NCBI GenBank assembly: GCA_964012805.1
Contig: CAXGUD010000021.1
Span: 11,572-75,571 of the forward strand
Source of the DNA: an uncultured Bacteriovoracaceae bacterium
GTDB lineage: Bacteria > Bdellovibrionota > Bacteriovoracia > Bacteriovoracales > Bacteriovoracaceae
Length of the DNA: 64,000 nucleotides
Reading direction: 5' to 3'
The notes below the pieces were generated by a model. That model made no database searches. It was not told the origin of the DNA and was given only the letters and a program-made list of their open reading frames with translations. Of the stretch, positions 1 through 64,000 are shown in pieces (the stretch's first letter is position 1; every line of letters begins with the position of its first letter). A program made the translations under genes and the position numbers.

Positions 1-661
1 TGAAGTCTTTACTGCTGCCAAAAGTATCATAACAGGTATACGCCGCTCCATTGACTTTGCGGAAAACAGACCTGAAATCGATGCTACAAAAATTGGAACT
101 TGGGGGAATAGTTTTGGAGGAATCCTTAACTCTCTCGTCGGCGGTATCGACCTCCGTGTAAAGGCCCTCTATATTTCTGTAGCCGGCGGAAGGTTTGTTG
201 ATACTTTAACCAGAAGTAGATCTGAACTTGCAGCTCCTTACAGAGAATTTAGAATGAAAGAAGAAGGCCTCGATATAAAAGGCTTTAGAGAAAGGTTGAT
301 GAGCGTCGTTAAAGTTGACCCTTTAGACCTAACCCATAGAAGGTCCAGAGAGGACATTTTTATGAACCTTGATGTGAAAGACGATATCGTAGCGACGGAC
401 AATCAGCTTGAGCTATGGGAAGCCTACGGTAAGCCAAACTGTCGTATTTTTACTGATGAACACTTCTATGCTGTCATTAGAGCAAACGCTTTTCACTTCC
501 AAGATTACTTCCGTTTCTTTGAAGAAAAACTTCTTAACCGTGGAAAGCAAAAGAAGGCCCCTAAAGGAAAGTGTTTCTTCTCTAAAGGAAAAAAGAAATT
601 TAGAAACCCTTTCTCATTTTTAGAAAAAGTCGGAAATTTTATAAGAGGTGAGGCCTCCTAA
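1..661 (+). CDS. Alpha/beta hydrolase, 5'-truncated by the window edge
   Basis: Frame is open from nt 2 (EVFTAAKSIITGIRRSIDFAENRPEIDATKIGTWGNSFGG...) into the 254..661 ORF; G-x-S-x-G nucleophile motif (GNSFG), candidate Asp (KDDIV) and His (DEHF); paralogous to 62213..63352. Confidence 0.8.
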   Translation, partial: EVFTAAKSIITGIRRSIDFAENRPEIDATKIGTWGNSFGGILNSLVGGIDLRVKALYISVAGGRFVDTLTRSRSELAAPYREFRMKEEGLDIKGFRERLMSVVKVDPLDLTHRRSREDIFMNLDVKDDIVATDNQLELWEAYGKPNCRIFTDEHFYAVIRANAFHFQDYFRFFEEKLLNRGKQKKAPKGKCFFSKGKKKFRNPFSFLEKVGNFIRGEAS

Positions 662-1479
662 TCTTTAAACTCGGGCATCCTCTTTTCCATATAAGCACTG
701 AAGGCCTCTTTTAGATCATCTGAAAAAAGAGAGGCCGCATTCCAATTGGCCACATAATCAAGGCCATCCTTAAGATTTCGGTCCTCATTATAATTTAAAA
801 CCTTTTTTATGCCTCTAATCGTTAAAGGTGACTTGCTTGCAATCTGTTGGGCCATTTTTTTACAAGCCTCACTCATTTCTTCCGGGGTTTCAAAACAGTC
901 ATTTAAAAGGCCTAGCCTATGGGCCTCGGCCCCATCAAAGTTTCTTGCCGTAAAAGCAAGCTCCCTTGTTTTTGCCTCTCCAATAAAAAGAGGAAGTCTT
1001 TGAAGAGTTCCTATATCAGCGACAATCCCAAGGTCCACTTCTTTCACGGAAAAAGTAGATCCTTTGGTCCCATACCTTAAATCAAAGGCCGTAATTAAAT
1101 CGACTCCCCCACCAATACAATGACCGTGAATGGCCGCGATGGTGGGCTTTTCGCAATTTCTTAGGGCATTAAAAGAGGCTTGTAACTTTCCTATATAAGT
1201 TCTTAGGTGCTCCTGTCTCACCCCTTCAGGGTCAGTAAAATACCGCTTTTGCATTTCCATCACAAATTTGAGGTCGATTCCCGCCGTAAAGTTTCCACCA
1301 TGGCCTGAAAGAATAAGGGCCCTGACTTCTTTACTTTCACTCGCCCAATCGGCCAACTCTCCAATTTCAAACCATAGTTTCTCATTCAAAGCATTGAGTT
1401 TCTCAGGTCTATTAAGGAAGGCAAAGGCCACCCTGTCTTCAATGCGTAAATCAATAAACTCTAAAGAAGGCCTCTCCAT
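658..1479 (-). CDS. Crotonase/enoyl-CoA hydratase family (dienoyl-CoA isomerase-like)
   Basis: LNRPEKLNA, FTAGIDL, AIHGHCIGGG, EVDLGIVADIGTLQRL motifs; likely start MERPS at 1479 behind an AGGAG-type RBS (ORF track starts at 1527). Confidence 0.9.
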   Translation of the reverse strand: MERPSLEFIDLRIEDRVAFAFLNRPEKLNALNEKLWFEIGELADWASESKEVRALILSGHGGNFTAGIDLKFVMEMQKRYFTDPEGVRQEHLRTYIGKLQASFNALRNCEKPTIAAIHGHCIGGGVDLITAFDLRYGTKGSTFSVKEVDLGIVADIGTLQRLPLFIGEAKTRELAFTARNFDGAEAHRLGLLNDCFETPEEMSEACKKMAQQIASKSPLTIRGIKKVLNYNEDRNLKDGLDYVANWNAASLFSDDLKEAFSAYMEKRMPEFKD

Positions 1480-1625
1480 CTCTCTCTCCTCTTTTTTGTC
1501 ATAGTTATCTAGTTCTATTCTAGTCAATTAATTAACCCTTGAACACTAACAACTTTACAATGGCCCTTAACTTTAATGATTATTTCAGCTATAAGAAAGG
1601 ACTGTTCAATTCCAAAAGGTCGTTC

Positions 1626-2684
1626 ATGAGTTCCTATGTTTGGGGTGATAATATTACCCAATTTTTTTATGAGTTAGGTCCCGAAACCGTTTTAAGCGCT
1701 GTTGAATCGCTGGGTTTTAAAACCACGGGTCGCTGCCTTCCTCTTAACAGTATGGAAAACAGAGTCTATGAAATAGAAATCGACCTTCCCGCTGAAAAAA
1801 TTAAAAATGAAAGTGAGCGGTTTTTAATAGCCAAGTTTTATAGACCTGGTCGTTGGACTAAAGAACAGATCCAAGAAGAGCATCAGTTTTTAATGGACCT
1901 TGATAAGGCCGAAATACCAGCAATTGCTCCTTTAATTTTTCAAGAAAAAACTCTTTTTAAAGTTCCAGAACAAGAGATCTTTTTTACTCTTTTTCCTAAA
2001 AAAGGGGGTAGGGCCCCTCAGGATATGTCTAAAGAACAGCTCCAAATTTTAGGACGCCTCCTCGCCAGAGTCCATACGATTGGTGAGCAAAGGGCCTCTC
2101 ACCACCGCCTTAAAATAAACACGCTGACTTTTGGTAGGCAAAACCTAGATTACCTCCTTAAGGAAAACTTTATTCCAGAGCATTTAAAAGAAAGTTTTAA
2201 TGCCATCTTTGAAAGAATTGATGAGCTCGTGGCCCCTGCTTTTGAAAAAGAGACCTATCATAGGATTCACGGGGACTGTCACTGGGGTAATATTATTTGG
2301 CGGGACCAAGAAGGCCCTTTCTTTATTGATTTTGATGACATGCTATGTGGTCCGGCCATTCAAGATATCTGGTTAATTGTTCCGGGAGAAGATAAGTATG
2401 CTTTAGAAGACAGGGAAATATTTTTGGAAGCTTACCAATCCATGAGGCCACTCTCCCGTCAATCTTTAAAGCTGATTGAGCCCTTGAGAACTCTCCGTTA
2501 CATCCACTTTGCGGCTTGGATTGCTAAGAGGTCAAAAGACCCAGCCTTTATTAACGCCTTTCCTCACTTCTATGAAGCGAATTATTGGGAAGAGCTTCTT
2601 CAGGACCTTAGGCTTCAGTACGTAAAGATTCAGGAAACTTTTCAAAGCTCCTTTGAGAATTCCTTTAACTCATACCTCCACTAG
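1626..2684 (+). CDS. srkA: Stress-response Ser/Thr kinase SrkA/RdoA family
   Basis: LNSMENRVY, AKFYRPGRW, IQEEHQF, RIHGDCHWGN, IDFDD, GPAIQDIW, LIEPLRTLR; likely start ATG 1626. Confidence 0.9.
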   Translation: MSSYVWGDNITQFFYELGPETVLSAVESLGFKTTGRCLPLNSMENRVYEIEIDLPAEKIKNESERFLIAKFYRPGRWTKEQIQEEHQFLMDLDKAEIPAIAPLIFQEKTLFKVPEQEIFFTLFPKKGGRAPQDMSKEQLQILGRLLARVHTIGEQRASHHRLKINTLTFGRQNLDYLLKENFIPEHLKESFNAIFERIDELVAPAFEKETYHRIHGDCHWGNIIWRDQEGPFFIDFDDMLCGPAIQDIWLIVPGEDKYALEDREIFLEAYQSMRPLSRQSLKLIEPLRTLRYIHFAAWIAKRSKDPAFINAFPHFYEANYWEELLQDLRLQYVKIQETFQSSFENSFNSYLH

Positions 2685-2698
2685 GCCATTGGCCCTTC

Positions 2699-3334
2699 TC
2701 AATTCCAGTGGCAAAACTGGCCATGGTAAACCGAATCGAGGCGGGAGATTTCCCTCTTTTTGTTTTGTCCTGTAAAAAAGATCTTTATGCTTTCATGACT
2801 TTTTTTAAACTGGCCGTCCTCAGAACGAAACATAACAAAAGTCTCAACTTGCCTCCTCATATGGAACTGCCCCCAAGATAAGACACCTTCCGCAGTTTTA
2901 TTCGTTAAAGTATCTCTGACCTTAAACCTCGTCCCCTTTCCAAGGAAACAATCAACTAAAGGTGCTTCACTTTCCTTTAGAACTCGACATTGACTGGCCT
3001 TTAAACTCAATTCAAAGATAGGTCTCTGAAACCCATTCGTAGAAATTCCCCAACCTTTTAAAAATGAGGAAACATTTTCATTGGCCTTGCCATTTCTCAT
3101 GAAAGGCAAAATTCTAAACCTAAAAAGAACTTCCTCATCATCAATTTGCGTAAAGTTAAGACTCAAGAAAGAACGGTTTGCGGGTGACCCGTCCGTGCAC
3201 TCAAAACTTCCAGTGCTTCCAAAAGCCGCTTTCGTAATGAGGAAAAGGGCCATTAAACAGAGAAAAGTCTTATAAATCCTGATTCCATTTTTTTTATAAT
3301 TCATTGTGCCTTGCCTAAGAATAAGATCAATCAT
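2699..3334 (-). CDS. Hypothetical exported protein
   Basis: 211-aa ORF with signal-peptide-like segment (FLCLMALFLITKAAFG) and several Cys; no recognised domain. Confidence 0.55.
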   Translation of the reverse strand: MIDLILRQGTMNYKKNGIRIYKTFLCLMALFLITKAAFGSTGSFECTDGSPANRSFLSLNFTQIDDEEVLFRFRILPFMRNGKANENVSSFLKGWGISTNGFQRPIFELSLKASQCRVLKESEAPLVDCFLGKGTRFKVRDTLTNKTAEGVLSWGQFHMRRQVETFVMFRSEDGQFKKSHESIKIFFTGQNKKREISRLDSVYHGQFCHWN

Positions 3335-3413
3335 TTAATTTTTGTAGATCACTTTGGTAAACTTTTTTTCAAAATGCAATACTTGGTCAGTCAATCGCCT
3401 TCTGGGGGAAAGA

Positions 3414-4319
3414 ATGCATCATTTGGTCCCTTTTTTGAGTTTTCTAACACTCTTTCTAGGCTGTGATCATTCTAGACCAGTTGTAAACGACCCTATGTTT
3501 ATAATCAAGCCATCCCCTATCATCTACGGGGAAAACGATATCCTAGACTATCACCAAGTGAGAGGCAAAAAAGTCAGAAAACTAGGAAGGTCAGTCGCCA
3601 TCCAAGTTCCAAGATACAAACTAGAATACGTTGATGAGCAATATCTTATTAACCAAGACCTCTTAGAGGACCTGAATATCTGTCCAAACCATGATGCCTT
3701 TCACGAGAAGATTTCATCTCAACCCTCACTTGGGACATGCAGTGGCTTTCTCATCGAAAAAGATGTTCTTTTAACCGCATCTCACTGCGTTGAAAATCGA
3801 AATGATTGTGAAGAAAGTTTTTGGGTCTTTGGTTTTAAAAGTAACCCTCTAAATATTACACCGTCAAACTTTGAGGCCCAAAATGTTTATAGGTGTAAAG
3901 AGGTCCTAAAGCAAAATGAATCTTTGGACTACGCCATTTTGAAACTCGATCGTTCTGTCATTGGCAGAAAACCACTTAAAATGAGGCAGAGAGGTAGTGT
4001 TTTGAAAGAGTCTAAACTCGCTGTTATTGGCTACCCTCAAGGTCTTCCCCTCAAGTTTTCAATGAACGCCAAAATTAGAGATAATGAGGATGACGATCAA
4101 TTTATTATTAATTCAGATACTTTTGAAGGAAACTCAGGTTCTCCTGTCATTAATACAAAAAATTACCTTGTGGAAGGGGTTCTCGTGAGAGGGGGAAGTG
4201 ACTTCGACCTTAGCGAAGAATCGAATAACGAATGTTATACCATAAAGAGGTGCCCGGAAAGCCAATGCTCTGGAGAAGAAGTTTTAAGAATCAAATCCAT
4301 ATTTGAAAAAGACTTATAA
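3414..4319 (+). CDS. Trypsin-like serine protease, probable lipoprotein
   Basis: IIYG-like mature N-terminus, CSGFLI, LTASHC (His), LDYAIL (Asp), DTFEGNSGSP (Ser); LFLGC lipobox-like; likely start 3414. Confidence 0.9.
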   Translation: MHHLVPFLSFLTLFLGCDHSRPVVNDPMFIIKPSPIIYGENDILDYHQVRGKKVRKLGRSVAIQVPRYKLEYVDEQYLINQDLLEDLNICPNHDAFHEKISSQPSLGTCSGFLIEKDVLLTASHCVENRNDCEESFWVFGFKSNPLNITPSNFEAQNVYRCKEVLKQNESLDYAILKLDRSVIGRKPLKMRQRGSVLKESKLAVIGYPQGLPLKFSMNAKIRDNEDDDQFIINSDTFEGNSGSPVINTKNYLVEGVLVRGGSDFDLSEESNNECYTIKRCPESQCSGEEVLRIKSIFEKDL

Positions 4320-4412
4320 AAAAGGCTCCTTTTTTTTATAAAAACCGATACAATAATTCCAAGCATAAAATTAAATTTTTAATTCACTTAAACCAAACTT
4401 CCGGGAGAACCT

Positions 4413-5252
4413 ATGAACTCAAAAAATATACTTATTGTTCTTTTACTTGCCTTAATTGCTGCTGGAGGGGTTTATCTTGGCCAGAGGAGTTCTTCCGAAA
4501 AAACAGGAGCGGAATCGAAACAAAGCACCCCCTCTAACACAAGCAAAAAAGAAGGCCCACAGTTAAAGGCTGCTTCTGGTAATGATCCATCAAATAAGTC
4601 TCCAGAAGGCAAAACGAGTTCCTCCCAAGGCCCAGTTCCGACAGGTAGCGACGAAAATGCCGGCCCAACGAAGAAAAGGATTTACAATGAAGACCCTTAT
4701 TGGAACAAAATAAAAAGTGACCCTCAAGTCGCGCGTCTGTTTAAAAAAACGCAAAGATTTTTTAAAAATAGCCCAGAAGCCGAGGACTTTGCCGTTTGGA
4801 TATCTGCTGGCTTTGTCATGGATGAAAATCCAGATTATGGCGCCCTCATAGGAAAAGCACTTAAAGAAATTGACAAAAACAAAGAGGAGAACTTTAACCA
4901 CCTTAAAGAAACTCTAAAAGGTTTTACCCCAGAAGAAAGCTTCATTAGGGGTATGGCAATTAATTTAGTTAACCAAATGAGCTTATCCGGAGAAGATAAA
5001 GTTTCTTTCTTTGGAGCCGAGTCAGCGAGAAAAGTACTTCTCGATAAACAAGGACGTTTTTCTCCAGACTCACTTAATATTACAACTTCTATGATTTTCA
5101 TGAAGCAAAATATAAAATCAGAAAGTGAAGCCTTAAGCTATGCAACTGAGAGCCTTAAGAAAAACACCGACCCTGCCATTAGGAAAAAACTTATTTCAAG
5201 GTTTGTCACTTATTTTCCAGAAATTGAAAAAGATTTGGAATCTTATAAATAG
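4413..5252 (+). CDS. Hypothetical membrane-anchored protein with low-complexity linker and helical domain
   Basis: GGGAG RBS, N-terminal hydrophobic anchor, Ser/Lys/Pro-rich linker, 279 aa. Confidence 0.7.
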   Translation: MNSKNILIVLLLALIAAGGVYLGQRSSSEKTGAESKQSTPSNTSKKEGPQLKAASGNDPSNKSPEGKTSSSQGPVPTGSDENAGPTKKRIYNEDPYWNKIKSDPQVARLFKKTQRFFKNSPEAEDFAVWISAGFVMDENPDYGALIGKALKEIDKNKEENFNHLKETLKGFTPEESFIRGMAINLVNQMSLSGEDKVSFFGAESARKVLLDKQGRFSPDSLNITTSMIFMKQNIKSESEALSYATESLKKNTDPAIRKKLISRFVTYFPEIEKDLESYK

Positions 5253-5281
5253 GGAGAGGAAGAGGGTGTAATCCGCCTTTC

Positions 5282-6436
5282 TCATTGAATCTCTATTTTT
5301 GTCTCATAAAAATCTTTACTCTCTTCATTTATATAAAATGCCTCTATTCTTTCAGAGGCATTTTTTCTTATGTCTTTGAAAAAAAGCTGAAAATCAAAAA
5401 AGTGTAAATTCCCATCGTAAAGTTCTCTGGTCCAGTTAAGAAAACGCCAGACCTTAAAATCCCACAAATCCAAAGCCTTTACAAAAAGCCTTCCCTTTCG
5501 GCATTGTGCCCATACTTTCTTTTCCTCATAGTCATAATTTTGTTCTGATACAGACTTTAACATCCCCTTATGGTTCCCCCTCCCCATAAGAACTTCATCG
5601 ACTTTCCAACTAAGCGGATTTGTACACAAGACATCCTTCCCTGTGACAGACTCCCACCCGGTTGGGTACCAGTGAATGCCCTTGATTTTCTCCAAAGCAC
5701 TTCCTTCATCAAAGCTGTCCCAATGAATAACACAACCGATATCATCTCTCTTTTGGCAAGGTTTAACTTTTTTATAAACCCTTTTAAAATAGTCCTTTGG
5801 GAATTTGTAACCAAGAACATAAGCGGCCACAAATTTATTTTGAAGCTCCTTCCCGTCAATACGGTCTTTGATTAACCTCATCGCATGCAATGTTCCTTGG
5901 CTATGACCGGCCAAAATAAATGGCCTTCCCTTATTATGTTTTTTAATAAAAACGTCAAAGGCCTTTAAAAGGTCCTTATAGGCAAATTCAAAGGCCTTCA
6001 CTCGGGACACAAAGTTTTCGCTACTCCTTGAAGCTCCAAGACCCGCCTCCCTATAATGGGGTGCATAGATCCGGCAACATTGATTAAAAACTGACGAGTG
6101 CTCAGAAATAGATTTATCTATAATATTCAAAACAAAACTAGGTGACTTTAAATCATAATTCCATGCATTCCCTACCCAAAGAGCGGTTGGGTGGATGTAA
6201 AAAACATCTACTTTTAGCTCTGATTGAACTTTATGCTCATTAAGGGGCCACAAGCTCGGGTTAAAAAAGTCAGGTCTAGATACCCAAGCGTCATTATTTT
6301 GGTAATCAGGCTCCGTTAATGGAGTCAATGGCCTATAAGGTTTTTTTATAGAAATGACCTTTCTCGCTAAAAAACCCGAACCCAACCCCCAAACAAGAAA
6401 AATTAATAAAGGCAGGATTAAAACTCTTTTTTTCAT
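5282..6436 (-). CDS. DUF3089-family alpha/beta hydrolase
   Basis: VDVFYIHPT, IYAPHYRE, GRPFILAGHSQG, LCTNPLSW, LHFFDFQLFF motifs; N-terminal anchor. Confidence 0.85.
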   Translation of the reverse strand: MKKRVLILPLLIFLVWGLGSGFLARKVISIKKPYRPLTPLTEPDYQNNDAWVSRPDFFNPSLWPLNEHKVQSELKVDVFYIHPTALWVGNAWNYDLKSPSFVLNIIDKSISEHSSVFNQCCRIYAPHYREAGLGASRSSENFVSRVKAFEFAYKDLLKAFDVFIKKHNKGRPFILAGHSQGTLHAMRLIKDRIDGKELQNKFVAAYVLGYKFPKDYFKRVYKKVKPCQKRDDIGCVIHWDSFDEGSALEKIKGIHWYPTGWESVTGKDVLCTNPLSWKVDEVLMGRGNHKGMLKSVSEQNYDYEEKKVWAQCRKGRLFVKALDLWDFKVWRFLNWTRELYDGNLHFFDFQLFFKDIRKNASERIEAFYINEESKDFYETKIEIQ

Positions 6437-6647
6437 GATCTCTTTCTCACTTAAGATTTGTTGAAATCATTTATAGGTTACTCGCTTTTACAAGTAATGA
6501 AAAATGGCGCTTTCTCCTAAAAAACCAATTAAAAGGTGGGGAAAAACTGAGCAAATTTTCCAACATTTTTTAAAGTCCCTTGATTTTTCCAAGGTTTACT
6601 GTACAACTCAGAGTGAGTCTTAAACTTCTATAAAAAAAGAAAAACAT

Positions 6648-6839
6648 ATGATGTTTCAAGAGAAATTAGAAAAAATGGCATTTAACTTCTTATTAGAGGA
6701 AGGAAAAGATCCAAACAAACCCCTCAATTCGAAAAAAGCCGAACAGCTTCTTATAAAGGCTTCCGAAGCTGTATTGACTCTTCTTGCAATCAAACCCTTT
6801 GAGCTAAAGGACAACATTAGGACCCGAAACTCGAGATAA
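6648..6839 (+). CDS. Small hypothetical protein
   Basis: 63-aa ORF with ATG start and protein-like composition only. Confidence 0.4.
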   Translation: MMFQEKLEKMAFNFLLEEGKDPNKPLNSKKAEQLLIKASEAVLTLLAIKPFELKDNIRTRNSR

Positions 6840-6874
6840 GTGGGGCGGTCCCTTTATTTTGAAAGCAGCCTTTC

Positions 6875-7102
6875 TCAACTCTGTGCGTTTTGCTTTTCAA
6901 AGTACTTTGTAAGCTCTTTTTTGTGCTCGGCACCTAATGTAAACATACCACTTTGCTTTATGTCGGTTTTGGCCAGCTCTTCGAACACAGAAAGCTCGAC
7001 CATGTTTAAATAACCGTGAACGTTCTCAAAATCTCTTGGGTTCAAGTTAATCATACTTAAAATTTTCTCGGTATCCATCATAAAACACTCCAGATTGATC
7101 AC
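6875..7102 (-). CDS. Small hypothetical protein
   Basis: 75-aa ORF; GGAG precedes the internal MMDTEK start (about 7081). Confidence 0.5.
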   Translation of the reverse strand: MINLECFMMDTEKILSMINLNPRDFENVHGYLNMVELSVFEELAKTDIKQSGMFTLGAEHKKELTKYFEKQNAQS

Positions 7103-7215
7103 TTTATGAGCATGAAATTAAACCTTCCTTTAAACACTTTGACTAGACATTCATCTATAAATTATGTTGCTCTTAGGGCCATAAAGCGAAACCTTAGACC
7201 TCTGGAGCAATATTT

Positions 7216-7455
7216 ATGAGACGCAAAATAGAATCTTATGTAGAGGAGAGGATCAACCCTTTTTTAAAAACTCACCAAGGGCTTCTCGAAGTTGTTGACC
7301 TAGATAATGACATCCTTATTATTAAGCTCATTGTTGAATACGACAGCGAAGGAAAAACCAAGCAAACCCTCCTAAATTCAATCAGGAGCGCCCTTCACGA
7401 AAAGTTCCCTCAAATTAATAAAATAGTGGAGGTCTCTTCCCTAAGCTATTCCTAA
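7216..7455 (+). CDS. NifU C-terminal-like domain protein lacking CxxC
   Basis: ERINPFLKTHQGLLEVV and KQTLLNSIRSALHEKFPQI match the NifU_C pattern; GGAG RBS; no cysteine. Confidence 0.65.
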   Translation: MRRKIESYVEERINPFLKTHQGLLEVVDLDNDILIIKLIVEYDSEGKTKQTLLNSIRSALHEKFPQINKIVEVSSLSYS

Positions 7456-7608
7456 GCATCTGATATTACTTTGGCCCTTTTTCTTTAACGCAACACTTAG
7501 CCTAAAATTTTTACGCATGGCAACCTATTTTCTTGAGACAAGTCCCAAGAACTGATAGGAAAGATCATCTTTTTGAGAGTGAAACGAATCTTTTCCTAGT
7601 GAGGTACC

Positions 7609-8511
7609 ATGATGAAATTATTGACCCTACCAACACTTCTTTTGGCCCTAATTCTAACTGCTTTTGGCCCATCTGAAGCACAAGCGCAAAGTGAAACAAG
7701 TTATAACGAATACCGTAACTTATTTGAAAGCTACAAAAGTGAAGATTTTAAAGACGAAGAATTAAAGTCCCTTTTCGACAAACTTGTAAGGTTACCAAAT
7801 AACCGTCCTTTCATTCGTTCTTATATTAGAGCAGTTCAAACACCTTATGCACCAGTAGGATCTCACGCAGGCGAAAAGTTTTTTAAATCCCTTTCATGGT
7901 ATAACGACACAACAAAAGGTAACAAAGACGGAATTTTTACACTCCAAGAGCTTGATAATGTTTTTAACAACGAAGTTAGAACTTACCTAAATCACCTACA
8001 AAGAGGAAGCGCAGATGAGGCGAGAATCGCATCTTGGAAAATGCTTCAAAAATTAAGACTTCTTCAAAAAGAAATCACTAGACTAGGACAACCTGGTTAC
8101 TACTACACACCAAGGGCAATGTTCGAAATAGACCACAATAGCCCATGGAATAGACACCACACAATTCATGGTCAAAGAGACTTCGAAGAAAGAGTTATCA
8201 AGGCCTCTTTTCACAAGCCAGTACTAGTTAAATATGGACTTACATATTGCGTGCACTGCCTACTTCTTGAAAACCTTGGATCGGTTCCAGCTGTTCACGA
8301 GAGGTATGGTCACCTAACTGATGTTTATAAAGTTTGGTGGAACCCTAAAAATGAAGCCTTTGCAGAATTAAACCAAATTGCAAATGAAGAAGGTGTTACT
8401 AGCAGTCCAGTTTTCATCCTCTACAAAGATGGAAAACAAATTAAGAAAGGTTACGCATTTCCAGATGAGCGTGGTGAAGGTATCGAAGACTTCATAGCTC
8501 CAATCCTTTAA
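7609..8511 (+). CDS. Exported protein with C-terminal thioredoxin domain (CVHC)
   Basis: Signal peptide (AQA-Q), GAGG RBS, FEERVIKASFHKPVLVKY..YCVHC, GVTSSPVFILYKDG. Confidence 0.8.
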   Translation: MMKLLTLPTLLLALILTAFGPSEAQAQSETSYNEYRNLFESYKSEDFKDEELKSLFDKLVRLPNNRPFIRSYIRAVQTPYAPVGSHAGEKFFKSLSWYNDTTKGNKDGIFTLQELDNVFNNEVRTYLNHLQRGSADEARIASWKMLQKLRLLQKEITRLGQPGYYYTPRAMFEIDHNSPWNRHHTIHGQRDFEERVIKASFHKPVLVKYGLTYCVHCLLLENLGSVPAVHERYGHLTDVYKVWWNPKNEAFAELNQIANEEGVTSSPVFILYKDGKQIKKGYAFPDERGEGIEDFIAPIL

Positions 8512-8531
8512 AATAAAGCAAAGTTAATAAG

Positions 8532-8572
8532 AAATAAAAAATCCTCCACTTAGCTGGAGGATTTTTTATTTC
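8532..8572 (+). terminator. Intrinsic terminator (A/T tracts on both sides)
   Basis: aaataaaaaatcctcca-cttagc-tggaggattttttattt inverted repeat just after the 8511 stop. Confidence 0.85.
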
Positions 8573-8777
8573 TGGTCTCCTAAACCACAACAAGTACTTT
8601 TATTGATGACCTTTTTAAAGCCATTAAGCCATTGTTTTTATTGAGAATTATTAGAGGACTGATTAGAGAAGTAAGGAACCGAGAACTTTTTACACATTGA
8701 GTCATTTCACCACCTACTCGCCGGAAAAAGTGCTATAAAGAAGCAACTTTTTATTTACCAACTTCTTTTCCTAGTAG

Positions 8778-9383
8778 GTGTCACTTATGAAAAAAGCAAT
8801 CCTAATCATACTGTCTTTTATTACAGCAATCGTTTTCCAAACACCCGCTTTCCCTGCCGTTGAAACAGGACTAGACCTCAACAAAGATATGATGGGTCTT
8901 AGAATTAAAAAAAATAGCGATAACCCGGTTAAAAGTGGGCTCATGAACCTTCAAGTTATTAAAAAAGGAAATAATTATTATTTAGGTGGCAGTTACGATG
9001 TTGATAAGAAGTGGTGGCTTCCCATTAAAAAAAGAGACTCTCTAGATGATAGGGCAATACCAGCGGTCATAGGAAATTACGATAAGCTTATGAAGGTACT
9101 AGAGGATATGAAAACAGAACAGGTTCAAACCAAAAGGTACGGGTTTGGATCTATAACATTCATAGGTGAAGAAACAGTTAATGGCGTTAGCAACTGCTTG
9201 AGGTTAAAAGTTAAAAGTGGGATTGGTGAGATTGAGCTTTGGGTTCACCCAACACAAGAACTAGATTATAGTGACTTTAGGGCACCAATTTTTGTCAAAG
9301 TTATAGCCAATGCAAAACTACCTGTCGTTGGAAAGTATATGTTCGAATTAGATCTTGAAAGGCTTAATCACGAACTTCTCTAA
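8778..9383 (+). CDS. Hypothetical exported protein
   Basis: MKKAILIILSFITAIVFQTPAFP signal-like N-terminus, 201 aa. Confidence 0.7.
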   Translation: MSLMKKAILIILSFITAIVFQTPAFPAVETGLDLNKDMMGLRIKKNSDNPVKSGLMNLQVIKKGNNYYLGGSYDVDKKWWLPIKKRDSLDDRAIPAVIGNYDKLMKVLEDMKTEQVQTKRYGFGSITFIGEETVNGVSNCLRLKVKSGIGEIELWVHPTQELDYSDFRAPIFVKVIANAKLPVVGKYMFELDLERLNHELL

Positions 9384-9414
9384 AACTCCTATTAAAAAAA
9401 TCAATTAAATATTT

Positions 9415-9445
9415 CTTAAGTAGGCCTACCGTTGGTCTACTTAAG
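9415..9445 (+). terminator. Stem-loop downstream of 8778..9383
   Basis: cttaagtaggcc / ggtctacttaag (one G-U pair), followed by a second small hairpin agtcg/cgact. Confidence 0.5.
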
Positions 9446-9782
9446 TCGTTTAATCGACTAAATATTTTCCCCTCAAAAATCAAAATAAAATTGGTATTCA
9501 TAGTACTCATGAAGAGTTCATGGGAACGCAATACATCGACCTTTCTAAAAGTGAAGACTACCGTGGGTAGACTGTGAGCTTTACTTTTGGCATCCTTTAC
9601 AAAAACTTAAAATGCGGAGCATTACTGGGCCTGAGCAAGGGCTTTTAGAACCTTGATGGAGTTTAAAGCCCTTTTTATTTCAATCCTAGAACAAATCTCC
9701 TCTCATGACCTCCAGTTTAAAATGGATAAATGACGTCAAATTGGCTAGTATGTCGTTTTTAAAACTAGTCAGGAACAAAGCG

Positions 9783-11714
9783 ATGATTGATGAAGAACTA
9801 AAAGGCCTCCAAGATGATTTGGCCAAGGTATTACATAGAGTAAAAAAGCCTAAAAAAGCCGTCGTCACAGCGGGGATGCCCTACGCTAATGGCCCTCTTC
9901 ATATTGGTCACCTGGCCGGTGCTCATGTTCCTGCGGATATTTACTCACGATGGCTAAAAATGCTGATCGGTCCTGAAAACGTTCTTTTTGTTTGCGGTAC
10001 AGACGACCACGGCTCGAACTCTGAGGTTGCGGCCAAAACAAAGAATATATCCACAAAAGAGTTCATAGATGAGATACATTCAAAGCAACAAAAGACACTT
10101 AAAGACTATTCTATTGAGCTTGATGTTTATACAGGAACCTCCAGAGAGGAAACATTCGAACACCACAAGAATTACTGTCAGGATTTTTTAAGAAAACTTC
10201 ACGATAATAAGTTCCTCACTAAAAAAACTTCTGAGCAATGGTATGACCCCAAGATAGAAATGTTCCTCCCCGACCGCTTCGTCTATGGAGAATGCCCGAA
10301 GTGCGACCATAAAAAAGCTTATAGCGAAGAGTGCGACTCCTGTGGTGCTAATTATAAAGCCAGTGAACTCAAAAACCCAAAAAGCACAGTTAGCGATGGT
10401 AAACCGGTTTTAAAAGACACTGACCATTGGTGGCTCGATATGTGGCAAGTCACTGATGAACTCAAAGAATGGATAGAGGGAAAGAAAAAGACCTGGAGAA
10501 AAAGCGTTTACTTAGAAACAATCAACACAGTCTACCCTTCTCTTGTTTTTTCTAATAAAGACGAAGAAACTTTTAAAGGACTGAAGGTCGAGCTTCCCAA
10601 GCACAAGAGCCGTTATGCACCCGGGAAAAAAATTGTTGTTCAGTTTGATAACCTTGTTGACCTTGAAAAAGGAAAACAAACCCTTACCAATAATGATATT
10701 GAAACAGAGCTTATGGATGGATGGGCCCATCGTTCTATAACGAGGGATGTTTCATGGGGCATTCCCGTTCCAAAAGATAGAGATGAAGGCATGGAAAACA
10801 AGTCTCTTTATGTCTGGCCTGAGTCTCTTATTGCCCCTATAAGCTTTACCCAAACGGCATTAAAGAAAAAGGGTCTGGATCCTGAGCTCTATAAAGAATT
10901 TTGGACAGATCCAGAATCCAATGTTTATCAGTTTTTAGGACAAGATAACGTTTATTTTTACGTCCTAATGCAAGGAGCGATGTGGCTTGGAACCCAAGAG
11001 GCAAAAAACCGCATGCCAAAGAAGGGTGAACTTCAATTAACAGATATCTTCAGCAACTACCACCTCCATATGGATGGCCAAAAGATGAGTAAGTCGACTG
11101 GCAATTTCTACACAGGTGACCAGTTTCTTGAAGAGATGGGTTATGACTCAGATCAAGTCCGCTACTTTCTTTCTCTTTTAAGCCTTCCTGAAAAGAATTC
11201 AAACTTTGACTTTGAGACATTTCAAAAAAGAAATGAATTTTTGGCCGGACCTTTAAATGCTGCTTTTGAGAAACCAATATCAGCGGTCCACTCAAAGTTT
11301 GATGGTAAAGTACCTACAGGAAAACTCATAGGAAAAACAAAAAAGGAAACTTATAAGATTGTTCAAAATTATATAAGAATGATGGAAAAAGCTGATTACC
11401 CTAAAATTCTTTTTATGATTGAAAACTACGCTCGTATTATTAATAGCCTCTTCACTCAATTTAAGCCACATGATGACCGCTTCGACATGGAACAAAGAAA
11501 AGATGCTCTCTTTTCAAGCTTTTTCATTTTAAAAAATATCATGATTATGCTTTCTCCCTTTGCTCCTAAAACAATGGATAAATTGAGAAAGTCTTTAAAT
11601 CTAGGTGCATCAGTTATAAGCATTGAAGAATTAGGGAAACCCATGCCAAAAGGCCATTTAATTGGAGAAAAAGCCGATTACTTTCCAGCGCCAAAAGAGG
11701 AAAAAGAAACTTAA
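9783..11714 (+). CDS. metG: Methionyl-tRNA synthetase
   Basis: TAGMPYANGPLHIGH, CGTDDHG, Zn knuckle CPKC..CDSC, SITRD, LYVW, FLGQDN, KMSKS; no C-terminal tRNA-binding appendix; likely start 9783. Confidence 0.97.
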   Translation: MIDEELKGLQDDLAKVLHRVKKPKKAVVTAGMPYANGPLHIGHLAGAHVPADIYSRWLKMLIGPENVLFVCGTDDHGSNSEVAAKTKNISTKEFIDEIHSKQQKTLKDYSIELDVYTGTSREETFEHHKNYCQDFLRKLHDNKFLTKKTSEQWYDPKIEMFLPDRFVYGECPKCDHKKAYSEECDSCGANYKASELKNPKSTVSDGKPVLKDTDHWWLDMWQVTDELKEWIEGKKKTWRKSVYLETINTVYPSLVFSNKDEETFKGLKVELPKHKSRYAPGKKIVVQFDNLVDLEKGKQTLTNNDIETELMDGWAHRSITRDVSWGIPVPKDRDEGMENKSLYVWPESLIAPISFTQTALKKKGLDPELYKEFWTDPESNVYQFLGQDNVYFYVLMQGAMWLGTQEAKNRMPKKGELQLTDIFSNYHLHMDGQKMSKSTGNFYTGDQFLEEMGYDSDQVRYFLSLLSLPEKNSNFDFETFQKRNEFLAGPLNAAFEKPISAVHSKFDGKVPTGKLIGKTKKETYKIVQNYIRMMEKADYPKILFMIENYARIINSLFTQFKPHDDRFDMEQRKDALFSSFFILKNIMIMLSPFAPKTMDKLRKSLNLGASVISIEELGKPMPKGHLIGEKADYFPAPKEEKET

Positions 11715-11731
11715 GGCCGTACTTAAGCTTC

Positions 11732-12727
11732 CTAAGCACTCTTTTTTAAAGGCTTACTTTCACTAATGCCAACTTCCGAGCAACTTAAGGACCATAAACC
11801 ATCTTCCAAGTTTCGGTCATTGGCCTTTGGGTTGGGCGACTTCATAGGCCATCCCCCTTCATTGCAATCCTTATCCCGATACATTGAAGTCTGGGAATAA
11901 TATTCCCCAGCGTGGTCAGGAATGTCTTCATCTAAGAGAGTATGCAAACTGGTCTGGGCACCATCATCAGGATTGATCACACCAATTATTCTAAAGATTA
12001 AGTTTCCAATAGTTTTTTGAACCCAATCGGGCATCATATGTCTAGAGAGGTTCGTTTTAACCATACCAGGGTGAACACTAATAGCAGTGACTCCTGTTCC
12101 CTCTAACCTTCTCGCCAAACTTTTGGCATGAAGAAAATTCGCAAACTTTGACTGGCAATAAGCAGCTGCCTTATTGTATTTCCTCTTTTTAAAATGAGGA
12201 TCTTTTAGGTCAATATCCGCAAATTTAACAAGGCCCGGTAACGAATCATGAGCGCTACTAGAAAGGATAATGATACGTGAGGGAGCACTTTTTTTTAAGA
12301 TGTCCATTAATAATTCGGTTAAGAGAAAATGGCCCAAATGATTGACCCCAAACTGCATTTCAAAACCATCCTTAGTGTAGCTTTTAGGACACATCATAAT
12401 ACCTGCATTGTTTATGAGTCCATCCAGTTTTTTATAATCATTCAAAAAGAGTTCAGCAAAATCCCTTACAGAATTTAGATCCGCCAAATCTAGTTTTAAA
12501 ACTTTTGATGACCCTTTATAATTTAGTTTTTCAAACTTCTTTTTAATCCTTTTGCCGTCGTTAGTATTCCTACAGGCCATAATGACATGAGCACCTTGTT
12601 TAACAAGTTGTTTTGAAGTTGTTAGCCCAATACCACTGTTGGCGCCAGTCACAATATAAGTTTTTCCAAACAAGTCTTTGTCGAGTAAGTTTTCATCACA
12701 GACAAGTGTCTTGGGTAACATTCCCAT
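11732..12727 (-). CDS. SDR oxidoreductase (retinol dehydrogenase/WWOX-like)
   Basis: IVTGANSGIG, LINNAGIM, GFEMQFGVNHLGHF, YCQSK, VHPGMVKT. Confidence 0.92.
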   Translation of the reverse strand: MGMLPKTLVCDENLLDKDLFGKTYIVTGANSGIGLTTSKQLVKQGAHVIMACRNTNDGKRIKKKFEKLNYKGSSKVLKLDLADLNSVRDFAELFLNDYKKLDGLINNAGIMMCPKSYTKDGFEMQFGVNHLGHFLLTELLMDILKKSAPSRIIILSSSAHDSLPGLVKFADIDLKDPHFKKRKYNKAAAYCQSKFANFLHAKSLARRLEGTGVTAISVHPGMVKTNLSRHMMPDWVQKTIGNLIFRIIGVINPDDGAQTSLHTLLDEDIPDHAGEYYSQTSMYRDKDCNEGGWPMKSPNPKANDRNLEDGLWSLSCSEVGISESKPLKKSA

Positions 12728-12956
12728 GACATACCTCCTCCATTAATTATAAATCTAATCAAAGTTTTTCTGATAAATAACAATCCCATCTGTTACATAG
12801 ACAAAAACTATATTTGAAATAGTGCTTTAAAAAAGAAATCGTTACTTAATTTTTAATAGTGTTAAATTTGGCCAAACCAAAGTAAAGTTATAGCTAGATC
12901 AAAAAACAAAAACTTATCATCAATCAATTAACGGTGTTTTAAAAAAGGACTCGAAC

Positions 12957-13391
12957 TTGAAAAGATCAATCAACGATTTTCCTGTGCAAATCGAGCAAGA
13001 TATAGCCTGGGGAGAAATGGACTCCTTTCAACATGTTAATAATATTGTTTACTTTAGGTATTTTGAGAGCGTTAGAATTGTTTATTTTGGAAAAGTAAAA
13101 ATAATGGATATTATGAAAAACCTTAAAATAGGTCCCATCCTTGCTGAGACCACATGTAAATTCATTAGACCTCTCTCCTACCCTGATCAGATCACGATTG
13201 GTGCCGTCATAGATGAAATCCAAGAAGACCGCTTTTTAATGAGTTACGCAGTTGCCTCCAAATCAAATGATAATAAATTGGCTGCAGTTGGAAGTGGACT
13301 AGTTGTTTATTACGATTATGGAAAAAACCAAAAGGCAAAAATTCCTGATGAAGTTCTTAAAGAAATTCATTTAATTCAAAAAGGGATTTAA
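12957..13391 (+). CDS. Acyl-CoA thioesterase (4HBT/hotdog)
   Basis: WGEMDSFQHVNNIVYFRYFESVR motif. Confidence 0.9.
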   Translation: MKRSINDFPVQIEQDIAWGEMDSFQHVNNIVYFRYFESVRIVYFGKVKIMDIMKNLKIGPILAETTCKFIRPLSYPDQITIGAVIDEIQEDRFLMSYAVASKSNDNKLAAVGSGLVVYYDYGKNQKAKIPDEVLKEIHLIQKGI

Positions 13392-13610
13392 TACCTCATT
13401 TTATCCTAATTTCGGCCCAATGTAGATGTCAAAATCAAAAAAAACATTAAGGATCGATACAAAGAATAGGTCAAGATATATAAGTCATTCTATTTTACTT
13501 TATAAAAAAATATTATTTGAAAAAAACATAAAAAAAACCTTTCTAATCAATTTTTTCTTATTAATTCCGATTAGGTAAATGGTTGATTTAACATTTAATT
13601 TGAAATTATT

Positions 13611-16355
13611 ATGAATCGTTTTTCTATGTTAATTCTTAGAATTATTGTAATTTTTGGGTTAATACTAATTAACAGAGAAGTTCATAGTTCTTCTTCTGAA
13701 GAAAAATGCTTTTCATGTAATATAAAAATTGAAAATTTAGATAAACCTTTCCCACTAACCGGTAATTGGGCCTTTACTAGAATCGATAACTTAGAAAATA
13801 AAAACCCCAAAGAAAAATTTGGAAAGAATTGGGTTCATATTAAGACTCCTGGTTCTTGGAAAAATGCCTATAATGATGAAAAGCTCTATAAGGTTGGCTG
13901 GTATAAAGGTAAATTTCATTTTTCAAAAGACCTAATCGGAAAAGACGTAAGACTTTTAATCGATACTTATATGGCTGAGACAAAGGTTTACTTGGACGGT
14001 AAGGCGGTTTATGAAAGGTCAGATAAAGATTCAGTAAACCGGTATTTTTCATTGCAGCCAATACCTATAAAATTTAAAATCACAAAAGAAAAGCATACCA
14101 TTGCAATTAGAATTAATTCAATCCTCATGCAAGGAATCTATCAACTCCCTTTTCATTTAAGACCCTACAAAAAGTTTGATCCAGAACTTTCTCTTTTACT
14201 TTTTTTTGGAGGTAATTTTAGAAGTATCTCCGGCTTTGCCTTTCTCCTTTTTGGTATTTTTTTAATATTTGTTTTTTATAAAACAAAAAATGAGTTTTAT
14301 CTATTTTCTGGGTTGAGTGGTTGCCTTATCTTTCCCTTTTTCTTTTTTAACCTAGACTTTGTAACAAGCTTTATTTCACCAAAAAATGCCCTAATCGCGT
14401 CATATTTTGGGATGCCTGGAATGATGTATACCCAGTTTAAAGTGGCGGAACTATTTTATAAAAAATTACCTAAACTAAGTGTCTTTTATAGTTTAACTGC
14501 TTCAATCGTTGCAATAATATTTTTATACCTTTTAATCGATTTTAATATAAAGATTTTCCATATCGTTAGAACCTTTTCCTTTTTAGTCGCCTTTTTAACA
14601 AGTTTTCTTTTGTTATTCATGACTGTTATGGGAATAAAAAACAAAGTAAGTGGAGCGAAAATATTTTTTATTGGCATAATGTGTTTAGTTATTTCAGTGT
14701 TTAATGATCTTTTCAACGCTCTAGGTTTAATCCAATCGTACGGCCTAGTCTCATTAGGGATGATAATATCAACCACATCTATTCTGATAGTTGCAGCCAA
14801 TAACTATACTGGAACCTATGTGGAAAACAAAAAACATCTAAAAGAAGTTACAGACCTTAAAGATAACTTGGAAGAAAAAGTAAAAGAAAAAACTTACGCT
14901 CTTGAACTGGAAATGGAAAGTACTGAAATTATGATGGAACAAATCTTCAATCAGAAAAAAAAGCGCGATTTACTGCTTGGTAGTTTGAGCGAGGGTTTTT
15001 TAACAATTAATAAAGAAGGAATTATTGAAGAAGGTGCGACAAGAGTCTCTCAAGACCTCCTGGAAGTTAACTTAACAGAGTCTGAGGTAGAAAAAATAGA
15101 AATATGGGATGTCTTATTCCAAGAGGGAGAAAAAAGAGACATTTTTAAAAAATGGATTGAGAAGGTTTTTGAAAGTAAATTTTCTTTTAGAGACCTAAAA
15201 GGACTTGCACCTAAAAAATTTGAAGGAACGAAAAAAAAACATATAGAATTAGAATTCAGACCAATTTATGAGAAAGAATCGAAAATAAAAGTAGATAAAA
15301 TAGTTATTATTGCATCAGACAAAACAAAAGAAGTAGAACTAAAAGAACAATTAAATAGAGATAAAGAAAATATTGAATTTATAAATAAATGCCTTCAAAA
15401 TCCTCTTGAGTTTGTGGATCTTATTTTTGACACACAAACTCTTATCCATGATTTTTATTTTTCCTATAAAGGGGAAAAAGAACTTCTTTTTAGAGGCTTT
15501 CATACTTTAAAAGCAAGATTTGGTCTTTTTGGTTTAAAAAAAATAACAAACTTAATAGATAATATAGAAACCGCCATTTCTGAAGAGAAAGTAGGAAACA
15601 TGAAAAGATCGATAAAATTATTGGATGAAAAACTGATATCCTTTATGAAAACAAATAGGATCATAGTAGAAGCTGCTAATAAAGCTCTCGTTGAAGAAGG
15701 AAGTGCCATTCAAGTCTCCGAAGTGTTAAAAAGAGCTAAACAATTTAACGTCACGTCAGATTACATAGATTATATAAAAAAAGAGTACCTTTATTCAGAT
15801 ATTAAAACAAAATTTGAGCGCTATGTTTCTTTAGTCAATGAATTAGCACAGAGGCAGGATAAATCAATAGAAGTAAAAATATCAGGTGAAGAAATATTGG
15901 TTGATACTAATAAATACTCAAAATTTATAAATAGCTCTATTCATATTTTTAGAAATATGGTTGATCATGGAATTGAACCTGAAGATGAAAGGATTGCTAA
16001 AACAAAACCGCAAAAAGGAAAAATTAAACTCCTCTTTAAAAAGGATAAAAGAGACTTTGAAATAGAAATACAAGATGATGGACAAGGGATTGACCTAGAT
16101 AAAATTAAGAAAAAAGCCCTCGATGATGGATTAAAATCAAAAGATGAAATATCAAATTTTAAAAAACAAGAAATATTGAACTTAATTTTTCTTCCTGGTT
16201 TTTCAACGAAAGAAGATGTCACAGATATATCTGGAAGAGGCGTGGGGATGGATGCAGTAAAAAAAGAAGTTATAGACCTTAACGGTGATATTCAAGTCAG
16301 CTCAAAGATAGATGAAGGAACAACCTTTGTCATTAAGTTACCTCTATTAAAATGA
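13611..16355 (+). CDS. Membrane sensor kinase HK-A: jelly-roll extracellular domain + 7TM + PAS-like + Hpt + CheA-type HATPase
   Basis: LTGNWAF/GWYKGKF sugar-binding-like domain, about 7 TM helices, FRGFHTLKA (Hpt), HIFRNMVDHGIE, DDGQGID, IFLPGFST, ISGRGVGMD; ends after HATPase, no CheW domain. Confidence 0.88.
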   Translation: MNRFSMLILRIIVIFGLILINREVHSSSSEEKCFSCNIKIENLDKPFPLTGNWAFTRIDNLENKNPKEKFGKNWVHIKTPGSWKNAYNDEKLYKVGWYKGKFHFSKDLIGKDVRLLIDTYMAETKVYLDGKAVYERSDKDSVNRYFSLQPIPIKFKITKEKHTIAIRINSILMQGIYQLPFHLRPYKKFDPELSLLLFFGGNFRSISGFAFLLFGIFLIFVFYKTKNEFYLFSGLSGCLIFPFFFFNLDFVTSFISPKNALIASYFGMPGMMYTQFKVAELFYKKLPKLSVFYSLTASIVAIIFLYLLIDFNIKIFHIVRTFSFLVAFLTSFLLLFMTVMGIKNKVSGAKIFFIGIMCLVISVFNDLFNALGLIQSYGLVSLGMIISTTSILIVAANNYTGTYVENKKHLKEVTDLKDNLEEKVKEKTYALELEMESTEIMMEQIFNQKKKRDLLLGSLSEGFLTINKEGIIEEGATRVSQDLLEVNLTESEVEKIEIWDVLFQEGEKRDIFKKWIEKVFESKFSFRDLKGLAPKKFEGTKKKHIELEFRPIYEKESKIKVDKIVIIASDKTKEVELKEQLNRDKENIEFINKCLQNPLEFVDLIFDTQTLIHDFYFSYKGEKELLFRGFHTLKARFGLFGLKKITNLIDNIETAISEEKVGNMKRSIKLLDEKLISFMKTNRIIVEAANKALVEEGSAIQVSEVLKRAKQFNVTSDYIDYIKKEYLYSDIKTKFERYVSLVNELAQRQDKSIEVKISGEEILVDTNKYSKFINSSIHIFRNMVDHGIEPEDERIAKTKPQKGKIKLLFKKDKRDFEIEIQDDGQGIDLDKIKKKALDDGLKSKDEISNFKKQEILNLIFLPGFSTKEDVTDISGRGVGMDAVKKEVIDLNGDIQVSSKIDEGTTFVIKLPLLK

Positions 16356-16462
16356 CTTAATACAGGTAACACTAAAGTAATTTTAAAAGAAACTTTTTTT
16401 AAGAATTTTTTTCAAACTTTCTAACAACCGACATGGGAAAAAGATTATAAAAAATAGGATGT

Positions 16463-19267
16463 TTAACCCTTAATAGAAATTGAAAATTGAGTACCGACAC
16501 CTTTTTCAGTACTAATATCGATTTCACCACCAAGTTTCTCAATATTTGTGCTAACAACATCCATTCCCACACCTCTTCCTGAAAGCTCACTTACCTCATC
16601 TTTTGTTGATAAACCTGCTTTAAAAATGAGCTTAAGCTTTTCTCCCTCACTCATATTTTGGACTTCGTCACTTGAAACGATGCCATTTTCAATGGCCTTT
16701 TTGGTTACGAGATCTGAGTCAATTCCTGCTCCATCATCCTTTATATTTATTCCATAACCATTAGAATTCTTCTTCACACTAATGATGATATTTCCCGTTT
16801 CGTTTTTATTTTCTTTAACCCTTGTTTCGCTTCCTTCAATTCCGTGGTCTACAGAGTTTCTGACTAAGTGAATAAGACTGTCATTTAAGAGGTTTTGCTC
16901 ATCTTGGCTAATAAAGATATCATCACCCTCGACTTTAAAAGACACATTCTTTCCGGACTCTTCTGCCGTCTCATCAACCACTTTTTTAAACCCGGATAGA
17001 AAGTCTTTAAGAGGCGTTTTTAACAGATTAGTAAAATTAATATAAAGCTCTTTCATATCGTTAGTAGGCGAGTCTCCTATAACTTTATTAAGTGAGCTCT
17101 CAAGAGATGCTAAATTATCCTTATGAACTTCGTGGTACACAATTTCCCCTGCGCTACCATCTAGACTAATAGAAAAGACTTCTTCTGCCACTTTTATAAA
17201 ATAATCTAGGAGGTTTCTGATTTCGACTAATTCATTACAAACCTGTTCTCTTCCTTCTTCATTAAAATTTTCAAAGTCCTTTTTTATATCCTCAAGATCA
17301 CTTTCTGCCCTATGAATAAGCTCACTTAATAGCGTTGCTCCAAAACCTCGAGCATTACCTTTTAAAGTATGAAGATGTCTGAATACGGTATCAAAATTCT
17401 TTTTATCTATTTCTTGACCACTCTTTTTATGCATTATTTGAAGAGACTCATCGACTAGGAAGTCTGAATTTCCTAAAAACATTTTTAACTCTTTAGAGTG
17501 AGCAGCTATTCCTTTTCCATCATGTGGTGCCAATTCATGAAGTACCCTAGACCTTTTATTCGATTCGGCTTGAGTTTTAGCCACTTGGGCCTCTAAGGCC
17601 ACTTTTTCTGTAATGTCTTCACATGAAAACATAATTTCTTTTATATCTTCATCAAGTCCCCAAATTGGATTAGGAAGAACTGAGATGATCCTTTCTTCGC
17701 CTTTTACATTTATAGTTGTTTTATGGATAAAATAACTTTCATTTAGGTCCCATTGAAGATCATTCCCACCAATGGATGTTTCAAGGGCTGATTTTAAGTT
17801 CCCAAATTCTTCTGACTGAGGATCAATATTGGCATATAAAGTTTCATAGACGGTCTTACCCGCGATTTCTGTATCAAAAAGTGTATTTGAGTAATCACTA
17901 ATCGCTTTATCCTGAATAACACCAAACAAATCAACTGAAAAAACCGCCTGACTCATATTATGGAGAAGGTTACTAACAGAGTTTTTCTCTTCAGCTAATT
18001 CAACAGTTCTTTCTTCAACTTTTATTTCTAGATTATCTTTAAGTTCTGTAACTTCTTTAAGGTTTTTTTGATTATCAAGATAAGTTTTAGCAAAGTTTTT
18101 AGCACTTAAATAAAGGACAACGAAAATTAAGATCATAAAACCAAATTGAACTAGGTTATAACCATTAATTATTGAAACTGCACTTAAAACGGAATAACCT
18201 GAAAAAATCCCAAGGGAGATTTGTCCAAAAAGGAGCGGACCGAAATCAGTCCCAAAAGGTTTCCGATCCCTCAACATGAGAGTAATTAAAATTATTTGAT
18301 TTGGTATGGCCGTCGCGAAGCCCAACTTTCTAAAAGTTAAAAAGAGACCCTGATGATCGACCGGATTAATAAGAAAAATAAAAACAAATGAACATATGCC
18401 ACAAACAATGGCTGGCGTAAGCCAATACCACTTAAATTTTATATAGTGCCTCACAAAAAGTGCTGAGTAAATAGACGAAGGTAGAAGTGTGGCGTAAAAA
18501 AGAGAAGCTGAAGCATTCTCTCCTATAAATCTATTGAAAAGGCCTGCCCATGCAATAAGTGAAATCCCACAAACAATACCCATAAATGAGGGAACTTTAT
18601 AAAAAGATTCTTTCGTTTTAAGAAAAACAAATAAAAATAAAAGCCCTGCCATAAAAGCAGCAGCGCCACCCACAATTAAAATATCAGTTAAGAGAAAGTC
18701 CCAGAGGTTTATAAAAAAATCATTTTCTTTATAGGCCCTTAACTGAAATGGTTTAGCGTGAAAGCCTTTCATAAGGAAGGTATCAAATCTAGCGGTTAAT
18801 GTGTGGACTTTTTTAGTAATCGTAAAAGAGGCAACCATTCCGCCTGTAGTAATATTCTCTTTTTTAGACTTAAGTTCCCCCTGAGAAAGAATTAATTTCC
18901 CATCAAGATAAAGCTCAAACTCAGGCCAAAAGGTAACAGCATACAAATTCACTTTTTGACCAATTAGCTTTTCATTAAAATTGAGGATTCTTTTGTGCCA
19001 ACCTACTGTATATAGCTTTTTATCTCCGTAAAATTTTCCCCACGCAGCAGGTAACTTGACAACCCTCCACGAATCCAAATTTATATTATTTTTTGAATTT
19101 TCTTTTTTATCATCTCTAGTGAAAAGCCACTTCCCGGAAAGTTCAATAGGCTTATCTAAGGAATTAATTTGTAAGGTCGTTTCTTTTATTTTAGCACTGC
19201 TTTCCTCTCCAAAAAGATTCGTTCCAGAAACTAATAAAATGAGCGAAATGAGGATTAATTTTGTCAT
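16463..19267 (-). CDS. Membrane sensor kinase HK-B: jelly-roll domain + 7TM + PAS-like + Hpt + CheA-type HATPase
   Basis: LSGKWLF/GWHKR, TM block, FRHLHTLKG, HLVRNSVDHGIE, DDGAGID, LSGRGVGMD; no CheW domain. Confidence 0.88.
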   Translation of the reverse strand: MTKLILISLILLVSGTNLFGEESSAKIKETTLQINSLDKPIELSGKWLFTRDDKKENSKNNINLDSWRVVKLPAAWGKFYGDKKLYTVGWHKRILNFNEKLIGQKVNLYAVTFWPEFELYLDGKLILSQGELKSKKENITTGGMVASFTITKKVHTLTARFDTFLMKGFHAKPFQLRAYKENDFFINLWDFLLTDILIVGGAAAFMAGLLFLFVFLKTKESFYKVPSFMGIVCGISLIAWAGLFNRFIGENASASLFYATLLPSSIYSALFVRHYIKFKWYWLTPAIVCGICSFVFIFLINPVDHQGLFLTFRKLGFATAIPNQIILITLMLRDRKPFGTDFGPLLFGQISLGIFSGYSVLSAVSIINGYNLVQFGFMILIFVVLYLSAKNFAKTYLDNQKNLKEVTELKDNLEIKVEERTVELAEEKNSVSNLLHNMSQAVFSVDLFGVIQDKAISDYSNTLFDTEIAGKTVYETLYANIDPQSEEFGNLKSALETSIGGNDLQWDLNESYFIHKTTINVKGEERIISVLPNPIWGLDEDIKEIMFSCEDITEKVALEAQVAKTQAESNKRSRVLHELAPHDGKGIAAHSKELKMFLGNSDFLVDESLQIMHKKSGQEIDKKNFDTVFRHLHTLKGNARGFGATLLSELIHRAESDLEDIKKDFENFNEEGREQVCNELVEIRNLLDYFIKVAEEVFSISLDGSAGEIVYHEVHKDNLASLESSLNKVIGDSPTNDMKELYINFTNLLKTPLKDFLSGFKKVVDETAEESGKNVSFKVEGDDIFISQDEQNLLNDSLIHLVRNSVDHGIEGSETRVKENKNETGNIIISVKKNSNGYGINIKDDGAGIDSDLVTKKAIENGIVSSDEVQNMSEGEKLKLIFKAGLSTKDEVSELSGRGVGMDVVSTNIEKLGGEIDISTEKGVGTQFSISIKG

Positions 19268-19437
19268 AAAACTCTACTTATTTAATTTACACACTAGACA
19301 TCACTTTTCAATACCATTTTACTCAGACAATTCTAAACCATAATTCAAAAATAAAAAAAAAAAAAAGAAAAAAAATATTTTTGAAATACTTTTTATTTTT
19401 TAAACAAAATTACTCTAAATAATTCCATAAAAACCAC

Positions 19438-19824
19438 TTAGGAGTCACTACTAAATTTTTCAACAAGCAAATTTACTGTTCCTAAAAATGTCTCTTTTTT
19501 TATTGGTTTTAAAATCCAAGTTTTGATTCCTGCAAGCTTTCCCTTTTTTTTCATTTCTTTACTTGCATCTGTTGTAAGGATCATAATAGGAGCTTTTGTC
19601 ATATTTTCATCAAATATTTTTTTGGCCATTTCTAGCCCATTCAGCTCAGGCATATGAAGGTCGGATACAATTAAGTCAACCTTTCCACCCTCTTGCTTTA
19701 AAATCTCAATTCCTTCAAGTCCATTAGATGCTGAAACAACGGTGTATCCCCCTTTTTCTAAATCTTCTACTAGTTTTTCCCGATACTCTACAGTATCCTC
19801 AACTAGCAAAACTTTTTTACCCAC
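19438..19824 (-). CDS. Stand-alone receiver (CheY-like)
   Basis: VLLVED, SDLHMPELNG, LTT, WILKP; 16 bp downstream of HK-C. Confidence 0.92.
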   Translation of the reverse strand: MGKKVLLVEDTVEYREKLVEDLEKGGYTVVSASNGLEGIEILKQEGGKVDLIVSDLHMPELNGLEMAKKIFDENMTKAPIMILTTDASKEMKKKGKLAGIKTWILKPIKKETFLGTVNLLVEKFSSDS

Positions 19825-19840
19825 AACAGACCTCCGTTGA

Positions 19841-22462
19841 TCATTTTTCTGGTATTGTTATTTGAAATTTTGTCCCTTTTGAGACAGTGGAAGAAACTTT
19901 AATTTGTCCTCCCATTTTTAGTATCATATCCTTAACGGCATCCATTCCCACACCTCGACCGCTAATCTCAGAAACACCCTCTTTCGTGCTAAGAGAAGGT
20001 AAAAAGATAAGGTTTAATTTATCTGCCTCTTTCATATTTTCGTCTTTTATGGCTCCTATCTCTAAAGCCTTTTTATAAAGCTTTCCAGAATCAATGCCGC
20101 TCCCATCATCCTCAATATCTATTTTTAAGAAGCGTCGATTTTTTTCATTTTCTTTTGAACAAGTAATAACTAAACTTCCTGATTCTTGCTTTCCTCTTTT
20201 CTTTCTTTCTGCGGGCGCTTCGATACCATGATCCAATGAATTCCTCACAATATGAGTGAGAACCCCTCTTAGGTCCTGGGCCTTTTTTGTATCAATTAAA
20301 TCATCATCTCCATTTACAATCAAAGAGACTTTTTTCCCTAAATCTTCCGACATCTCTTCTATATTTTCCTGGAATGATTTCATTAAGGACAAGAGAGATT
20401 CATTATTAATTCTTTCAAATACCTTTTCGAAATTATCTTTATCAAGTTTCCCTTTTTCTTGAAGATTCCAAATTTCTTTTTTAACCCAAGTAATGTTTTC
20501 GGTAGGAACGCCCTCTTCGATTGATTGATTTAATTTTTCACTATAAATTTTTATATTTTTTAGAATTTCGTCTAACTCTTTTTTAATTTCCAAAGTCGAA
20601 TTAGTTATACTAACTTTGACATCTGGCTTTTCAAGCACACCAGCAACCTTATTTTCTTTAATTTTTTCTAAAACGGAATCTATCTTCCCAAAAACCTCAT
20701 TTTCATTTATTGCCAAACAAAACTTTGAAAAATTAGTAAATTCATCTTCCAAAAAGTTGATATAACCTAGCCAATTGTCTGTTTCATCAAAATTATTAAA
20801 TTTTTCGTATTTTTGTCCCATATCTTTTAAAATGTCACTATTTACATTAAATCCCATTCTTAGTTGTTCGTTTATAACTCGAACATATCTAAATAATGTT
20901 CCATGGACTTTATGAAGTTCTTTTTCCAATTTTAAAATAAATTTTTTATTATAAACAATTTCTTTATGGATTACCCCCGACACATCATCTTCTAGTTTGT
21001 GGACTATATCTCTTATTGTTTTTAAATTTCTAGATCCCCCCTTAATAGTATGTAAATTCCTGAAGATATAGTTCAGATGAGGAAGGTACTCTTCTCTCTT
21101 TTCTAATTTCCAATTTTTTCTCAGAATATTCATGCATTCGATTATTAACCCAAAGTTTTGATTCATAACCTTAAACAAATCTTTCCTTGTTCCGAAATCG
21201 ATCGCTTCCTGCATAATCTTTAATTGTTCATCTTTTTTCGATAGCTCTTCTTCTTTTCTTACTTTTTCGGTTACATCCTCAACAACATAGAGAATATATT
21301 CTAATTCCTCTTCATCATTGTAAATGGGATCATGAACAGAATGAATAATTCTTTTCCTATCATTAATAGTTAAACTTAAAACCTCGGGAAGAATATGGCC
21401 TACAGCAAACCACTGAATTTGATCTTCTCCAAAGCTTACATTAAATACGGAACAAATTTCACTATAGAGGATGCTTTTTTTGTCTATATCTCTATAAATT
21501 ATATCCATTACATTTTTGCCTAAAATATCCTCACCAAATACATCTTTTGTAAAATCAGATACAGGTCCCACGATTTGTTGATTCTCATTAACTTTAAATA
21601 CAGCTTGAGACATATTGTGGAGTAGTTTCGTTACGTTATTTTTTTCTTGATTCAATTCCATTGTTCTTTCATCTACAATGGACTCTAGGTTTTCAGCATA
21701 ATCTTTTAGCTTGGCATGTGCACTTTTTAAATTTCCTTTCATATCATTAAAGGAATCTGTTAAATCTTGTAATTCATCATTCTTGTTACCTCTCATTCGA
21801 TCTAGCTCTAAATCAGGCCCTGATAAATCGTTTAAATCAATCCTTTCTGCATAGACTGCCATTGCTTTAATATGCTTGGCCACCAGAAAACGAAAAATAA
21901 GAAAGATAGAAATCGCTAAAAATAAAACCTGAGACATTTGAATAATTACAAAATTTATTATTTGCTTCTTAATTTTATCCTTTGCAAGTTGTAGCGTGGA
22001 GTAAAGAAAAAGGTGTCCTACAAACTCACCTTCTTTATCGTTTGAATCTTCTTCAAAATAAACTATTTTTATCTTTTTACTAGGACCTAAACTTCTTCTT
22101 TCTTTCTTACTCATATTTTTTAAGGATTCTTTAACAATGTTATAAGTGTCCTCGGTTTCATCCTCAAGTCTTACTTCTACCTCGACAACACCTTCGACAT
22201 TTAAAATCCCTTGTAAAGTCTGATTTATTTGGTCTTCATCTTCTGTGTAGATAGACATTGAAAGTGTTTTGATCAAGCCAGTTGTAACGTCAGTCATTGT
22301 ATCTTCAACTCGCTTCATTTCTTTTTGATAATCTTGTGTGATGATAACTGACGAAGTTATTGAGGCGACAAAAACAGTAACGAATAAAATAAAAAAAATC
22401 ATCTTGGTTGCTATTGATGATTTATTCTTATCATTCCTCATTTCCTTATCCTTCATCAACAA
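19841..22462 (-). CDS. Membrane sensor kinase HK-C: 2TM periplasmic sensor + HAMP + PAS-like + Hpt + CheA-type HATPase
   Basis: Two TM helices, HAMP (DELQDLTDSFNDM), FRNLHTIKG, HIVRNSLDHGIE, ISGRGVGMD; no CheW domain. Confidence 0.88.
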   Translation of the reverse strand: MLMKDKEMRNDKNKSSIATKMIFFILFVTVFVASITSSVIITQDYQKEMKRVEDTMTDVTTGLIKTLSMSIYTEDEDQINQTLQGILNVEGVVEVEVRLEDETEDTYNIVKESLKNMSKKERRSLGPSKKIKIVYFEEDSNDKEGEFVGHLFLYSTLQLAKDKIKKQIINFVIIQMSQVLFLAISIFLIFRFLVAKHIKAMAVYAERIDLNDLSGPDLELDRMRGNKNDELQDLTDSFNDMKGNLKSAHAKLKDYAENLESIVDERTMELNQEKNNVTKLLHNMSQAVFKVNENQQIVGPVSDFTKDVFGEDILGKNVMDIIYRDIDKKSILYSEICSVFNVSFGEDQIQWFAVGHILPEVLSLTINDRKRIIHSVHDPIYNDEEELEYILYVVEDVTEKVRKEEELSKKDEQLKIMQEAIDFGTRKDLFKVMNQNFGLIIECMNILRKNWKLEKREEYLPHLNYIFRNLHTIKGGSRNLKTIRDIVHKLEDDVSGVIHKEIVYNKKFILKLEKELHKVHGTLFRYVRVINEQLRMGFNVNSDILKDMGQKYEKFNNFDETDNWLGYINFLEDEFTNFSKFCLAINENEVFGKIDSVLEKIKENKVAGVLEKPDVKVSITNSTLEIKKELDEILKNIKIYSEKLNQSIEEGVPTENITWVKKEIWNLQEKGKLDKDNFEKVFERINNESLLSLMKSFQENIEEMSEDLGKKVSLIVNGDDDLIDTKKAQDLRGVLTHIVRNSLDHGIEAPAERKKRGKQESGSLVITCSKENEKNRRFLKIDIEDDGSGIDSGKLYKKALEIGAIKDENMKEADKLNLIFLPSLSTKEGVSEISGRGVGMDAVKDMILKMGGQIKVSSTVSKGTKFQITIPEK

Positions 22463-22865
22463 AAAAAATTTTAAAATCTAGTTATTAATTGATTCTTTTT
22501 ATGAGATCATATTTTATCAAACCCCTTTTTTTTTTTACCTTTTTTTTAAAAAGTTCTTTTTAATAACTTGAAAAAATCTATTTTTTCAAAAAAGAAATTA
22601 TTTAAAGTGACTATTCTGAGAAGAGCTTGTCTGGGAGTTCGTACGCTTTAAAATTATTTTCTAGTTAAAATAATTTAACTTTACTTTTTAAATATATAAA
22701 ATTTGTTTAAGCAGCTAAAGAAAAGAGAATTAGAATAATTTAGAAATACGCCTTTTCTAATTTTTTTTGACTTAAAAAAAAGTAGCAAAATAAAAAGGCA
22801 TATCAAGATAAAAAACCAACCATTACCGAAAAATAATTTTAAGGAACAATTAGTTTACCCTCTTT

Positions 22866-23186
22866 TTATTGGAGTTCCTCCAAATTTAATTCAAGCTTTT
22901 CACCCAACCAAATAGCGTGTTCAGTATGGTCTAAAAAATCATTCCCAGTCACTGGGTGAATAAAGACAGTTAATCCTTTCCTATTTTCTAAAAGCCAAAT
23001 CATCATATTTGTTAATTGGTCTTTTGAAAACAAAAGCTGACAACTCCATTTTGGGTGGGGTCCGATAGGTTTTTCATGCATTCTACCAACGACGACGCCA
23101 TCTTGGTTGTAAGCCTTTTTTACTAACTTTTGGGCATTTCCGAAAGTTTCTTTTTCGTAATATATGTGGGCATGAAATTTTTCCAT
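22866..23186 (-). CDS. DOPA 4,5-dioxygenase family protein
   Basis: FHAHIYY, PIGPHP, VFIHP, DHTEHAIWLG motifs. Confidence 0.9.
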   Translation of the reverse strand: MEKFHAHIYYEKETFGNAQKLVKKAYNQDGVVVGRMHEKPIGPHPKWSCQLLFSKDQLTNMMIWLLENRKGLTVFIHPVTGNDFLDHTEHAIWLGEKLELNLEELQ

Positions 23187-23224
23187 TCTAGTTCCTCCCG
23201 ATAAAATAGTTATTAATCATTTTT

Positions 23225-24826
23225 TTAAAAATCTTTAGAAACTAAATTTATGGCCTGCTTTACCAACCTCCTTGTATGCTTTGCTTTTAATGGAGAAGAT
23301 AAAAAACGGTTCAGAGAGGAATAAAGCTCACATTTATCTTTCCCACTTAAAAATTGTCCTTCTTCAAAGATGGCCTTGGATGTCTTTAAAAGGTGAGCAC
23401 TATAAATTGGAAGGGCCATACCATGGTCCAAAATTTTATCCAAGACACCTCTTTCGAAAGTATCTGGGTCTTTTACCACAAACGGTGATTGATCAGTAAA
23501 CTGATCAGTAAAAAAAGTATTTCTACCATAAAAACAACTCATTTGAAGCAGTCCTCTTCCCCAAAATTCAGGAAATTTTGAACAAAGGGCCCTCACAGCA
23601 TTAGAAAAGGTTAGAGCGTGAGTAAAATCTAGCCATCCCACATTTTGGGTTACCGGATTATTTGTAGCATCCTGAAACTTTAAATCATAAGTCATCATGT
23701 TATAGGCCTGGGCCAATAATAAACGTCTATAAAGCTTCTCTTCTGAATACACTTTTGAATTTTCCAAAACCCAATTTAAGGCCCCTTTAACACGTTGGCC
23801 CTTTAAACCTGAAAAGGATACTTCTTCTTCCTTTCTCCCGAAAGATTGCTTGTTCATTTCAAGAAGGGTTGTTTGGTAGTCATTAAACTCAGGAATCAAA
23901 TCTTCTCTTGTGGTATTAATCAAACTTCTGGTTAAGGCCTTAAAAAGGCACGCATCGACTTCAGGGTCTTTAAGTGATGAAGATAAAGTTGACGCCTTAT
24001 AAACATAAATTAAAGAATGGCCAAAATCATTATAATGGGCCAGCGCCGCTTCAGTAAAATTTTTTTCTAAGTCTTTAAAAGTCAGGCCCTCCTTAATGGC
24101 CCCATTAATTAAAGAAATCGCCGTTTTTTCATCTTCTTTTTCAATAGCATTTATAAACTGCCCTTCATTAAAAGGAATTTCTTCATCGTGAAAGGGGTAT
24201 TTTTTATGTCTTAAAGCATCGTAAGCTATATGGTCTATTGTCTCTGTTAAATAAATGATTCTTTTTTCCCTTTCTTTGGTCTGGGTGGGGTCTACCTCCA
24301 TGTAGAGGGAAACCCAATCAGCACAAGCGGCGTAAGCATGGGTCATCCCATATTCAAACTTATCATAACTCCAAAAGATGGCCTTTTTTAAAGCACATAT
24401 TGGGTCTATTTCATTAAAATCAAGTCTTGTTATTTCTCTTGCCAGCCGACCGTATTGCCTTTTTTCAAAAGCGACTTGAAAACCTTTTAAAATGGAATCC
24501 CTCACCATATCTTTTGAAGGCCCACTTACATCCACATGAATTTTATCCTTAATTATATGAACTGGGTAAGTTTGAACATTGTCCCCGCCTAAAGTACACT
24601 CTCCAGTTTCAAGGTCAAATTTCCAATTATGCCAATTACAGGTTAGAACGCAAGAGTCATTAAAACTACCTTCACTCAGAGGATAACCTTCGTGTGGGCA
24701 CCTATTATCTAAGGCAAAAATACGGTCCTTAACACCAACAAGAAGAACTTGCTTTTTGCCGGCCTTAAAAACCATATTTTTGTTTTTTTGATTAAATTTT
24801 TCTATTTCGACAATGTATTCTTTCAC
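23225..24826 (-). CDS. Rieske [2Fe-2S] domain fused to a His-rich helical domain
   Basis: CPHEG...CNWH Rieske ligands; long helical C-terminal part with THAY, GHSLIY, FTHALTF, AHLLK. Confidence 0.8.
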   Translation of the reverse strand: MKEYIVEIEKFNQKNKNMVFKAGKKQVLLVGVKDRIFALDNRCPHEGYPLSEGSFNDSCVLTCNWHNWKFDLETGECTLGGDNVQTYPVHIIKDKIHVDVSGPSKDMVRDSILKGFQVAFEKRQYGRLAREITRLDFNEIDPICALKKAIFWSYDKFEYGMTHAYAACADWVSLYMEVDPTQTKEREKRIIYLTETIDHIAYDALRHKKYPFHDEEIPFNEGQFINAIEKEDEKTAISLINGAIKEGLTFKDLEKNFTEAALAHYNDFGHSLIYVYKASTLSSSLKDPEVDACLFKALTRSLINTTREDLIPEFNDYQTTLLEMNKQSFGRKEEEVSFSGLKGQRVKGALNWVLENSKVYSEEKLYRRLLLAQAYNMMTYDLKFQDATNNPVTQNVGWLDFTHALTFSNAVRALCSKFPEFWGRGLLQMSCFYGRNTFFTDQFTDQSPFVVKDPDTFERGVLDKILDHGMALPIYSAHLLKTSKAIFEEGQFLSGKDKCELYSSLNRFLSSPLKAKHTRRLVKQAINLVSKDF

Positions 24827-24912
24827 GACTGCCTCCCTAAAATCGTTAAACGATAGAGGTATTTAAAAATAACCCTGCCAATTTTTAAACATTTTTGCTA
24901 ATATACCAACAT

Positions 24913-25473
24913 ATGGACAATCTGTTATCAAAAAAACCGGAAAACCTCGCCCAGAACCTCCTTTTACTACGAAAGAAAAGGAAGTTCACGCAAGAAAAGT
25001 TATCAAGCATCGCCCAAATTCCACGCTCAACCCTCACTCACATGGAATCAGGCTCGGGAAACCCCTCCCTTCAAAACCTTGTCAAAGTGGCCCATGCCCT
25101 TAGTATAACACTAGAGGAGCTTTTGGCGCCCCCCAAAAGTGAGTGCCAACTTATTAAAGAAAAAGACCTCCCACGAATAAAAAGGGCCAAAGGAGAGGCC
25201 ATTATTTACAAATTGCTTGTCTCCCCCCTTCCTGGAACAGAAATAGACAAAATGGAATTGGCCCCTGGTACCTCTATCAAAGGTATTCCTCATATTGAAG
25301 GTACGAAGGAGTACTTCTCCTGCTTTCAAGGTCGCTTTAAACTAAAAGTTTCAGGCGAAACCTTTTTTTTAAATAAGGGGGACGTTTTCATATTTCCCGG
25401 TGATCAAAACCATTCCTACATTAATGAAGGGCCTGGCGTGGCCATTGGGTTTAGTGTTGTTTCACTTGCCTAA
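24913..25473 (+). CDS. XRE-family HTH regulator with cupin domain
   Basis: TQEKLS..IPRSTLTHMESGSGNPSL HTH; PH..GTKE and FPGDQNHSYIN cupin; divergent from the Rieske gene. Confidence 0.9.
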   Translation: MDNLLSKKPENLAQNLLLLRKKRKFTQEKLSSIAQIPRSTLTHMESGSGNPSLQNLVKVAHALSITLEELLAPPKSECQLIKEKDLPRIKRAKGEAIIYKLLVSPLPGTEIDKMELAPGTSIKGIPHIEGTKEYFSCFQGRFKLKVSGETFFLNKGDVFIFPGDQNHSYINEGPGVAIGFSVVSLA

Positions 25474-25638
25474 AGATAAATGAAATAATAAATATGTACG
25501 GAAAAACCAGAAGCAAACAAGGTTTTTTGATATTAAATGGTAACTCTTTAATCAAACATAAAGTGGACAAGATAGCTAAAGAGCTCCCTTTCGAAAACCG
25601 AAAAAATAGGAAATAATCAGCTATTTTTTTGGTATAAA

Positions 25639-28281
25639 ATGATCAAGTTTATCCTTTTTTTCTTAACACTTTTTTCAATATCTAGGCTTTTATTGGCTCA
25701 AGCTCCCCCTCTCATTTTAGTCGATGGAAAGAAGTTTTATGAAATTGGGCTTAACATCGATATTTTGGAAGACCCTACGGGAAAGTTGACGATTGATGAT
25801 ATTAATAGTCCTAAATGGGCGAGTAAGTTTAAAAGGTGTAAAGATAAGGTTCCTAATTTTGGTTTTTCAAAATCAACATTTTGGGCAAGAGTAAAAATTA
25901 AAAATAAAACCAGTGATCAGAGAGTCTGGGTCCTTTCTCAAAATTACAACCGCCAAAACTATGTTACCCTTTATAAAAAGGTTAATGAGAGTTGGGAATC
26001 TTTCTCTACAGGGGATCTCACTCCCTTTAAAACGAGGGAAATTCAAGGGAGAGAATTTAGTTTTAAAATAAAACCGAAAGAAAATACTCTTTACTTTATA
26101 AGAATCAAGGGCTCCTATAGTAAACTCCATTTAACCATTTCCTCTCTCCAATCTTTGATGCAAAAGAAGACCATTGATAATTTGATTTCAGGACTCTTTT
26201 TTGGTCTTGTCATCTCTGTAGCGCTTTATAATTTATTCATTTTTCTTTCAACAAAAAGCTTAAGTTATCTTTTTTACATCCTCTACGTCGTTTTTTGGGG
26301 AATTTTCCTATTTATAAAACAAGGACTTTCCCAAAGATTTTTAGCACCCGACTCCCTATGGATCTCAAACAAAGGCATAGTCTTTTTTGGCGCTTTTGGG
26401 TTATTTTTTTTGGTGCTTTTTACAATAAGCTTTTTAAGGCTAAAGGAATCTACGCCTAAACTTTATAGAGGATGCCAATGCCTTGCCTTCCTCTACTTTT
26501 TATTAATTACAGGAAGTTTTATTTTCGCTTACACTTTGAGTGCAAAACTCTTCATGTTCACTACTTCCTTTTTAGGTATCCCCTTGATCACTTTTTGCGG
26601 AATCTATAGAGTAAAAATGGATTACCGCCCTGCAAAGTATTTTCTCTTTGCTTTTTCCTCTGTCTTTTTGGGGGGGATAGTTGCAATCTTAATGACATTT
26701 GGACTTCTTCCAACCAATATTTTAACGAATCAAGCTATCTCTATTGGTGTCGCCCTTGAATTGACCATCCTCTCTATGGGTCTCGCTGATAGGTTCAACC
26801 TTATCCAAGAAGAAAATTTAAAACTTCAAAAAAACTACGCTAAAGACCTTGAAAGTGAGGTTGATCAAAAAACCAAAAAGATAAAAAGCCTTGTTGAAAA
26901 TTTAGGTCAGGGCTTTATGGTTATGGATAAAAAAGGCATTATTCTAGAAGGCGCTACACAAATTACGAAAGACTTCTTTTCTATAGACTCCGTTGGAAAA
27001 AACCTTTCTAGAGTTTTAAAGCTTGATGAAGAAAAAACTGACACCTTCAATAAATGGATTCAAAATGTCTACAGAGGTATTTTACCCTTTAAAGACTTGG
27101 AAATGTTAGGCCCCCAATCATTTAACTTAGACAATCGCCATATAGACCTAAATTACAGACCCATTTACGTTGAAGGGTCAAAAAGAAAAATTGATAAGGT
27201 TATTTGTATTGCCACTGATAAAACCCAAGAAATAAATCTTGAAAAACAGCTGGAATTAGATAAGCAACAAGCTTTCTTCATAAAGAATTGCCTTCAAAAT
27301 CCTGTTGAGTTTATTGATTTAATGGATGACACCTATGATCTTTTAGAACATTATCCAAGAACAAAAAATAATGAAAACGGAGGTCTTTTTAGACATTTCC
27401 ACACTCTTAAAGCGCGCTACGGTCAATTTGGAGTTAAGGACCTCACTTACTATCTTAACGAGGTAGAAACGGCTTTATCGAAAAAAAAACTTGATAGCTT
27501 AGATTCCAAAGTTAATCATTTTAAAAGAGAACTTGAAGAGTTTGTAAAAGAGAACAGACTTATTATTGAAGCTGCCAATAAGTTTATGATTGATGACGGT
27601 ACAGCTGTTGAAGTCTCAGAAATTTTAAAAGTGCTCGGCCGCCTCAAAACAAAACATAGAAAAAATCCTGCCCCCGCAATAGGTGAAGCCTTTTCTTATT
27701 TTTATGAAAATAGCTACCTTAAAGACATTAAAAGTAAATTTGATCGGTACAGGTATCTAATTAACGAATTAGCTGAAAAACAAGGTAAGGGTATAGACCT
27801 TAGTATTGGTGGTGATGAAATTAAAGTTGACATTAATAAATATTCTAGCTTTATAAATAGCTCCATCCACCTCTTTAGAAATATGGTCGATCACGGTATT
27901 GAAACTGAAGAAGAGAGAATAGAAAAAACAAAGCCTCAAAGAGGTCGTATAAAGGTAGACTTTAACAATAACGGCGACACCTTTATGATTCAAATGGTAG
28001 ACGATGGTGGTGGAATTGATCCTGAGAGGATAAAAAATAAAGTTCCCGAAGCGGGCCTAAAGTCTGAAGAAGACCTCAAAGAATTAAAAGAATCTGACAT
28101 CGTTGATTTAATTTTTCTTCCTGGTTTTTCAACGAAGGAAGAAGTCACGGATGTCTCAGGTCGAGGAGTAGGAATGGATGCTGTTAGAGAAGAAGTGGAA
28201 AGGCTTGGTGGGAGCATTTCGGTAACCTCTAAAATTGATGAGGGAACGACTTTTATGATTCAATTACCGGTTTTAAGCTAG
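25639..28281 (+). CDS. Membrane sensor kinase HK-D: 7TMR-DISM extracellular + 7TM + PAS-like + Hpt + CheA-type HATPase
   Basis: LEDPTGKLTI, NFGFSKSTFWAR, ALYNLFIF..SYLFY, LSMGLADR, FRHFHTLKA, HLFRNMVDHGIE, VSGRGVGMD. Confidence 0.9.
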   Translation: MIKFILFFLTLFSISRLLLAQAPPLILVDGKKFYEIGLNIDILEDPTGKLTIDDINSPKWASKFKRCKDKVPNFGFSKSTFWARVKIKNKTSDQRVWVLSQNYNRQNYVTLYKKVNESWESFSTGDLTPFKTREIQGREFSFKIKPKENTLYFIRIKGSYSKLHLTISSLQSLMQKKTIDNLISGLFFGLVISVALYNLFIFLSTKSLSYLFYILYVVFWGIFLFIKQGLSQRFLAPDSLWISNKGIVFFGAFGLFFLVLFTISFLRLKESTPKLYRGCQCLAFLYFLLITGSFIFAYTLSAKLFMFTTSFLGIPLITFCGIYRVKMDYRPAKYFLFAFSSVFLGGIVAILMTFGLLPTNILTNQAISIGVALELTILSMGLADRFNLIQEENLKLQKNYAKDLESEVDQKTKKIKSLVENLGQGFMVMDKKGIILEGATQITKDFFSIDSVGKNLSRVLKLDEEKTDTFNKWIQNVYRGILPFKDLEMLGPQSFNLDNRHIDLNYRPIYVEGSKRKIDKVICIATDKTQEINLEKQLELDKQQAFFIKNCLQNPVEFIDLMDDTYDLLEHYPRTKNNENGGLFRHFHTLKARYGQFGVKDLTYYLNEVETALSKKKLDSLDSKVNHFKRELEEFVKENRLIIEAANKFMIDDGTAVEVSEILKVLGRLKTKHRKNPAPAIGEAFSYFYENSYLKDIKSKFDRYRYLINELAEKQGKGIDLSIGGDEIKVDINKYSSFINSSIHLFRNMVDHGIETEEERIEKTKPQRGRIKVDFNNNGDTFMIQMVDDGGGIDPERIKNKVPEAGLKSEEDLKELKESDIVDLIFLPGFSTKEEVTDVSGRGVGMDAVREEVERLGGSISVTSKIDEGTTFMIQLPVLS

Positions 28282-28296
28282 AAGGATTCAAACAAT

Positions 28297-29181
28297 ATGC
28301 TTAAGAAGGCCAATGAATTTTTGTGGAAGATTTTTGTTTTTATTTTTGAAATGATCCTCCTCCCCCTTCCCTTTTTTCAAAAAGTTTGGTGGAAGTTTTG
28401 GTATAACTGGTTATCAAAAGATAAGGACCGAGAAAAAGACTTTCTTTTAATGAATTATGGGCACCATGAAATAGATGCGGTCGAAGAAAAGAAAAGAGAA
28501 GAATCCTATTTAAAGAAAAAAAGATCTTTTTTTACAACTGACAATTCTGCCATGGCCCGTCTTTATTTTTACCTTTGCGAAGAGTTTCCTTCTAGCTTTG
28601 AGGGTAAAAATATTGTGGAAGTAGGCTCCGGAAGAGGTGGTGGGGCCCGTTTTATTTCTGAAAACTATCCTCTTAGAAGTTTTATCGGACTTGATTTAAG
28701 TTCAAAAAGCATTGAATTTTGTAATGATGTTCACGAGAATGCTCCTCATTTATCTTTTAAAAAAGGAGATGCTGAAAATTTACCCTTACCGAATGCTTCT
28801 GTTGATATTGTTTTAAACGTCGAATCATCTCACTGCTATCCACACTTTGAAAAATTTATTGAAGAAGTTACTCGCGTTCTAAAAAAAGGGGGTCACTTTA
28901 TTTTTGCTGATTTTCGTCCTCCAGAAAAAACCCATGAGCTAGAAGAGCTCTTTTTAAAAAAAGGTTTAAAACTGGTTTCCAAAAATGACATCACAAAAAA
29001 TGTTTTAATGGCCCTTGACTACGATAGCGACCAAAGGGTTTCATTTATTAAAAGGTTTACACCAAAATTTATGTTTCCTGTTATGAAAATTTTTTCAGGC
29101 GTGAAAGGAACTCTTATCTACAAGAAATTTCAAGATAAAGATCTTTGCTATTTTTATTATGTATTGTCTAAGGATTCTTAA
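28297..29181 (+). CDS. Class I SAM-dependent methyltransferase (fatty-acid/phthiotriol O-methyltransferase-like)
   Basis: LMNYG, VEVGSGRGGG, GDAENLP, NVESSHCY, FADFR. Confidence 0.88.
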   Translation: MLKKANEFLWKIFVFIFEMILLPLPFFQKVWWKFWYNWLSKDKDREKDFLLMNYGHHEIDAVEEKKREESYLKKKRSFFTTDNSAMARLYFYLCEEFPSSFEGKNIVEVGSGRGGGARFISENYPLRSFIGLDLSSKSIEFCNDVHENAPHLSFKKGDAENLPLPNASVDIVLNVESSHCYPHFEKFIEEVTRVLKKGGHFIFADFRPPEKTHELEELFLKKGLKLVSKNDITKNVLMALDYDSDQRVSFIKRFTPKFMFPVMKIFSGVKGTLIYKKFQDKDLCYFYYVLSKDS

Positions 29182-29319
29182 AATAGGACCATTTTTAATT
29201 ACAAAAAGAAATAATTATCACCTATTTCAAATAAAATAAATTAAATTAAAGTATATTATAAGAATTAGGTTATAATTTAGACTTTATTAAACAATTTAAA
29301 TTAAAAAGAGAAAGTTAAT

Positions 29320-29700
29320 TTGATAAATATACTTGTCGTAGATGACTCATTAACGATTCGAATTAAGTTTAAAGACTACCTAAGTGACCATGGCTTTAAT
29401 GTTCATGAGGCGTCGAATGGAATGGAGGCTTTGGAACTACTTAAGCGAAACTCTGAAATAAAACTTATTATATCGGATTTGAATATGCCTGTTATGGACG
29501 GAATGACTTTCATTGAATTTGTCAGGCAAGCTGAAAACGGGAAAGATATACCCATTATGATTTACTCCACAGAGCTTGATAAAAAATTGAAAGAAGATGC
29601 GAAAAAGCTTGGTGTTAATGCCTGGGTTTCAAAACCACTTGATCAAAGTAAAATATTAACAGCGATTAAAGGCCTTTTAGAGAAAAAGAGCAAAAGTTAA
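29320..29700 (+). CDS. Stand-alone receiver (CheY-like)
   Basis: ILVVDDS, SDLNMPVMDG, YSTE, WVSKP. Confidence 0.92.
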   Translation: MINILVVDDSLTIRIKFKDYLSDHGFNVHEASNGMEALELLKRNSEIKLIISDLNMPVMDGMTFIEFVRQAENGKDIPIMIYSTELDKKLKEDAKKLGVNAWVSKPLDQSKILTAIKGLLEKKSKS

Positions 29701-29730
29701 GCTGATCCAATTTAACTCCCTTATTTCTCG

Positions 29731-30330
29731 CTACTTAGAAAGTCTTTCAAAAACTAAAAGTCTATTGTTACTAGGCATTTCATGATCCTTTAAAAGCTTA
29801 AAGCCGAAACTCTTCATTGCATTAACAACATCTTCAAAATTTCTTATTCCAGAACGAGGATCTCGTTCCTTTAGACTTCTATCAAACTCCTCATTACCTT
29901 GTGATGTATATTTTCCTTCTTTATTAAATGGGCCATAAAAAAAAGTTAATGAACCTTCTCGAAGCCTTTTTCCCAGTAATTTAAAGAGAGTCTTACTCTC
30001 CTTCCAGGACATTATATGCAATGTATTTGCAGTGAAAACATAATCGAAAGGTTTTTTTGGAAAATCATCCGTTCCAATTTTTAACTCTTCAGGACCTTTG
30101 ATATTTTTTAGATTGGCTTCATTAATCCATTCTTTTATTCCTGCAAGGTTTTCCCTTACATCCGTTGTAACCCATGTGAGGCCAGGAAACTTTTCAGCAA
30201 AGAAGACTGCATGTTGCCCAGTGCCACTTCCAATTTCCAATAAATTGTTACCATCCATCAAATATTCTTTTAGTACTTCAAATATCGGACCTTTGTTTCT
30301 ATCAACTGCTGGGGAATAGGGCCTATCCAT
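29731..30330 (-). CDS. DUF938-family methyltransferase-like protein
   Basis: RNKGPI, LEIGSGTGQHA, ANTLHIMSW, YGPF, MPSNN. Confidence 0.9.
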   Translation of the reverse strand: MDRPYSPAVDRNKGPIFEVLKEYLMDGNNLLEIGSGTGQHAVFFAEKFPGLTWVTTDVRENLAGIKEWINEANLKNIKGPEELKIGTDDFPKKPFDYVFTANTLHIMSWKESKTLFKLLGKRLREGSLTFFYGPFNKEGKYTSQGNEEFDRSLKERDPRSGIRNFEDVVNAMKSFGFKLLKDHEMPSNNRLLVFERLSK

Positions 30331-30428
30331 GAATTCAACCTTTTCTTATCCGGGTTTTATTATCGACTATACACGAGATATTTGGATAAAGTGATGTTTT
30401 AAACCTTTTAAAAACCTTTTTGCAATAA

Positions 30429-30454
30429 AAAGTTGCCTTTTTCAAGGCAACTTT
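30429..30454. promoter_or_regulatory. Perfect 11-bp inverted repeat between divergent genes (candidate operator)
   Basis: aaagttgcctt-tttc-aaggcaacttt between the DUF938 and acyl-CoA synthetase starts. Confidence 0.45.
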
Positions 30455-30538
30455 CTTTAAAAAATTAATTTGGTTATTCAATTTCCGAAAAAGTAGGGGT
30501 GCCATTGAAGGGCCATGCTTTATTATAGGTATTAAAAA

Positions 30539-32350
30539 ATGGATGATTTAAAAAAAATGCTGAAGAATAAGTTCGAACTGCCCATGGGTGGAGGAAGTGC
30601 AGTTGGAATTTTATTAAAAGCATACGAACTACACAATGACCCACTTATTTTAAAAACCAGAGATGAGCAGGGAAACTATACTAATTTTTATAAAATCTCA
30701 GACCTTCTAACAAAAGGCCATGCCTTCAAAAAAATCCATCAAGATTTAGATGGTCATAATGTGGCCTACATTGGTGATAACCATGTGGATATTATTTCTT
30801 TAGAGCTTGGCTGCTGGATGAATAGAAAATACACAACAGGCTTTTTCAAGAATGACAGCATAGAAGACATTGTTTTTAAAATTAAAGATGCAAATATTGA
30901 TATCATCGCTGTTGATTCACATGGATGGGAAGTCCTCAAAAATCTTCCAGGAGAAGCTAAAGACCTCCTCAAAACTGTTTTTTGTGTAGGAGATTTAAAA
31001 AAACCAGAAGAAAGTCATGGTTTTAAAGATTTAAGAAAACTTGAATTAAAATCTGACATCTCAAATATGAAGCATATTCATTACGACAACTCGGAAGACA
31101 ACTTAAACTCTATCATAAAAGTTGTCTATACATCAGGCTCAACAGGAAAACCTAAAGGAGTCCCACTTACCAATAAAAACTGCCTTTATGCATGCTTTGG
31201 TTTTATAAATAGTATGTTTGATAAATTTGACAACCAAGAAACGACAGCTTTTTTTCTTCCTAATGCCCATATTTTTCAAACAGCGTGCTTAGGTTTGGCC
31301 TATACTGGGGCTTTTATCGGCCACATCACAACTAAAGAAAATTTTAAAGATGATCTTCCCAAAATAAGACCTACATTTGTCTTTGGAGTCCCCCTTCTTT
31401 TCCAAAAATTATCACAACAAATTGAAATTAAATTAACATCTATGCTTGGTGGTTTTTTTAAAGAAGTCGACCTTATATCACCCACATGGAAAAACAGAGT
31501 CTTTATAAAACCAATTTTTTCAAAAGTTATTAAGAAAAAACTAGGCTTTGATAAAGTTAAGGTTATTTTTTCTGCCGGAGCGGCACTCAATGGAAAAGTC
31601 TATGATTTTTTTCACCACACACTCGGGATAAAAATTTCTGGTGCTTACGGGATGAGTGAAACCACTGCGACCCTTAGTATGGCAAGATTTGGAAAAAAAG
31701 GCGCTTCTGGTAAAGTTACAGCAGTAAATACAGTTGAAATTAGGAACAAAAATGAAAAAGAAGAAGGTGAAATTTGGGCCAAAGGCGAAAATATTTTTAA
31801 AGGCTATCTCAATATTGACTCAAAAGATGAGTTTGATGATCGAGGCTTTTTTAAAACTGGTGACTTAGGTTCTATTGATAAAGAGGGATTTTTAACAATA
31901 ACAGGAAGGATAAAAAACTTTCATAAAGCTGCAGATGGACGCTTTTACAATATCGAAGCAATTGCTGATCACCTATTGGATAAAAGCTTTAAAATACAAC
32001 AAGTGGCTATTCATCTTCTAAACTCTCCATACCCCGTTGCAATTGTTACATTAGGAGAAGATTTTTTAGACTTTGAAAGCTATGTAAAGGATTCGATAAA
32101 TCTTGCAGAAATAAAAAAAGAGTTTTTATCAATCATTAAAGAACTAGAAAAAGAAAAATTTCACCCCATTCCACAAAAATTTATCCTTACACCTTCCTAT
32201 ACGGAAGATAATGGTTTTTTAACCCCAACAAAAAAAACAAGAGTTTCAAAGGTGTTAGAAGCCTATGATGAAGTTATTGAAGCAATCAGAAATGAAAAAA
32301 ATATGAATTTCTGTTACTTAACAGACCATAATAAATTAAAGGAATTTTAA
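30539..32350 (+). CDS. AMP-dependent long-chain acyl-CoA synthetase-like
   Basis: YTSGSTGKPKG, AYGMSET, FKTGDLG, ITGRIKN, LTPTKK. Confidence 0.88.
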   Translation: MDDLKKMLKNKFELPMGGGSAVGILLKAYELHNDPLILKTRDEQGNYTNFYKISDLLTKGHAFKKIHQDLDGHNVAYIGDNHVDIISLELGCWMNRKYTTGFFKNDSIEDIVFKIKDANIDIIAVDSHGWEVLKNLPGEAKDLLKTVFCVGDLKKPEESHGFKDLRKLELKSDISNMKHIHYDNSEDNLNSIIKVVYTSGSTGKPKGVPLTNKNCLYACFGFINSMFDKFDNQETTAFFLPNAHIFQTACLGLAYTGAFIGHITTKENFKDDLPKIRPTFVFGVPLLFQKLSQQIEIKLTSMLGGFFKEVDLISPTWKNRVFIKPIFSKVIKKKLGFDKVKVIFSAGAALNGKVYDFFHHTLGIKISGAYGMSETTATLSMARFGKKGASGKVTAVNTVEIRNKNEKEEGEIWAKGENIFKGYLNIDSKDEFDDRGFFKTGDLGSIDKEGFLTITGRIKNFHKAADGRFYNIEAIADHLLDKSFKIQQVAIHLLNSPYPVAIVTLGEDFLDFESYVKDSINLAEIKKEFLSIIKELEKEKFHPIPQKFILTPSYTEDNGFLTPTKKTRVSKVLEAYDEVIEAIRNEKNMNFCYLTDHNKLKEF

Positions 32351-32390
32351 AATAGATTAAATTAATAACCTTAACCAAGATGTAAAAATT

Positions 32391-32807
32391 ATGACATTGG
32401 AAGAGCTCGAAAAAATAATAGAAAAGACAAATTTATTTGATCCTTTCATTGGAGTAGTAAGAGAAATAAAAAACAATAAAATTATCCAAACTTTAAAAGT
32501 TAAAGAAAATCATTTAGGAGCCCCTGACACTTGCCATGGGGGAGTTCTTGCTTCTTTAATGGATAGTGTCCTCGGATTAACCACCTGGGTAGATTCTGTT
32601 CCAAAAGGTTTTTACTGTTCAACAGTTGAATTTAAAATAAATTACTTAAATAGGGCCATGCTAGGTGATGTAATTGTTGGGGAAGGGGATATTGTTCATA
32701 GAGGAAATTCATTGGTAATCACAGAAGGAATAATTTATTGTAAAGAAAAAGATCTTCTTATTTCAAAAGGGTTGGGCACATTTAATCTTTACCCCAAAAA
32801 AAATTAA
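32391..32807 (+). CDS. PaaI-family thioesterase
   Basis: HGGVLASLMDS, STVEFKINYL. Confidence 0.88.
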   Translation: MTLEELEKIIEKTNLFDPFIGVVREIKNNKIIQTLKVKENHLGAPDTCHGGVLASLMDSVLGLTTWVDSVPKGFYCSTVEFKINYLNRAMLGDVIVGEGDIVHRGNSLVITEGIIYCKEKDLLISKGLGTFNLYPKKN

Positions 32808-33205
32808 ACCATAGTACAAAGGAAATGGGCTGTAATAGAGTAGTAAACGTATTTGGAAAGACTTGCTTCATCTACTTTTGATGAATCACTCAGTAAGTCT
32901 TCATATATTTTAAACTGGATTTCCAATATTTCTTTTAAATATACTTTATTAGAAGCTCCAATGAGTTTAACACAAGGCAGCCCTTGAGACTTTAAATACA
33001 ATTTAACTTCATCTCCATACTCTTTTTTGGCATAATCCTCTTCTATATATTCAAACTTTGTGTCTTTTAAGTTGTTCTGTGTTCTTTCAAAAATTTTAGA
33101 CACGAACTCAATGTCAAAAAAGGAACTATCTTTATCTGTAACTTGGGAAATAATTTCTTTTACCCAGTCTCTCGTTAAAAAATTAAGTTTATCCTCATCT
33201 TTCAT
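32804..33205 (-). CDS. Hypothetical protein
   Basis: 133-aa ORF with AGGGGA RBS; no recognised motif. Confidence 0.6.
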   Translation of the reverse strand: MKDEDKLNFLTRDWVKEIISQVTDKDSSFFDIEFVSKIFERTQNNLKDTKFEYIEEDYAKKEYGDEVKLYLKSQGLPCVKLIGASNKVYLKEILEIQFKIYEDLLSDSSKVDEASLSKYVYYSITAHFLCTMV

Positions 33206-33436
33206 AGAATCCCCTAAGTGTGTTTTACATTCTACATTAAAATACTTTTTTTTTCTTTTTTAAAAATCCAAAAAAGAAATTACATAACGAGGACCAACAA
33301 ATGAATTTGTAATTTTAAAATTGAACCATTAAAATCGGGAAAAGAAAGAAGCCTAAAATAGGCTCCAGAATATCGCTAAATATAAACTTCTACTAGATTC
33401 TTTTTTCTGTATAACAGAGGATTTACAAAGCACATT

Positions 33437-34333
33437 ATGAATCAAAATGAAAAAAAAGGTAATTTGTTAGGTATTATGGCTGTAGTTTCATTTTCCCTAA
33501 CATTACCATTTACAAAATTTCTTACAAAGTCATTAGATTTTTATGAAATTGGTATCATGAGGGCCATTATAGCATCCTCAATGGCACTTATTATCATTGT
33601 CTATAAAAAAGAGGATTGGCCTCATAAAAGGGATGTCTTCAAATTCATTATGACAGGTCTTGGTGTCGTTTTAGGCTTTCCTTTTCTTGTGGCCCTTGGG
33701 ATGGAAACCGTTTCTTCCGGACATGGTGGTGTTCTTTTAGCTTCACTACCTCTTTCAACGGCAATTTTTAGTACTCTACTTTCCCAAGAAAAACCACCTC
33801 TTCTTTTTTGGCTTCTCTCTCTTTTAGGCTTTCTTATCGTATGCACTTTTTCTATCTGGCATAATCCTATAAAAGACTTTAGTTGGTCTTATGGTGATAC
33901 TGCCCTTTTTGGAGCTGTTTTAATGGGTGGCTTTGGTTACGCTCAAGGAGGTCATTTATCAAAAATTTACTCAAGCTGGAAAGTAATCTGCTTCGCTCTT
34001 ATTTTTACGTTACCTTTTATAATTATATCCGTTCCCTTCTTAATTGATTTCAAAATTTTTAAGATTATAACCCCAATGAATTATTTTGCCCTTCTTTTTT
34101 TAGGCCTTATCAATAATCTTTTTGCTTTCTTTTTATGGTATAGGGGACTGGCCCTTGGAGGAGTAGCAAAAGTAGGACAGCTTCAGTTGCTTCAACCCTT
34201 TTTTACCATTTTCTTTTCTGTTATCTTATTAAGCGAACATTTTTTTTGGTCTGATTTAACCTTCTGTTTCTTTATCGTGTTCGTTGTTTTTCTTACATCT
34301 AAAACAAAATTTGATTTAAAAAAAAATCCTTAA
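33437..34333 (+). CDS. DMT/EamA-family transporter
   Basis: About 10 TM helices; FSLTLP, GVVLGFP, FFLWYRGLALGG..VGQLQLLQPF. Confidence 0.9.
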   Translation: MNQNEKKGNLLGIMAVVSFSLTLPFTKFLTKSLDFYEIGIMRAIIASSMALIIIVYKKEDWPHKRDVFKFIMTGLGVVLGFPFLVALGMETVSSGHGGVLLASLPLSTAIFSTLLSQEKPPLLFWLLSLLGFLIVCTFSIWHNPIKDFSWSYGDTALFGAVLMGGFGYAQGGHLSKIYSSWKVICFALIFTLPFIIISVPFLIDFKIFKIITPMNYFALLFLGLINNLFAFFLWYRGLALGGVAKVGQLQLLQPFFTIFFSVILLSEHFFWSDLTFCFFIVFVVFLTSKTKFDLKKNP

Positions 34334-34387
34334 GAAAGAAAATTCTATAAAATCTAAAGAAGACTCTATTTACGTAAATTACCTTTC

Positions 34388-35125
34388 ATGCCATTCTTTA
34401 AAGAATTAACCTTAAATCATTGTTGGGTAAAGCCTTTGAAGTCGACAATTCTTGTCTGTTTTTTGTTTCTATTCCATTTGGTTAGTAAAAATTCCTATGC
34501 TGGAGTTACTATCGAACCCTTTTTAGGGGGAGAAGGAGGAATATGGAAATCCGAAGAGTCGTTTCCTCTCTCTGATTATGATGTATCAGGAACACAAAGA
34601 GGACGTGCTTATGGTCTCTATTATGGCTCTCGGGTTTATATCGATATTTTGAAAGCCCTCTTTTTAGGGATCGGTTATTATAAAACAAAAAACCAATGGA
34701 ACATATCAGATGATCCCAGTACCTCTAATGATGACTCATGGAAGGATGTCACCGCAGAAAGAAAGAACCTAAACTTTTTTTTCGGTCTTCAAAAGCCAGG
34801 CTCTAAACTCCCTCTCTACAAGATATGGTTTAGTTTTTCACCATTTGAAAACCTTACCCTCAATCAAGCACATCAGCCTTCAAAAGGCCCAATTACTTAT
34901 AATGGTTCCTCCCTATCAGGAGCTTATTCAAGACATTTGATCGGTTGGTTCTATCTCAACTTGGAATTTAGCGTAATAAGCATGAATAAAAGGACCCAGA
35001 GTGGAAGTGAATACAGTATACCTAGCAACGCTAATTTTCAAACCTACACTTCCTATACTTTCAACACATTTTTGGTCAGTATATCAATGCCCTTAAATTT
35101 CTTTAAGAAAAAAGTTGGTTGGTAG
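34388..35125 (+). CDS. Probable outer-membrane beta-barrel protein
   Basis: Signal-like segment ending SYA-G, IEPFLG, alternating aromatic strands, FLVSISMP near the C-terminus. Confidence 0.55.
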   Translation: MPFFKELTLNHCWVKPLKSTILVCFLFLFHLVSKNSYAGVTIEPFLGGEGGIWKSEESFPLSDYDVSGTQRGRAYGLYYGSRVYIDILKALFLGIGYYKTKNQWNISDDPSTSNDDSWKDVTAERKNLNFFFGLQKPGSKLPLYKIWFSFSPFENLTLNQAHQPSKGPITYNGSSLSGAYSRHLIGWFYLNLEFSVISMNKRTQSGSEYSIPSNANFQTYTSYTFNTFLVSISMPLNFFKKKVGW

Positions 35126-35173
35126 TAAAACAATATAAAGGAAAAGCTTGATTTTAAACATTGGATGGATAAC

Positions 35174-35437
35174 TTATTTGTTAAGCATTATTTCTTTCAC
35201 CAACTTTCGATATTGCTCCATTGCTTCCTCTTCACTTATTTCCCTATTTTTTTCCCAAGCCTCGAATTGAATCCTCTCTTCCATTTGAATTAGAGAGGGC
35301 TTCTCTGCATCTTTTGGACAAGGACCATCCTCTATATGCTTTTCTAGTCCATAAACTTTGAGGAACGTTTCTCTAGGTAGTTTAAAACTCAATCTTTTTA
35401 ACTTTTCTTTTAATGTTTGAAAATCGTTTCTTATCAT
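35174..35437 (-). CDS. Acyl-CoA-binding protein (ACBP)-like
   Basis: LKVYGLEK..DGP, FEAW, SEEEAMEQY pattern; 87 aa. Confidence 0.75.
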   Translation of the reverse strand: MIRNDFQTLKEKLKRLSFKLPRETFLKVYGLEKHIEDGPCPKDAEKPSLIQMEERIQFEAWEKNREISEEEAMEQYRKLVKEIMLNK

Positions 35438-35580
35438 AACCCTTCCGTTGAAATAGACAGTTCATTTATTTTATAAGATTTTTCAAAACTCCAAAATGAT
35501 TTTTTTAACACAATAAATTTATTCTATGATAATTTTAAACTCTAAAATATATTTAATTGGTATTAAAGGAGTTTGAATTT

Positions 35581-35985
35581 ATGAAAAAAGTCTTAATAAT
35601 TGATGACTCAGAATCCATAAGGTCTCAACTAAAAGAATCACTTCTTCAAAATGGCTCCTTTAATATTGTTGAGGCAGAAGATGGTGAACAAGGATATGAA
35701 ATCGCAAAAGAGAACCAAGACTGTAATCTTATCATTGTCGACCTTAATATGCCAAAGATGGGAGGAATAGAACTCCTTGAAGCTCTTGAAAAAAATGACA
35801 TCTGCCTCGATATCCCAAAAGTAATTTTTACAACAGAAACGCTAAAAGATGATAAAAATGCAAAAAAAATGAAAGAAGATGGAAAAAGACTTGGTGTAAA
35901 AACATGGTTTACCAAACCTTTAACAGATAAAAGAATTACTATTTTGATAAATACAATAGACCAGCTTATTAAAAAATATAATTAA
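35581..35985 (+). CDS. Stand-alone receiver (CheY-like)
   Basis: AAGGAG RBS, VLIIDDS, VDLNMPKMGG, FTTE, WFTKP. Confidence 0.92.
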   Translation: MKKVLIIDDSESIRSQLKESLLQNGSFNIVEAEDGEQGYEIAKENQDCNLIIVDLNMPKMGGIELLEALEKNDICLDIPKVIFTTETLKDDKNAKKMKEDGKRLGVKTWFTKPLTDKRITILINTIDQLIKKYN

Positions 35986-35997
35986 TATTAGAGGGGT

Positions 35998-36189
35998 TTA
36001 CTTATTATTTTCCAAGACATTCTCTTTGAAGTCTTCAACCTCACTCATCTCCCAGGAATAAAAAACTTTATTATCCTCTAAATCTTCGTAACCTTTCTTA
36101 TTCTCAAACAAAATAAAAACATCACTACCATCATTACTTTTAATACGACTTATTTCACTAAAACCATTGTCTATGGCCTCTTGATACAA
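35998..36189 (-). CDS. Small acidic ORF, possibly a gene remnant
   Basis: 63 aa with TTG start and no clear RBS; a protein-like frame continues upstream in a different frame. Confidence 0.3.
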   Translation of the reverse strand: MYQEAIDNGFSEISRIKSNDGSDVFILFENKKGYEDLEDNKVFYSWEMSEVEDFKENVLENNK

Positions 36190-36654
36190 CTTTCCGAAGC
36201 GATTTTAAAAACGTTATCGAAATCGTCACCCATTGGCCATTCCCAATCTTTCGTACAAAAAATTGACTTAATTAAGCTCTTTCGATGAAAATAAAGCTCC
36301 TACAATCACATCTTTGTATCACCACAAGCCTACAGTAACATATTACCGTCAAGTCTTTGAATATTGTAAAAAATAAAAAAGTGCTTAGCATGAAAAAATG
36401 AGGTTCAAAATCTTCCACAATGTTTGCTTTTTATCGATCATTGACTTTCCCTTCAAGTATATCTTTCATGAAAAAAGTAGAAAGGAGGTTCTCTTTAATT
36501 TAATTAAAGACCATAAAGAATTTTTTAATTTGAACAATATTAAGATGTCAGATAAACTACAAACTAAATTAAACTTTTTTAGAGACAAACTTGGTTACTT
36601 TTACGCAAATGATATCTTGATTAAAGAAAACATAATTTGAATGGATGAATAGTA

Positions 36655-37080
36655 ATGATCGATGTAAAATGGATGCTTCTCCCTCTATTTGCCCAATTTC
36701 TTCTTTCCATGTTGATTTATATTGTTTCACGCCTAAGAAGAGGACAAGCTGTAAAGAAAGGTCTTGTAAAAAGTCGCTTCTTTAAAACATTTGAGGGTGA
36801 ACCTCCTCCTCGTGATGTCATAGCCGCAGATCAACTTATCTTGAACCTCTTTGAAATGCCTGTTCTTTTTTTCACTGCCTCCATTATTATTATAGCATTA
36901 AAGGTAAATGATAATGTTCAGATGATTTTAGCATCCCTTTATGTTATTTCTAGGTTTTGGCATGCTTATATTAAAATTCAAAACGGTCGCCTTGCAATAA
37001 GGGCCTTAGTTTTTACAATCTCTGCCGTTATGTTAACAGGTATGTGGGTTTGGCTCATGATCCAAGCTTTTTTCCCCTAA
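36655..37080 (+). CDS. MAPEG-family membrane protein
   Basis: NLFEMPVLFF, YVISRFWHAY, four TM helices. Confidence 0.85.
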   Translation: MIDVKWMLLPLFAQFLLSMLIYIVSRLRRGQAVKKGLVKSRFFKTFEGEPPPRDVIAADQLILNLFEMPVLFFTASIIIIALKVNDNVQMILASLYVISRFWHAYIKIQNGRLAIRALVFTISAVMLTGMWVWLMIQAFFP

Positions 37081-37219
37081 AATTCCTCACCAATACTTGG
37101 ATCCAACCTTCCCTAAAGGTAAAATGGCCAAGTAATTGCTTTTATTATAATAAGTCATTTAAAAAAAAGTCCTCATAAAATAGAAGTCTTGTGGATCCCA
37201 AAAAAATTTATACTTTATC

Positions 37220-37702
37220 ATGGAAGTTAAACACATAGTAGTTGTGGAGCTGATTCTGGAAAGAAAGTTGGGGCCAACTGAGAAAGAAATAAAAGTAAAA
37301 CTTAAAAATCGACTTGCTGAAAATAAAGGGAAAACTGAACCCTCAAAGGAAGAGGACCTCTCAAAGTATGACCCCCTTATAAAGACAATCACAATTACGT
37401 CTTTTTTAGATGCGGCTTTAATAGATTTAATTTTTTTGGAAATTGACGATTTAAGCGGAACCTTATTATTGCATAATAAATATCGCTGGAGAATGAAAAT
37501 GCTTAAAGTGGACATTAAAGGAAGAAAATTATCACTTGATGAGTTGGCCTTTGAATTAGAAGAAAGTTCTCTTTCAACAGAAGACCAAATTGAAGCCCTT
37601 TCTCAAGTCCTTAAACATGGTGTTTTAAAAGACGCTCCTAGGGTAATCAAAAATTGGATTCTCTATCATCAAAGGTATGGAAATTTAAATTCTATTGAAT
37701 AA
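37220..37702 (+). CDS. Hypothetical protein (true start possibly 37493)
   Basis: 160-aa ORF; GGAG lies just before internal MKMLK. Confidence 0.45.
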   Translation: MEVKHIVVVELILERKLGPTEKEIKVKLKNRLAENKGKTEPSKEEDLSKYDPLIKTITITSFLDAALIDLIFLEIDDLSGTLLLHNKYRWRMKMLKVDIKGRKLSLDELAFELEESSLSTEDQIEALSQVLKHGVLKDAPRVIKNWILYHQRYGNLNSIE

Positions 37703-37733
37703 AAAATTATATCCAAATATTCTATTTAAAAGT

Positions 37734-38798
37734 TTACTCACTTAGTTTATAAAGGGATGCGGCCATATTAAGTTTAATAATTTCTAGAAGATATGGGATA
37801 TTAAGTGTATCGAGCTTATCACATGATTTATGGTAGCATGGACTTTTTGTTTTCCAATGCTCAATAGTTAAAACTCCAGGAACTCCTTTTTTCAAAAAAG
37901 GAACATGATCGCTCCCCCAAGCTGGCATTGTAATTTCAGGCCTAAGGGTTGTATAAGTGTTGGCAATGGAGCTCATCCAACGAGCGGTCTCTTCAAAATC
38001 ACGATCAGTTTCAATGTCAACAATTCCATTTTTATTCCAGCTAATCATATCCATATTGATAAAAAAGGAGATTTTCCGAAGAAGGCCAGAGCTTTCAGCT
38101 TTTTTAACAAAATACTTTGAACCTAAAAGACCATCCTCTTCACCATTAGTAGCAAAGATGATAACTCCTCTTTTGAAGCTTTTTTCCGATAAAAGCCTAC
38201 CCATCTCTAAAAGCGCAGAAGCTCCACTAGCATTATCATCTGCACCTGCCTTTAAGGCCCCTACGCTATCAAAATGGGCTTCAATAAGCACATATTCATC
38301 AAGCTCACCTTTTTTAATACCCACAACATTGCAGGCATTTTTTTTAAAACACTCTCTTTTTGTTCGATAGCCATAATTTTTAAGAAAATTTTCAATATAA
38401 TTTACGGTCTCATGGTTTCCAACAGTCCCCATTTTCCTAGAAGATCTTTCTATTAAAAACTCAAGGTGCTCTCTTACGTTTTTTTCAGATATTTTTTCAA
38501 GAATAGATTGCGTAGATAAAGAATATGGAATTTTTTCATAAAGGTTTTCTGGACTTATAACCTTCCACTGATTTTTTTTTATTTTAACTAAGTGACCTAA
38601 AAGTGAAGGAGGGATTTCTTTAAAACCTCCTTCTTTTTTTATTCGGTATATTTGCATTCTTCCCTTATTAAAGACTGGCTCAAAAAACTTATTAAGTTCT
38701 CTGGAAAAATTTCTTCCATGAGGATCAAACCTGTAATACTCTCCTTTTGCTAATGAGATAAAAAAAAGAATGTAAATGAACCATAGAATATTTTTCAT
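37734..38798 (-). CDS. Exported M28-family metallopeptidase
   Basis: AHFDS, GADDNASG, NGEEDGLLGS, INMDMI, SDHVPF, YH..CD. Confidence 0.92.
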   Translation of the reverse strand: MKNILWFIYILFFISLAKGEYYRFDPHGRNFSRELNKFFEPVFNKGRMQIYRIKKEGGFKEIPPSLLGHLVKIKKNQWKVISPENLYEKIPYSLSTQSILEKISEKNVREHLEFLIERSSRKMGTVGNHETVNYIENFLKNYGYRTKRECFKKNACNVVGIKKGELDEYVLIEAHFDSVGALKAGADDNASGASALLEMGRLLSEKSFKRGVIIFATNGEEDGLLGSKYFVKKAESSGLLRKISFFINMDMISWNKNGIVDIETDRDFEETARWMSSIANTYTTLRPEITMPAWGSDHVPFLKKGVPGVLTIEHWKTKSPCYHKSCDKLDTLNIPYLLEIIKLNMAASLYKLSE

Positions 38799-38803
38799 AA
38801 AGC

Positions 38804-39193
38804 CTATACCTTAAAAAAGCCCAAAGCTTCCATAACTTTCAAAAATTTTTTCTCATTTATAGGTTTTAAAATCCAGCCCCTAAAGTTATGAATCTTAGTA
38901 AAGTCAAAAGTCTTTTTATTTGGAGTCTCTGTAGTTAGAAGAACCTTCACAATATCAATTCCCAACCCTTCTTTATCTAATTTAAGTAAGAGTTCTCCCC
39001 CATTCATTTTAGGCATATTGTAATCAGAAACGATGAGCGTTAATTGGTTAAGGTTATCTTTAATTTTTTTATAACCTTCTTCACCATCTGCAGCTTCAAC
39101 AACGCTATACTCCCGTTGCTTAAACCAATGACCTACTTTTGATCTTACTGCTTCAGAATCATCTATCACAATAACCATTTTCACATTGCTCAT
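38804..39193 (-). CDS. Stand-alone receiver (CheY-like)
   Basis: IVIDDS, SDYNMPKMNG, LTTE, WILKP; GAGG RBS before MSNVK at 39193; 5 bp upstream of the M28 gene. Confidence 0.9.
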   Translation of the reverse strand: MSNVKMVIVIDDSEAVRSKVGHWFKQREYSVVEAADGEEGYKKIKDNLNQLTLIVSDYNMPKMNGGELLLKLDKEGLGIDIVKVLLTTETPNKKTFDFTKIHNFRGWILKPINEKKFLKVMEALGFFKV

Positions 39194-39779
39194 CAAAGGT
39201 CCCCTCATATAAAAAATCAAAGTTTTCCAAACTTTATCACTTCCTATAAACATTAAACACTAGTGAAAGCATAATTTAAATAACTTATAATCATACTTAT
39301 ACTAAGAAACTATTAATTGGATCCTTACGAAAAACGCCTCTTTGTTTAACTTTAAAACTTCAAAGGCTTTATTGACCGACTATTTAAGTAGGCAAAGAAC
39401 TTAAAGATACTTTTTACAAAACTATCTTCCTCTTGAGATTAAGGAAAAGTGAGTTTTTGCTTTATTAGGTTAATAGCCAATCAAAGTAACAAACCTTTCT
39501 AATCTCCAATAATTAAAGATCTCTCTTCAAATACTTATAAAAACTTATGTCTTCTGATATAAGCCTGTATATATAAGATAATCCAAGACTCGAAATAAAG
39601 GTTATTTAGACTAAAGTTCTTTTATTTAAAAAATTTCATTTAAGGCCCCATTTTTAGGAGGCTCCTCTATAAATTTTTCTAAAATTCAATCACTTCTGGC
39701 AAAAATTTACTCATCGCACTAATATCACCAAGTCTTAAAAAACAATACAACTAACTACCTTTTCTTAGAAGGAGCATTA

Positions 39780-42191
39780 ATGAATAAGTTATCAACCTTT
39801 TTCCTTACAACTTCTGTTCTTTTATCTGGGCCTACATTCTCTTTTAGCGCATGGGATCAAAAAAATGATCCAGAAAACTTCGAATGGGACTATGAAACAA
39901 CCTATTCAAAACTTCCTAAAACGGGAAAATTAACAGAAATGCCGTGGAGTGGAGATTATTGGCCTACTTATAAGGGGGGCATAACTTATAGGTGGAATGA
40001 TAAAGACTTAGAAGAGGAAAAAAGATTTTCTTATGAAGTTGCAAAAGACTTTAAGGACTTAAAAGAAGAGGACATAAAAAAACTATCTCCTGCAGAGAAA
40101 TACGATATATACCTAGGAAGATCAGAGTTTCCACTTACAAATTATGAAAGAAAAAGAACAAATATTTTAAAAACAATAGAAGGACATGAGTCTTATGAAA
40201 AAGACTTCAAAATTCCAACATGGGAAGGGCTATGCCATGCTTGGGCACCGGCCACTATCCTTTACAGTAACCCTGAGCCGGTAACAATGATTGGGAAAAA
40301 GGGACATAAAATAGAATTTGGTTCTTCTGACATTAAGGCACTCCTTACTTATCACCTTCACTTGGCAAAGGCGCCAAGGACCCGTTTTTTAGGAAGTCGC
40401 TGTAATATTGACTTTGGAAAAATATATAAAGACCTAGAAAGTAACCCAACTTATGACAATAAGGTCAGCATCCTTATTGAAAAACTAAAAGGATACAAAA
40501 AAACCCTTATTGACGAGCTGTCCTTAAATGATGAGTCGGAGTTAAGTTTCAATTGGGAAAAGAAAAAAGTCGTTATGGAAATTTTTAACAAACTCACAAA
40601 TGATAAAGAGGATGTTGAAAAGTTAAATCAAGTTCTTAAAGAGGAAAACCTTAACTTTGAGAATAAAACCTTCATAAAAGAGATGATTCAGAAAAAACTG
40701 ACAATGGCCTCAGAACTCGAAGGCAAAATGAACCGTGATGAATGTAAAGATACAAATGCGGGTGCTTTTCATATAGTCATCGCAAACCAAATTGCTAACA
40801 TGGATGAAAGTTTTATTGTTGATGTTACAAGGGATTCCGAAGTATGGAACCAAGCAGTTCAAGGCTTCGATGTAAAAGAGATTGAAACAAAAGAACCATC
40901 TGAAGGTTCTGCTGAAGGTACAGTAAAAGAAGTTGTTGTTGAAACTAAAATGCACTATGTTGTTGAAATACATCACAACTGGAATAAGGTTTCACCTCCT
41001 AATCAAATCACAACGAAGACTTATCGTTATAAACTTGAACTTGATAAAGATGATAAAATAATCGGCGGTGAATGGATTACAATGGATCGACCAGACTTTA
41101 TTTGGAAAAATGGGCTTTCGGAATTTAAAGGCATTTTTGAAGACCTTGGCAAAATTTACAAGAAATCAACATCTTATAAAAAGAAGATTTCTTCATCTTT
41201 ATCATTGGAAGAAAAAAGTAGAATTGAAAAAGAAAGGAAGGAATTAGAAGAGCGTATTAAAAATTTTGAAGAAGAGAAAGAAAAAGCGAAAAGAGAAAAT
41301 GAAGAAGAAACCAAAAGACTAGAAGCTGAGTTTAAAAAAATAGAAGACAGGAAAAAGTTAATAGAGAAAGAAAAGGAAGAGCTTACAAAAAGATTTGAAC
41401 AGGAAATAGAAGATTTAAATAAAATTCTAGAAGATGAAAAAAAGAATCTAAAAAAAGAATTAAAGGAAAGAGAAGACCTGACAAAAAACCTGGAAATTGA
41501 AAAGGAAAATCTAAAAAAGCAAATAAAAGAAAAAGAAGCATCATTAAATAAGAAGGTTACTGATTTAGAAATTAAAAAAGAAAATCTCGTAAAAGAGGAA
41601 AAAGCCTTAAAAAGTAGGCAAAAAGCTTTTAGCACCTATAAGGAAGGACAAGAAAAAGCTTTATTCAAGAAAAAAGAAGAATTAAAAAAGGCACAAGATA
41701 AATTTTCTCAAATGAAAATAAGGTTTAAAGAAAAGCAAAACAAAGAAAAGTCAAAAATTTTAAAACAAAAAGAAGATTTAAAAGCCCAAATGAAGAAGTT
41801 TGCTGTAAAAAAGGAAAAATTCAAAAAAGAAATGGCGGCTTTTAAAAAGGAATTAGCAAAATTTGAAAAGGCGAAAAATATAGGTATTACCAAAGACCTT
41901 ATAAAAAACCTTAAGGTAAAATTAGTAAATCAAAAGGAAATTGTAAAAAAACATCAAACAAATTTTGATCAGGCTAAGAAAAAAACCGATAAAGCATACA
42001 AAGAATATAAAAAGCTTAGAGGAAGTATTTTTAATAGAAATTATAAAAACCTTAAAAAGCTCTATAAATTGGCTTTAGCTGATCAAAAAATTAAGTCAAA
42101 GGATTTAAAATCAGAACAGAATAAAATGGAAAAGCTCGAAGATGAACTAAGGGATGCAAGGAATAGATTAAGAGTTGCATCATCAAATTAA
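39780..42191 (+). CDS. Exported transglutaminase-elicitor-family protein with long coiled-coil tail
   Basis: PWSGDYWP, LSPAEKYD, IPTWEGLCHAWAPA, DTNAGAFH, VWNQAV, YRYKLELD, IIGGEW, PDFIW; Lys/Glu-rich C-terminal region of about 340 aa; AAGGAG RBS. Confidence 0.85.
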   Translation: MNKLSTFFLTTSVLLSGPTFSFSAWDQKNDPENFEWDYETTYSKLPKTGKLTEMPWSGDYWPTYKGGITYRWNDKDLEEEKRFSYEVAKDFKDLKEEDIKKLSPAEKYDIYLGRSEFPLTNYERKRTNILKTIEGHESYEKDFKIPTWEGLCHAWAPATILYSNPEPVTMIGKKGHKIEFGSSDIKALLTYHLHLAKAPRTRFLGSRCNIDFGKIYKDLESNPTYDNKVSILIEKLKGYKKTLIDELSLNDESELSFNWEKKKVVMEIFNKLTNDKEDVEKLNQVLKEENLNFENKTFIKEMIQKKLTMASELEGKMNRDECKDTNAGAFHIVIANQIANMDESFIVDVTRDSEVWNQAVQGFDVKEIETKEPSEGSAEGTVKEVVVETKMHYVVEIHHNWNKVSPPNQITTKTYRYKLELDKDDKIIGGEWITMDRPDFIWKNGLSEFKGIFEDLGKIYKKSTSYKKKISSSLSLEEKSRIEKERKELEERIKNFEEEKEKAKRENEEETKRLEAEFKKIEDRKKLIEKEKEELTKRFEQEIEDLNKILEDEKKNLKKELKEREDLTKNLEIEKENLKKQIKEKEASLNKKVTDLEIKKENLVKEEKALKSRQKAFSTYKEGQEKALFKKKEELKKAQDKFSQMKIRFKEKQNKEKSKILKQKEDLKAQMKKFAVKKEKFKKEMAAFKKELAKFEKAKNIGITKDLIKNLKVKLVNQKEIVKKHQTNFDQAKKKTDKAYKEYKKLRGSIFNRNYKNLKKLYKLALADQKIKSKDLKSEQNKMEKLEDELRDARNRLRVASSN

Positions 42192-42214
42192 ATAATCAAA
42201 CCTAACCAAAACTA

Positions 42215-42251
42215 AATTAAAGGTTCCGACATTATACCGGAACCTTTAATT
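42215..42251 (+). terminator. Terminator-like hairpin
   Basis: aattaaaggttccg / cggaacctttaatt 14-bp inverted repeat after the 42191 stop. Confidence 0.75.
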
Positions 42252-42383
42252 CCCACACAACGCAAAAAAAGACTTTTTCTCTCAAGTAAACATTTTTTAA
42301 GAAAATAATCTTTAACTTTAAGCTTATAAACCGATTAGAATTAATAAATCCCAAATAGTTAAGTTATTTTTTTAAACAAAGGA

Positions 42384-44177
42384 TTGACTAAAATGAATCG
42401 GATTCTAAAAGTAATGCTACCAAGTTTTTATTTTATTCTCAGCATGACCCAAATTACTTTTGCTCAAAATGTAGCTGAGCTTTGCACTAAAGACTTCTAT
42501 AAAAGAGGTAACGGTTTAAACCCCCTTATTATGCAAATAAAAAGAACAATTTCAAGCGTTCCAGGAAAAAATTTAACGACAACCCCTAAGCATCTATGGA
42601 CGAAAGGTTATGTGTCTAATCAAGTTTATAGAAATGGCTATGAAATTTATGATTTATATGCGGAGCTTATTCAAATGGCAGAGCACGAAGTCCTTATTGA
42701 GGGAATGCTTTTTGACATAAACTCTCCAGGCGCAAGAAAAATTAAAGAAGCTGTTGCTCTTCTTCATGAAAAAAGAAAAAAGGAAGGTGCTACAAAACCT
42801 GTTACCGTGAGAATTGTTTGGGATATTATAGGAAGTGTAAAAGGACTTAACCTTTTTGAGTTAATGACTAAAGTTAAATTTCATGGTCGTCGAGCGGGTA
42901 CACTTTTTAGTCAAGGAAAAGATAGTGGTGATTACCAGATAGGTTTCCCCATGAAATTAGACCCAAAGTTCGTAAGGCTTGAGCTTAAGGCCCATAGACA
43001 TAAAAACGCGATGGCAGTCAACCATGGAAAAGGTATTATCGTTGATCGAAAAATTGCTGCTGTAACAGGATCTAACATTGTTAACTATCACTTTACAGAT
43101 GAAAAAAAACCAGGGGACCGTGAGCTCATGGTTGATCACGCATTCTTAATTTACGGAAAAGCAGCCCTATCTCTTGCCGATGAGTTTTATAACCTCTGGT
43201 TAAAAAATAATGGTAGTGATGGAAAGACAACTCAATATAATGGTAATGTTAAAGCTGATAAAGAATACAAATGGGATGGGAAACCGTTCGGATCTGTTAG
43301 TATTTCATCTGCCCCAAAAATTGTTCCCAAAAAATTTCCTCCAGTCCCCAGGTTTAAGGAAACTCAATACCAAGGAAATGCAAAATTAGAAGAATACCCT
43401 GTTGGATATAAGCCACCGCGCTGGTTAGGATGGTCTAAAGAAGAGGTCACGTTGGCTATTGTAGGAAGAGATGCTTTTGGTGCAAAAAGAATCGTCAAAA
43501 ACTCCATAAATGCTCAAAATGCAGCCTTTGTAGGTGCCCTCAGGCATGCTAAAAATCATGTTAATATTAATTCACCAAACCTTAACTCTTTTGACCTGAT
43601 GGATGAAATTTTCTTTGCTGTAAAAAGAGGAATTGATGTTAACTTTCTGCTCTCAAAAGATTATCAAAATTACAACTGGTGGGCGCAGGAAGCTGGTGAA
43701 AATGAAAAAGCCGTTAGGCATCTTTTGAGAGATATCAATTGCTTAAGGAAAGAAAAAAAGAGCATAGGAAACTTCAATCTTCGTTGGTTTGTGACAAGAG
43801 GTAATGCTCTAAGTGGTGCCAAAAAAGGTAGCAAAGGGTTCACAAAATGGGATAGCCGAGTAAAAACAAAATTTTACAACCATAACCACACCAAATTTCT
43901 AACAGCCGACAACCAGATTGCAATCGTAGGGTCTGCCAATTGGGATGAACAATCATGGTATAACTCAAGAGAGCTTAATGTTCTTATTCATGGTCATAAA
44001 ATTACAAATTCTCTCTGTCAAAAGGTTTTCAAAGATGACTTTGTAAGAGCAGAGGTCATTGGTAAACCAGTCTTTAAAAAATCTATCGCCTGTGATATGA
44101 AAAAGTACAAAAAAAATGAGAGGGCCAGACTTGACAGAATGGTTAAGAGATCATGGGTCAAGCAAATAACAAAATAA
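42384..44177 (+). CDS. Exported phospholipase D family protein
   Basis: Two HKD motifs: HGKGIIVD..TGSN and HTKFLTAD..VGSAN; signal peptide (TFA-Q). Confidence 0.9.
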   Translation: MTKMNRILKVMLPSFYFILSMTQITFAQNVAELCTKDFYKRGNGLNPLIMQIKRTISSVPGKNLTTTPKHLWTKGYVSNQVYRNGYEIYDLYAELIQMAEHEVLIEGMLFDINSPGARKIKEAVALLHEKRKKEGATKPVTVRIVWDIIGSVKGLNLFELMTKVKFHGRRAGTLFSQGKDSGDYQIGFPMKLDPKFVRLELKAHRHKNAMAVNHGKGIIVDRKIAAVTGSNIVNYHFTDEKKPGDRELMVDHAFLIYGKAALSLADEFYNLWLKNNGSDGKTTQYNGNVKADKEYKWDGKPFGSVSISSAPKIVPKKFPPVPRFKETQYQGNAKLEEYPVGYKPPRWLGWSKEEVTLAIVGRDAFGAKRIVKNSINAQNAAFVGALRHAKNHVNINSPNLNSFDLMDEIFFAVKRGIDVNFLLSKDYQNYNWWAQEAGENEKAVRHLLRDINCLRKEKKSIGNFNLRWFVTRGNALSGAKKGSKGFTKWDSRVKTKFYNHNHTKFLTADNQIAIVGSANWDEQSWYNSRELNVLIHGHKITNSLCQKVFKDDFVRAEVIGKPVFKKSIACDMKKYKKNERARLDRMVKRSWVKQITK

Positions 44178-44187
44178 TTTCCTTACC

Positions 44188-44226
44188 GATACCAAAACCT
44201 TTTTAAGGTTTTGGTATCCTTTTTTA
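44188..44226 (+). terminator. Intrinsic terminator
   Basis: gataccaaaacctt-ttt-aaggttttggtatc followed by a T tract. Confidence 0.85.
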
Positions 44227-44280
44227 AATAAGGTCCAATTAAATTCAATTTTTAAAAAACCACTTTAGCTTTTAAACTTG

Positions 44281-47022
44281 TTAATTTAGAAGAGGCAATT
44301 CTATAACAAAAAGTGTTCCTTCACCAACTCTGGAATGAACAGAAATAGACCCTCCAAGTTTTTCTACTTCTGTTTTTACTGCATCTAAACCAACTCCTCT
44401 ACCGGAAACATCTGTTAACTCCTCTTTTGTACTAAAGCCAGGCATAAAAATCATTTCTACAAGTGATTGTTGATTTATATCTTCAAGATCTTCTTCTCTC
44501 TTGAGACCTTTTTCTATTAACTTACCTTTAATACTTTCAGGATTGATTCCAGAACCATCATCAAAGAATTTAACAATAAAAGAATCACTCTTTAAACGAA
44601 AGTCTATTTCAATTTTACCTACTTCATCTTTTGTTAAGTTAATTCTTTCTTTTTCAGGTTCAATACCATGGTCGACCATATTTCTAAAAAGATGTATGGT
44701 GTTTTTAATAAAGTCAGAATACTTCTTTTCATCCACTTTAATTTCATCTCCATAAATATGAAGGTCTACCTTTTTCCCTTGTTTTGAGGCTAGTTCAAAG
44801 ATTAAAGGTCGGTACTTTTCGAACTTTTTCTTAATATCAGTCAAAAGATAATTTTTCATTAATAAATTCATATAATTCTTATCTATCTTATAGCCCTCTG
44901 TATTGTTAATGATATCAGAAATTTGAACAGTACTCCCTTCATCAGCCAAAAAACGGTTAGCAGCTTCCACTATTAACCTGTTTTCCTTTAAAAAACTTTT
45001 CAACTGAAATTCAAACTTTTTTACCTCACTTTCTAAAGGGTCTAAATTATTTTCAGATATAGTGGTCTCAATAGTATTTAATAAATGAGTAATACTCCTA
45101 AGTCCATATTGAGAATATCTCGCTTTGAAAGTATGAAAAGTTCTGAAAAGAGTTTCTGGTTTATTCTCTCTCCCTTCATAATAGGAATCTAAAAATTGAT
45201 AAGTATCATCTAGTAAATCAACGAATTCCGCAGGACTTCCCAAGCAGGAAGTAACAAAATCTGTTTTTTCTTTATCGATTTCTAACTGCTTCTTTAGTTC
45301 TAGCTCATTAGTTTTATCTGAAGCAATTAGGATTAGCTTATCAACCTCTAACCCTTTATTTTCATCCTCATTAAAAATTGGTCTAAATTCAAGTTCAATA
45401 TACTTATCATGCTGCCCCTCAAAAATCTTAGGTGCTAGTTGATTAAGGTCTCTAAATTGTATTTTTCCTTCAAAAACATTTTTAACCCATGATTTGAAAG
45501 TTGTATTTTTTTCAGGTTGATCTTTAAAAAGAACATCCCAAATTTTTAATCCATCTGGGGAGTCCTTTAACAAATGAGTTTCTAAAAGATTTTCTGTTAT
45601 CTTTGTCGTTCCTTCTTGTATGATACCTTCGGAGTTGAAGGTAAGATAACCTTGCCCCAAACTTCCAAGTAATTGATCTCGAGATTTCTTCTGTCTGGAG
45701 GTTTCCTCTAATACTATTTTTAAAGCATCTTTCTCCTTTTTCAATTCATCGGTTTTTTCAAGTACTTTTTTATGGAGGCTTACTGCATGGTTTTTAAGAA
45801 CTTTTTTAGCTTCAGCTTCTTTTTCATATGCCTGCTCTTTCATAAGATTAAACTTATCTGCTAAACCTAATGACAAAAGAATAAGTTCCAAAGCGTTCCC
45901 TATAATGGGGGCTTGTTTTACTATAAAAATAGAAGGTAAAATACCCGTTGTCATTAGGCCCATAACAATTGAACCTATCAACGTGCATAGGAAGGCCATG
46001 AAAAAATAGATCGCAGGTCTATAATAAAATACCCTGTAAAATCCAATAACAAGAATCACAACTGAGAAAGTAAAACCATTTATTGACTGATATTTTAAAT
46101 TAAAAGAGTAATCAAAAAAGAAAGCAGAAGGGACCAAAGCCAAACAAAAAATACTTAAAAAAATTAGGAAACGATATATTTTGGGCATTTCCTCATCTAA
46201 TTTTAAAAACTTAATTGTAAATAAATAGAGAAAGAACCCCATTAATCCAATTAAGACCGTAATTCCATTATTACTCATTATAGGAAAGTTTGGAAAAAGG
46301 AACCGTTGACTGAAACCTTGATACAAGGAAAGCCCAAGACCATAAGAAGCTACATGTAAAACATAAAAAAGGTAACTTAATTCTTTAGTAGAAATAAAGA
46401 TAAAAGCATTGTAAAAAATCATCGAAAGAACCAGACCAAAAAAAAGGCCCAAAATATAATTATCCTTGGTTTGATTTTTTGCAAATTGAATTGGACTGGA
46501 TATAGAGAGGTCCATTTGGTTGGCCGTTCCTTTTATTTTTACATAGTAAACAGACTCAATAGTGGGTTTGATCTTAAAAGTAAAAGACCTTGCTTCCACT
46601 TCTCTCGAAGCGAAGGGAAACGTATCACCTGTTTTAAAACCAACCCATTTTCCTTTCCCTAAATTTTTAAAAACCTCAATTTCGTCTTGAAGATAATAAT
46701 TATGAGATAAAAGCCAAACCTTTTGATCAATCGATTTATTTTGTAGTTTTAACCTGGCCCAAAAAGTAGATTTTGAATAACCAAAGTTTAGTTTTTTACC
46801 ACTTCTTTTTTCAAATTTATCTTGCCAGGAGGGTTTTAAAATATCTTTTATACTTAATTTTCCAGTAGAGTCCTCAAATATATCTAGGTTCTTTGATAGA
46901 TCATAATGACCAACCTGATCTGTTAAAATCAAAGCTTTTGATGTGTCCCTTGCACCGATATCCAAGATAGGAAAGAAAAAAGAAGTGATAGAAATTATTA
47001 GAGTTCTTATAAGAATAAACAA
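44281..47022 (-). CDS. Membrane sensor kinase HK-E: 7TMR-DISM extracellular + 7TM + PAS-like + Hpt + CheA-type HATPase
   Basis: FEDSTGKLSI, NFGYSKSTFWAR, LSLGLADK, FRTFHTFKA, HLFRNMVDHGIE, VSGRGVGLD. Confidence 0.9.
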   Translation of the reverse strand: MFILIRTLIISITSFFFPILDIGARDTSKALILTDQVGHYDLSKNLDIFEDSTGKLSIKDILKPSWQDKFEKRSGKKLNFGYSKSTFWARLKLQNKSIDQKVWLLSHNYYLQDEIEVFKNLGKGKWVGFKTGDTFPFASREVEARSFTFKIKPTIESVYYVKIKGTANQMDLSISSPIQFAKNQTKDNYILGLFFGLVLSMIFYNAFIFISTKELSYLFYVLHVASYGLGLSLYQGFSQRFLFPNFPIMSNNGITVLIGLMGFFLYLFTIKFLKLDEEMPKIYRFLIFLSIFCLALVPSAFFFDYSFNLKYQSINGFTFSVVILVIGFYRVFYYRPAIYFFMAFLCTLIGSIVMGLMTTGILPSIFIVKQAPIIGNALELILLSLGLADKFNLMKEQAYEKEAEAKKVLKNHAVSLHKKVLEKTDELKKEKDALKIVLEETSRQKKSRDQLLGSLGQGYLTFNSEGIIQEGTTKITENLLETHLLKDSPDGLKIWDVLFKDQPEKNTTFKSWVKNVFEGKIQFRDLNQLAPKIFEGQHDKYIELEFRPIFNEDENKGLEVDKLILIASDKTNELELKKQLEIDKEKTDFVTSCLGSPAEFVDLLDDTYQFLDSYYEGRENKPETLFRTFHTFKARYSQYGLRSITHLLNTIETTISENNLDPLESEVKKFEFQLKSFLKENRLIVEAANRFLADEGSTVQISDIINNTEGYKIDKNYMNLLMKNYLLTDIKKKFEKYRPLIFELASKQGKKVDLHIYGDEIKVDEKKYSDFIKNTIHLFRNMVDHGIEPEKERINLTKDEVGKIEIDFRLKSDSFIVKFFDDGSGINPESIKGKLIEKGLKREEDLEDINQQSLVEMIFMPGFSTKEELTDVSGRGVGLDAVKTEVEKLGGSISVHSRVGEGTLFVIELPLLN

Positions 47023-47431
47023 ACTAACCTCAATTTAGTTAGATAGTTTTTTCTGTAGTGATCATTCAGTTTATTTTAGACATGTTATGGATTAGGGAAA
47101 ACATTTTTTTTTAAGTTTCCTTAACTTTTTTTAGTGTTAGTCATTAAATTGAACAAATTTAAATCACTATTATCAATCCAAATTTAATAGTCATCCCATT
47201 CCAGTTAGGAACTAAATTTAAAGTTTAGTCTATAAATAAAATTTATTTATAAACAGATTTCAAAAATAACACATGGAGTCAATTGATGATGACTAGAGTA
47301 GCTTGAGGCATTTAAGTGTAAAAAAAGTACTATTTTTTTTCATAGGGCATTAATTGTCAAAAAGACCGTTCTTCTAGTATTAAGTTTATTTAAAAAAGTT
47401 TTATTTATAAAAACATAAAATTTGGGACAAT

Positions 47432-48145
47432 ATGAAAATATCAAAAATCCTCACCTTCGCATTTCTAGTTTCTTTTTTCAGTTGTAGGACAACCCCTAAT
47501 TCCCCTTCAAGCTCTTCTTATAAAGCTTCTGAGGCCTTTATAGATAAATTAAACGAACAGGCAGGGTGCTGCTTTAGAAGCGTAAAAATTAATACCTACC
47601 AAAGAGAAGGCTGGATTGTTCTCCGAGATCAAAAAGGCTGGTACCGGGCCATCAATCTCAATGATTACAATAATAATCGAGAGAATGAATGGGATTTTTT
47701 CCAAGACAATCAAATAAAAGTTGTTCCCTCTAACTCTTATCATGGATCTTTTACAGACATTTATGGGAATATATATGAAGAGGGCGCTAATTATCCTAAA
47801 GACTTGGAAAAACAAGGGCATTTTATTGATAAAATCAACATACACCACGTGGCCAACAATCTTTCTGAAAATTTTGGCCTAAGTGAAAAAAGAAGCTTCG
47901 AAGTATCTAGGTCTCTTTACCACATGGAAAAGATAAGAACCAAAAGAGCTATGGAAAACAAAGACTTAGAGAGACTATCTCAAAACCTTTTAGGAATTCC
48001 TTTTGAAAACCTTAAAAAGGAATTTGAAAAAATAGAAAATGGTCAATTTGATAAAATCGATGATTTAATAAAAAAAGCCTCTATTAAAAATGGTCTTCAA
48101 CCTGAGGACCTAAAAATTCTATTTAAAAACCTTTTAATTGATTGA
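47432..48145 (+). CDS. Hypothetical lipoprotein
   Basis: FFSC lipobox; KDLEKQG and FGLSEKRS segments. Confidence 0.7.
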   Translation: MKISKILTFAFLVSFFSCRTTPNSPSSSSYKASEAFIDKLNEQAGCCFRSVKINTYQREGWIVLRDQKGWYRAINLNDYNNNRENEWDFFQDNQIKVVPSNSYHGSFTDIYGNIYEEGANYPKDLEKQGHFIDKINIHHVANNLSENFGLSEKRSFEVSRSLYHMEKIRTKRAMENKDLERLSQNLLGIPFENLKKEFEKIENGQFDKIDDLIKKASIKNGLQPEDLKILFKNLLID

Positions 48146-48148
48146 CTC

Positions 48149-48469
48149 TCACTTAGAGGATATTTCAAAACCTATACTTTTTCCTATTTTCTCTGACCTC
48201 AAAAAGTACTTTCTTAAGAAGTCTTGTTTTTTTGACCTTGTCATTTTCTTTATAAAAATCTCTTTCTTTGTTGCTTCACTCCTATTTTTAACCTCCTCGA
48301 TATAAACGATACTCTTAGGAGAATCAATATGAAAAAACTTGGCTCCTTTTTTTCCTTTTTGAGTTCTTGAATGTTCATTAAACCTTCGAGCTACATCATT
48401 TGTGATACCTGTATAGAGAAGCCCTTTCTCAGTTTCTATGATGTAAACGTACCAGAGTGTTTTTTTCAC
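48149..48469 (-). CDS. GIY-YIG nuclease (YhbQ/UPF0213-like)
   Basis: WYVYII..LYTGITNDVARRFNEH..GAKF..RSEATKKE. Confidence 0.9.
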   Translation of the reverse strand: MKKTLWYVYIIETEKGLLYTGITNDVARRFNEHSRTQKGKKGAKFFHIDSPKSIVYIEEVKNRSEATKKEIFIKKMTRSKKQDFLRKYFLRSEKIGKSIGFEISSK

Positions 48470-48616
48470 TTCAAAAGCCTTTTTGTAAAAATAAAAAAGT
48501 TAAAAAAAATTAACAATTTCCTATACTACTTGTTATAAGTCTATAGAAAGTCAAAAAGTCGTCTAAGTCATATCAAACATAAAAACTATCAAAAAAAAAT
48601 CATCTTTTTTACTAAA

Positions 48617-48625
48617 TGATATAAT
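48617..48625 (+). promoter_or_regulatory. Extended -10 promoter of the small peptide gene
   Basis: TGaTATAAT, 19 nt upstream of ATG 48645. Confidence 0.6.
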
Positions 48626-48644
48626 CAACTCTAAAGGAGACGAT

Positions 48645-48791
48645 ATGAAAAAGAACCTTATTCTAATTATTTTTGCAACTTTATTTGTAATTTTTTCTCC
48701 CAGTGCATCTGCTGATGGATGCGGTAGCCATGGGCCTGGTGAAAATACCGAGTGTATAAAAGATTCAAATGGAAACTGTGTTGAAACCTGA
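48645..48791 (+). CDS. 48-aa secreted Cys-rich peptide (absent from the ORF track)
   Basis: AAAGGAG RBS; MKKNLILIIFATLFVIFSPSASA/DGCGSHGPGENTECIKDSNGNCVET; A-S-A cleavage site. Confidence 0.75.
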   Translation: MKKNLILIIFATLFVIFSPSASADGCGSHGPGENTECIKDSNGNCVET

Positions 48792-48810
48792 AATAGTGTA
48801 AAACCAAAAA

Positions 48811-49233
48811 TCAAGAGGTAAAAGAGGTGTAAACATTATAAACAACCATTCCCATGATCATACTCACAACAAATAAAAAAGAATTAAGATTCAGGGTCAC
48901 TAGGTTTACAACAGAAGGACCGGGACACACTCCAATAAGTCCCCATCCGACTCCAAAAATAGTGGCCCCGATGAGAAGGCTTCTATCGATATCTTTTTTC
49001 AACGGAAGATCAAAATTTTTTTCAAAATGAGGTTTTTTCATTTTAAAAATAAAGTGGAAGGAAATAAGGTTAAAGCAAACTGCTCCTCCCATAACAAATG
49101 CCAAAGAAGGGTCCCATTTTCCAAAAATGTCTAAAAAGCCAATAACTTTTCCTGGATTTGTCATGCCGGAGAATACCAAACCAAATGAGAAAATAACTCC
49201 AGAAAACAATCCAACAACGATGCCGATCATCAA
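48811..49233 (-). CDS. YeeE/YedE-family (DUF6691-type) sulfur transporter subunit
   Basis: SGMTNPGKVIGFLD..WDPSLAFVMG, FGVGWG..GVCPGP. Confidence 0.9.
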   Translation of the reverse strand: MMIGIVVGLFSGVIFSFGLVFSGMTNPGKVIGFLDIFGKWDPSLAFVMGGAVCFNLISFHFIFKMKKPHFEKNFDLPLKKDIDRSLLIGATIFGVGWGLIGVCPGPSVVNLVTLNLNSFLFVVSMIMGMVVYNVYTSFTS

Positions 49234-49640
49234 AGTTTCCCCTTAATAAAGACGGTTACTACACCGGCAAAAATAAAAATTATCGTTGCAATGAAAGACC
49301 TTTTAGACAAACGAGGAAGACCGGAAACACCATGGCCTGAAGTGCAACCACTTCCTAATCTAGTGCCAAAACCAACTAAAAACCCTGCAATAATAACCTG
49401 GATAATATTAAAATTTAAACTGTAGGTGAAAAATTTTGGAGACCAAATTTTTAATATTAACCCTCCAAAAACCAGTCCCATCAAAAAAGAAATTTTCCAA
49501 TTGTGACTGCTTTTTGGGTTTGATAAAAAAGATCCTAGTATACCACTAACACCTGCTATTTTACCTAAAAAAAAGAGGATCATCGTACTTGATAAGCCTA
49601 TGAGTATACCTCCTATTAGAGGTGGTAAAAATTTTTCCAT
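49230..49640 (-). CDS. YeeE/YedE-family sulfur transporter subunit
   Basis: GKIAGVSG, GFGTRLGSGCTSGHG; ATGA overlap with partner gene. Confidence 0.9.
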   Translation of the reverse strand: MEKFLPPLIGGILIGLSSTMILFFLGKIAGVSGILGSFLSNPKSSHNWKISFLMGLVFGGLILKIWSPKFFTYSLNFNIIQVIIAGFLVGFGTRLGSGCTSGHGVSGLPRLSKRSFIATIIFIFAGVVTVFIKGKL

Positions 49641-49777
49641 AGGTTAAACCTTTCAAAAAAGAAATAATTAAGTTGATTTTTATAATTTTAAACTTTAGTA
49701 CTTTAAAAAACCGTAACTCTTTTATATCAAGCAAAAATTAATTGGGATCATTTTAAATAAATTCAACCTATTTTTAA

Positions 49778-50146
49778 TTACTCTAAAACCTTGCTTGCGG
49801 CTGCCAAAATAAGATCTTCCGTTATAGGCTTTATTATCCAGCATTTTACAAATTTATATTGATAGAGTTCATTCTTTTTTTCCTGATTTGTTTCTGTCGT
49901 TAGCATAATGGTTTTGATTTCTTTTATATTTTCATTTTTCGCAATATTATGGACGACCTCAATTCCACCCATTATTGGCATATTAACATCTAGAATTAAT
50001 AAGTCATAACTCTGATCTTTCTCAAGCAAATGGATGCACTCCTGACCATTTTCCGCAAGGTTTACTTGATAACTTTCTTCGAAATATCTTTGGAGAGATG
50101 ACCTTATAGTCAGAGAATCATCTACAATTAAAACCTTTTTTTTCAT
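49778..50146 (-). CDS. Stand-alone receiver (CheY-like)
   Basis: VLIVDDS, LDVNMPIMGG, LTTE, WIIKP. Confidence 0.92.
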   Translation of the reverse strand: MKKKVLIVDDSLTIRSSLQRYFEESYQVNLAENGQECIHLLEKDQSYDLLILDVNMPIMGGIEVVHNIAKNENIKEIKTIMLTTETNQEKKNELYQYKFVKCWIIKPITEDLILAAASKVLE

Positions 50147-50240
50147 TTATTCTCCATTTTCAAGCATCTTCAAAAAAATTATACTAAATTGTCAAAAAGA
50201 AGCCCACATCTACTTTTTCTTCTTTAATTTCACACTTGTT

Positions 50241-50699
50241 TCATAGAATTTCTTTCTTTTTAACATTAGGATGGCAATAAGCTTGAATATTTCCCATAAG
50301 ACGAAAACAAGCGAAAGAATTCCTAGAACGCATTTTCTTGCAAACTTCCTTCCTCCACCAATAGACATCTTTTACGCTTGAAGGTTCCCTAGAAGGGACT
50401 TTTAAACAAGCTGAACTATCCCCTAAGGAAGAATTTAGGCAGGAACGCATAAAATAATATATTCCTGCATGACAAAGGGAGTTTTTACAATCCTTTAGTC
50501 TAGTCAAAGATTCGGTTATACATTCTTTAGATTTCTTCCCACTTCCAAAGTAATCACCTTGGTAACTCTGAGTCTTCCTATGGGAAATAAGTTTTTTCTG
50601 GGACTGTTTTAGCCATAAATAACCTAACCCAAAGCTAAGACTTGTTAAAGTCCAAAAAACAGCTTGACCTACTAAAATTATTTTAATTTCTTTTTTCAT
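50241..50699 (-). CDS. Membrane-anchored Cys-rich hypothetical protein
   Basis: One N-terminal TM helix and eight Cys in the soluble part. Confidence 0.65.
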   Translation of the reverse strand: MKKEIKIILVGQAVFWTLTSLSFGLGYLWLKQSQKKLISHRKTQSYQGDYFGSGKKSKECITESLTRLKDCKNSLCHAGIYYFMRSCLNSSLGDSSACLKVPSREPSSVKDVYWWRKEVCKKMRSRNSFACFRLMGNIQAYCHPNVKKKEIL

Positions 50700-50910
50700 T
50701 TTATTTCCTAAAGCCTAACTCGGAGAAATAAATTTTCCATTGAGTTTTTTTAGTAGTCTAACTATTTAAAAAAATAAAGATGAAAGAAAGTTTTTCCCCT
50801 TCGATAGAAAATAAAAAAAAACATAGAAGAAATAATTATTTTTACGAGCAGAAGGAAATAGCTATAAAGATATTGGATCGAAACCTGTCTTAAATAAGGA
50901 GAACAGATTA

Positions 50911-51489
50911 ATGAAGCATATTTATATCTCTCTTTTTATAATTATCTTCTCTTATAAAACTTTTGCTGACTGCCGCCTGCCTCTCGTTGGAGATATTCAG
51001 GTGGCCATGAATATAAAAATGACCATTGATAAAAAAGTTGGACCTAAAAGAGGTTATACAGAGTTTATGCCTCTTACAAATACATGGAAAAGATCACCAG
51101 ATGATATAAATAAATTGGTTCAATTTCCGATTGTTCCTCTCTACGTTGTTATCGACATGATGATTGCACCAGTAATTCCATTTGATAATGCTTACAAGTG
51201 GTTTGTAAATAAGGGAGTGGATGCTAAAAGAGCTTGGTATGAAAAAGTTTCTCCAGGCTGGGATAAAAAGTACTTAACAAAAAAAGGACAAATGTTAGGA
51301 CTCATTCTTCAAGCTTATCAAGGTAAAGGGACTCTTCTTTCCAAAGTAAGTAAAAATAGTGGTAGGAGTTTAAAACAGACAGCCAGGCTCATCAAATTGC
51401 ATAATGCTGTCGGCTATAAACTTTGTAGAAACCCTCAAATTACCATTAAGGAGTTTACAAAAATTCTTAAAAAAAGTAGCAAAATCTAA
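50911..51489 (+). CDS. Hypothetical exported protein
   Basis: AAGGAG RBS, signal peptide (TFA-D), 192 aa. Confidence 0.7.
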   Translation: MKHIYISLFIIIFSYKTFADCRLPLVGDIQVAMNIKMTIDKKVGPKRGYTEFMPLTNTWKRSPDDINKLVQFPIVPLYVVIDMMIAPVIPFDNAYKWFVNKGVDAKRAWYEKVSPGWDKKYLTKKGQMLGLILQAYQGKGTLLSKVSKNSGRSLKQTARLIKLHNAVGYKLCRNPQITIKEFTKILKKSSKI

Positions 51490-51552
51490 GGTGGCTACTT
51501 GATCTTTACTCCTATAAAAAACGCTGTAAACTAAAAAAAAAAGCTGTAAATT

Positions 51553-51579
51553 GGGCCCTCATTTTAGGGCCTTTTTTTT
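51553..51579 (+). terminator. Terminator-like hairpin just before the crotonase RBS
   Basis: ggccct-catttt-agggcc followed by T8, then AGGAG. Confidence 0.55.
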
Positions 51580-51590
51580 AGGAGTTTTCT

Positions 51591-52379
51591 ATGCCCGGAG
51601 AGACTATATTAAAAGAGAAAGATGGAAGCCTTTTAATTTTAACCCTCAACAGACCTGATGAAGCAAACGCTCTCAACTATGATCTTGCTAAAGATTTCTA
51701 CGAAACAATGGTTGAGTGTTCAAACGATAAAAGTGTCAGGAGTGTCCTTCTTACGGGAAAAGGGAAAATATTTTGCGGAGGTGGTGATCTTAATTACTTT
51801 CTATCTCACAAAGATGATATGAAAGAAACACTCACACGAATGACTCATCTTATTCACGGTGGAATTGCCCTTATGGCACAAATGGATGCACCTATTGTTA
51901 CCGCAGTCAATGGAACTGCTGGGGGGGGCGGCTTTAGTCTTGCGATCTCCGGAGATATAGTCTACTCCGCAGAGTCAGCAAAATTCACATCAGCCTATAC
52001 AAAAGCAGCTTTATCTCCAGATGCAAGCTCAACTTATTATTTGCCTCGACTGGTAGGACTAAGAAAAGCGAAAGAACTAATGCTCACTAATAGAGTTCTT
52101 TCCGCAAATGAAGCCTTGGAAATAGGTTTAATTGATCAAGTTTTTAGCGATGAAGCACTTATGAAAGAAGCTAAAAAACAGGCAAAAAGGTTTGCTGAAG
52201 GCCCAACAAAAGCCTATGCATCTGTTAAAAAGCTTTTAAATACAACTTTTACAAGTTCCTTAGCGCAACAACTTGAACATGAGGCCTATCATATTGCAAT
52301 GAATGCAAACTCTCGTGATGGAATGGAAGGGATTGATGCATTCACTAAAAAAAGGAAACCTGAGTATACAGGCGAATAA
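51591..52379 (+). CDS. Enoyl-CoA hydratase/isomerase (PaaG-like)
   Basis: LNRPDEANA, FCGGGDL, AVNGTAGGGG, LSPD...YYLPRLVG. Confidence 0.9.
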   Translation: MPGETILKEKDGSLLILTLNRPDEANALNYDLAKDFYETMVECSNDKSVRSVLLTGKGKIFCGGGDLNYFLSHKDDMKETLTRMTHLIHGGIALMAQMDAPIVTAVNGTAGGGGFSLAISGDIVYSAESAKFTSAYTKAALSPDASSTYYLPRLVGLRKAKELMLTNRVLSANEALEIGLIDQVFSDEALMKEAKKQAKRFAEGPTKAYASVKKLLNTTFTSSLAQQLEHEAYHIAMNANSRDGMEGIDAFTKKRKPEYTGE

Positions 52380-52399
52380 AACATAACAAAGGTTTAATA

Positions 52400-53269
52400 T
52401 TGATGACAGAAGAAGAACTTCCCAAACATAGTTGCATGGTTTTTGGAAAAAAAATGAGTTATTACGAAGGTGGAAAGGGTGATCCAATTGTCTTTCTTCA
52501 CGGAAATCCAACGTCTTCCTATTTGTGGCGAAATATTATACCCTACCTGGCGAAAAAAGGACGTTGTTTAGCACCAGATCTAATCGGTATGGGGGACTCT
52601 GAAAAATTAGATAACCCAGACTCATTGAGTTATAGCTTTATAGAACATAGAAAATTTTTAGATGAACTCCTAAAGAAACTTGGTGTAAAAGAAAACGTCA
52701 CTTTTATTTTACATGATTGGGGTTCAGCGCTTGGTTTTGACTGGGCGTATCGGCATCAAAAAGCGATCAAGAGGATCGCCTATATGGAGGCGATCACACT
52801 CCCATATAAATGGGATGATTGGCCTGAGCAATCTCAGAAAGTATTTAAAGGTTTTAGAAGTGAAGCCGGCGAAGAGATGATTCTTCAAAAAAATCTATTT
52901 GTTGAAAAAGTGCTTCCTAAATCCATTATGAGAGATTTAAGTGAAAAGGAAATGGAGGTTTATAGAAAACCTTTTAAAGAAGCCGGCGAGGACAGAAGAC
53001 CAACCCTTTCTTGGCCCCGAAATATCCCCATTGAGGGAATTCCGTCTGATGTCCATTCGATTGTAGAACAATATTCGTTATGGATTAAAGAGACTTCATT
53101 CCCGAAGCTGTTCATTAATGCCAAACCAGGTGCTATTTTAACGGGAAGGCATAGAGAATACTGCAGAACATGGAAAAACCAAAAAGAAGTCACCGTTAAG
53201 GGAATCCACTTTATCCAAGAAGACTCCCCAGAAACAATTGGTGAAGAAATAGCTGCTTGGGTTTCCTGA
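52400..53269 (+). CDS. dhaA: Haloalkane dehalogenase (HLD-II, LinB/DhaA-like)
   Basis: FLHGNPTSSYLWRN, APDLIGMG, LHDWGSALGF, AYME, RRPTLSWPR, HFIQEDSP: complete Asn/Asp/Trp/Glu/His pentad. Confidence 0.92.
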   Translation: MMTEEELPKHSCMVFGKKMSYYEGGKGDPIVFLHGNPTSSYLWRNIIPYLAKKGRCLAPDLIGMGDSEKLDNPDSLSYSFIEHRKFLDELLKKLGVKENVTFILHDWGSALGFDWAYRHQKAIKRIAYMEAITLPYKWDDWPEQSQKVFKGFRSEAGEEMILQKNLFVEKVLPKSIMRDLSEKEMEVYRKPFKEAGEDRRPTLSWPRNIPIEGIPSDVHSIVEQYSLWIKETSFPKLFINAKPGAILTGRHREYCRTWKNQKEVTVKGIHFIQEDSPETIGEEIAAWVS

Positions 53270-53278
53270 ACCACCTTT

Positions 53279-55420
53279 TTATTTGTGAGAATAAAGAGTC
53301 TGAGACCATGGTTTAATTTTGGTCCCTTGGACTTTCAATTTTATCTCGTAAGGAATTTTTGATAGTCTGCCATCAACCATTATCCTTTTTTCAGGGCAAA
53401 TTTTTAAAACCTCTTCTTTCGATAGATATGGACGTTCCTTAATAAGATTATGATAAACTGAGGTCCTACATTTAAAGCGGAGTAATCGGAGGAAAGTTTT
53501 CATAGTAAATTTATTTTCAATAAAACCCTTACCAAAATCTGCATACCCTTTAACAAACTCTTTATAATCACTGTTCCCTTTGGACTCTGCCATTCTCATC
53601 AAACCTTTATAAGCTCTCTTCATGGCCTTTATAATTTTTTTTCTTGTCGTAAAAACACACTCTTTTAAAATTCTCACCTTATGACCGCCTCCACCAACGC
53701 AGATCTCCCTTTTGGCGATGCTATAACCTTTCTCATCTATATATTTATCCTGCCTATATTCTTTCACAAAGGTATCCAGATAAATTGTCGCTTCCTCAAC
53801 CAACTTTTTCTCACCATGAATTTTAGCGATATTCATAAGTTCATCTGTTGCTTTATTCGAAAGAGATAGATCAATTTCAATTTTAAAAGTTTTATTTGTC
53901 CCCTTTGGAATGTTAAGTCCACGAAGTTTGTCCATAAAACCAATCTTATAGCGCACTTGCTTCAACTCTCTTTTTATTTTTTTCTCATTTACTTTATTTC
54001 TTATATAAGAATATTTCCAATTAGCAGCATACCTTCGATGATCACTTTCAGGATCTCCCCCTTCATTTAAAGGCATTACCTGCTGAACAAACCCAGAAAA
54101 AACACTCGCCCTACTGGCATCACGACTTAAAACACCACTCGTTCCGTACTTTTTTGAGTAGATTCCATTTAAAGTTTCTACAACGGTATGCTCATTAATT
54201 TTTTTAAGATCACTGACAACAAAGCTCTTTCCTGATGAATAACCCGCTTTAATAAGCCATGGTATTTTAAAGCCAACTGCCTTAGTTTTAGAAACGGATC
54301 TTTTATCTTCATCTGACACTTTTGTAACCCCGTACTTCCCCTTGCTTTGACTTAAAATATCAGCAACTGATAAATCTCCCTTTAATGCTAAATTATAAGC
54401 TAGGAGGGCCGTTGCACCTTTGAAAGAGAGCTTTTTAACTTTTTGTCCTCTAACCTTTTTATTTATGGAATCTTTTAAACTTCCTAAATAGGATTGATCT
54501 AGCTTTTTAAGGCGAGGGTCATCAAGACTCATTTCTAACTCAATATCCTGTTTTCCCCTATGACCGAGATCAAAAATATAAGTCAATGAATTTGATTTTC
54601 CCCAAACTTTCGTCAAACTAAAATTAGAAAGGAGGTTTCCAACAGACCCTCCTACTTTTTTATCTTTTGCCTTAGCATAGCTGACCTGAACGATGGGTCT
54701 ATTTCCAAATTGCTGGGGTCTTCCAATTGTTGTATTCCAAGTTGTATTAATCCCACCACAAAAACCTGTTCCAGCTAACCAACCGGCCCCCGCCGAAAGA
54801 TTTACTATAAGATTGATATTTTGTTTCCAAGATAAGCTGTCTCCAGGTTTAAGCTGTTTGTTTAACTCCTTAATATTTCCAGGAATACTAGGCCAAGGAA
54901 GCCGCTTTGATTCAGCAAGAGTCTTAACTGTTCTACTTGCAACGAAACCGTTTCCTACATTGAAACCGGCTCCAAGACCTGCACTTAAAAAGAGGTAACC
55001 CCCAGGACCTGCTCCTACCATTCCGACAAGATTTAAACTTTTTGCATGTTGCTCAATGACCCTATAACCTCTCGGGTGAACTGAAGGAAGAAGAATCTCA
55101 TCTTTACCAACAGGCTTAAGTCCATCAACAGTATCCTCTTTTTCATTAAGTTCCTCTAGAGCAAAAACTCTTTTAAACTTTTGATAATTTCCCCCAAAAA
55201 CCGGAAAAAAACCTCCCCCTAACTTATTCCCAACCGCAGGACCTAAAGGTTTATTTCCTTGAAAGTAATCCAGAGGCAGCGGAATTTTATGACCAACACT
55301 TCCGTCAAATCTAATGATAATTGTGGAAGGTGACCATATTTCACCTGCCATGAGGAAAGGACTTACTAAAAAAAATAAAGATGGAATAAGAAAATGAAAA
55401 AGTTTTTTTATTGGGCCCAC
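53279..55420 (-). CDS. Large exported hypothetical protein
   Basis: Signal-like N-terminus, Gly-rich beta-strand-like middle, basic helical C-terminus; 713 aa. Confidence 0.7.
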   Translation of the reverse strand: MGPIKKLFHFLIPSLFFLVSPFLMAGEIWSPSTIIIRFDGSVGHKIPLPLDYFQGNKPLGPAVGNKLGGGFFPVFGGNYQKFKRVFALEELNEKEDTVDGLKPVGKDEILLPSVHPRGYRVIEQHAKSLNLVGMVGAGPGGYLFLSAGLGAGFNVGNGFVASRTVKTLAESKRLPWPSIPGNIKELNKQLKPGDSLSWKQNINLIVNLSAGAGWLAGTGFCGGINTTWNTTIGRPQQFGNRPIVQVSYAKAKDKKVGGSVGNLLSNFSLTKVWGKSNSLTYIFDLGHRGKQDIELEMSLDDPRLKKLDQSYLGSLKDSINKKVRGQKVKKLSFKGATALLAYNLALKGDLSVADILSQSKGKYGVTKVSDEDKRSVSKTKAVGFKIPWLIKAGYSSGKSFVVSDLKKINEHTVVETLNGIYSKKYGTSGVLSRDASRASVFSGFVQQVMPLNEGGDPESDHRRYAANWKYSYIRNKVNEKKIKRELKQVRYKIGFMDKLRGLNIPKGTNKTFKIEIDLSLSNKATDELMNIAKIHGEKKLVEEATIYLDTFVKEYRQDKYIDEKGYSIAKREICVGGGGHKVRILKECVFTTRKKIIKAMKRAYKGLMRMAESKGNSDYKEFVKGYADFGKGFIENKFTMKTFLRLLRFKCRTSVYHNLIKERPYLSKEEVLKICPEKRIMVDGRLSKIPYEIKLKVQGTKIKPWSQTLYSHK

Positions 55421-55825
55421 AGTTTATTCCTTTGGAAAGAGAATTTGTAACCTAGACCATTATAATATCTTTCGAAAAATTTTATTTTTTATTTCCTTTG
55501 TAATTCAAACTTAAAAATATTTTTTTAAACCTTCATTCCAAATTGAATTTAATTTCTTGTATAATTATTTAATTTCAATATTTTTTTTTTAAATTAAAAA
55601 CAATATTTGAAAGCTAAACAATTTTATGGGAATAAAACTCTAAAATTTTGCCTTCAAAGGCTTTCGGTGAAGTTTTTTAATTAACTTATAGAGTTTCAAT
55701 CTAAGAATTTAACTTATTGAAAAGTTAGCAATAGATTAAGTTAGAGTTTTGGAAATGACTTAAAGGTTAGTCTATTCAACTGTTCTTTTTATCGTAGAAG
55801 AATGTTAATGTAAGTTCTTTTCAAT

Positions 55826-56818
55826 TTATTGATAGGCATTTGGATTTTCTTCAATGTGGCTTTGCCCAGGAGGAAAACCAACGTTTTGTGAAAAGCTTTC
55901 TTCATCGTTTAAGAGCTTGGTCATGAGTGAATGAGTTTTTCCCCAATCTTTTTTTAGATCAATTAGAGATTCATCATCAAGAGAAATCCCCTCTAACTCG
56001 AGGCCTCCTAATATTTGTGACGCCTTCTTGAAAAGCTTTTGGAGGTTTTTAGCTTCTTTTGAGTATATTCGCTCTCTGGAACATCTTTCCACAACAGCGT
56101 CGATTCCCTGAGATTTAGCTTCCTTAACAAGACTTCTAACTTCCCTTACAGTTTTATCTTTTATTAGAGGGAGCATGTGCTTTTGATCTTTTTTAGGAAG
56201 CTTAATAACTTCATTGGTATGCCCAATAGATATCTCACCCCTTACTCTTGCTCCTTTTATATCAGGAGACGCTTTCTCGTCCCGCTCAATGGCCTGAAAA
56301 ATCTGGCGGTGACTCATACCCGTTTTTTCACTAACATCTTTAACAAACTTTTGGGACGCCAAAACTTCGACCTCGGGTAAGGCATCTTTTTTACCGTCAC
56401 CTGAACTATCTGGAACAACAGGTTTTTCAGACTCTTCCATCGCTTCAATTTCCCTAGCAACTTCTAATGCCTTTCCCTGCTGTTTATTAAGAAGCTCTGT
56501 ATATAATTCTTTGGCACGCCTCAGATTTGCCTCAAGCTCAACCTTTTCCAAGTCTTTTCTAACAAGATTTTCATCAATCGAGACAAGCTCTCTTTCCAAA
56601 GCATCACCTTTGGACCTTTTGACCCAAACTTTTTCATGACCTAAATTTTTTAGAGCACTATAACGGCGACCACCTGCTAAAAGTAAATTTTCTGAGTCTA
56701 TAACGAGAGGAGATAAAAGACCTAAAGCACCTATGCTTTTTTCTAAATCTGAAACATCAGTATCTAAACGTAGATAAGAATTTTCCACAGAGATGTCACT
56801 TAATTTTACAAATTCCAA
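55826..56818 (-). CDS. ParB/Spo0J-like protein (orphan)
   Basis: LEKSI..LGLLSPLVI..LLAGGRRY.A, DENLVRKDL, HTH-like VSEKTGMSHRQI; AAGGAG RBS with TTG start. Confidence 0.8.
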   Translation of the reverse strand: MEFVKLSDISVENSYLRLDTDVSDLEKSIGALGLLSPLVIDSENLLLAGGRRYSALKNLGHEKVWVKRSKGDALERELVSIDENLVRKDLEKVELEANLRRAKELYTELLNKQQGKALEVAREIEAMEESEKPVVPDSSGDGKKDALPEVEVLASQKFVKDVSEKTGMSHRQIFQAIERDEKASPDIKGARVRGEISIGHTNEVIKLPKKDQKHMLPLIKDKTVREVRSLVKEAKSQGIDAVVERCSRERIYSKEAKNLQKLFKKASQILGGLELEGISLDDESLIDLKKDWGKTHSLMTKLLNDEESFSQNVGFPPGQSHIEENPNAYQ

Positions 56819-57073
56819 AGGGAACTCCTTCTATAGTCTATAATTAAAGGTCCTTTAAGCGGGGTATTTTGGCTTAATTTTCGACAAAGTGGCCAGTTTT
56901 TTTAATTAAAGGCACCGCATTTTTTTACAATAAAGTTGGTTTCCTAGATATATCGAAGCTTTCAATAATTAATTAAGCTTAGCAACAACTCGTAACAAAG
57001 GAATCCAACTTTAAAACACTAGGCCTTCTTAATATTTTCGCTCCACAGAGTGAATGGTTAAAACTAGAAAACA

Positions 57074-57625
57074 TCAAAGGTGTTCATTTTCTTTAACTCT
57101 TACAACTTGTGTCCCGCAAATAACATCATGGAGAACCCTTTTATCTTTTCGAAACATAACCATGGGTAAACTTATAAAGAATAATAAAAACGACACAGAC
57201 TTAAAAACCCACTCCCTAAAAATAACCTGGCCCCAAGATAAATCTATATCAAAATTTTCTCTTACAACCTTGATTTTTAAGACTCTTTTACCTGGAGTTT
57301 GTCCTTTCTTTTTTAAAGGTCTTATTATTATTAAAAAAGAAATTAAAGTGCTCAAAAAAACAGCAATCATCTGAAAATGTGGTGGGATTTTTTCAAAATC
57401 TCCAAAATTTCCTTCCCTACCCAAATGAGTATAAATTGCCAAAATAGTTACGGTTTGATTAATGATAGCCAAAATTAAACCATCCAAACCGAGGGCAAGT
57501 AAGCGAACACCAAACCCTGCAGGAGGGCAAAGTGAATAATCCTCTTCGCTTTTGTGAAACTTTTTGAACTCTTCAGGATCTTTTAGTTCTCTATTTTCCA
57601 CCTTAGGCCTCTTCTTTAAAATCAT
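57074..57625 (-). CDS. RDD-family membrane protein
   Basis: AGFGVRLLALGLD, GQTPGKRVLKIKVV, LHDVICGTQVV. Confidence 0.9.
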   Translation of the reverse strand: MILKKRPKVENRELKDPEEFKKFHKSEEDYSLCPPAGFGVRLLALGLDGLILAIINQTVTILAIYTHLGREGNFGDFEKIPPHFQMIAVFLSTLISFLIIIRPLKKKGQTPGKRVLKIKVVRENFDIDLSWGQVIFREWVFKSVSFLLFFISLPMVMFRKDKRVLHDVICGTQVVRVKENEHL

Positions 57626-58862
57626 CCACCAACTTTGCTTGAATTAAATGTGATAATAAGTTATTTTTTTGTGTTTCTTTTAAAATATTTAATTTTTTTA
57701 ACTCTTCATTACTATGAAGACCGCTTAAAACTCCTTCACAAGTTCTTAAGATATTTTTTGTTCTTTTTGATTCAGGATAATAATCTATAAACAACTGGTA
57801 AAACCTAAGGGCAATACAATAATCTCTTGAGTCTAAAAAGTAATCCCCAAGCTTAATAATTTGCTTTTGTGACAAACCTTTAAAGTAAGGGGTAAAGCCG
57901 AGTGAAAAAGGTATTTTCTTTATTAAAAGGGCACAAAGATCAAATCTTTTTTCACTAATAAACTTCCCAATATATCTTTCGAGGTGATCCATGAAAACTT
58001 GCTTTGTTTTATCATCTAGGCCTCCATGAGACTCATATCTTTCTAATGCTTTTAAAAGGATAAATAACCTGACTTTAAAGTTTATGGGGTTAAACTCTAA
58101 AATATCACTGCAAACCTTTGACTGCTCTTCAAAATCAATAGTTTTTTTGGCGGTCTCAAACTTATCAAGCTCAATTTGATATATAAAAGGCCATTGAATG
58201 GGGTTTGATACGAAGAAAATTGCACTAAATACTATACCTACCCCCATTCCAATAAGATGAGCATCATTTGCTACATTATTGCCGGCCAATAGTTGATTAC
58301 TCACTTCCACTAAAATAAAGAAAAAAGGAAAGCTATAATTCACAGGTAAGACAATTCTCTTCCAGACAATAAAGTAAAATAAAAAGAACTTAATATAATG
58401 TTTAAAAAACAATATAAAAAAACAACCCATTATAGAAAATACATTTGCTGAGGCGCCTAAGAGAAAACTTTCAGGTTTTAAAAAGAAAAAAGTCGATCCA
58501 CTTAATCCAAGAAATCCCCCGATAAGGTAAACAACTAAAAAGTTTGCCGAACCTAACCTTGCCTCAACATAAATTCCAAAACCAATAAGGGCCACCATAT
58601 TTCCAATTAAATGAAGTAAACTACCGTGAGAAAATTGGGCCTTTATTAAAGAGCTAATTGTCATATTACTTTTATTTAAATAATCCTTTTCTTTATAATA
58701 AGAGATGAGCTCTGATAGGTTCTCTTTTTTTACCAATGATTCTATACGGGCAACATCTAGATCTGGCTGTATAAAAAACAAATAGGTATTCAAGACCACA
58801 AATAAAAGTGTCATTAAAGGGAATTTGGGAATTTTTACACCAAGTCCTAAAGGGAATAGCAT
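57603..58862 (-). CDS. Rhomboid intramembrane protease with C-terminal helical/TPR-like domain
   Basis: FSHGSLLHLIGNM, GASA (catalytic Ser), AHLIG (catalytic His). Confidence 0.88.
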   Translation of the reverse strand: MLFPLGLGVKIPKFPLMTLLFVVLNTYLFFIQPDLDVARIESLVKKENLSELISYYKEKDYLNKSNMTISSLIKAQFSHGSLLHLIGNMVALIGFGIYVEARLGSANFLVVYLIGGFLGLSGSTFFFLKPESFLLGASANVFSIMGCFFILFFKHYIKFFLFYFIVWKRIVLPVNYSFPFFFILVEVSNQLLAGNNVANDAHLIGMGVGIVFSAIFFVSNPIQWPFIYQIELDKFETAKKTIDFEEQSKVCSDILEFNPINFKVRLFILLKALERYESHGGLDDKTKQVFMDHLERYIGKFISEKRFDLCALLIKKIPFSLGFTPYFKGLSQKQIIKLGDYFLDSRDYCIALRFYQLFIDYYPESKRTKNILRTCEGVLSGLHSNEELKKLNILKETQKNNLLSHLIQAKLVDDFKEEA

Positions 58863-58869
58863 TCCTGGA

Positions 58870-58897
58870 AAATCGGCTTTTTCCTTTCTTAACTTTA
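58870..58897 (-). promoter_or_regulatory. Sigma28-like promoter upstream of rhomboid
   Basis: Minus strand reads TAAA-N16-GCCGATTT. Confidence 0.6.
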
Positions 58898-59038
58898 AAG
58901 AGGCAGCCTATATAATCTGTTTAAAAGGCTTATTTTAAAAAAGGAGTTTAGTTTTTTTGTTTCCAAACAAAAACTCTTCTTGGACTTATATTCAATAAAG
59001 TTATTTTGATTTTCTTAGATTTTTGCCGTCTATTTACT

Positions 59039-59995
59039 TTATTTTATTTTTGCACAAAAATCCTCAAAAGACCCCGCAATCCTCTTAGGTAATTTTTCTT
59101 GCATCTCGCCTAGAAACTCTTCAGATAAACTAAGATGCTTTACTTTCTCTGAGTACTTCCAAAAAGAAGAATTCTTAATTGATGGCATCTTATCACAATA
59201 CTCTCGAAGGTAAGGCTTGATTTTAGGCAAAACTTTAGGAGCGTAATAATTCATATTAATGGCCTCATTCCAAAAAGGATGAAGATAGTGAACAAAGTCA
59301 AACTCCCTTACCCTTGACCAAATTTTGCCTTTCTTTTTTAATATTGGATTTTCTCTACAAATTTCATCGTAAAAAGGAATAGATGCTATGTTGGCCTCAA
59401 TATCAGCAAAAGAAAAAATGCCAGAAGGCCATAGACCAACAAAAGTATTCTCGGAGTAAATAGAAAAAGGAAGGCTCTTTTTAATGGCCTCTCTTCGTGC
59501 CTGCTCTTTTGAAAACCCTTTTCTTAAAAGCTTTTTAAAAGTTCCTCTATACTTAACATAATGTAAAAAGCCCATTCCAAAAAAGTGCTCAAACTTGTCT
59601 TCTCCAAAAATAACCTCGCCAATCCTAATATGCCTGCTTTGTGATTTAAGAATGGATATATCTCGATAAATAGTTTCTTGATGAATTTCTTCTCGGCTGT
59701 CTGTATCAGGGTATAAAAGTCCTCTTTTTTCCAGGAAATTGACAGGGCCTCTAAACCTTGAAAGGAAATAAGAAGCGACCCTAAAAGTCATTTTGTCGCA
59801 TGAAACGCCGCGTTTTTTCTCATTGGCCCATAAAACATGCTTATCAATAACGTTATTGATATATCCATTGATTGCGCCTCTCGAATCAGGTAAAGGTTTC
59901 GTAAGAGAGTAAAAGTCGTCTGTTTCCAAAGCCTCTAATAGCAAAGGATTAGCTATGAAGGCCAATATGAGTAATATTTTTTTGGAAAGGGCCAT
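59039..59995 (-). CDS. Hypothetical exported protein
   Basis: AGGGGGA RBS before MALSKK (59995), signal peptide (LEA-L), EDKFEHFF and FSFADIEAN motifs. Confidence 0.7.
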   Translation of the reverse strand: MALSKKILLILAFIANPLLLEALETDDFYSLTKPLPDSRGAINGYINNVIDKHVLWANEKKRGVSCDKMTFRVASYFLSRFRGPVNFLEKRGLLYPDTDSREEIHQETIYRDISILKSQSRHIRIGEVIFGEDKFEHFFGMGFLHYVKYRGTFKKLLRKGFSKEQARREAIKKSLPFSIYSENTFVGLWPSGIFSFADIEANIASIPFYDEICRENPILKKKGKIWSRVREFDFVHYLHPFWNEAINMNYYAPKVLPKIKPYLREYCDKMPSIKNSSFWKYSEKVKHLSLSEEFLGEMQEKLPKRIAGSFEDFCAKIK

Positions 59996-60070
59996 GAGGT
60001 CCCCCTTTTGGTTAAAAGCCGTTGAATTAGGGTGGAAAGATAATTTAAAACAAGAGAAGGTAAAAGTAGC

Positions 60071-61225
60071 ATGGCACAATTTAATGATTTAAAACTATTG
60101 TTTCCTTATTTGTGGCTCATCCCCATCACAATTTCATTCCTTTTAACCCTATTTAACCTTGTTTTTTGGCCAACTGCAAAAAACAAAACAAAAGGTACGG
60201 GGAAAGTCGACATCCTTATTCCAGCAAGGAATGAGGAGGAAAATATTGAAACATGTTTAAGACAAGCACTCCAAAACTCTCAACATATTAACAAAGTCGT
60301 TGTTTGCGACGACAACTCAACTGACAAAACCCCAACTATTTTAAAAAAGCTTCAAAAAGAATTTAAAAGCCTAAAGGTCATTCAAGGAAAAAGTTTACCA
60401 AAAGGCTGGGCCGGTAAGGTCTTTGCTTGCCAACAATTGCTAGAGAGCTCTGAAGCTGAAAATGTTCTTTATATTGACTGTGATGTCTCTTTAAAAAAAG
60501 ATGCTGTCTCAAAGCTCCTTTATCTTCTTGAAGACAAATATAAGTGTCACGCCCTTACAGGAGTCCCTCTTCAAAAAATGGAAACATGGGCAGAAAAACT
60601 TGTCCTCCCACTTCTTTATACGACCTACTTTAGCTGGCTCCCTATTCCTCTCATTTGGCGTAGTAAGGACCCCAAATTTATGGTCGCAATGGGACAAATT
60701 ATGCTTTTAAAAAAGAAAGAGCTATTAAAAGCCGGAGGATTTGAAGCAATAAAAAGTAGTATCGTTGATGATATGGACCTTTGTACAAATATTAAAAAAT
60801 CTGGTGGTAAAGTGATCTTTACGGATGCTTCTAAAGTGTCGACATGTAGAATGTATGATTCGGCAAAGAGCGTTTGGGAAGGCTTTTCAAAGAATATCTA
60901 TGAAGGGCTTGGGAGAAAGACAACTACTCTTTTCGGAGTTCTCTCTTTGTATTATATCTCCTTTATCCTTCCATTTGTGAGTCTAACCTTTTCTTGGTTA
61001 GGCCTTATTGAAAAAGACTTATACCTCATACCTTCTCTTCTTGGGGTTTTCATGAACCTTCTACCTAGAATCATAATGGCCTTAAGGTTTAAACAGGCAC
61101 TTACCTTCTGCCTTTTACACCCCTTTGGAGTTTTATTTTTATTATCAATTTCACTAAATTCCTGGCGCTGGTCCAAGAAAGAAAATATTAAATGGAGGGG
61201 AAGAAGCTATAGCCCAACATCTTAA
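60071..61225 (+). CDS. GT2 glycosyltransferase (carotenoid/hopanoid-type membrane GT)
   Basis: LIPARNEE, DDNSTD, PKGWAGK, YIDCD, IVDD, CRMY, GFSKN, IKWRGR. Confidence 0.88.
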   Translation: MAQFNDLKLLFPYLWLIPITISFLLTLFNLVFWPTAKNKTKGTGKVDILIPARNEEENIETCLRQALQNSQHINKVVVCDDNSTDKTPTILKKLQKEFKSLKVIQGKSLPKGWAGKVFACQQLLESSEAENVLYIDCDVSLKKDAVSKLLYLLEDKYKCHALTGVPLQKMETWAEKLVLPLLYTTYFSWLPIPLIWRSKDPKFMVAMGQIMLLKKKELLKAGGFEAIKSSIVDDMDLCTNIKKSGGKVIFTDASKVSTCRMYDSAKSVWEGFSKNIYEGLGRKTTTLFGVLSLYYISFILPFVSLTFSWLGLIEKDLYLIPSLLGVFMNLLPRIIMALRFKQALTFCLLHPFGVLFLLSISLNSWRWSKKENIKWRGRSYSPTS

Positions 61226-61332
61226 AAAAAAAGATTTAACAATTAAAATTGTTAACAATTTTTTTTACTCAAAAACAATCACATTATAAAGATTGTCCAT
61301 CAATTGACTATAAATTAGGTCTATAATGAAGT

Positions 61333-62193
61333 GTGAAAAAAGAAATAGAAAATACTGATTTTTTAACTTTTATCTTAAAGAAATCTTTTCTTTGTTTGTA
61401 TTTTATTTTTTTTCTTATTTTTTCACCCCTTACTTTCTCAAAAGAATTTAACTGCCATTTAAATAATACAAAAATAAGGCCAAACCTTAATAAAGGTCCT
61501 GGTTTTTTGTTTAATTCAAAAAAGTATCAAAAGAGGAACTTTAAAATTAATTTCAAAGAAGTAACGGTTCTTATGTGGAGTAGAAATGATCTCATCCATA
61601 TTCTTTTAGGGTCTAACAAGGAAAGAGTTTCCATAAAGACATCCTTTTCATTAAATAGGTCTCAATTTTTTTTAACAATGAATCCATCAGTAAAACTTAA
61701 ATGTATTGCGAGAAAGAGTGTCTCAAAAAGTGATAAGGCAAAACAAGGAAACAGTCTTACCATTCCATCCACTGGAGATAATTTAATTGTAGAAATAAAA
61801 AAAGATCTTCTTTTTAAATATTATACGGAAGACGGATTTGAATTAAGCAGAAGCCTTATTTTTCAAAATGGAAAGGTTTATAACAAAACAAGGCCACCTT
61901 CTAAAAAAGACCCCTGGTGCCTTTTTAGGATCGAGTTTAAACTTAATGAAGATACTATTGTCCCTCTAGGCACTAAAATTCCTGTAAAACGGGCCGAGGT
62001 CTTTAAAAATAATGAAGATTTCACCGTTTTTTCTTATTCTTTTGTGGATTTTGCTACAGGAAAAAAAGGAATGGAAACCTCACGCTTCGTCCCCTTTTCT
62101 ATTGAATGCACGATTGATTCTAAAATGGCTTTTTCAAAAAAGCTCCTCGATGAGATCAATCAAGGAGCCTTTAAAATTTATCGAAAAAAATAA
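61333..62193 (+). CDS. Hypothetical exported protein
   Basis: Hydrophobic N-terminal segment, LIFQNG and WCLF segments; 286 aa. Confidence 0.6.
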   Translation: MKKEIENTDFLTFILKKSFLCLYFIFFLIFSPLTFSKEFNCHLNNTKIRPNLNKGPGFLFNSKKYQKRNFKINFKEVTVLMWSRNDLIHILLGSNKERVSIKTSFSLNRSQFFLTMNPSVKLKCIARKSVSKSDKAKQGNSLTIPSTGDNLIVEIKKDLLFKYYTEDGFELSRSLIFQNGKVYNKTRPPSKKDPWCLFRIEFKLNEDTIVPLGTKIPVKRAEVFKNNEDFTVFSYSFVDFATGKKGMETSRFVPFSIECTIDSKMAFSKKLLDEINQGAFKIYRKK

Positions 62194-62212
62194 TGACTTG
62201 CTTCATTGGTTA

Positions 62213-63352
62213 TTAGTTAAGTAAATTTTTATCAAAGAAATCATTGATATATGTTCTTTTAAAAAGGTCTTTAACGATAACGGGAAAGTGTTCTCCCTTC
62301 TCCCATCTTGAAGTTCCAAGCTCTTCTGAAGCACAAAAAGAAGACTCTAACTCTCTTTGATTTTTAGTTGGGACAGAGGAATCGTTGTCTGAAAAAACCA
62401 TATAAACATCTTCAGGGTTTCTCAAATGGGCAAAATAAATAGGGTCAAAAAGAAGTGACTTCTTTAGAGTTTTTAAATAAGCAAGGTCAGTAGGGATACC
62501 CTCTCTTTTCTTTCTCATTTTTCTATATATTTTTGCTACAGTTTGACTTGAATTTGTTAAAAGTTCAGCAAACTTTGCGCCCGAAGAGACAGTTGAAAGA
62601 ACTTTAATCTTGGGATTTACTGAAAAAACGAGACTCGCAATATTTCCACCTAAACTGAAACCAAAGATTCCGATATTTTTAGGGTCAACGTGCGCTATAC
62701 TTGTCATATATTCAATAACTCTATTAGCGTCCCCTATGGTTTTAAGAATAGACTCATTAATTGAGCTCGTTGGCTGTAGAGGGCTAACATAACTCATTCC
62801 ACCTAGGTCTAAAATAGCAACTTTATAGCCTTTGTCAGCAAAGTCATACGCCTGCCAGTAATCAAAAGGAGAAATATCGTATATAGGAGGAATAACTAGG
62901 AGAAGAGGCTTTTTCTTTCTAGAGTTTTTTGGATTTTTAAGATCCTTTTTATCATAGACGTAAAATTTAGTCTTTTTAGTCAATTCACCGTCTTTATACT
63001 TTAAAACAACTGTTTCTTTGTAAGCCGATTTTTTAATACTAAATCCATTATATTTAAGCCTAATTTTCTCATTAAGCTTACTAAACCAATGAAGGCCCCA
63101 ATCCTGTACTTTCCATGGTTTTTTATATTCTTTTTGAATCATTCGAAGTCTTTTATTTAGTTCAGATTTGTTTGGTATTTTATAATCGGCACATACCTTA
63201 CCTTCTGGACAAACCTCATTTTTAAAACATGAGTTTTCTCGATCAATTGCATGACTCATACTTAGAGGCATAACAACCATTAAAAGGGAAAAAAATAGTC
63301 TTTTCAATTCAAACTCCTTAGAAGAAGAATCCTCTGTAAAAGGCCTAAACAC
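62213..63352 (-). CDS. Exported alpha/beta hydrolase
   Basis: IGIFGFSLGG, DNDSSVP, GEHF; signal-like segment ending SHA-I. Confidence 0.85.
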   Translation of the reverse strand: MFRPFTEDSSSKEFELKRLFFSLLMVVMPLSMSHAIDRENSCFKNEVCPEGKVCADYKIPNKSELNKRLRMIQKEYKKPWKVQDWGLHWFSKLNEKIRLKYNGFSIKKSAYKETVVLKYKDGELTKKTKFYVYDKKDLKNPKNSRKKKPLLLVIPPIYDISPFDYWQAYDFADKGYKVAILDLGGMSYVSPLQPTSSINESILKTIGDANRVIEYMTSIAHVDPKNIGIFGFSLGGNIASLVFSVNPKIKVLSTVSSGAKFAELLTNSSQTVAKIYRKMRKKREGIPTDLAYLKTLKKSLLFDPIYFAHLRNPEDVYMVFSDNDSSVPTKNQRELESSFCASEELGTSRWEKGEHFPVIVKDLFKRTYINDFFDKNLLN

Positions 63353-63491
63353 TCGTTAAAGCCCCAATTACAGCAGGACTTTATAAATATTTATGATGAT
63401 GCGTCAATGAAGGGAGCTGTTCATTGAAATTTTTCTACTTTTTTTAGAAATTTAACTGTTTCTTTTTAGTGAGTTTAAATAAAATTTATTT

Positions 63492-64000
63492 ATGACTAAA
63501 AACTGGAAAATGACCCTCCCCGTGATGTTTGCTTATATCCCTGTAGGGGTGACTTTTGGACTCCTTCTGTCCAATGCAGGCCTTAATTGGCCTTACGCGC
63601 TCCTTTTTTCAGGCCTCGTCTATGCGGGAGCTGCTCAATTTATGGCCATAGGGCTCATTGCTACTAAAGCCTCACTTCTTGAAGTCGCCCTCTCGACCTT
63701 TTTTTTAAACGTTAGGCACGTCTTTTATGGCCTTTCTCTTATGGGTTTTATGAAAGGTGGAATAAAAAAAAACCTTTACAGCATTTTTGGACTAACGGAC
63801 GAAACTTATTCTCTTCTAGTTCCAGGTCTAAAAGAAAAAACGATCCTCTCAAATGAGATCCCAAGGATTACTTTTTTGAATCAAGCCTATTGGGTTTTTG
63901 GAAGTCTTCTCGGAAACCTTTTTGGTGAGGCGGTTCAATTAAAAATTAAAGGTCTGGAGTTTATTTTAACGGCACTTTTTGTGGTTTTAAGCTACGAGCA
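63492..64000 (+). CDS. azlC: AzlC-family branched-chain amino acid exporter, 3'-truncated by the window edge
   Basis: Read directly from the sequence: MTKNWKMTLPVMFAYIPVGVTFG...YAGAAQF...NVRHVFYG...FGLTDETYS...YWVFGS...GLEFILTALFVV. Confidence 0.9.
   Translation, partial: MTKNWKMTLPVMFAYIPVGVTFGLLLSNAGLNWPYALLFSGLVYAGAAQFMAIGLIATKASLLEVALSTFFLNVRHVFYGLSLMGFMKGGIKKNLYSIFGLTDETYSLLVPGLKEKTILSNEIPRITFLNQAYWVFGSLLGNLFGEAVQLKIKGLEFILTALFVVLSYE

Follow-up and report, generated by a model that had tools for sequence, protein, structure and literature searches.

Expanded class III histidine kinases and CheY4-like receivers across a marine genus related to predatory bacteria

Kinases and receivers at the locus

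The window, by which we mean the whole 64-kb stretch of DNA analysed, lies in a 4.47-Mb genome of the Bacteriovoracales (100% complete, 1.8% contamination, 130 contigs). The organism is a marine relative of predatory bacteria, known here from assembled sequence alone. A first-pass annotation had read five sensor kinases and five receivers in the window, and all ten open reading frames (ORFs) are present where it had placed them.

The first kinase (914 aa; 13611..16355, + strand) consists of a signal helix, a GH2-like beta-sandwich, a seven-transmembrane region (7TM), a coiled coil, a PAS domain, an Hpt domain with its histidine at His631 and a CheA-type ATPase. The same PAS-Hpt-ATPase order recurs in the other four. 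The kinase at 16463..19267 (− strand; 934 aa, His633) has a multi-TM region and a GH2-like ectodomain with 37% identity to that of the first, while the kinase at 19841..22462 (− strand; 873 aa, His471) carries a TM segment, a CHASE5-like domain, a second TM segment and HAMP. A 7TMR-DISMED2 domain followed by 7TM forms the input module of the remaining two, at 25639..28281 (+ strand; 880 aa, His588) and 44281..47022 (− strand; 913 aa, His630). Four lengths fall within the 870-930 aa originally given (914, 873, 880 and 913) and one, at 934 aa, is slightly over. The motifs H-T-[LIF]-K, RNxxDHGIE and SGRGVG[ML] each occur in all five kinases, and all five end a few residues past the ATPase, without a CheW domain.

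The Pfam scan that had been suggested as a check returned HATPase_c in five of five kinases, Hpt in two, 7TMR-DISM_7TM in three (one below the cut-off), DISMED2 in two and weak CHASE5/HAMP matches in the 19841 kinase. It covered 53 of the 66 listed ORFs, the 13 omitted ones overlapping longer ORFs, and among these 53 it found no MCP, CheW, CheR or CheB, in line with the earlier reading, and no CheX. Jelly-roll and DISMED2 ectodomains are indeed present on the kinases and make carbohydrate binding plausible; prey glycans may be among the signals sensed.

None of the five kinases matched HisKA, and the histidine sits in the Hpt domain, about 150-270 residues before the N box. As far as domain matches can tell, they thus lack the HisKA hairpin next to the ATPase that characterises class I (HisKA/DHp) kinases. 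Their best NCBIfam matches were CheA models, over the ATPase only. In a structure model of the 13611 kinase, the ATPase matched CheA P4 at Z 22 (class I kinases, Z 16 or less), with about 40% sequence identity to P4 of T. maritima. The model also contains a helical bundle around His631 and, between Hpt and ATPase, three short helices (683-727), part of which aligns with the CheA residues before P4. The kinases are not canonical chemosensory CheA proteins, as they have neither the CheW-like domain nor the MCP coupling of that class. A sensor on the kinase chain, an Hpt histidine, a CheA-type ATPase and no CheW match the architecture of class III histidine kinases (HKIII), as had been proposed. 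This class was reportedly described by Wuichet and Zhulin in 2010 and by Adebali and colleagues in 2017.

All five single-domain receivers carry the motifs [TS]T[ED] and WxxKP noted at first pass. One of them (19438..19824, − strand) lies directly downstream of the 19841 kinase, separated by 17 bp, and is its likely cognate partner. The others are found at 29320..29700 (+ strand; STE, WVSKP), with the V. cholerae CheY4-type chains 4H60/4HNR as best PDB match; at 35581..35985 (+ strand; TTE, WFTKP), where the ORF scan placed the start at TTG 35557; at 38804..39253 (− strand; TTE, WILKP), with a probable start at a Met codon near 39193; and at 49778..50146 (− strand; TTE, WIIKP). A sixth lies just beyond the window edge (C21:9068). 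Across the genome, W occupied the signature position in 41 of 87 single-domain receivers and in none of the 74 receiver domains of multidomain proteins, so this W-type signature is not chance. A W-type profile scored 122 bits against CheY4-type chains and 97 bits against CheY3-type chains. By sequence, the W-type receivers are nearest to V. cholerae CheY4 and fall outside the motor-type CheY clade, which comprises six separate proteins in this genome. CheY4 of V. cholerae showed no FliM binding in pull-downs (PMC3774744).

All 30 bins of the window between 13500 and 30000 were covered by contigs of marine metagenomes, namely three runs belonging to three studies, of which none is flagged as the source. 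In one metatranscriptome, the 16463-19841 cluster was matched by short contigs, most of them 95-99% alike, and the 19841/19438 junction lay within one of these. This is a weak hint of transcription, as such contigs cannot give strand or level. Three other RNA runs contained next to no words of the locus.

A genome-wide kinase and receiver family

The ten genes turned out to be a small part of a large family. The genome contains 74 ORFs with a CheA-type ATPase, among which only the CheA on contig C58 matched CheW and the P3 dimerisation domain (H-kinase_dim); this protein belongs to the single CheA-CheW pair of the genome, outside the window. Of the 73 CheW-less ORFs, 69 exceed 500 aa and four are short or split. 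One PAS block is common to 69 of the 73, and a homologous block folds as PAS in a model. The Hpt histidine is kept in 67 of the 69 longer kinases, 63 of which have at least two TM segments, and 21 members form a subfamily with two Hpt domains. Alongside them the genome encodes 41 W-type receivers and 18 CheX-like proteins, as well as 19 receptors of kinase origin in which ATPase and phospho-histidine are missing; together with the 73 ORFs these make up 6% of its DNA. CheX phosphatases are associated with class III histidine kinases. ExxN is kept in 17 of the 18 CheX-like proteins, and for four of the 18 genes a kinase is found no more than 800 bp away.

The genome copy number, the trees and the kinase density of the window contradict the original picture of a self-contained five-by-five system. 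The density of five kinases per 64 kb is equalled on contigs C2 and C12, where 1.0 would be expected. The five window cores, which share 35-62% identity, occupy at least three tree positions, three in one starred clade and two elsewhere. The window receivers share 29-40% identity, and most cluster with paralogues from outside. Evidence for pairing was obtained for the 19841 kinase and the 19438 receiver only: paralogous pairs on contigs C53 and C9 cluster with them in the kinase tree and in the receiver tree. Some kinase-receiver pairs thus appear to have been co-duplicated. A single-domain response regulator is said to adjoin HKIII genes. Here, a kinase lies no more than 300 bp away for 11 of the 41 W-type receivers. 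The same holds for 2 of the 46 remaining single-domain receivers (p=0.005), and 2.5% of all genes are as close to a kinase; 28 of the 41 W-type receivers lie more than 1 kb from any kinase, and most kinases have no receiver nearby.

Mapping sensor types onto the core tree required 20 label changes (minimum 3), and the sensor of the 13611 kinase shares 63% identity with its counterpart in a two-Hpt kinase on contig C13, whose core differs. Shuffling of sensor modules between cores has thus taken place. The 19 kinase-derived receptors have the order sensor-PAS-helical domain; the entire ATPase is gone from them, along with the two histidines of a tandem Hpt. They form a multi-gene family that, among 31 genomes, was found in this genus only. 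Pfam gave no match for the His-less domain, and the Atlas gave no usable match. A probable Hpt origin rests on profile alignment and PAS affinity, because the fold search returned PAS chains and generic helical bundles and no Hpt.

Distribution among relatives

The lineage-specific expansion that had been suspected from five kinases is supported by paralogue counts in this genome and its relatives, and is much larger. The three genomes of the genus had 70, 45 and 61 kinase matches, 31, 20 and 32 receiver-pattern matches, and 10, 12 and 4 CheX matches, compared to 0-4, 0-2 and 0-3, respectively, in 28 other relatives. Kinases, receivers and CheX thus rise together in this genus; two congeners repeat the expansion, and none of the other relatives sampled showed it. 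The congener G002 has its 61 kinase matches beside a complete MCP/CheA/CheW/CheR/CheB cluster, which shows that the expansion did not require chemoreceptor loss.

We also searched 200 genomes, scoring 16 candidates per genome and then rechecking the richest outsiders in full. With 12-19 CheA-type, 18-23 CheW and 19-42 MCP matches, these held mostly ordinary che systems, and a similar expansion elsewhere in the family was discarded. In a sample of 400 genomes of the phylum, no other listed genome had more than five receiver-pattern matches, mostly chance. Among ESM Atlas clusters, the HKIII architecture itself is frequent in several phyla. We found no description of this expansion in print, in a search that did not extend to the text of the defining 2017 HKIII paper, and no experimental study of any class III kinase in the literature searched.

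Orthologues have dN far below dS. In genome G001, the orthologue of the 44281 kinase is 80% identical (dN 0.12, dS 1.35) and that of the 49778 receiver 82% identical (dN 0.10, dS 1.23), while the 38804 receiver has a syntenic orthologue with 59% identity.

Chemoreceptors, motility genes and promoters

No MCP, noted as lacking in the window, was found in the rest of the genome either. Pfam confirmed none of 13 MCP candidates, a profile built from MCPs of seven relatives gave a best E value of 0.27, and tblastn found nothing at E 0.1; hidden MCPs in the assembly were discarded on these grounds. As the assembly consists of 130 contigs, a single che cluster could be absent from it. At the same time, the genome encodes flagellar genes, MotAB, eight flagellin-type genes and a FliM with the N-terminal peptide LSQDEVDALL. 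No adaptation system tied to the kinases was evident. An S-helix motif precedes the PAS domain in 23 of 69 kinases, and CheR-domain proteins exist; methylation of the S-helix as an adaptation route was rejected, as no link of these proteins to the kinases was found.

Sigma-28 (FliA)-type promoter-like sites lie 39 bp upstream of the 13611 kinase (13547..13571, + strand) and 36 bp upstream of the 25639 kinase (25577..25602, + strand), and are missing before the other three window kinases. Matches to the published Bdellovibrio FliA consensus with up to two mismatches (PMC3627812) occur at 15-65 bp before the start of 18 of 54 kinase genes, compared to 99 of 1553 others (p about 1e-8), with no excess further upstream at the same stringency. 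A tuned pattern (21 of 54 versus 62 of 1509) was adjusted after the kinase sites were known and is partly circular, and we did not rely on it. Receivers were not clearly enriched (3 of 30 in one scan, 6 of 30 in another). At the relatives' loci the counts were 6 of 16 versus 4 of 61 with the tuned pattern and 7 of 16 versus 15 of 61 with the loose published consensus. No sigma-54 site preceded any of 67 kinase genes. With such sites before a third of them, the kinase genes would appear to be expressed in the swimming phase. Given that FliA in Bdellovibrio regulates the attack phase globally (PMC3627812), a sigma-28 site does not single out motility.

Proposed mechanism and possible outputs

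We consider it rather probable that the ten genes belong to a set of class III kinases and CheY4-like receivers that has expanded throughout the genus, and that each kinase, with its own sensor and its own Hpt, works with small receivers and CheX reset in the swimming phase. The signal is likely received by an exchangeable membrane module on the kinase itself, with dimer signalling through coiled coil and PAS. The CheA-type ATPase would then phosphorylate the kinase's own Hpt histidine, from which phosphate likely passes to the small W-type receivers, to be reset by CheX-like phosphatases. Considering that most kinases have no adjoining receiver, and that about 70 kinases face 41 receivers, a many-to-few convergence is likely. 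Against this picture, most W-type receivers lie far from any kinase, and 38 HisKA matches in the genome represent other possible phosphate donors to them.

The output is the least certain part of this explanation. Receivers that lack an output domain work by attaching to other proteins, so control of behaviour would be expected, through attachment, type IV pili or relay to motor-type CheYs more than through direct motor switching by W-type receivers. The kinases, probably expressed in the swimming phase, may stand in for ordinary chemotaxis there. The CheY4-like receivers, the separate motor-type CheYs, the C58 CheA-CheW pair and the MCP cluster of the congener speak against the 'chemotaxis-like' output suggested at first pass.

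It is doubtful that the kinases feed the flagellar motor directly or by relay through the six motor-type CheYs in place of MCP arrays: the C58 CheA is an alternative donor for these CheYs, CheY4 failed to bind FliM, G002 keeps its MCP cluster despite the expansion, and the kinases have no evident adaptation system. What argues for such a route is that no MCP was found, yet FliM, flagellins, MotAB and the motor-type CheYs are kept, and that one in three kinase genes has a sigma-28 site in front of it. In addition, the motor-CheY operon is flanked divergently by a W-type receiver, three kinases and two CheX genes in this genome and in G001, a group absent in G005 and G015. That the network modulates prey attachment or motility by type IV pili, a role suggested for class III kinases generally, is likewise a tentative reading. 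PilT was found above the cut-off (470 bits), a co-occurrence that says little because PilT is common in the phylum, and in an unsystematic look neither kinases nor receivers proved to be linked to pilus genes. Class III kinases are reported to co-occur with a type IV pilus marker (PMC6501615) and RetS to sense mucin glycans through its DISMED2 (bioRxiv 2020.03.31.018614), both of which favour a pilus or attachment role.

Many parallel, insulated pairs that act on transcription, c-di-GMP enzymes or other kinases and have no particular tie to motility seem unlikely. The window receivers are diverse and individually conserved between species (up to 99%), which fits distinct partners, as do the co-duplicated pairs; however, kinases outnumber receivers and sensors moved freely between cores, so that shared outputs fit better. 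It is very improbable, and already largely refuted, that the family expanded in a largely neutral way or is decaying, or that it is an artefact of assembly. The short or split ORFs point that way, as do a kinase copy that is split in G001 and an allele of the 25639 kinase, seen in two other metagenomes, whose frame is broken, but the retained histidines and the low dN speak against decay, the deep divergence of the paralogues is not that of duplicated contigs, and the low contamination, the two congeners and the three independent DNA runs argue against an artefact.

Returning to the class III expansion, we would entertain, as a possible but less likely elaboration, a rebuilt, array-free taxis for prey finding. 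About 70 self-sensing kinases whose ectodomains are shuffled, the subfamily with tandem Hpt domains and some 19 catalytically dead receptors (acting as inhibitors, decoys or sensor-controlled phosphatases) would converge on CheY4-like receivers and CheX, and from there on motor-type CheYs or pili, under a swimming-phase sigma factor. Whether directed motility and prey finding can work without MCP arrays becomes directly testable with a genome that has a motor, motor CheYs and no detectable chemoreceptors. As all parts are soluble domains expressible in E. coli, a kinase-by-receiver phosphotransfer matrix is feasible. The shuffled ectodomains, in turn, provide a catalogue of what a marine relative of predators senses.

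Comparison with known systems

Class III kinases stand between two-component sensors and CheA, and this lineage gives 6% of its genome to such a system. With known HKIII systems the family shares the sensor on the kinase chain, Hpt, CheA-type ATPase, lack of CheW, single-domain receivers, CheX and PilT in the genome. Class III kinases are reported to lack a dimerisation domain (PMC6963811); here the H-kinase_dim profile recognised only the C58 CheA, although the modelled 13611 kinase has its short helices between Hpt and ATPase. The family appears to differ in its roughly 70 copies, compared to 0-4 CheA-type matches in most relatives, in the 21-member two-Hpt subfamily and the 19 derivatives without ATPase or histidine, in the lack of an adjoining receiver for most kinases, in the enriched sigma-28-type sites and in the lack of a detected chemoreceptor despite a flagellum. 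CheA-CheW-MCP systems share the Hpt phospho-acceptor and the ATPase, in fold and in sequence, whereas the window kinases have no P5/CheW, no P3 match and no MCP, and carry the sensor on their own chain. The receivers, with TTE and WxxKP, resemble CheY4 of V. cholerae cluster III.

The DISMED2 and 7TM input module of two of the five window kinases is also that of RetS/LadS of Pseudomonas (7TMR-DISM). RetS, however, has a class I core, while here the module drives an Hpt-CheA core and GH2-like or CHASE5-like ectodomains are swapped in. Kinase-derived receptors without normal catalytic function are likewise known from DivL (PMC12471899) and the inhibitory RetS-GacS type. In contrast to these, the 19 receptors of this genome have lost the entire ATPase together with both tandem-Hpt histidines, and belong to a multi-gene family, seen in this genus only among the 31 genomes, whose domain is without a Pfam match.

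Kinase architecture in the window

All ten ORFs proposed in the first-pass annotation were recovered by ORF listing: five kinases at 13611+, 16463-, 19841-, 25639+ and 44281- (914, 934, 873, 880 and 913 aa, respectively) and five single-domain receivers at 19438-, 29320+, 35581+, 38804- and 49778-. Each kinase contains H-T-[LIF]-K, RNxxDHGIE and SGRGVG[ML] and ends just past the ATPase, while [TS]T[ED] and WxxKP (the latter defining W-type receivers) occur in all five receivers. Pfam detected no CheW, MCP, CheR, CheB or CheX among the 53 of 66 listed window ORFs searched. Three marine DNA runs, each from a different study, yielded contigs over 30/30 bins of positions 13500-30000, and this part of the locus is thus not an assembly artefact.

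The 13611 kinase was modelled with AlphaFold from a 25-sequence alignment (mean pLDDT 77, pTM 0.44); the individual folds deserve more trust than their mutual arrangement. The model comprises a signal helix, a beta-sandwich, seven transmembrane helices, an extended coiled coil, a PAS-like fold and an Hpt region, predicted as a helical bundle around His631, followed by the ATPase. The latter resembled CheA P4 (Z 22, rmsd 2.4 over 180 residues) more than class I kinases (Z <=16). A GH2 glycosidase chain aligned to model range 44-377 (Z 13.4, 132 residues); at sequence level, too, the ectodomain weakly matched GH2 sugar-binding domains (E 0.009). It shares 37% identity with the ectodomain of 16463, for which PDB gave no better match than E 0.41. 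Pfam assigned DISMED2 plus a 7TM sensor to 25639 and 44281, and a CHASE5-like domain with HAMP to 19841. DISMED2-mediated glycan sensing has been reported for RetS (bioRxiv 10.1101/2020.03.31.018614); ligands of the window ectodomains are inferred.

At 25705-25709, shortly after the start of the 25639 kinase, contigs of two other metagenomes have a C run one base longer. The frame breaks early as a result, and we read this as a population allele that is null or switchable. Between two kinases, 22866-25473 encodes a DOPA 4,5-dioxygenase, a Rieske-domain protein (remaining 430 aa unannotated) and an HTH-cupin regulator. Positions 39780-44177 encode a transglutaminase-elicitor-family protein whose long tail is a Lys/Glu coiled coil, then a phospholipase D family protein, possibly secreted predation enzymes; size-matching ORFs lie in the same order in the congener G001 (L038).

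Expansion in the genome and genus

The source genome G000 (4.47 Mb, 130 contigs, 100% complete, 1.8% contaminated) encodes a CheA-type ATPase in 74 ORFs. The kinase has as named relatives a Bacteriovoracales record (L015) and a Halobacteriovoraceae protein (P0006), which suggests a place in Bacteriovoracales. Only one of the 74, on contig C58, includes CheW (REC-Hpt-P3-P4-CheW) and adjoins a CheW protein. The other 73 comprise four short or split ORFs and 69 kinases >500 aa, which share one PAS block and retain the Hpt His in 67 cases. An S-helix-like motif occurs in 23 of the 69; S-helix methylation has been reported for B. cereus RsbK (PMC4574943). Pfam found no MCP in G000 (0/13 candidates; the method matched in 8/14 control genomes), nor did a profile built from relatives' MCPs. 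Flagellar switch and export genes, eight flagellin-type genes, MotAB and PilT are present.

The C58 true CheA (REC-Hpt-P3-ATPase-CheW; L001:12277-15306, orthologue in L014) and a 293-aa CheW protein are retained and closely conserved, though no MCP was found. G000 also encodes CheR-domain proteins of stand-alone type, a CheB-CheR fusion and CheR-kinase hybrids (L053:6791-8581, L054:3-2606, L056:3143-6160, L034:366-3455). Hybrid or cytoplasmic class III forms at C4:109624, C32:8663, C6:56108 and C33:23381 include fusions in which class I kinase and receiver domains precede the class III core, and REC-PAS-Hpt-ATPase proteins; such forms would connect the network with other pathways.

The proposed lineage-specific expansion was borne out: the three genomes of the genus (G000, G001 and G002) gave 70, 45 and 61 kinase matches, a few true CheAs included and two genomes being only ~70% complete, versus 0-4 in 28 other relatives. 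Receiver-pattern matches numbered 31, 20 and 32 versus 0-2, with a maximum of 5 among further genomes listed from 400 sampled across the phylum, and CheX matches 10, 12 and 4 versus 0-3. Family members with 12-19 CheA-type matches also had many CheW and MCP matches and carry mostly ordinary che systems.

A simple replacement of MCPs is countered by G002, which has a complete che cluster and one MCP, and by several relatives that lack MCPs and expansion alike; the apparent lack of MCPs in G001 carries little weight, this genome being 72% complete. The G002 cluster (L010:8878-17661, C68) contains CheA, CheY, a CheR-sized ORF, a HEAT protein, a CheB-sized ORF, a triple CheW and an MCP that has a pair of signalling domains; a class III kinase is encoded two genes away.

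Sensor exchange and pairing

A dedicated five-by-five system did not hold up. In the ATPase tree, the window kinase cores are scattered, three in one starred clade and two elsewhere; the window receivers share only 29-40% identity with each other, and contigs C2 and C12 also reach five kinases per 64 kb. Pairing survives for 19841-19438 alone, separated by 17 bp, whose paralogous pairs on C53 and C9 cluster together in both kinase and receiver trees; the remaining kinases and receivers yielded no such evidence. On the ATPase tree, four sensor classes (50/77 rows) need 20 changes versus a minimum of 3, and starred branches require 4-7 in each class. Moreover, 13611 and a two-Hpt kinase share 63% sensor identity although their cores differ. 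Judged from these sequences, sensors have been swapped repeatedly among kinase cores.

Two derived subfamilies lie outside the window. Twenty-one kinases of 1100-1360 aa with two Hpt motifs (His retained in 21/21 and 20/21) form a single clade (98/86). A second family (19 ORFs, ~17 full length; contigs C27, C24, C4, C12, C18 and others; L017, L019-L021) has the same sensors and PAS, then a 250-residue helical domain without conserved His; it has no ATPase, and Pfam did not match the helical domain in the eight members scanned. Collinear alignment of the helical-domain profile with the long kinases' tandem Hpt region spans 231 columns at 84% probability (controls: reversed 0.1%, 15 block shuffles <=2.7%, short kinases 0.2%), and the best PAS match is a long kinase in 15/16. 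Among 31 genomes, the genus holds 16, 10 and 22 copies and the other relatives none (0/28); a 1.84-billion library contained only 50 representatives, all lacking an ATPase match. A structure model of high confidence (pTM 0.82) matched solely PAS chains and generic bundles. Profile and PAS similarity trace the family to the long kinases' tandem Hpt, and we read its members as catalytically dead receptors.

Receivers, CheX and output

In G000, the W occurs in 41/87 single-domain receivers versus 0/74 receiver domains of larger proteins, and a kinase is found no more than 300 bp away from 11/41 W-type versus 2/46 other single-domain receivers. The best PDB match of the W-type receivers is 4H60/4HNR, which we take, from the description of W101 in the CheY4 paper, to be V. 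cholerae CheY4. In the pull-downs reported for CheY4, no FliM binding was seen (PMC3774744). Six other receivers form a separate clade (support 100), one matching CheY3-type chains with 143 bits, its operon conserved in G005 and G015, relatives outside the genus. Given this separate clade and the CheY4 likeness, the motor-type CheYs and the W-type receivers are distinct sets.

The conserved operon L022:1831-7016 (C3; also in L037, L045 and L046) encodes a large acidic protein, an HD-domain protein, a motor-type CheY, an Hpt-like protein of 172 aa that lacks the usual His motif and has a C-terminus resembling the CheY-binding tail of CheZ, and CheX. Five more motor-type CheY paralogues lie on C17, C14, C7, C15 and C1. 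A local profile identified 18 CheX-like proteins in G000, 17 with ExxN and four close to kinases. In most paralogues (C3, C1, C14, C39, C4) the C-terminal residues are acidic, then hydrophobic, and this tail may dock to receivers.

We propose that ligand binding to the ectodomain would be passed on by the coiled coil and PAS, that the CheA-type ATPase would then phosphorylate the Hpt His, and that a W-type receiver would take the phosphate, bind a protein target and be reset by CheX. The scheme as a whole appears fairly likely. Its output may, tentatively, be a relay to the motor CheYs: in G000 and G001, a W-type receiver, three kinases and two CheX genes divergently adjoin the motor-CheY operon, but this neighbourhood is absent in G005 and G015. 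Control of pili or attachment is an equally tentative reading, and separate regulatory pathways are slightly more doubtful; the three are not mutually exclusive.

Promoters point to timing. Sites scored with a sigma-28 matrix from seven flagellin promoters precede 14/48 kinase genes versus 134/1361 others (p 2e-4). The FliA consensus published for B. bacteriovorus (PMC3627812), with <=2 mismatches, occurs 15-65 bp upstream of 18/54 kinase genes versus 99/1553 others, and before 1/54 kinase genes in each distal window. Sigma-28-type sites lie upstream of two window kinases and not of the other three. As FliA is reported to control most attack-phase genes of Bdellovibrio (PMC3627812), the analogy suggests swimming-phase expression of the kinases rather than motor control specifically.

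Comparison with known systems

In the literature searched we found neither an expansion this large nor any mention of the two-Hpt subfamily or the dead receptors, although supplements of the papers that defined class III kinases may give copy numbers. Pfam detected no dimerisation domain in the window kinase sequences (H-kinase_dim matched only the C58 CheA); in the 13611 model, the stretch joining Hpt and ATPase forms three short helices (683-727), partly aligned with CheA residues that precede P4. The features compared here otherwise agree with the general picture of class III (HKIII) kinases and with their description in PMC6501615 and PMC6963811, as first proposed, and this architecture is widespread beyond this genome.
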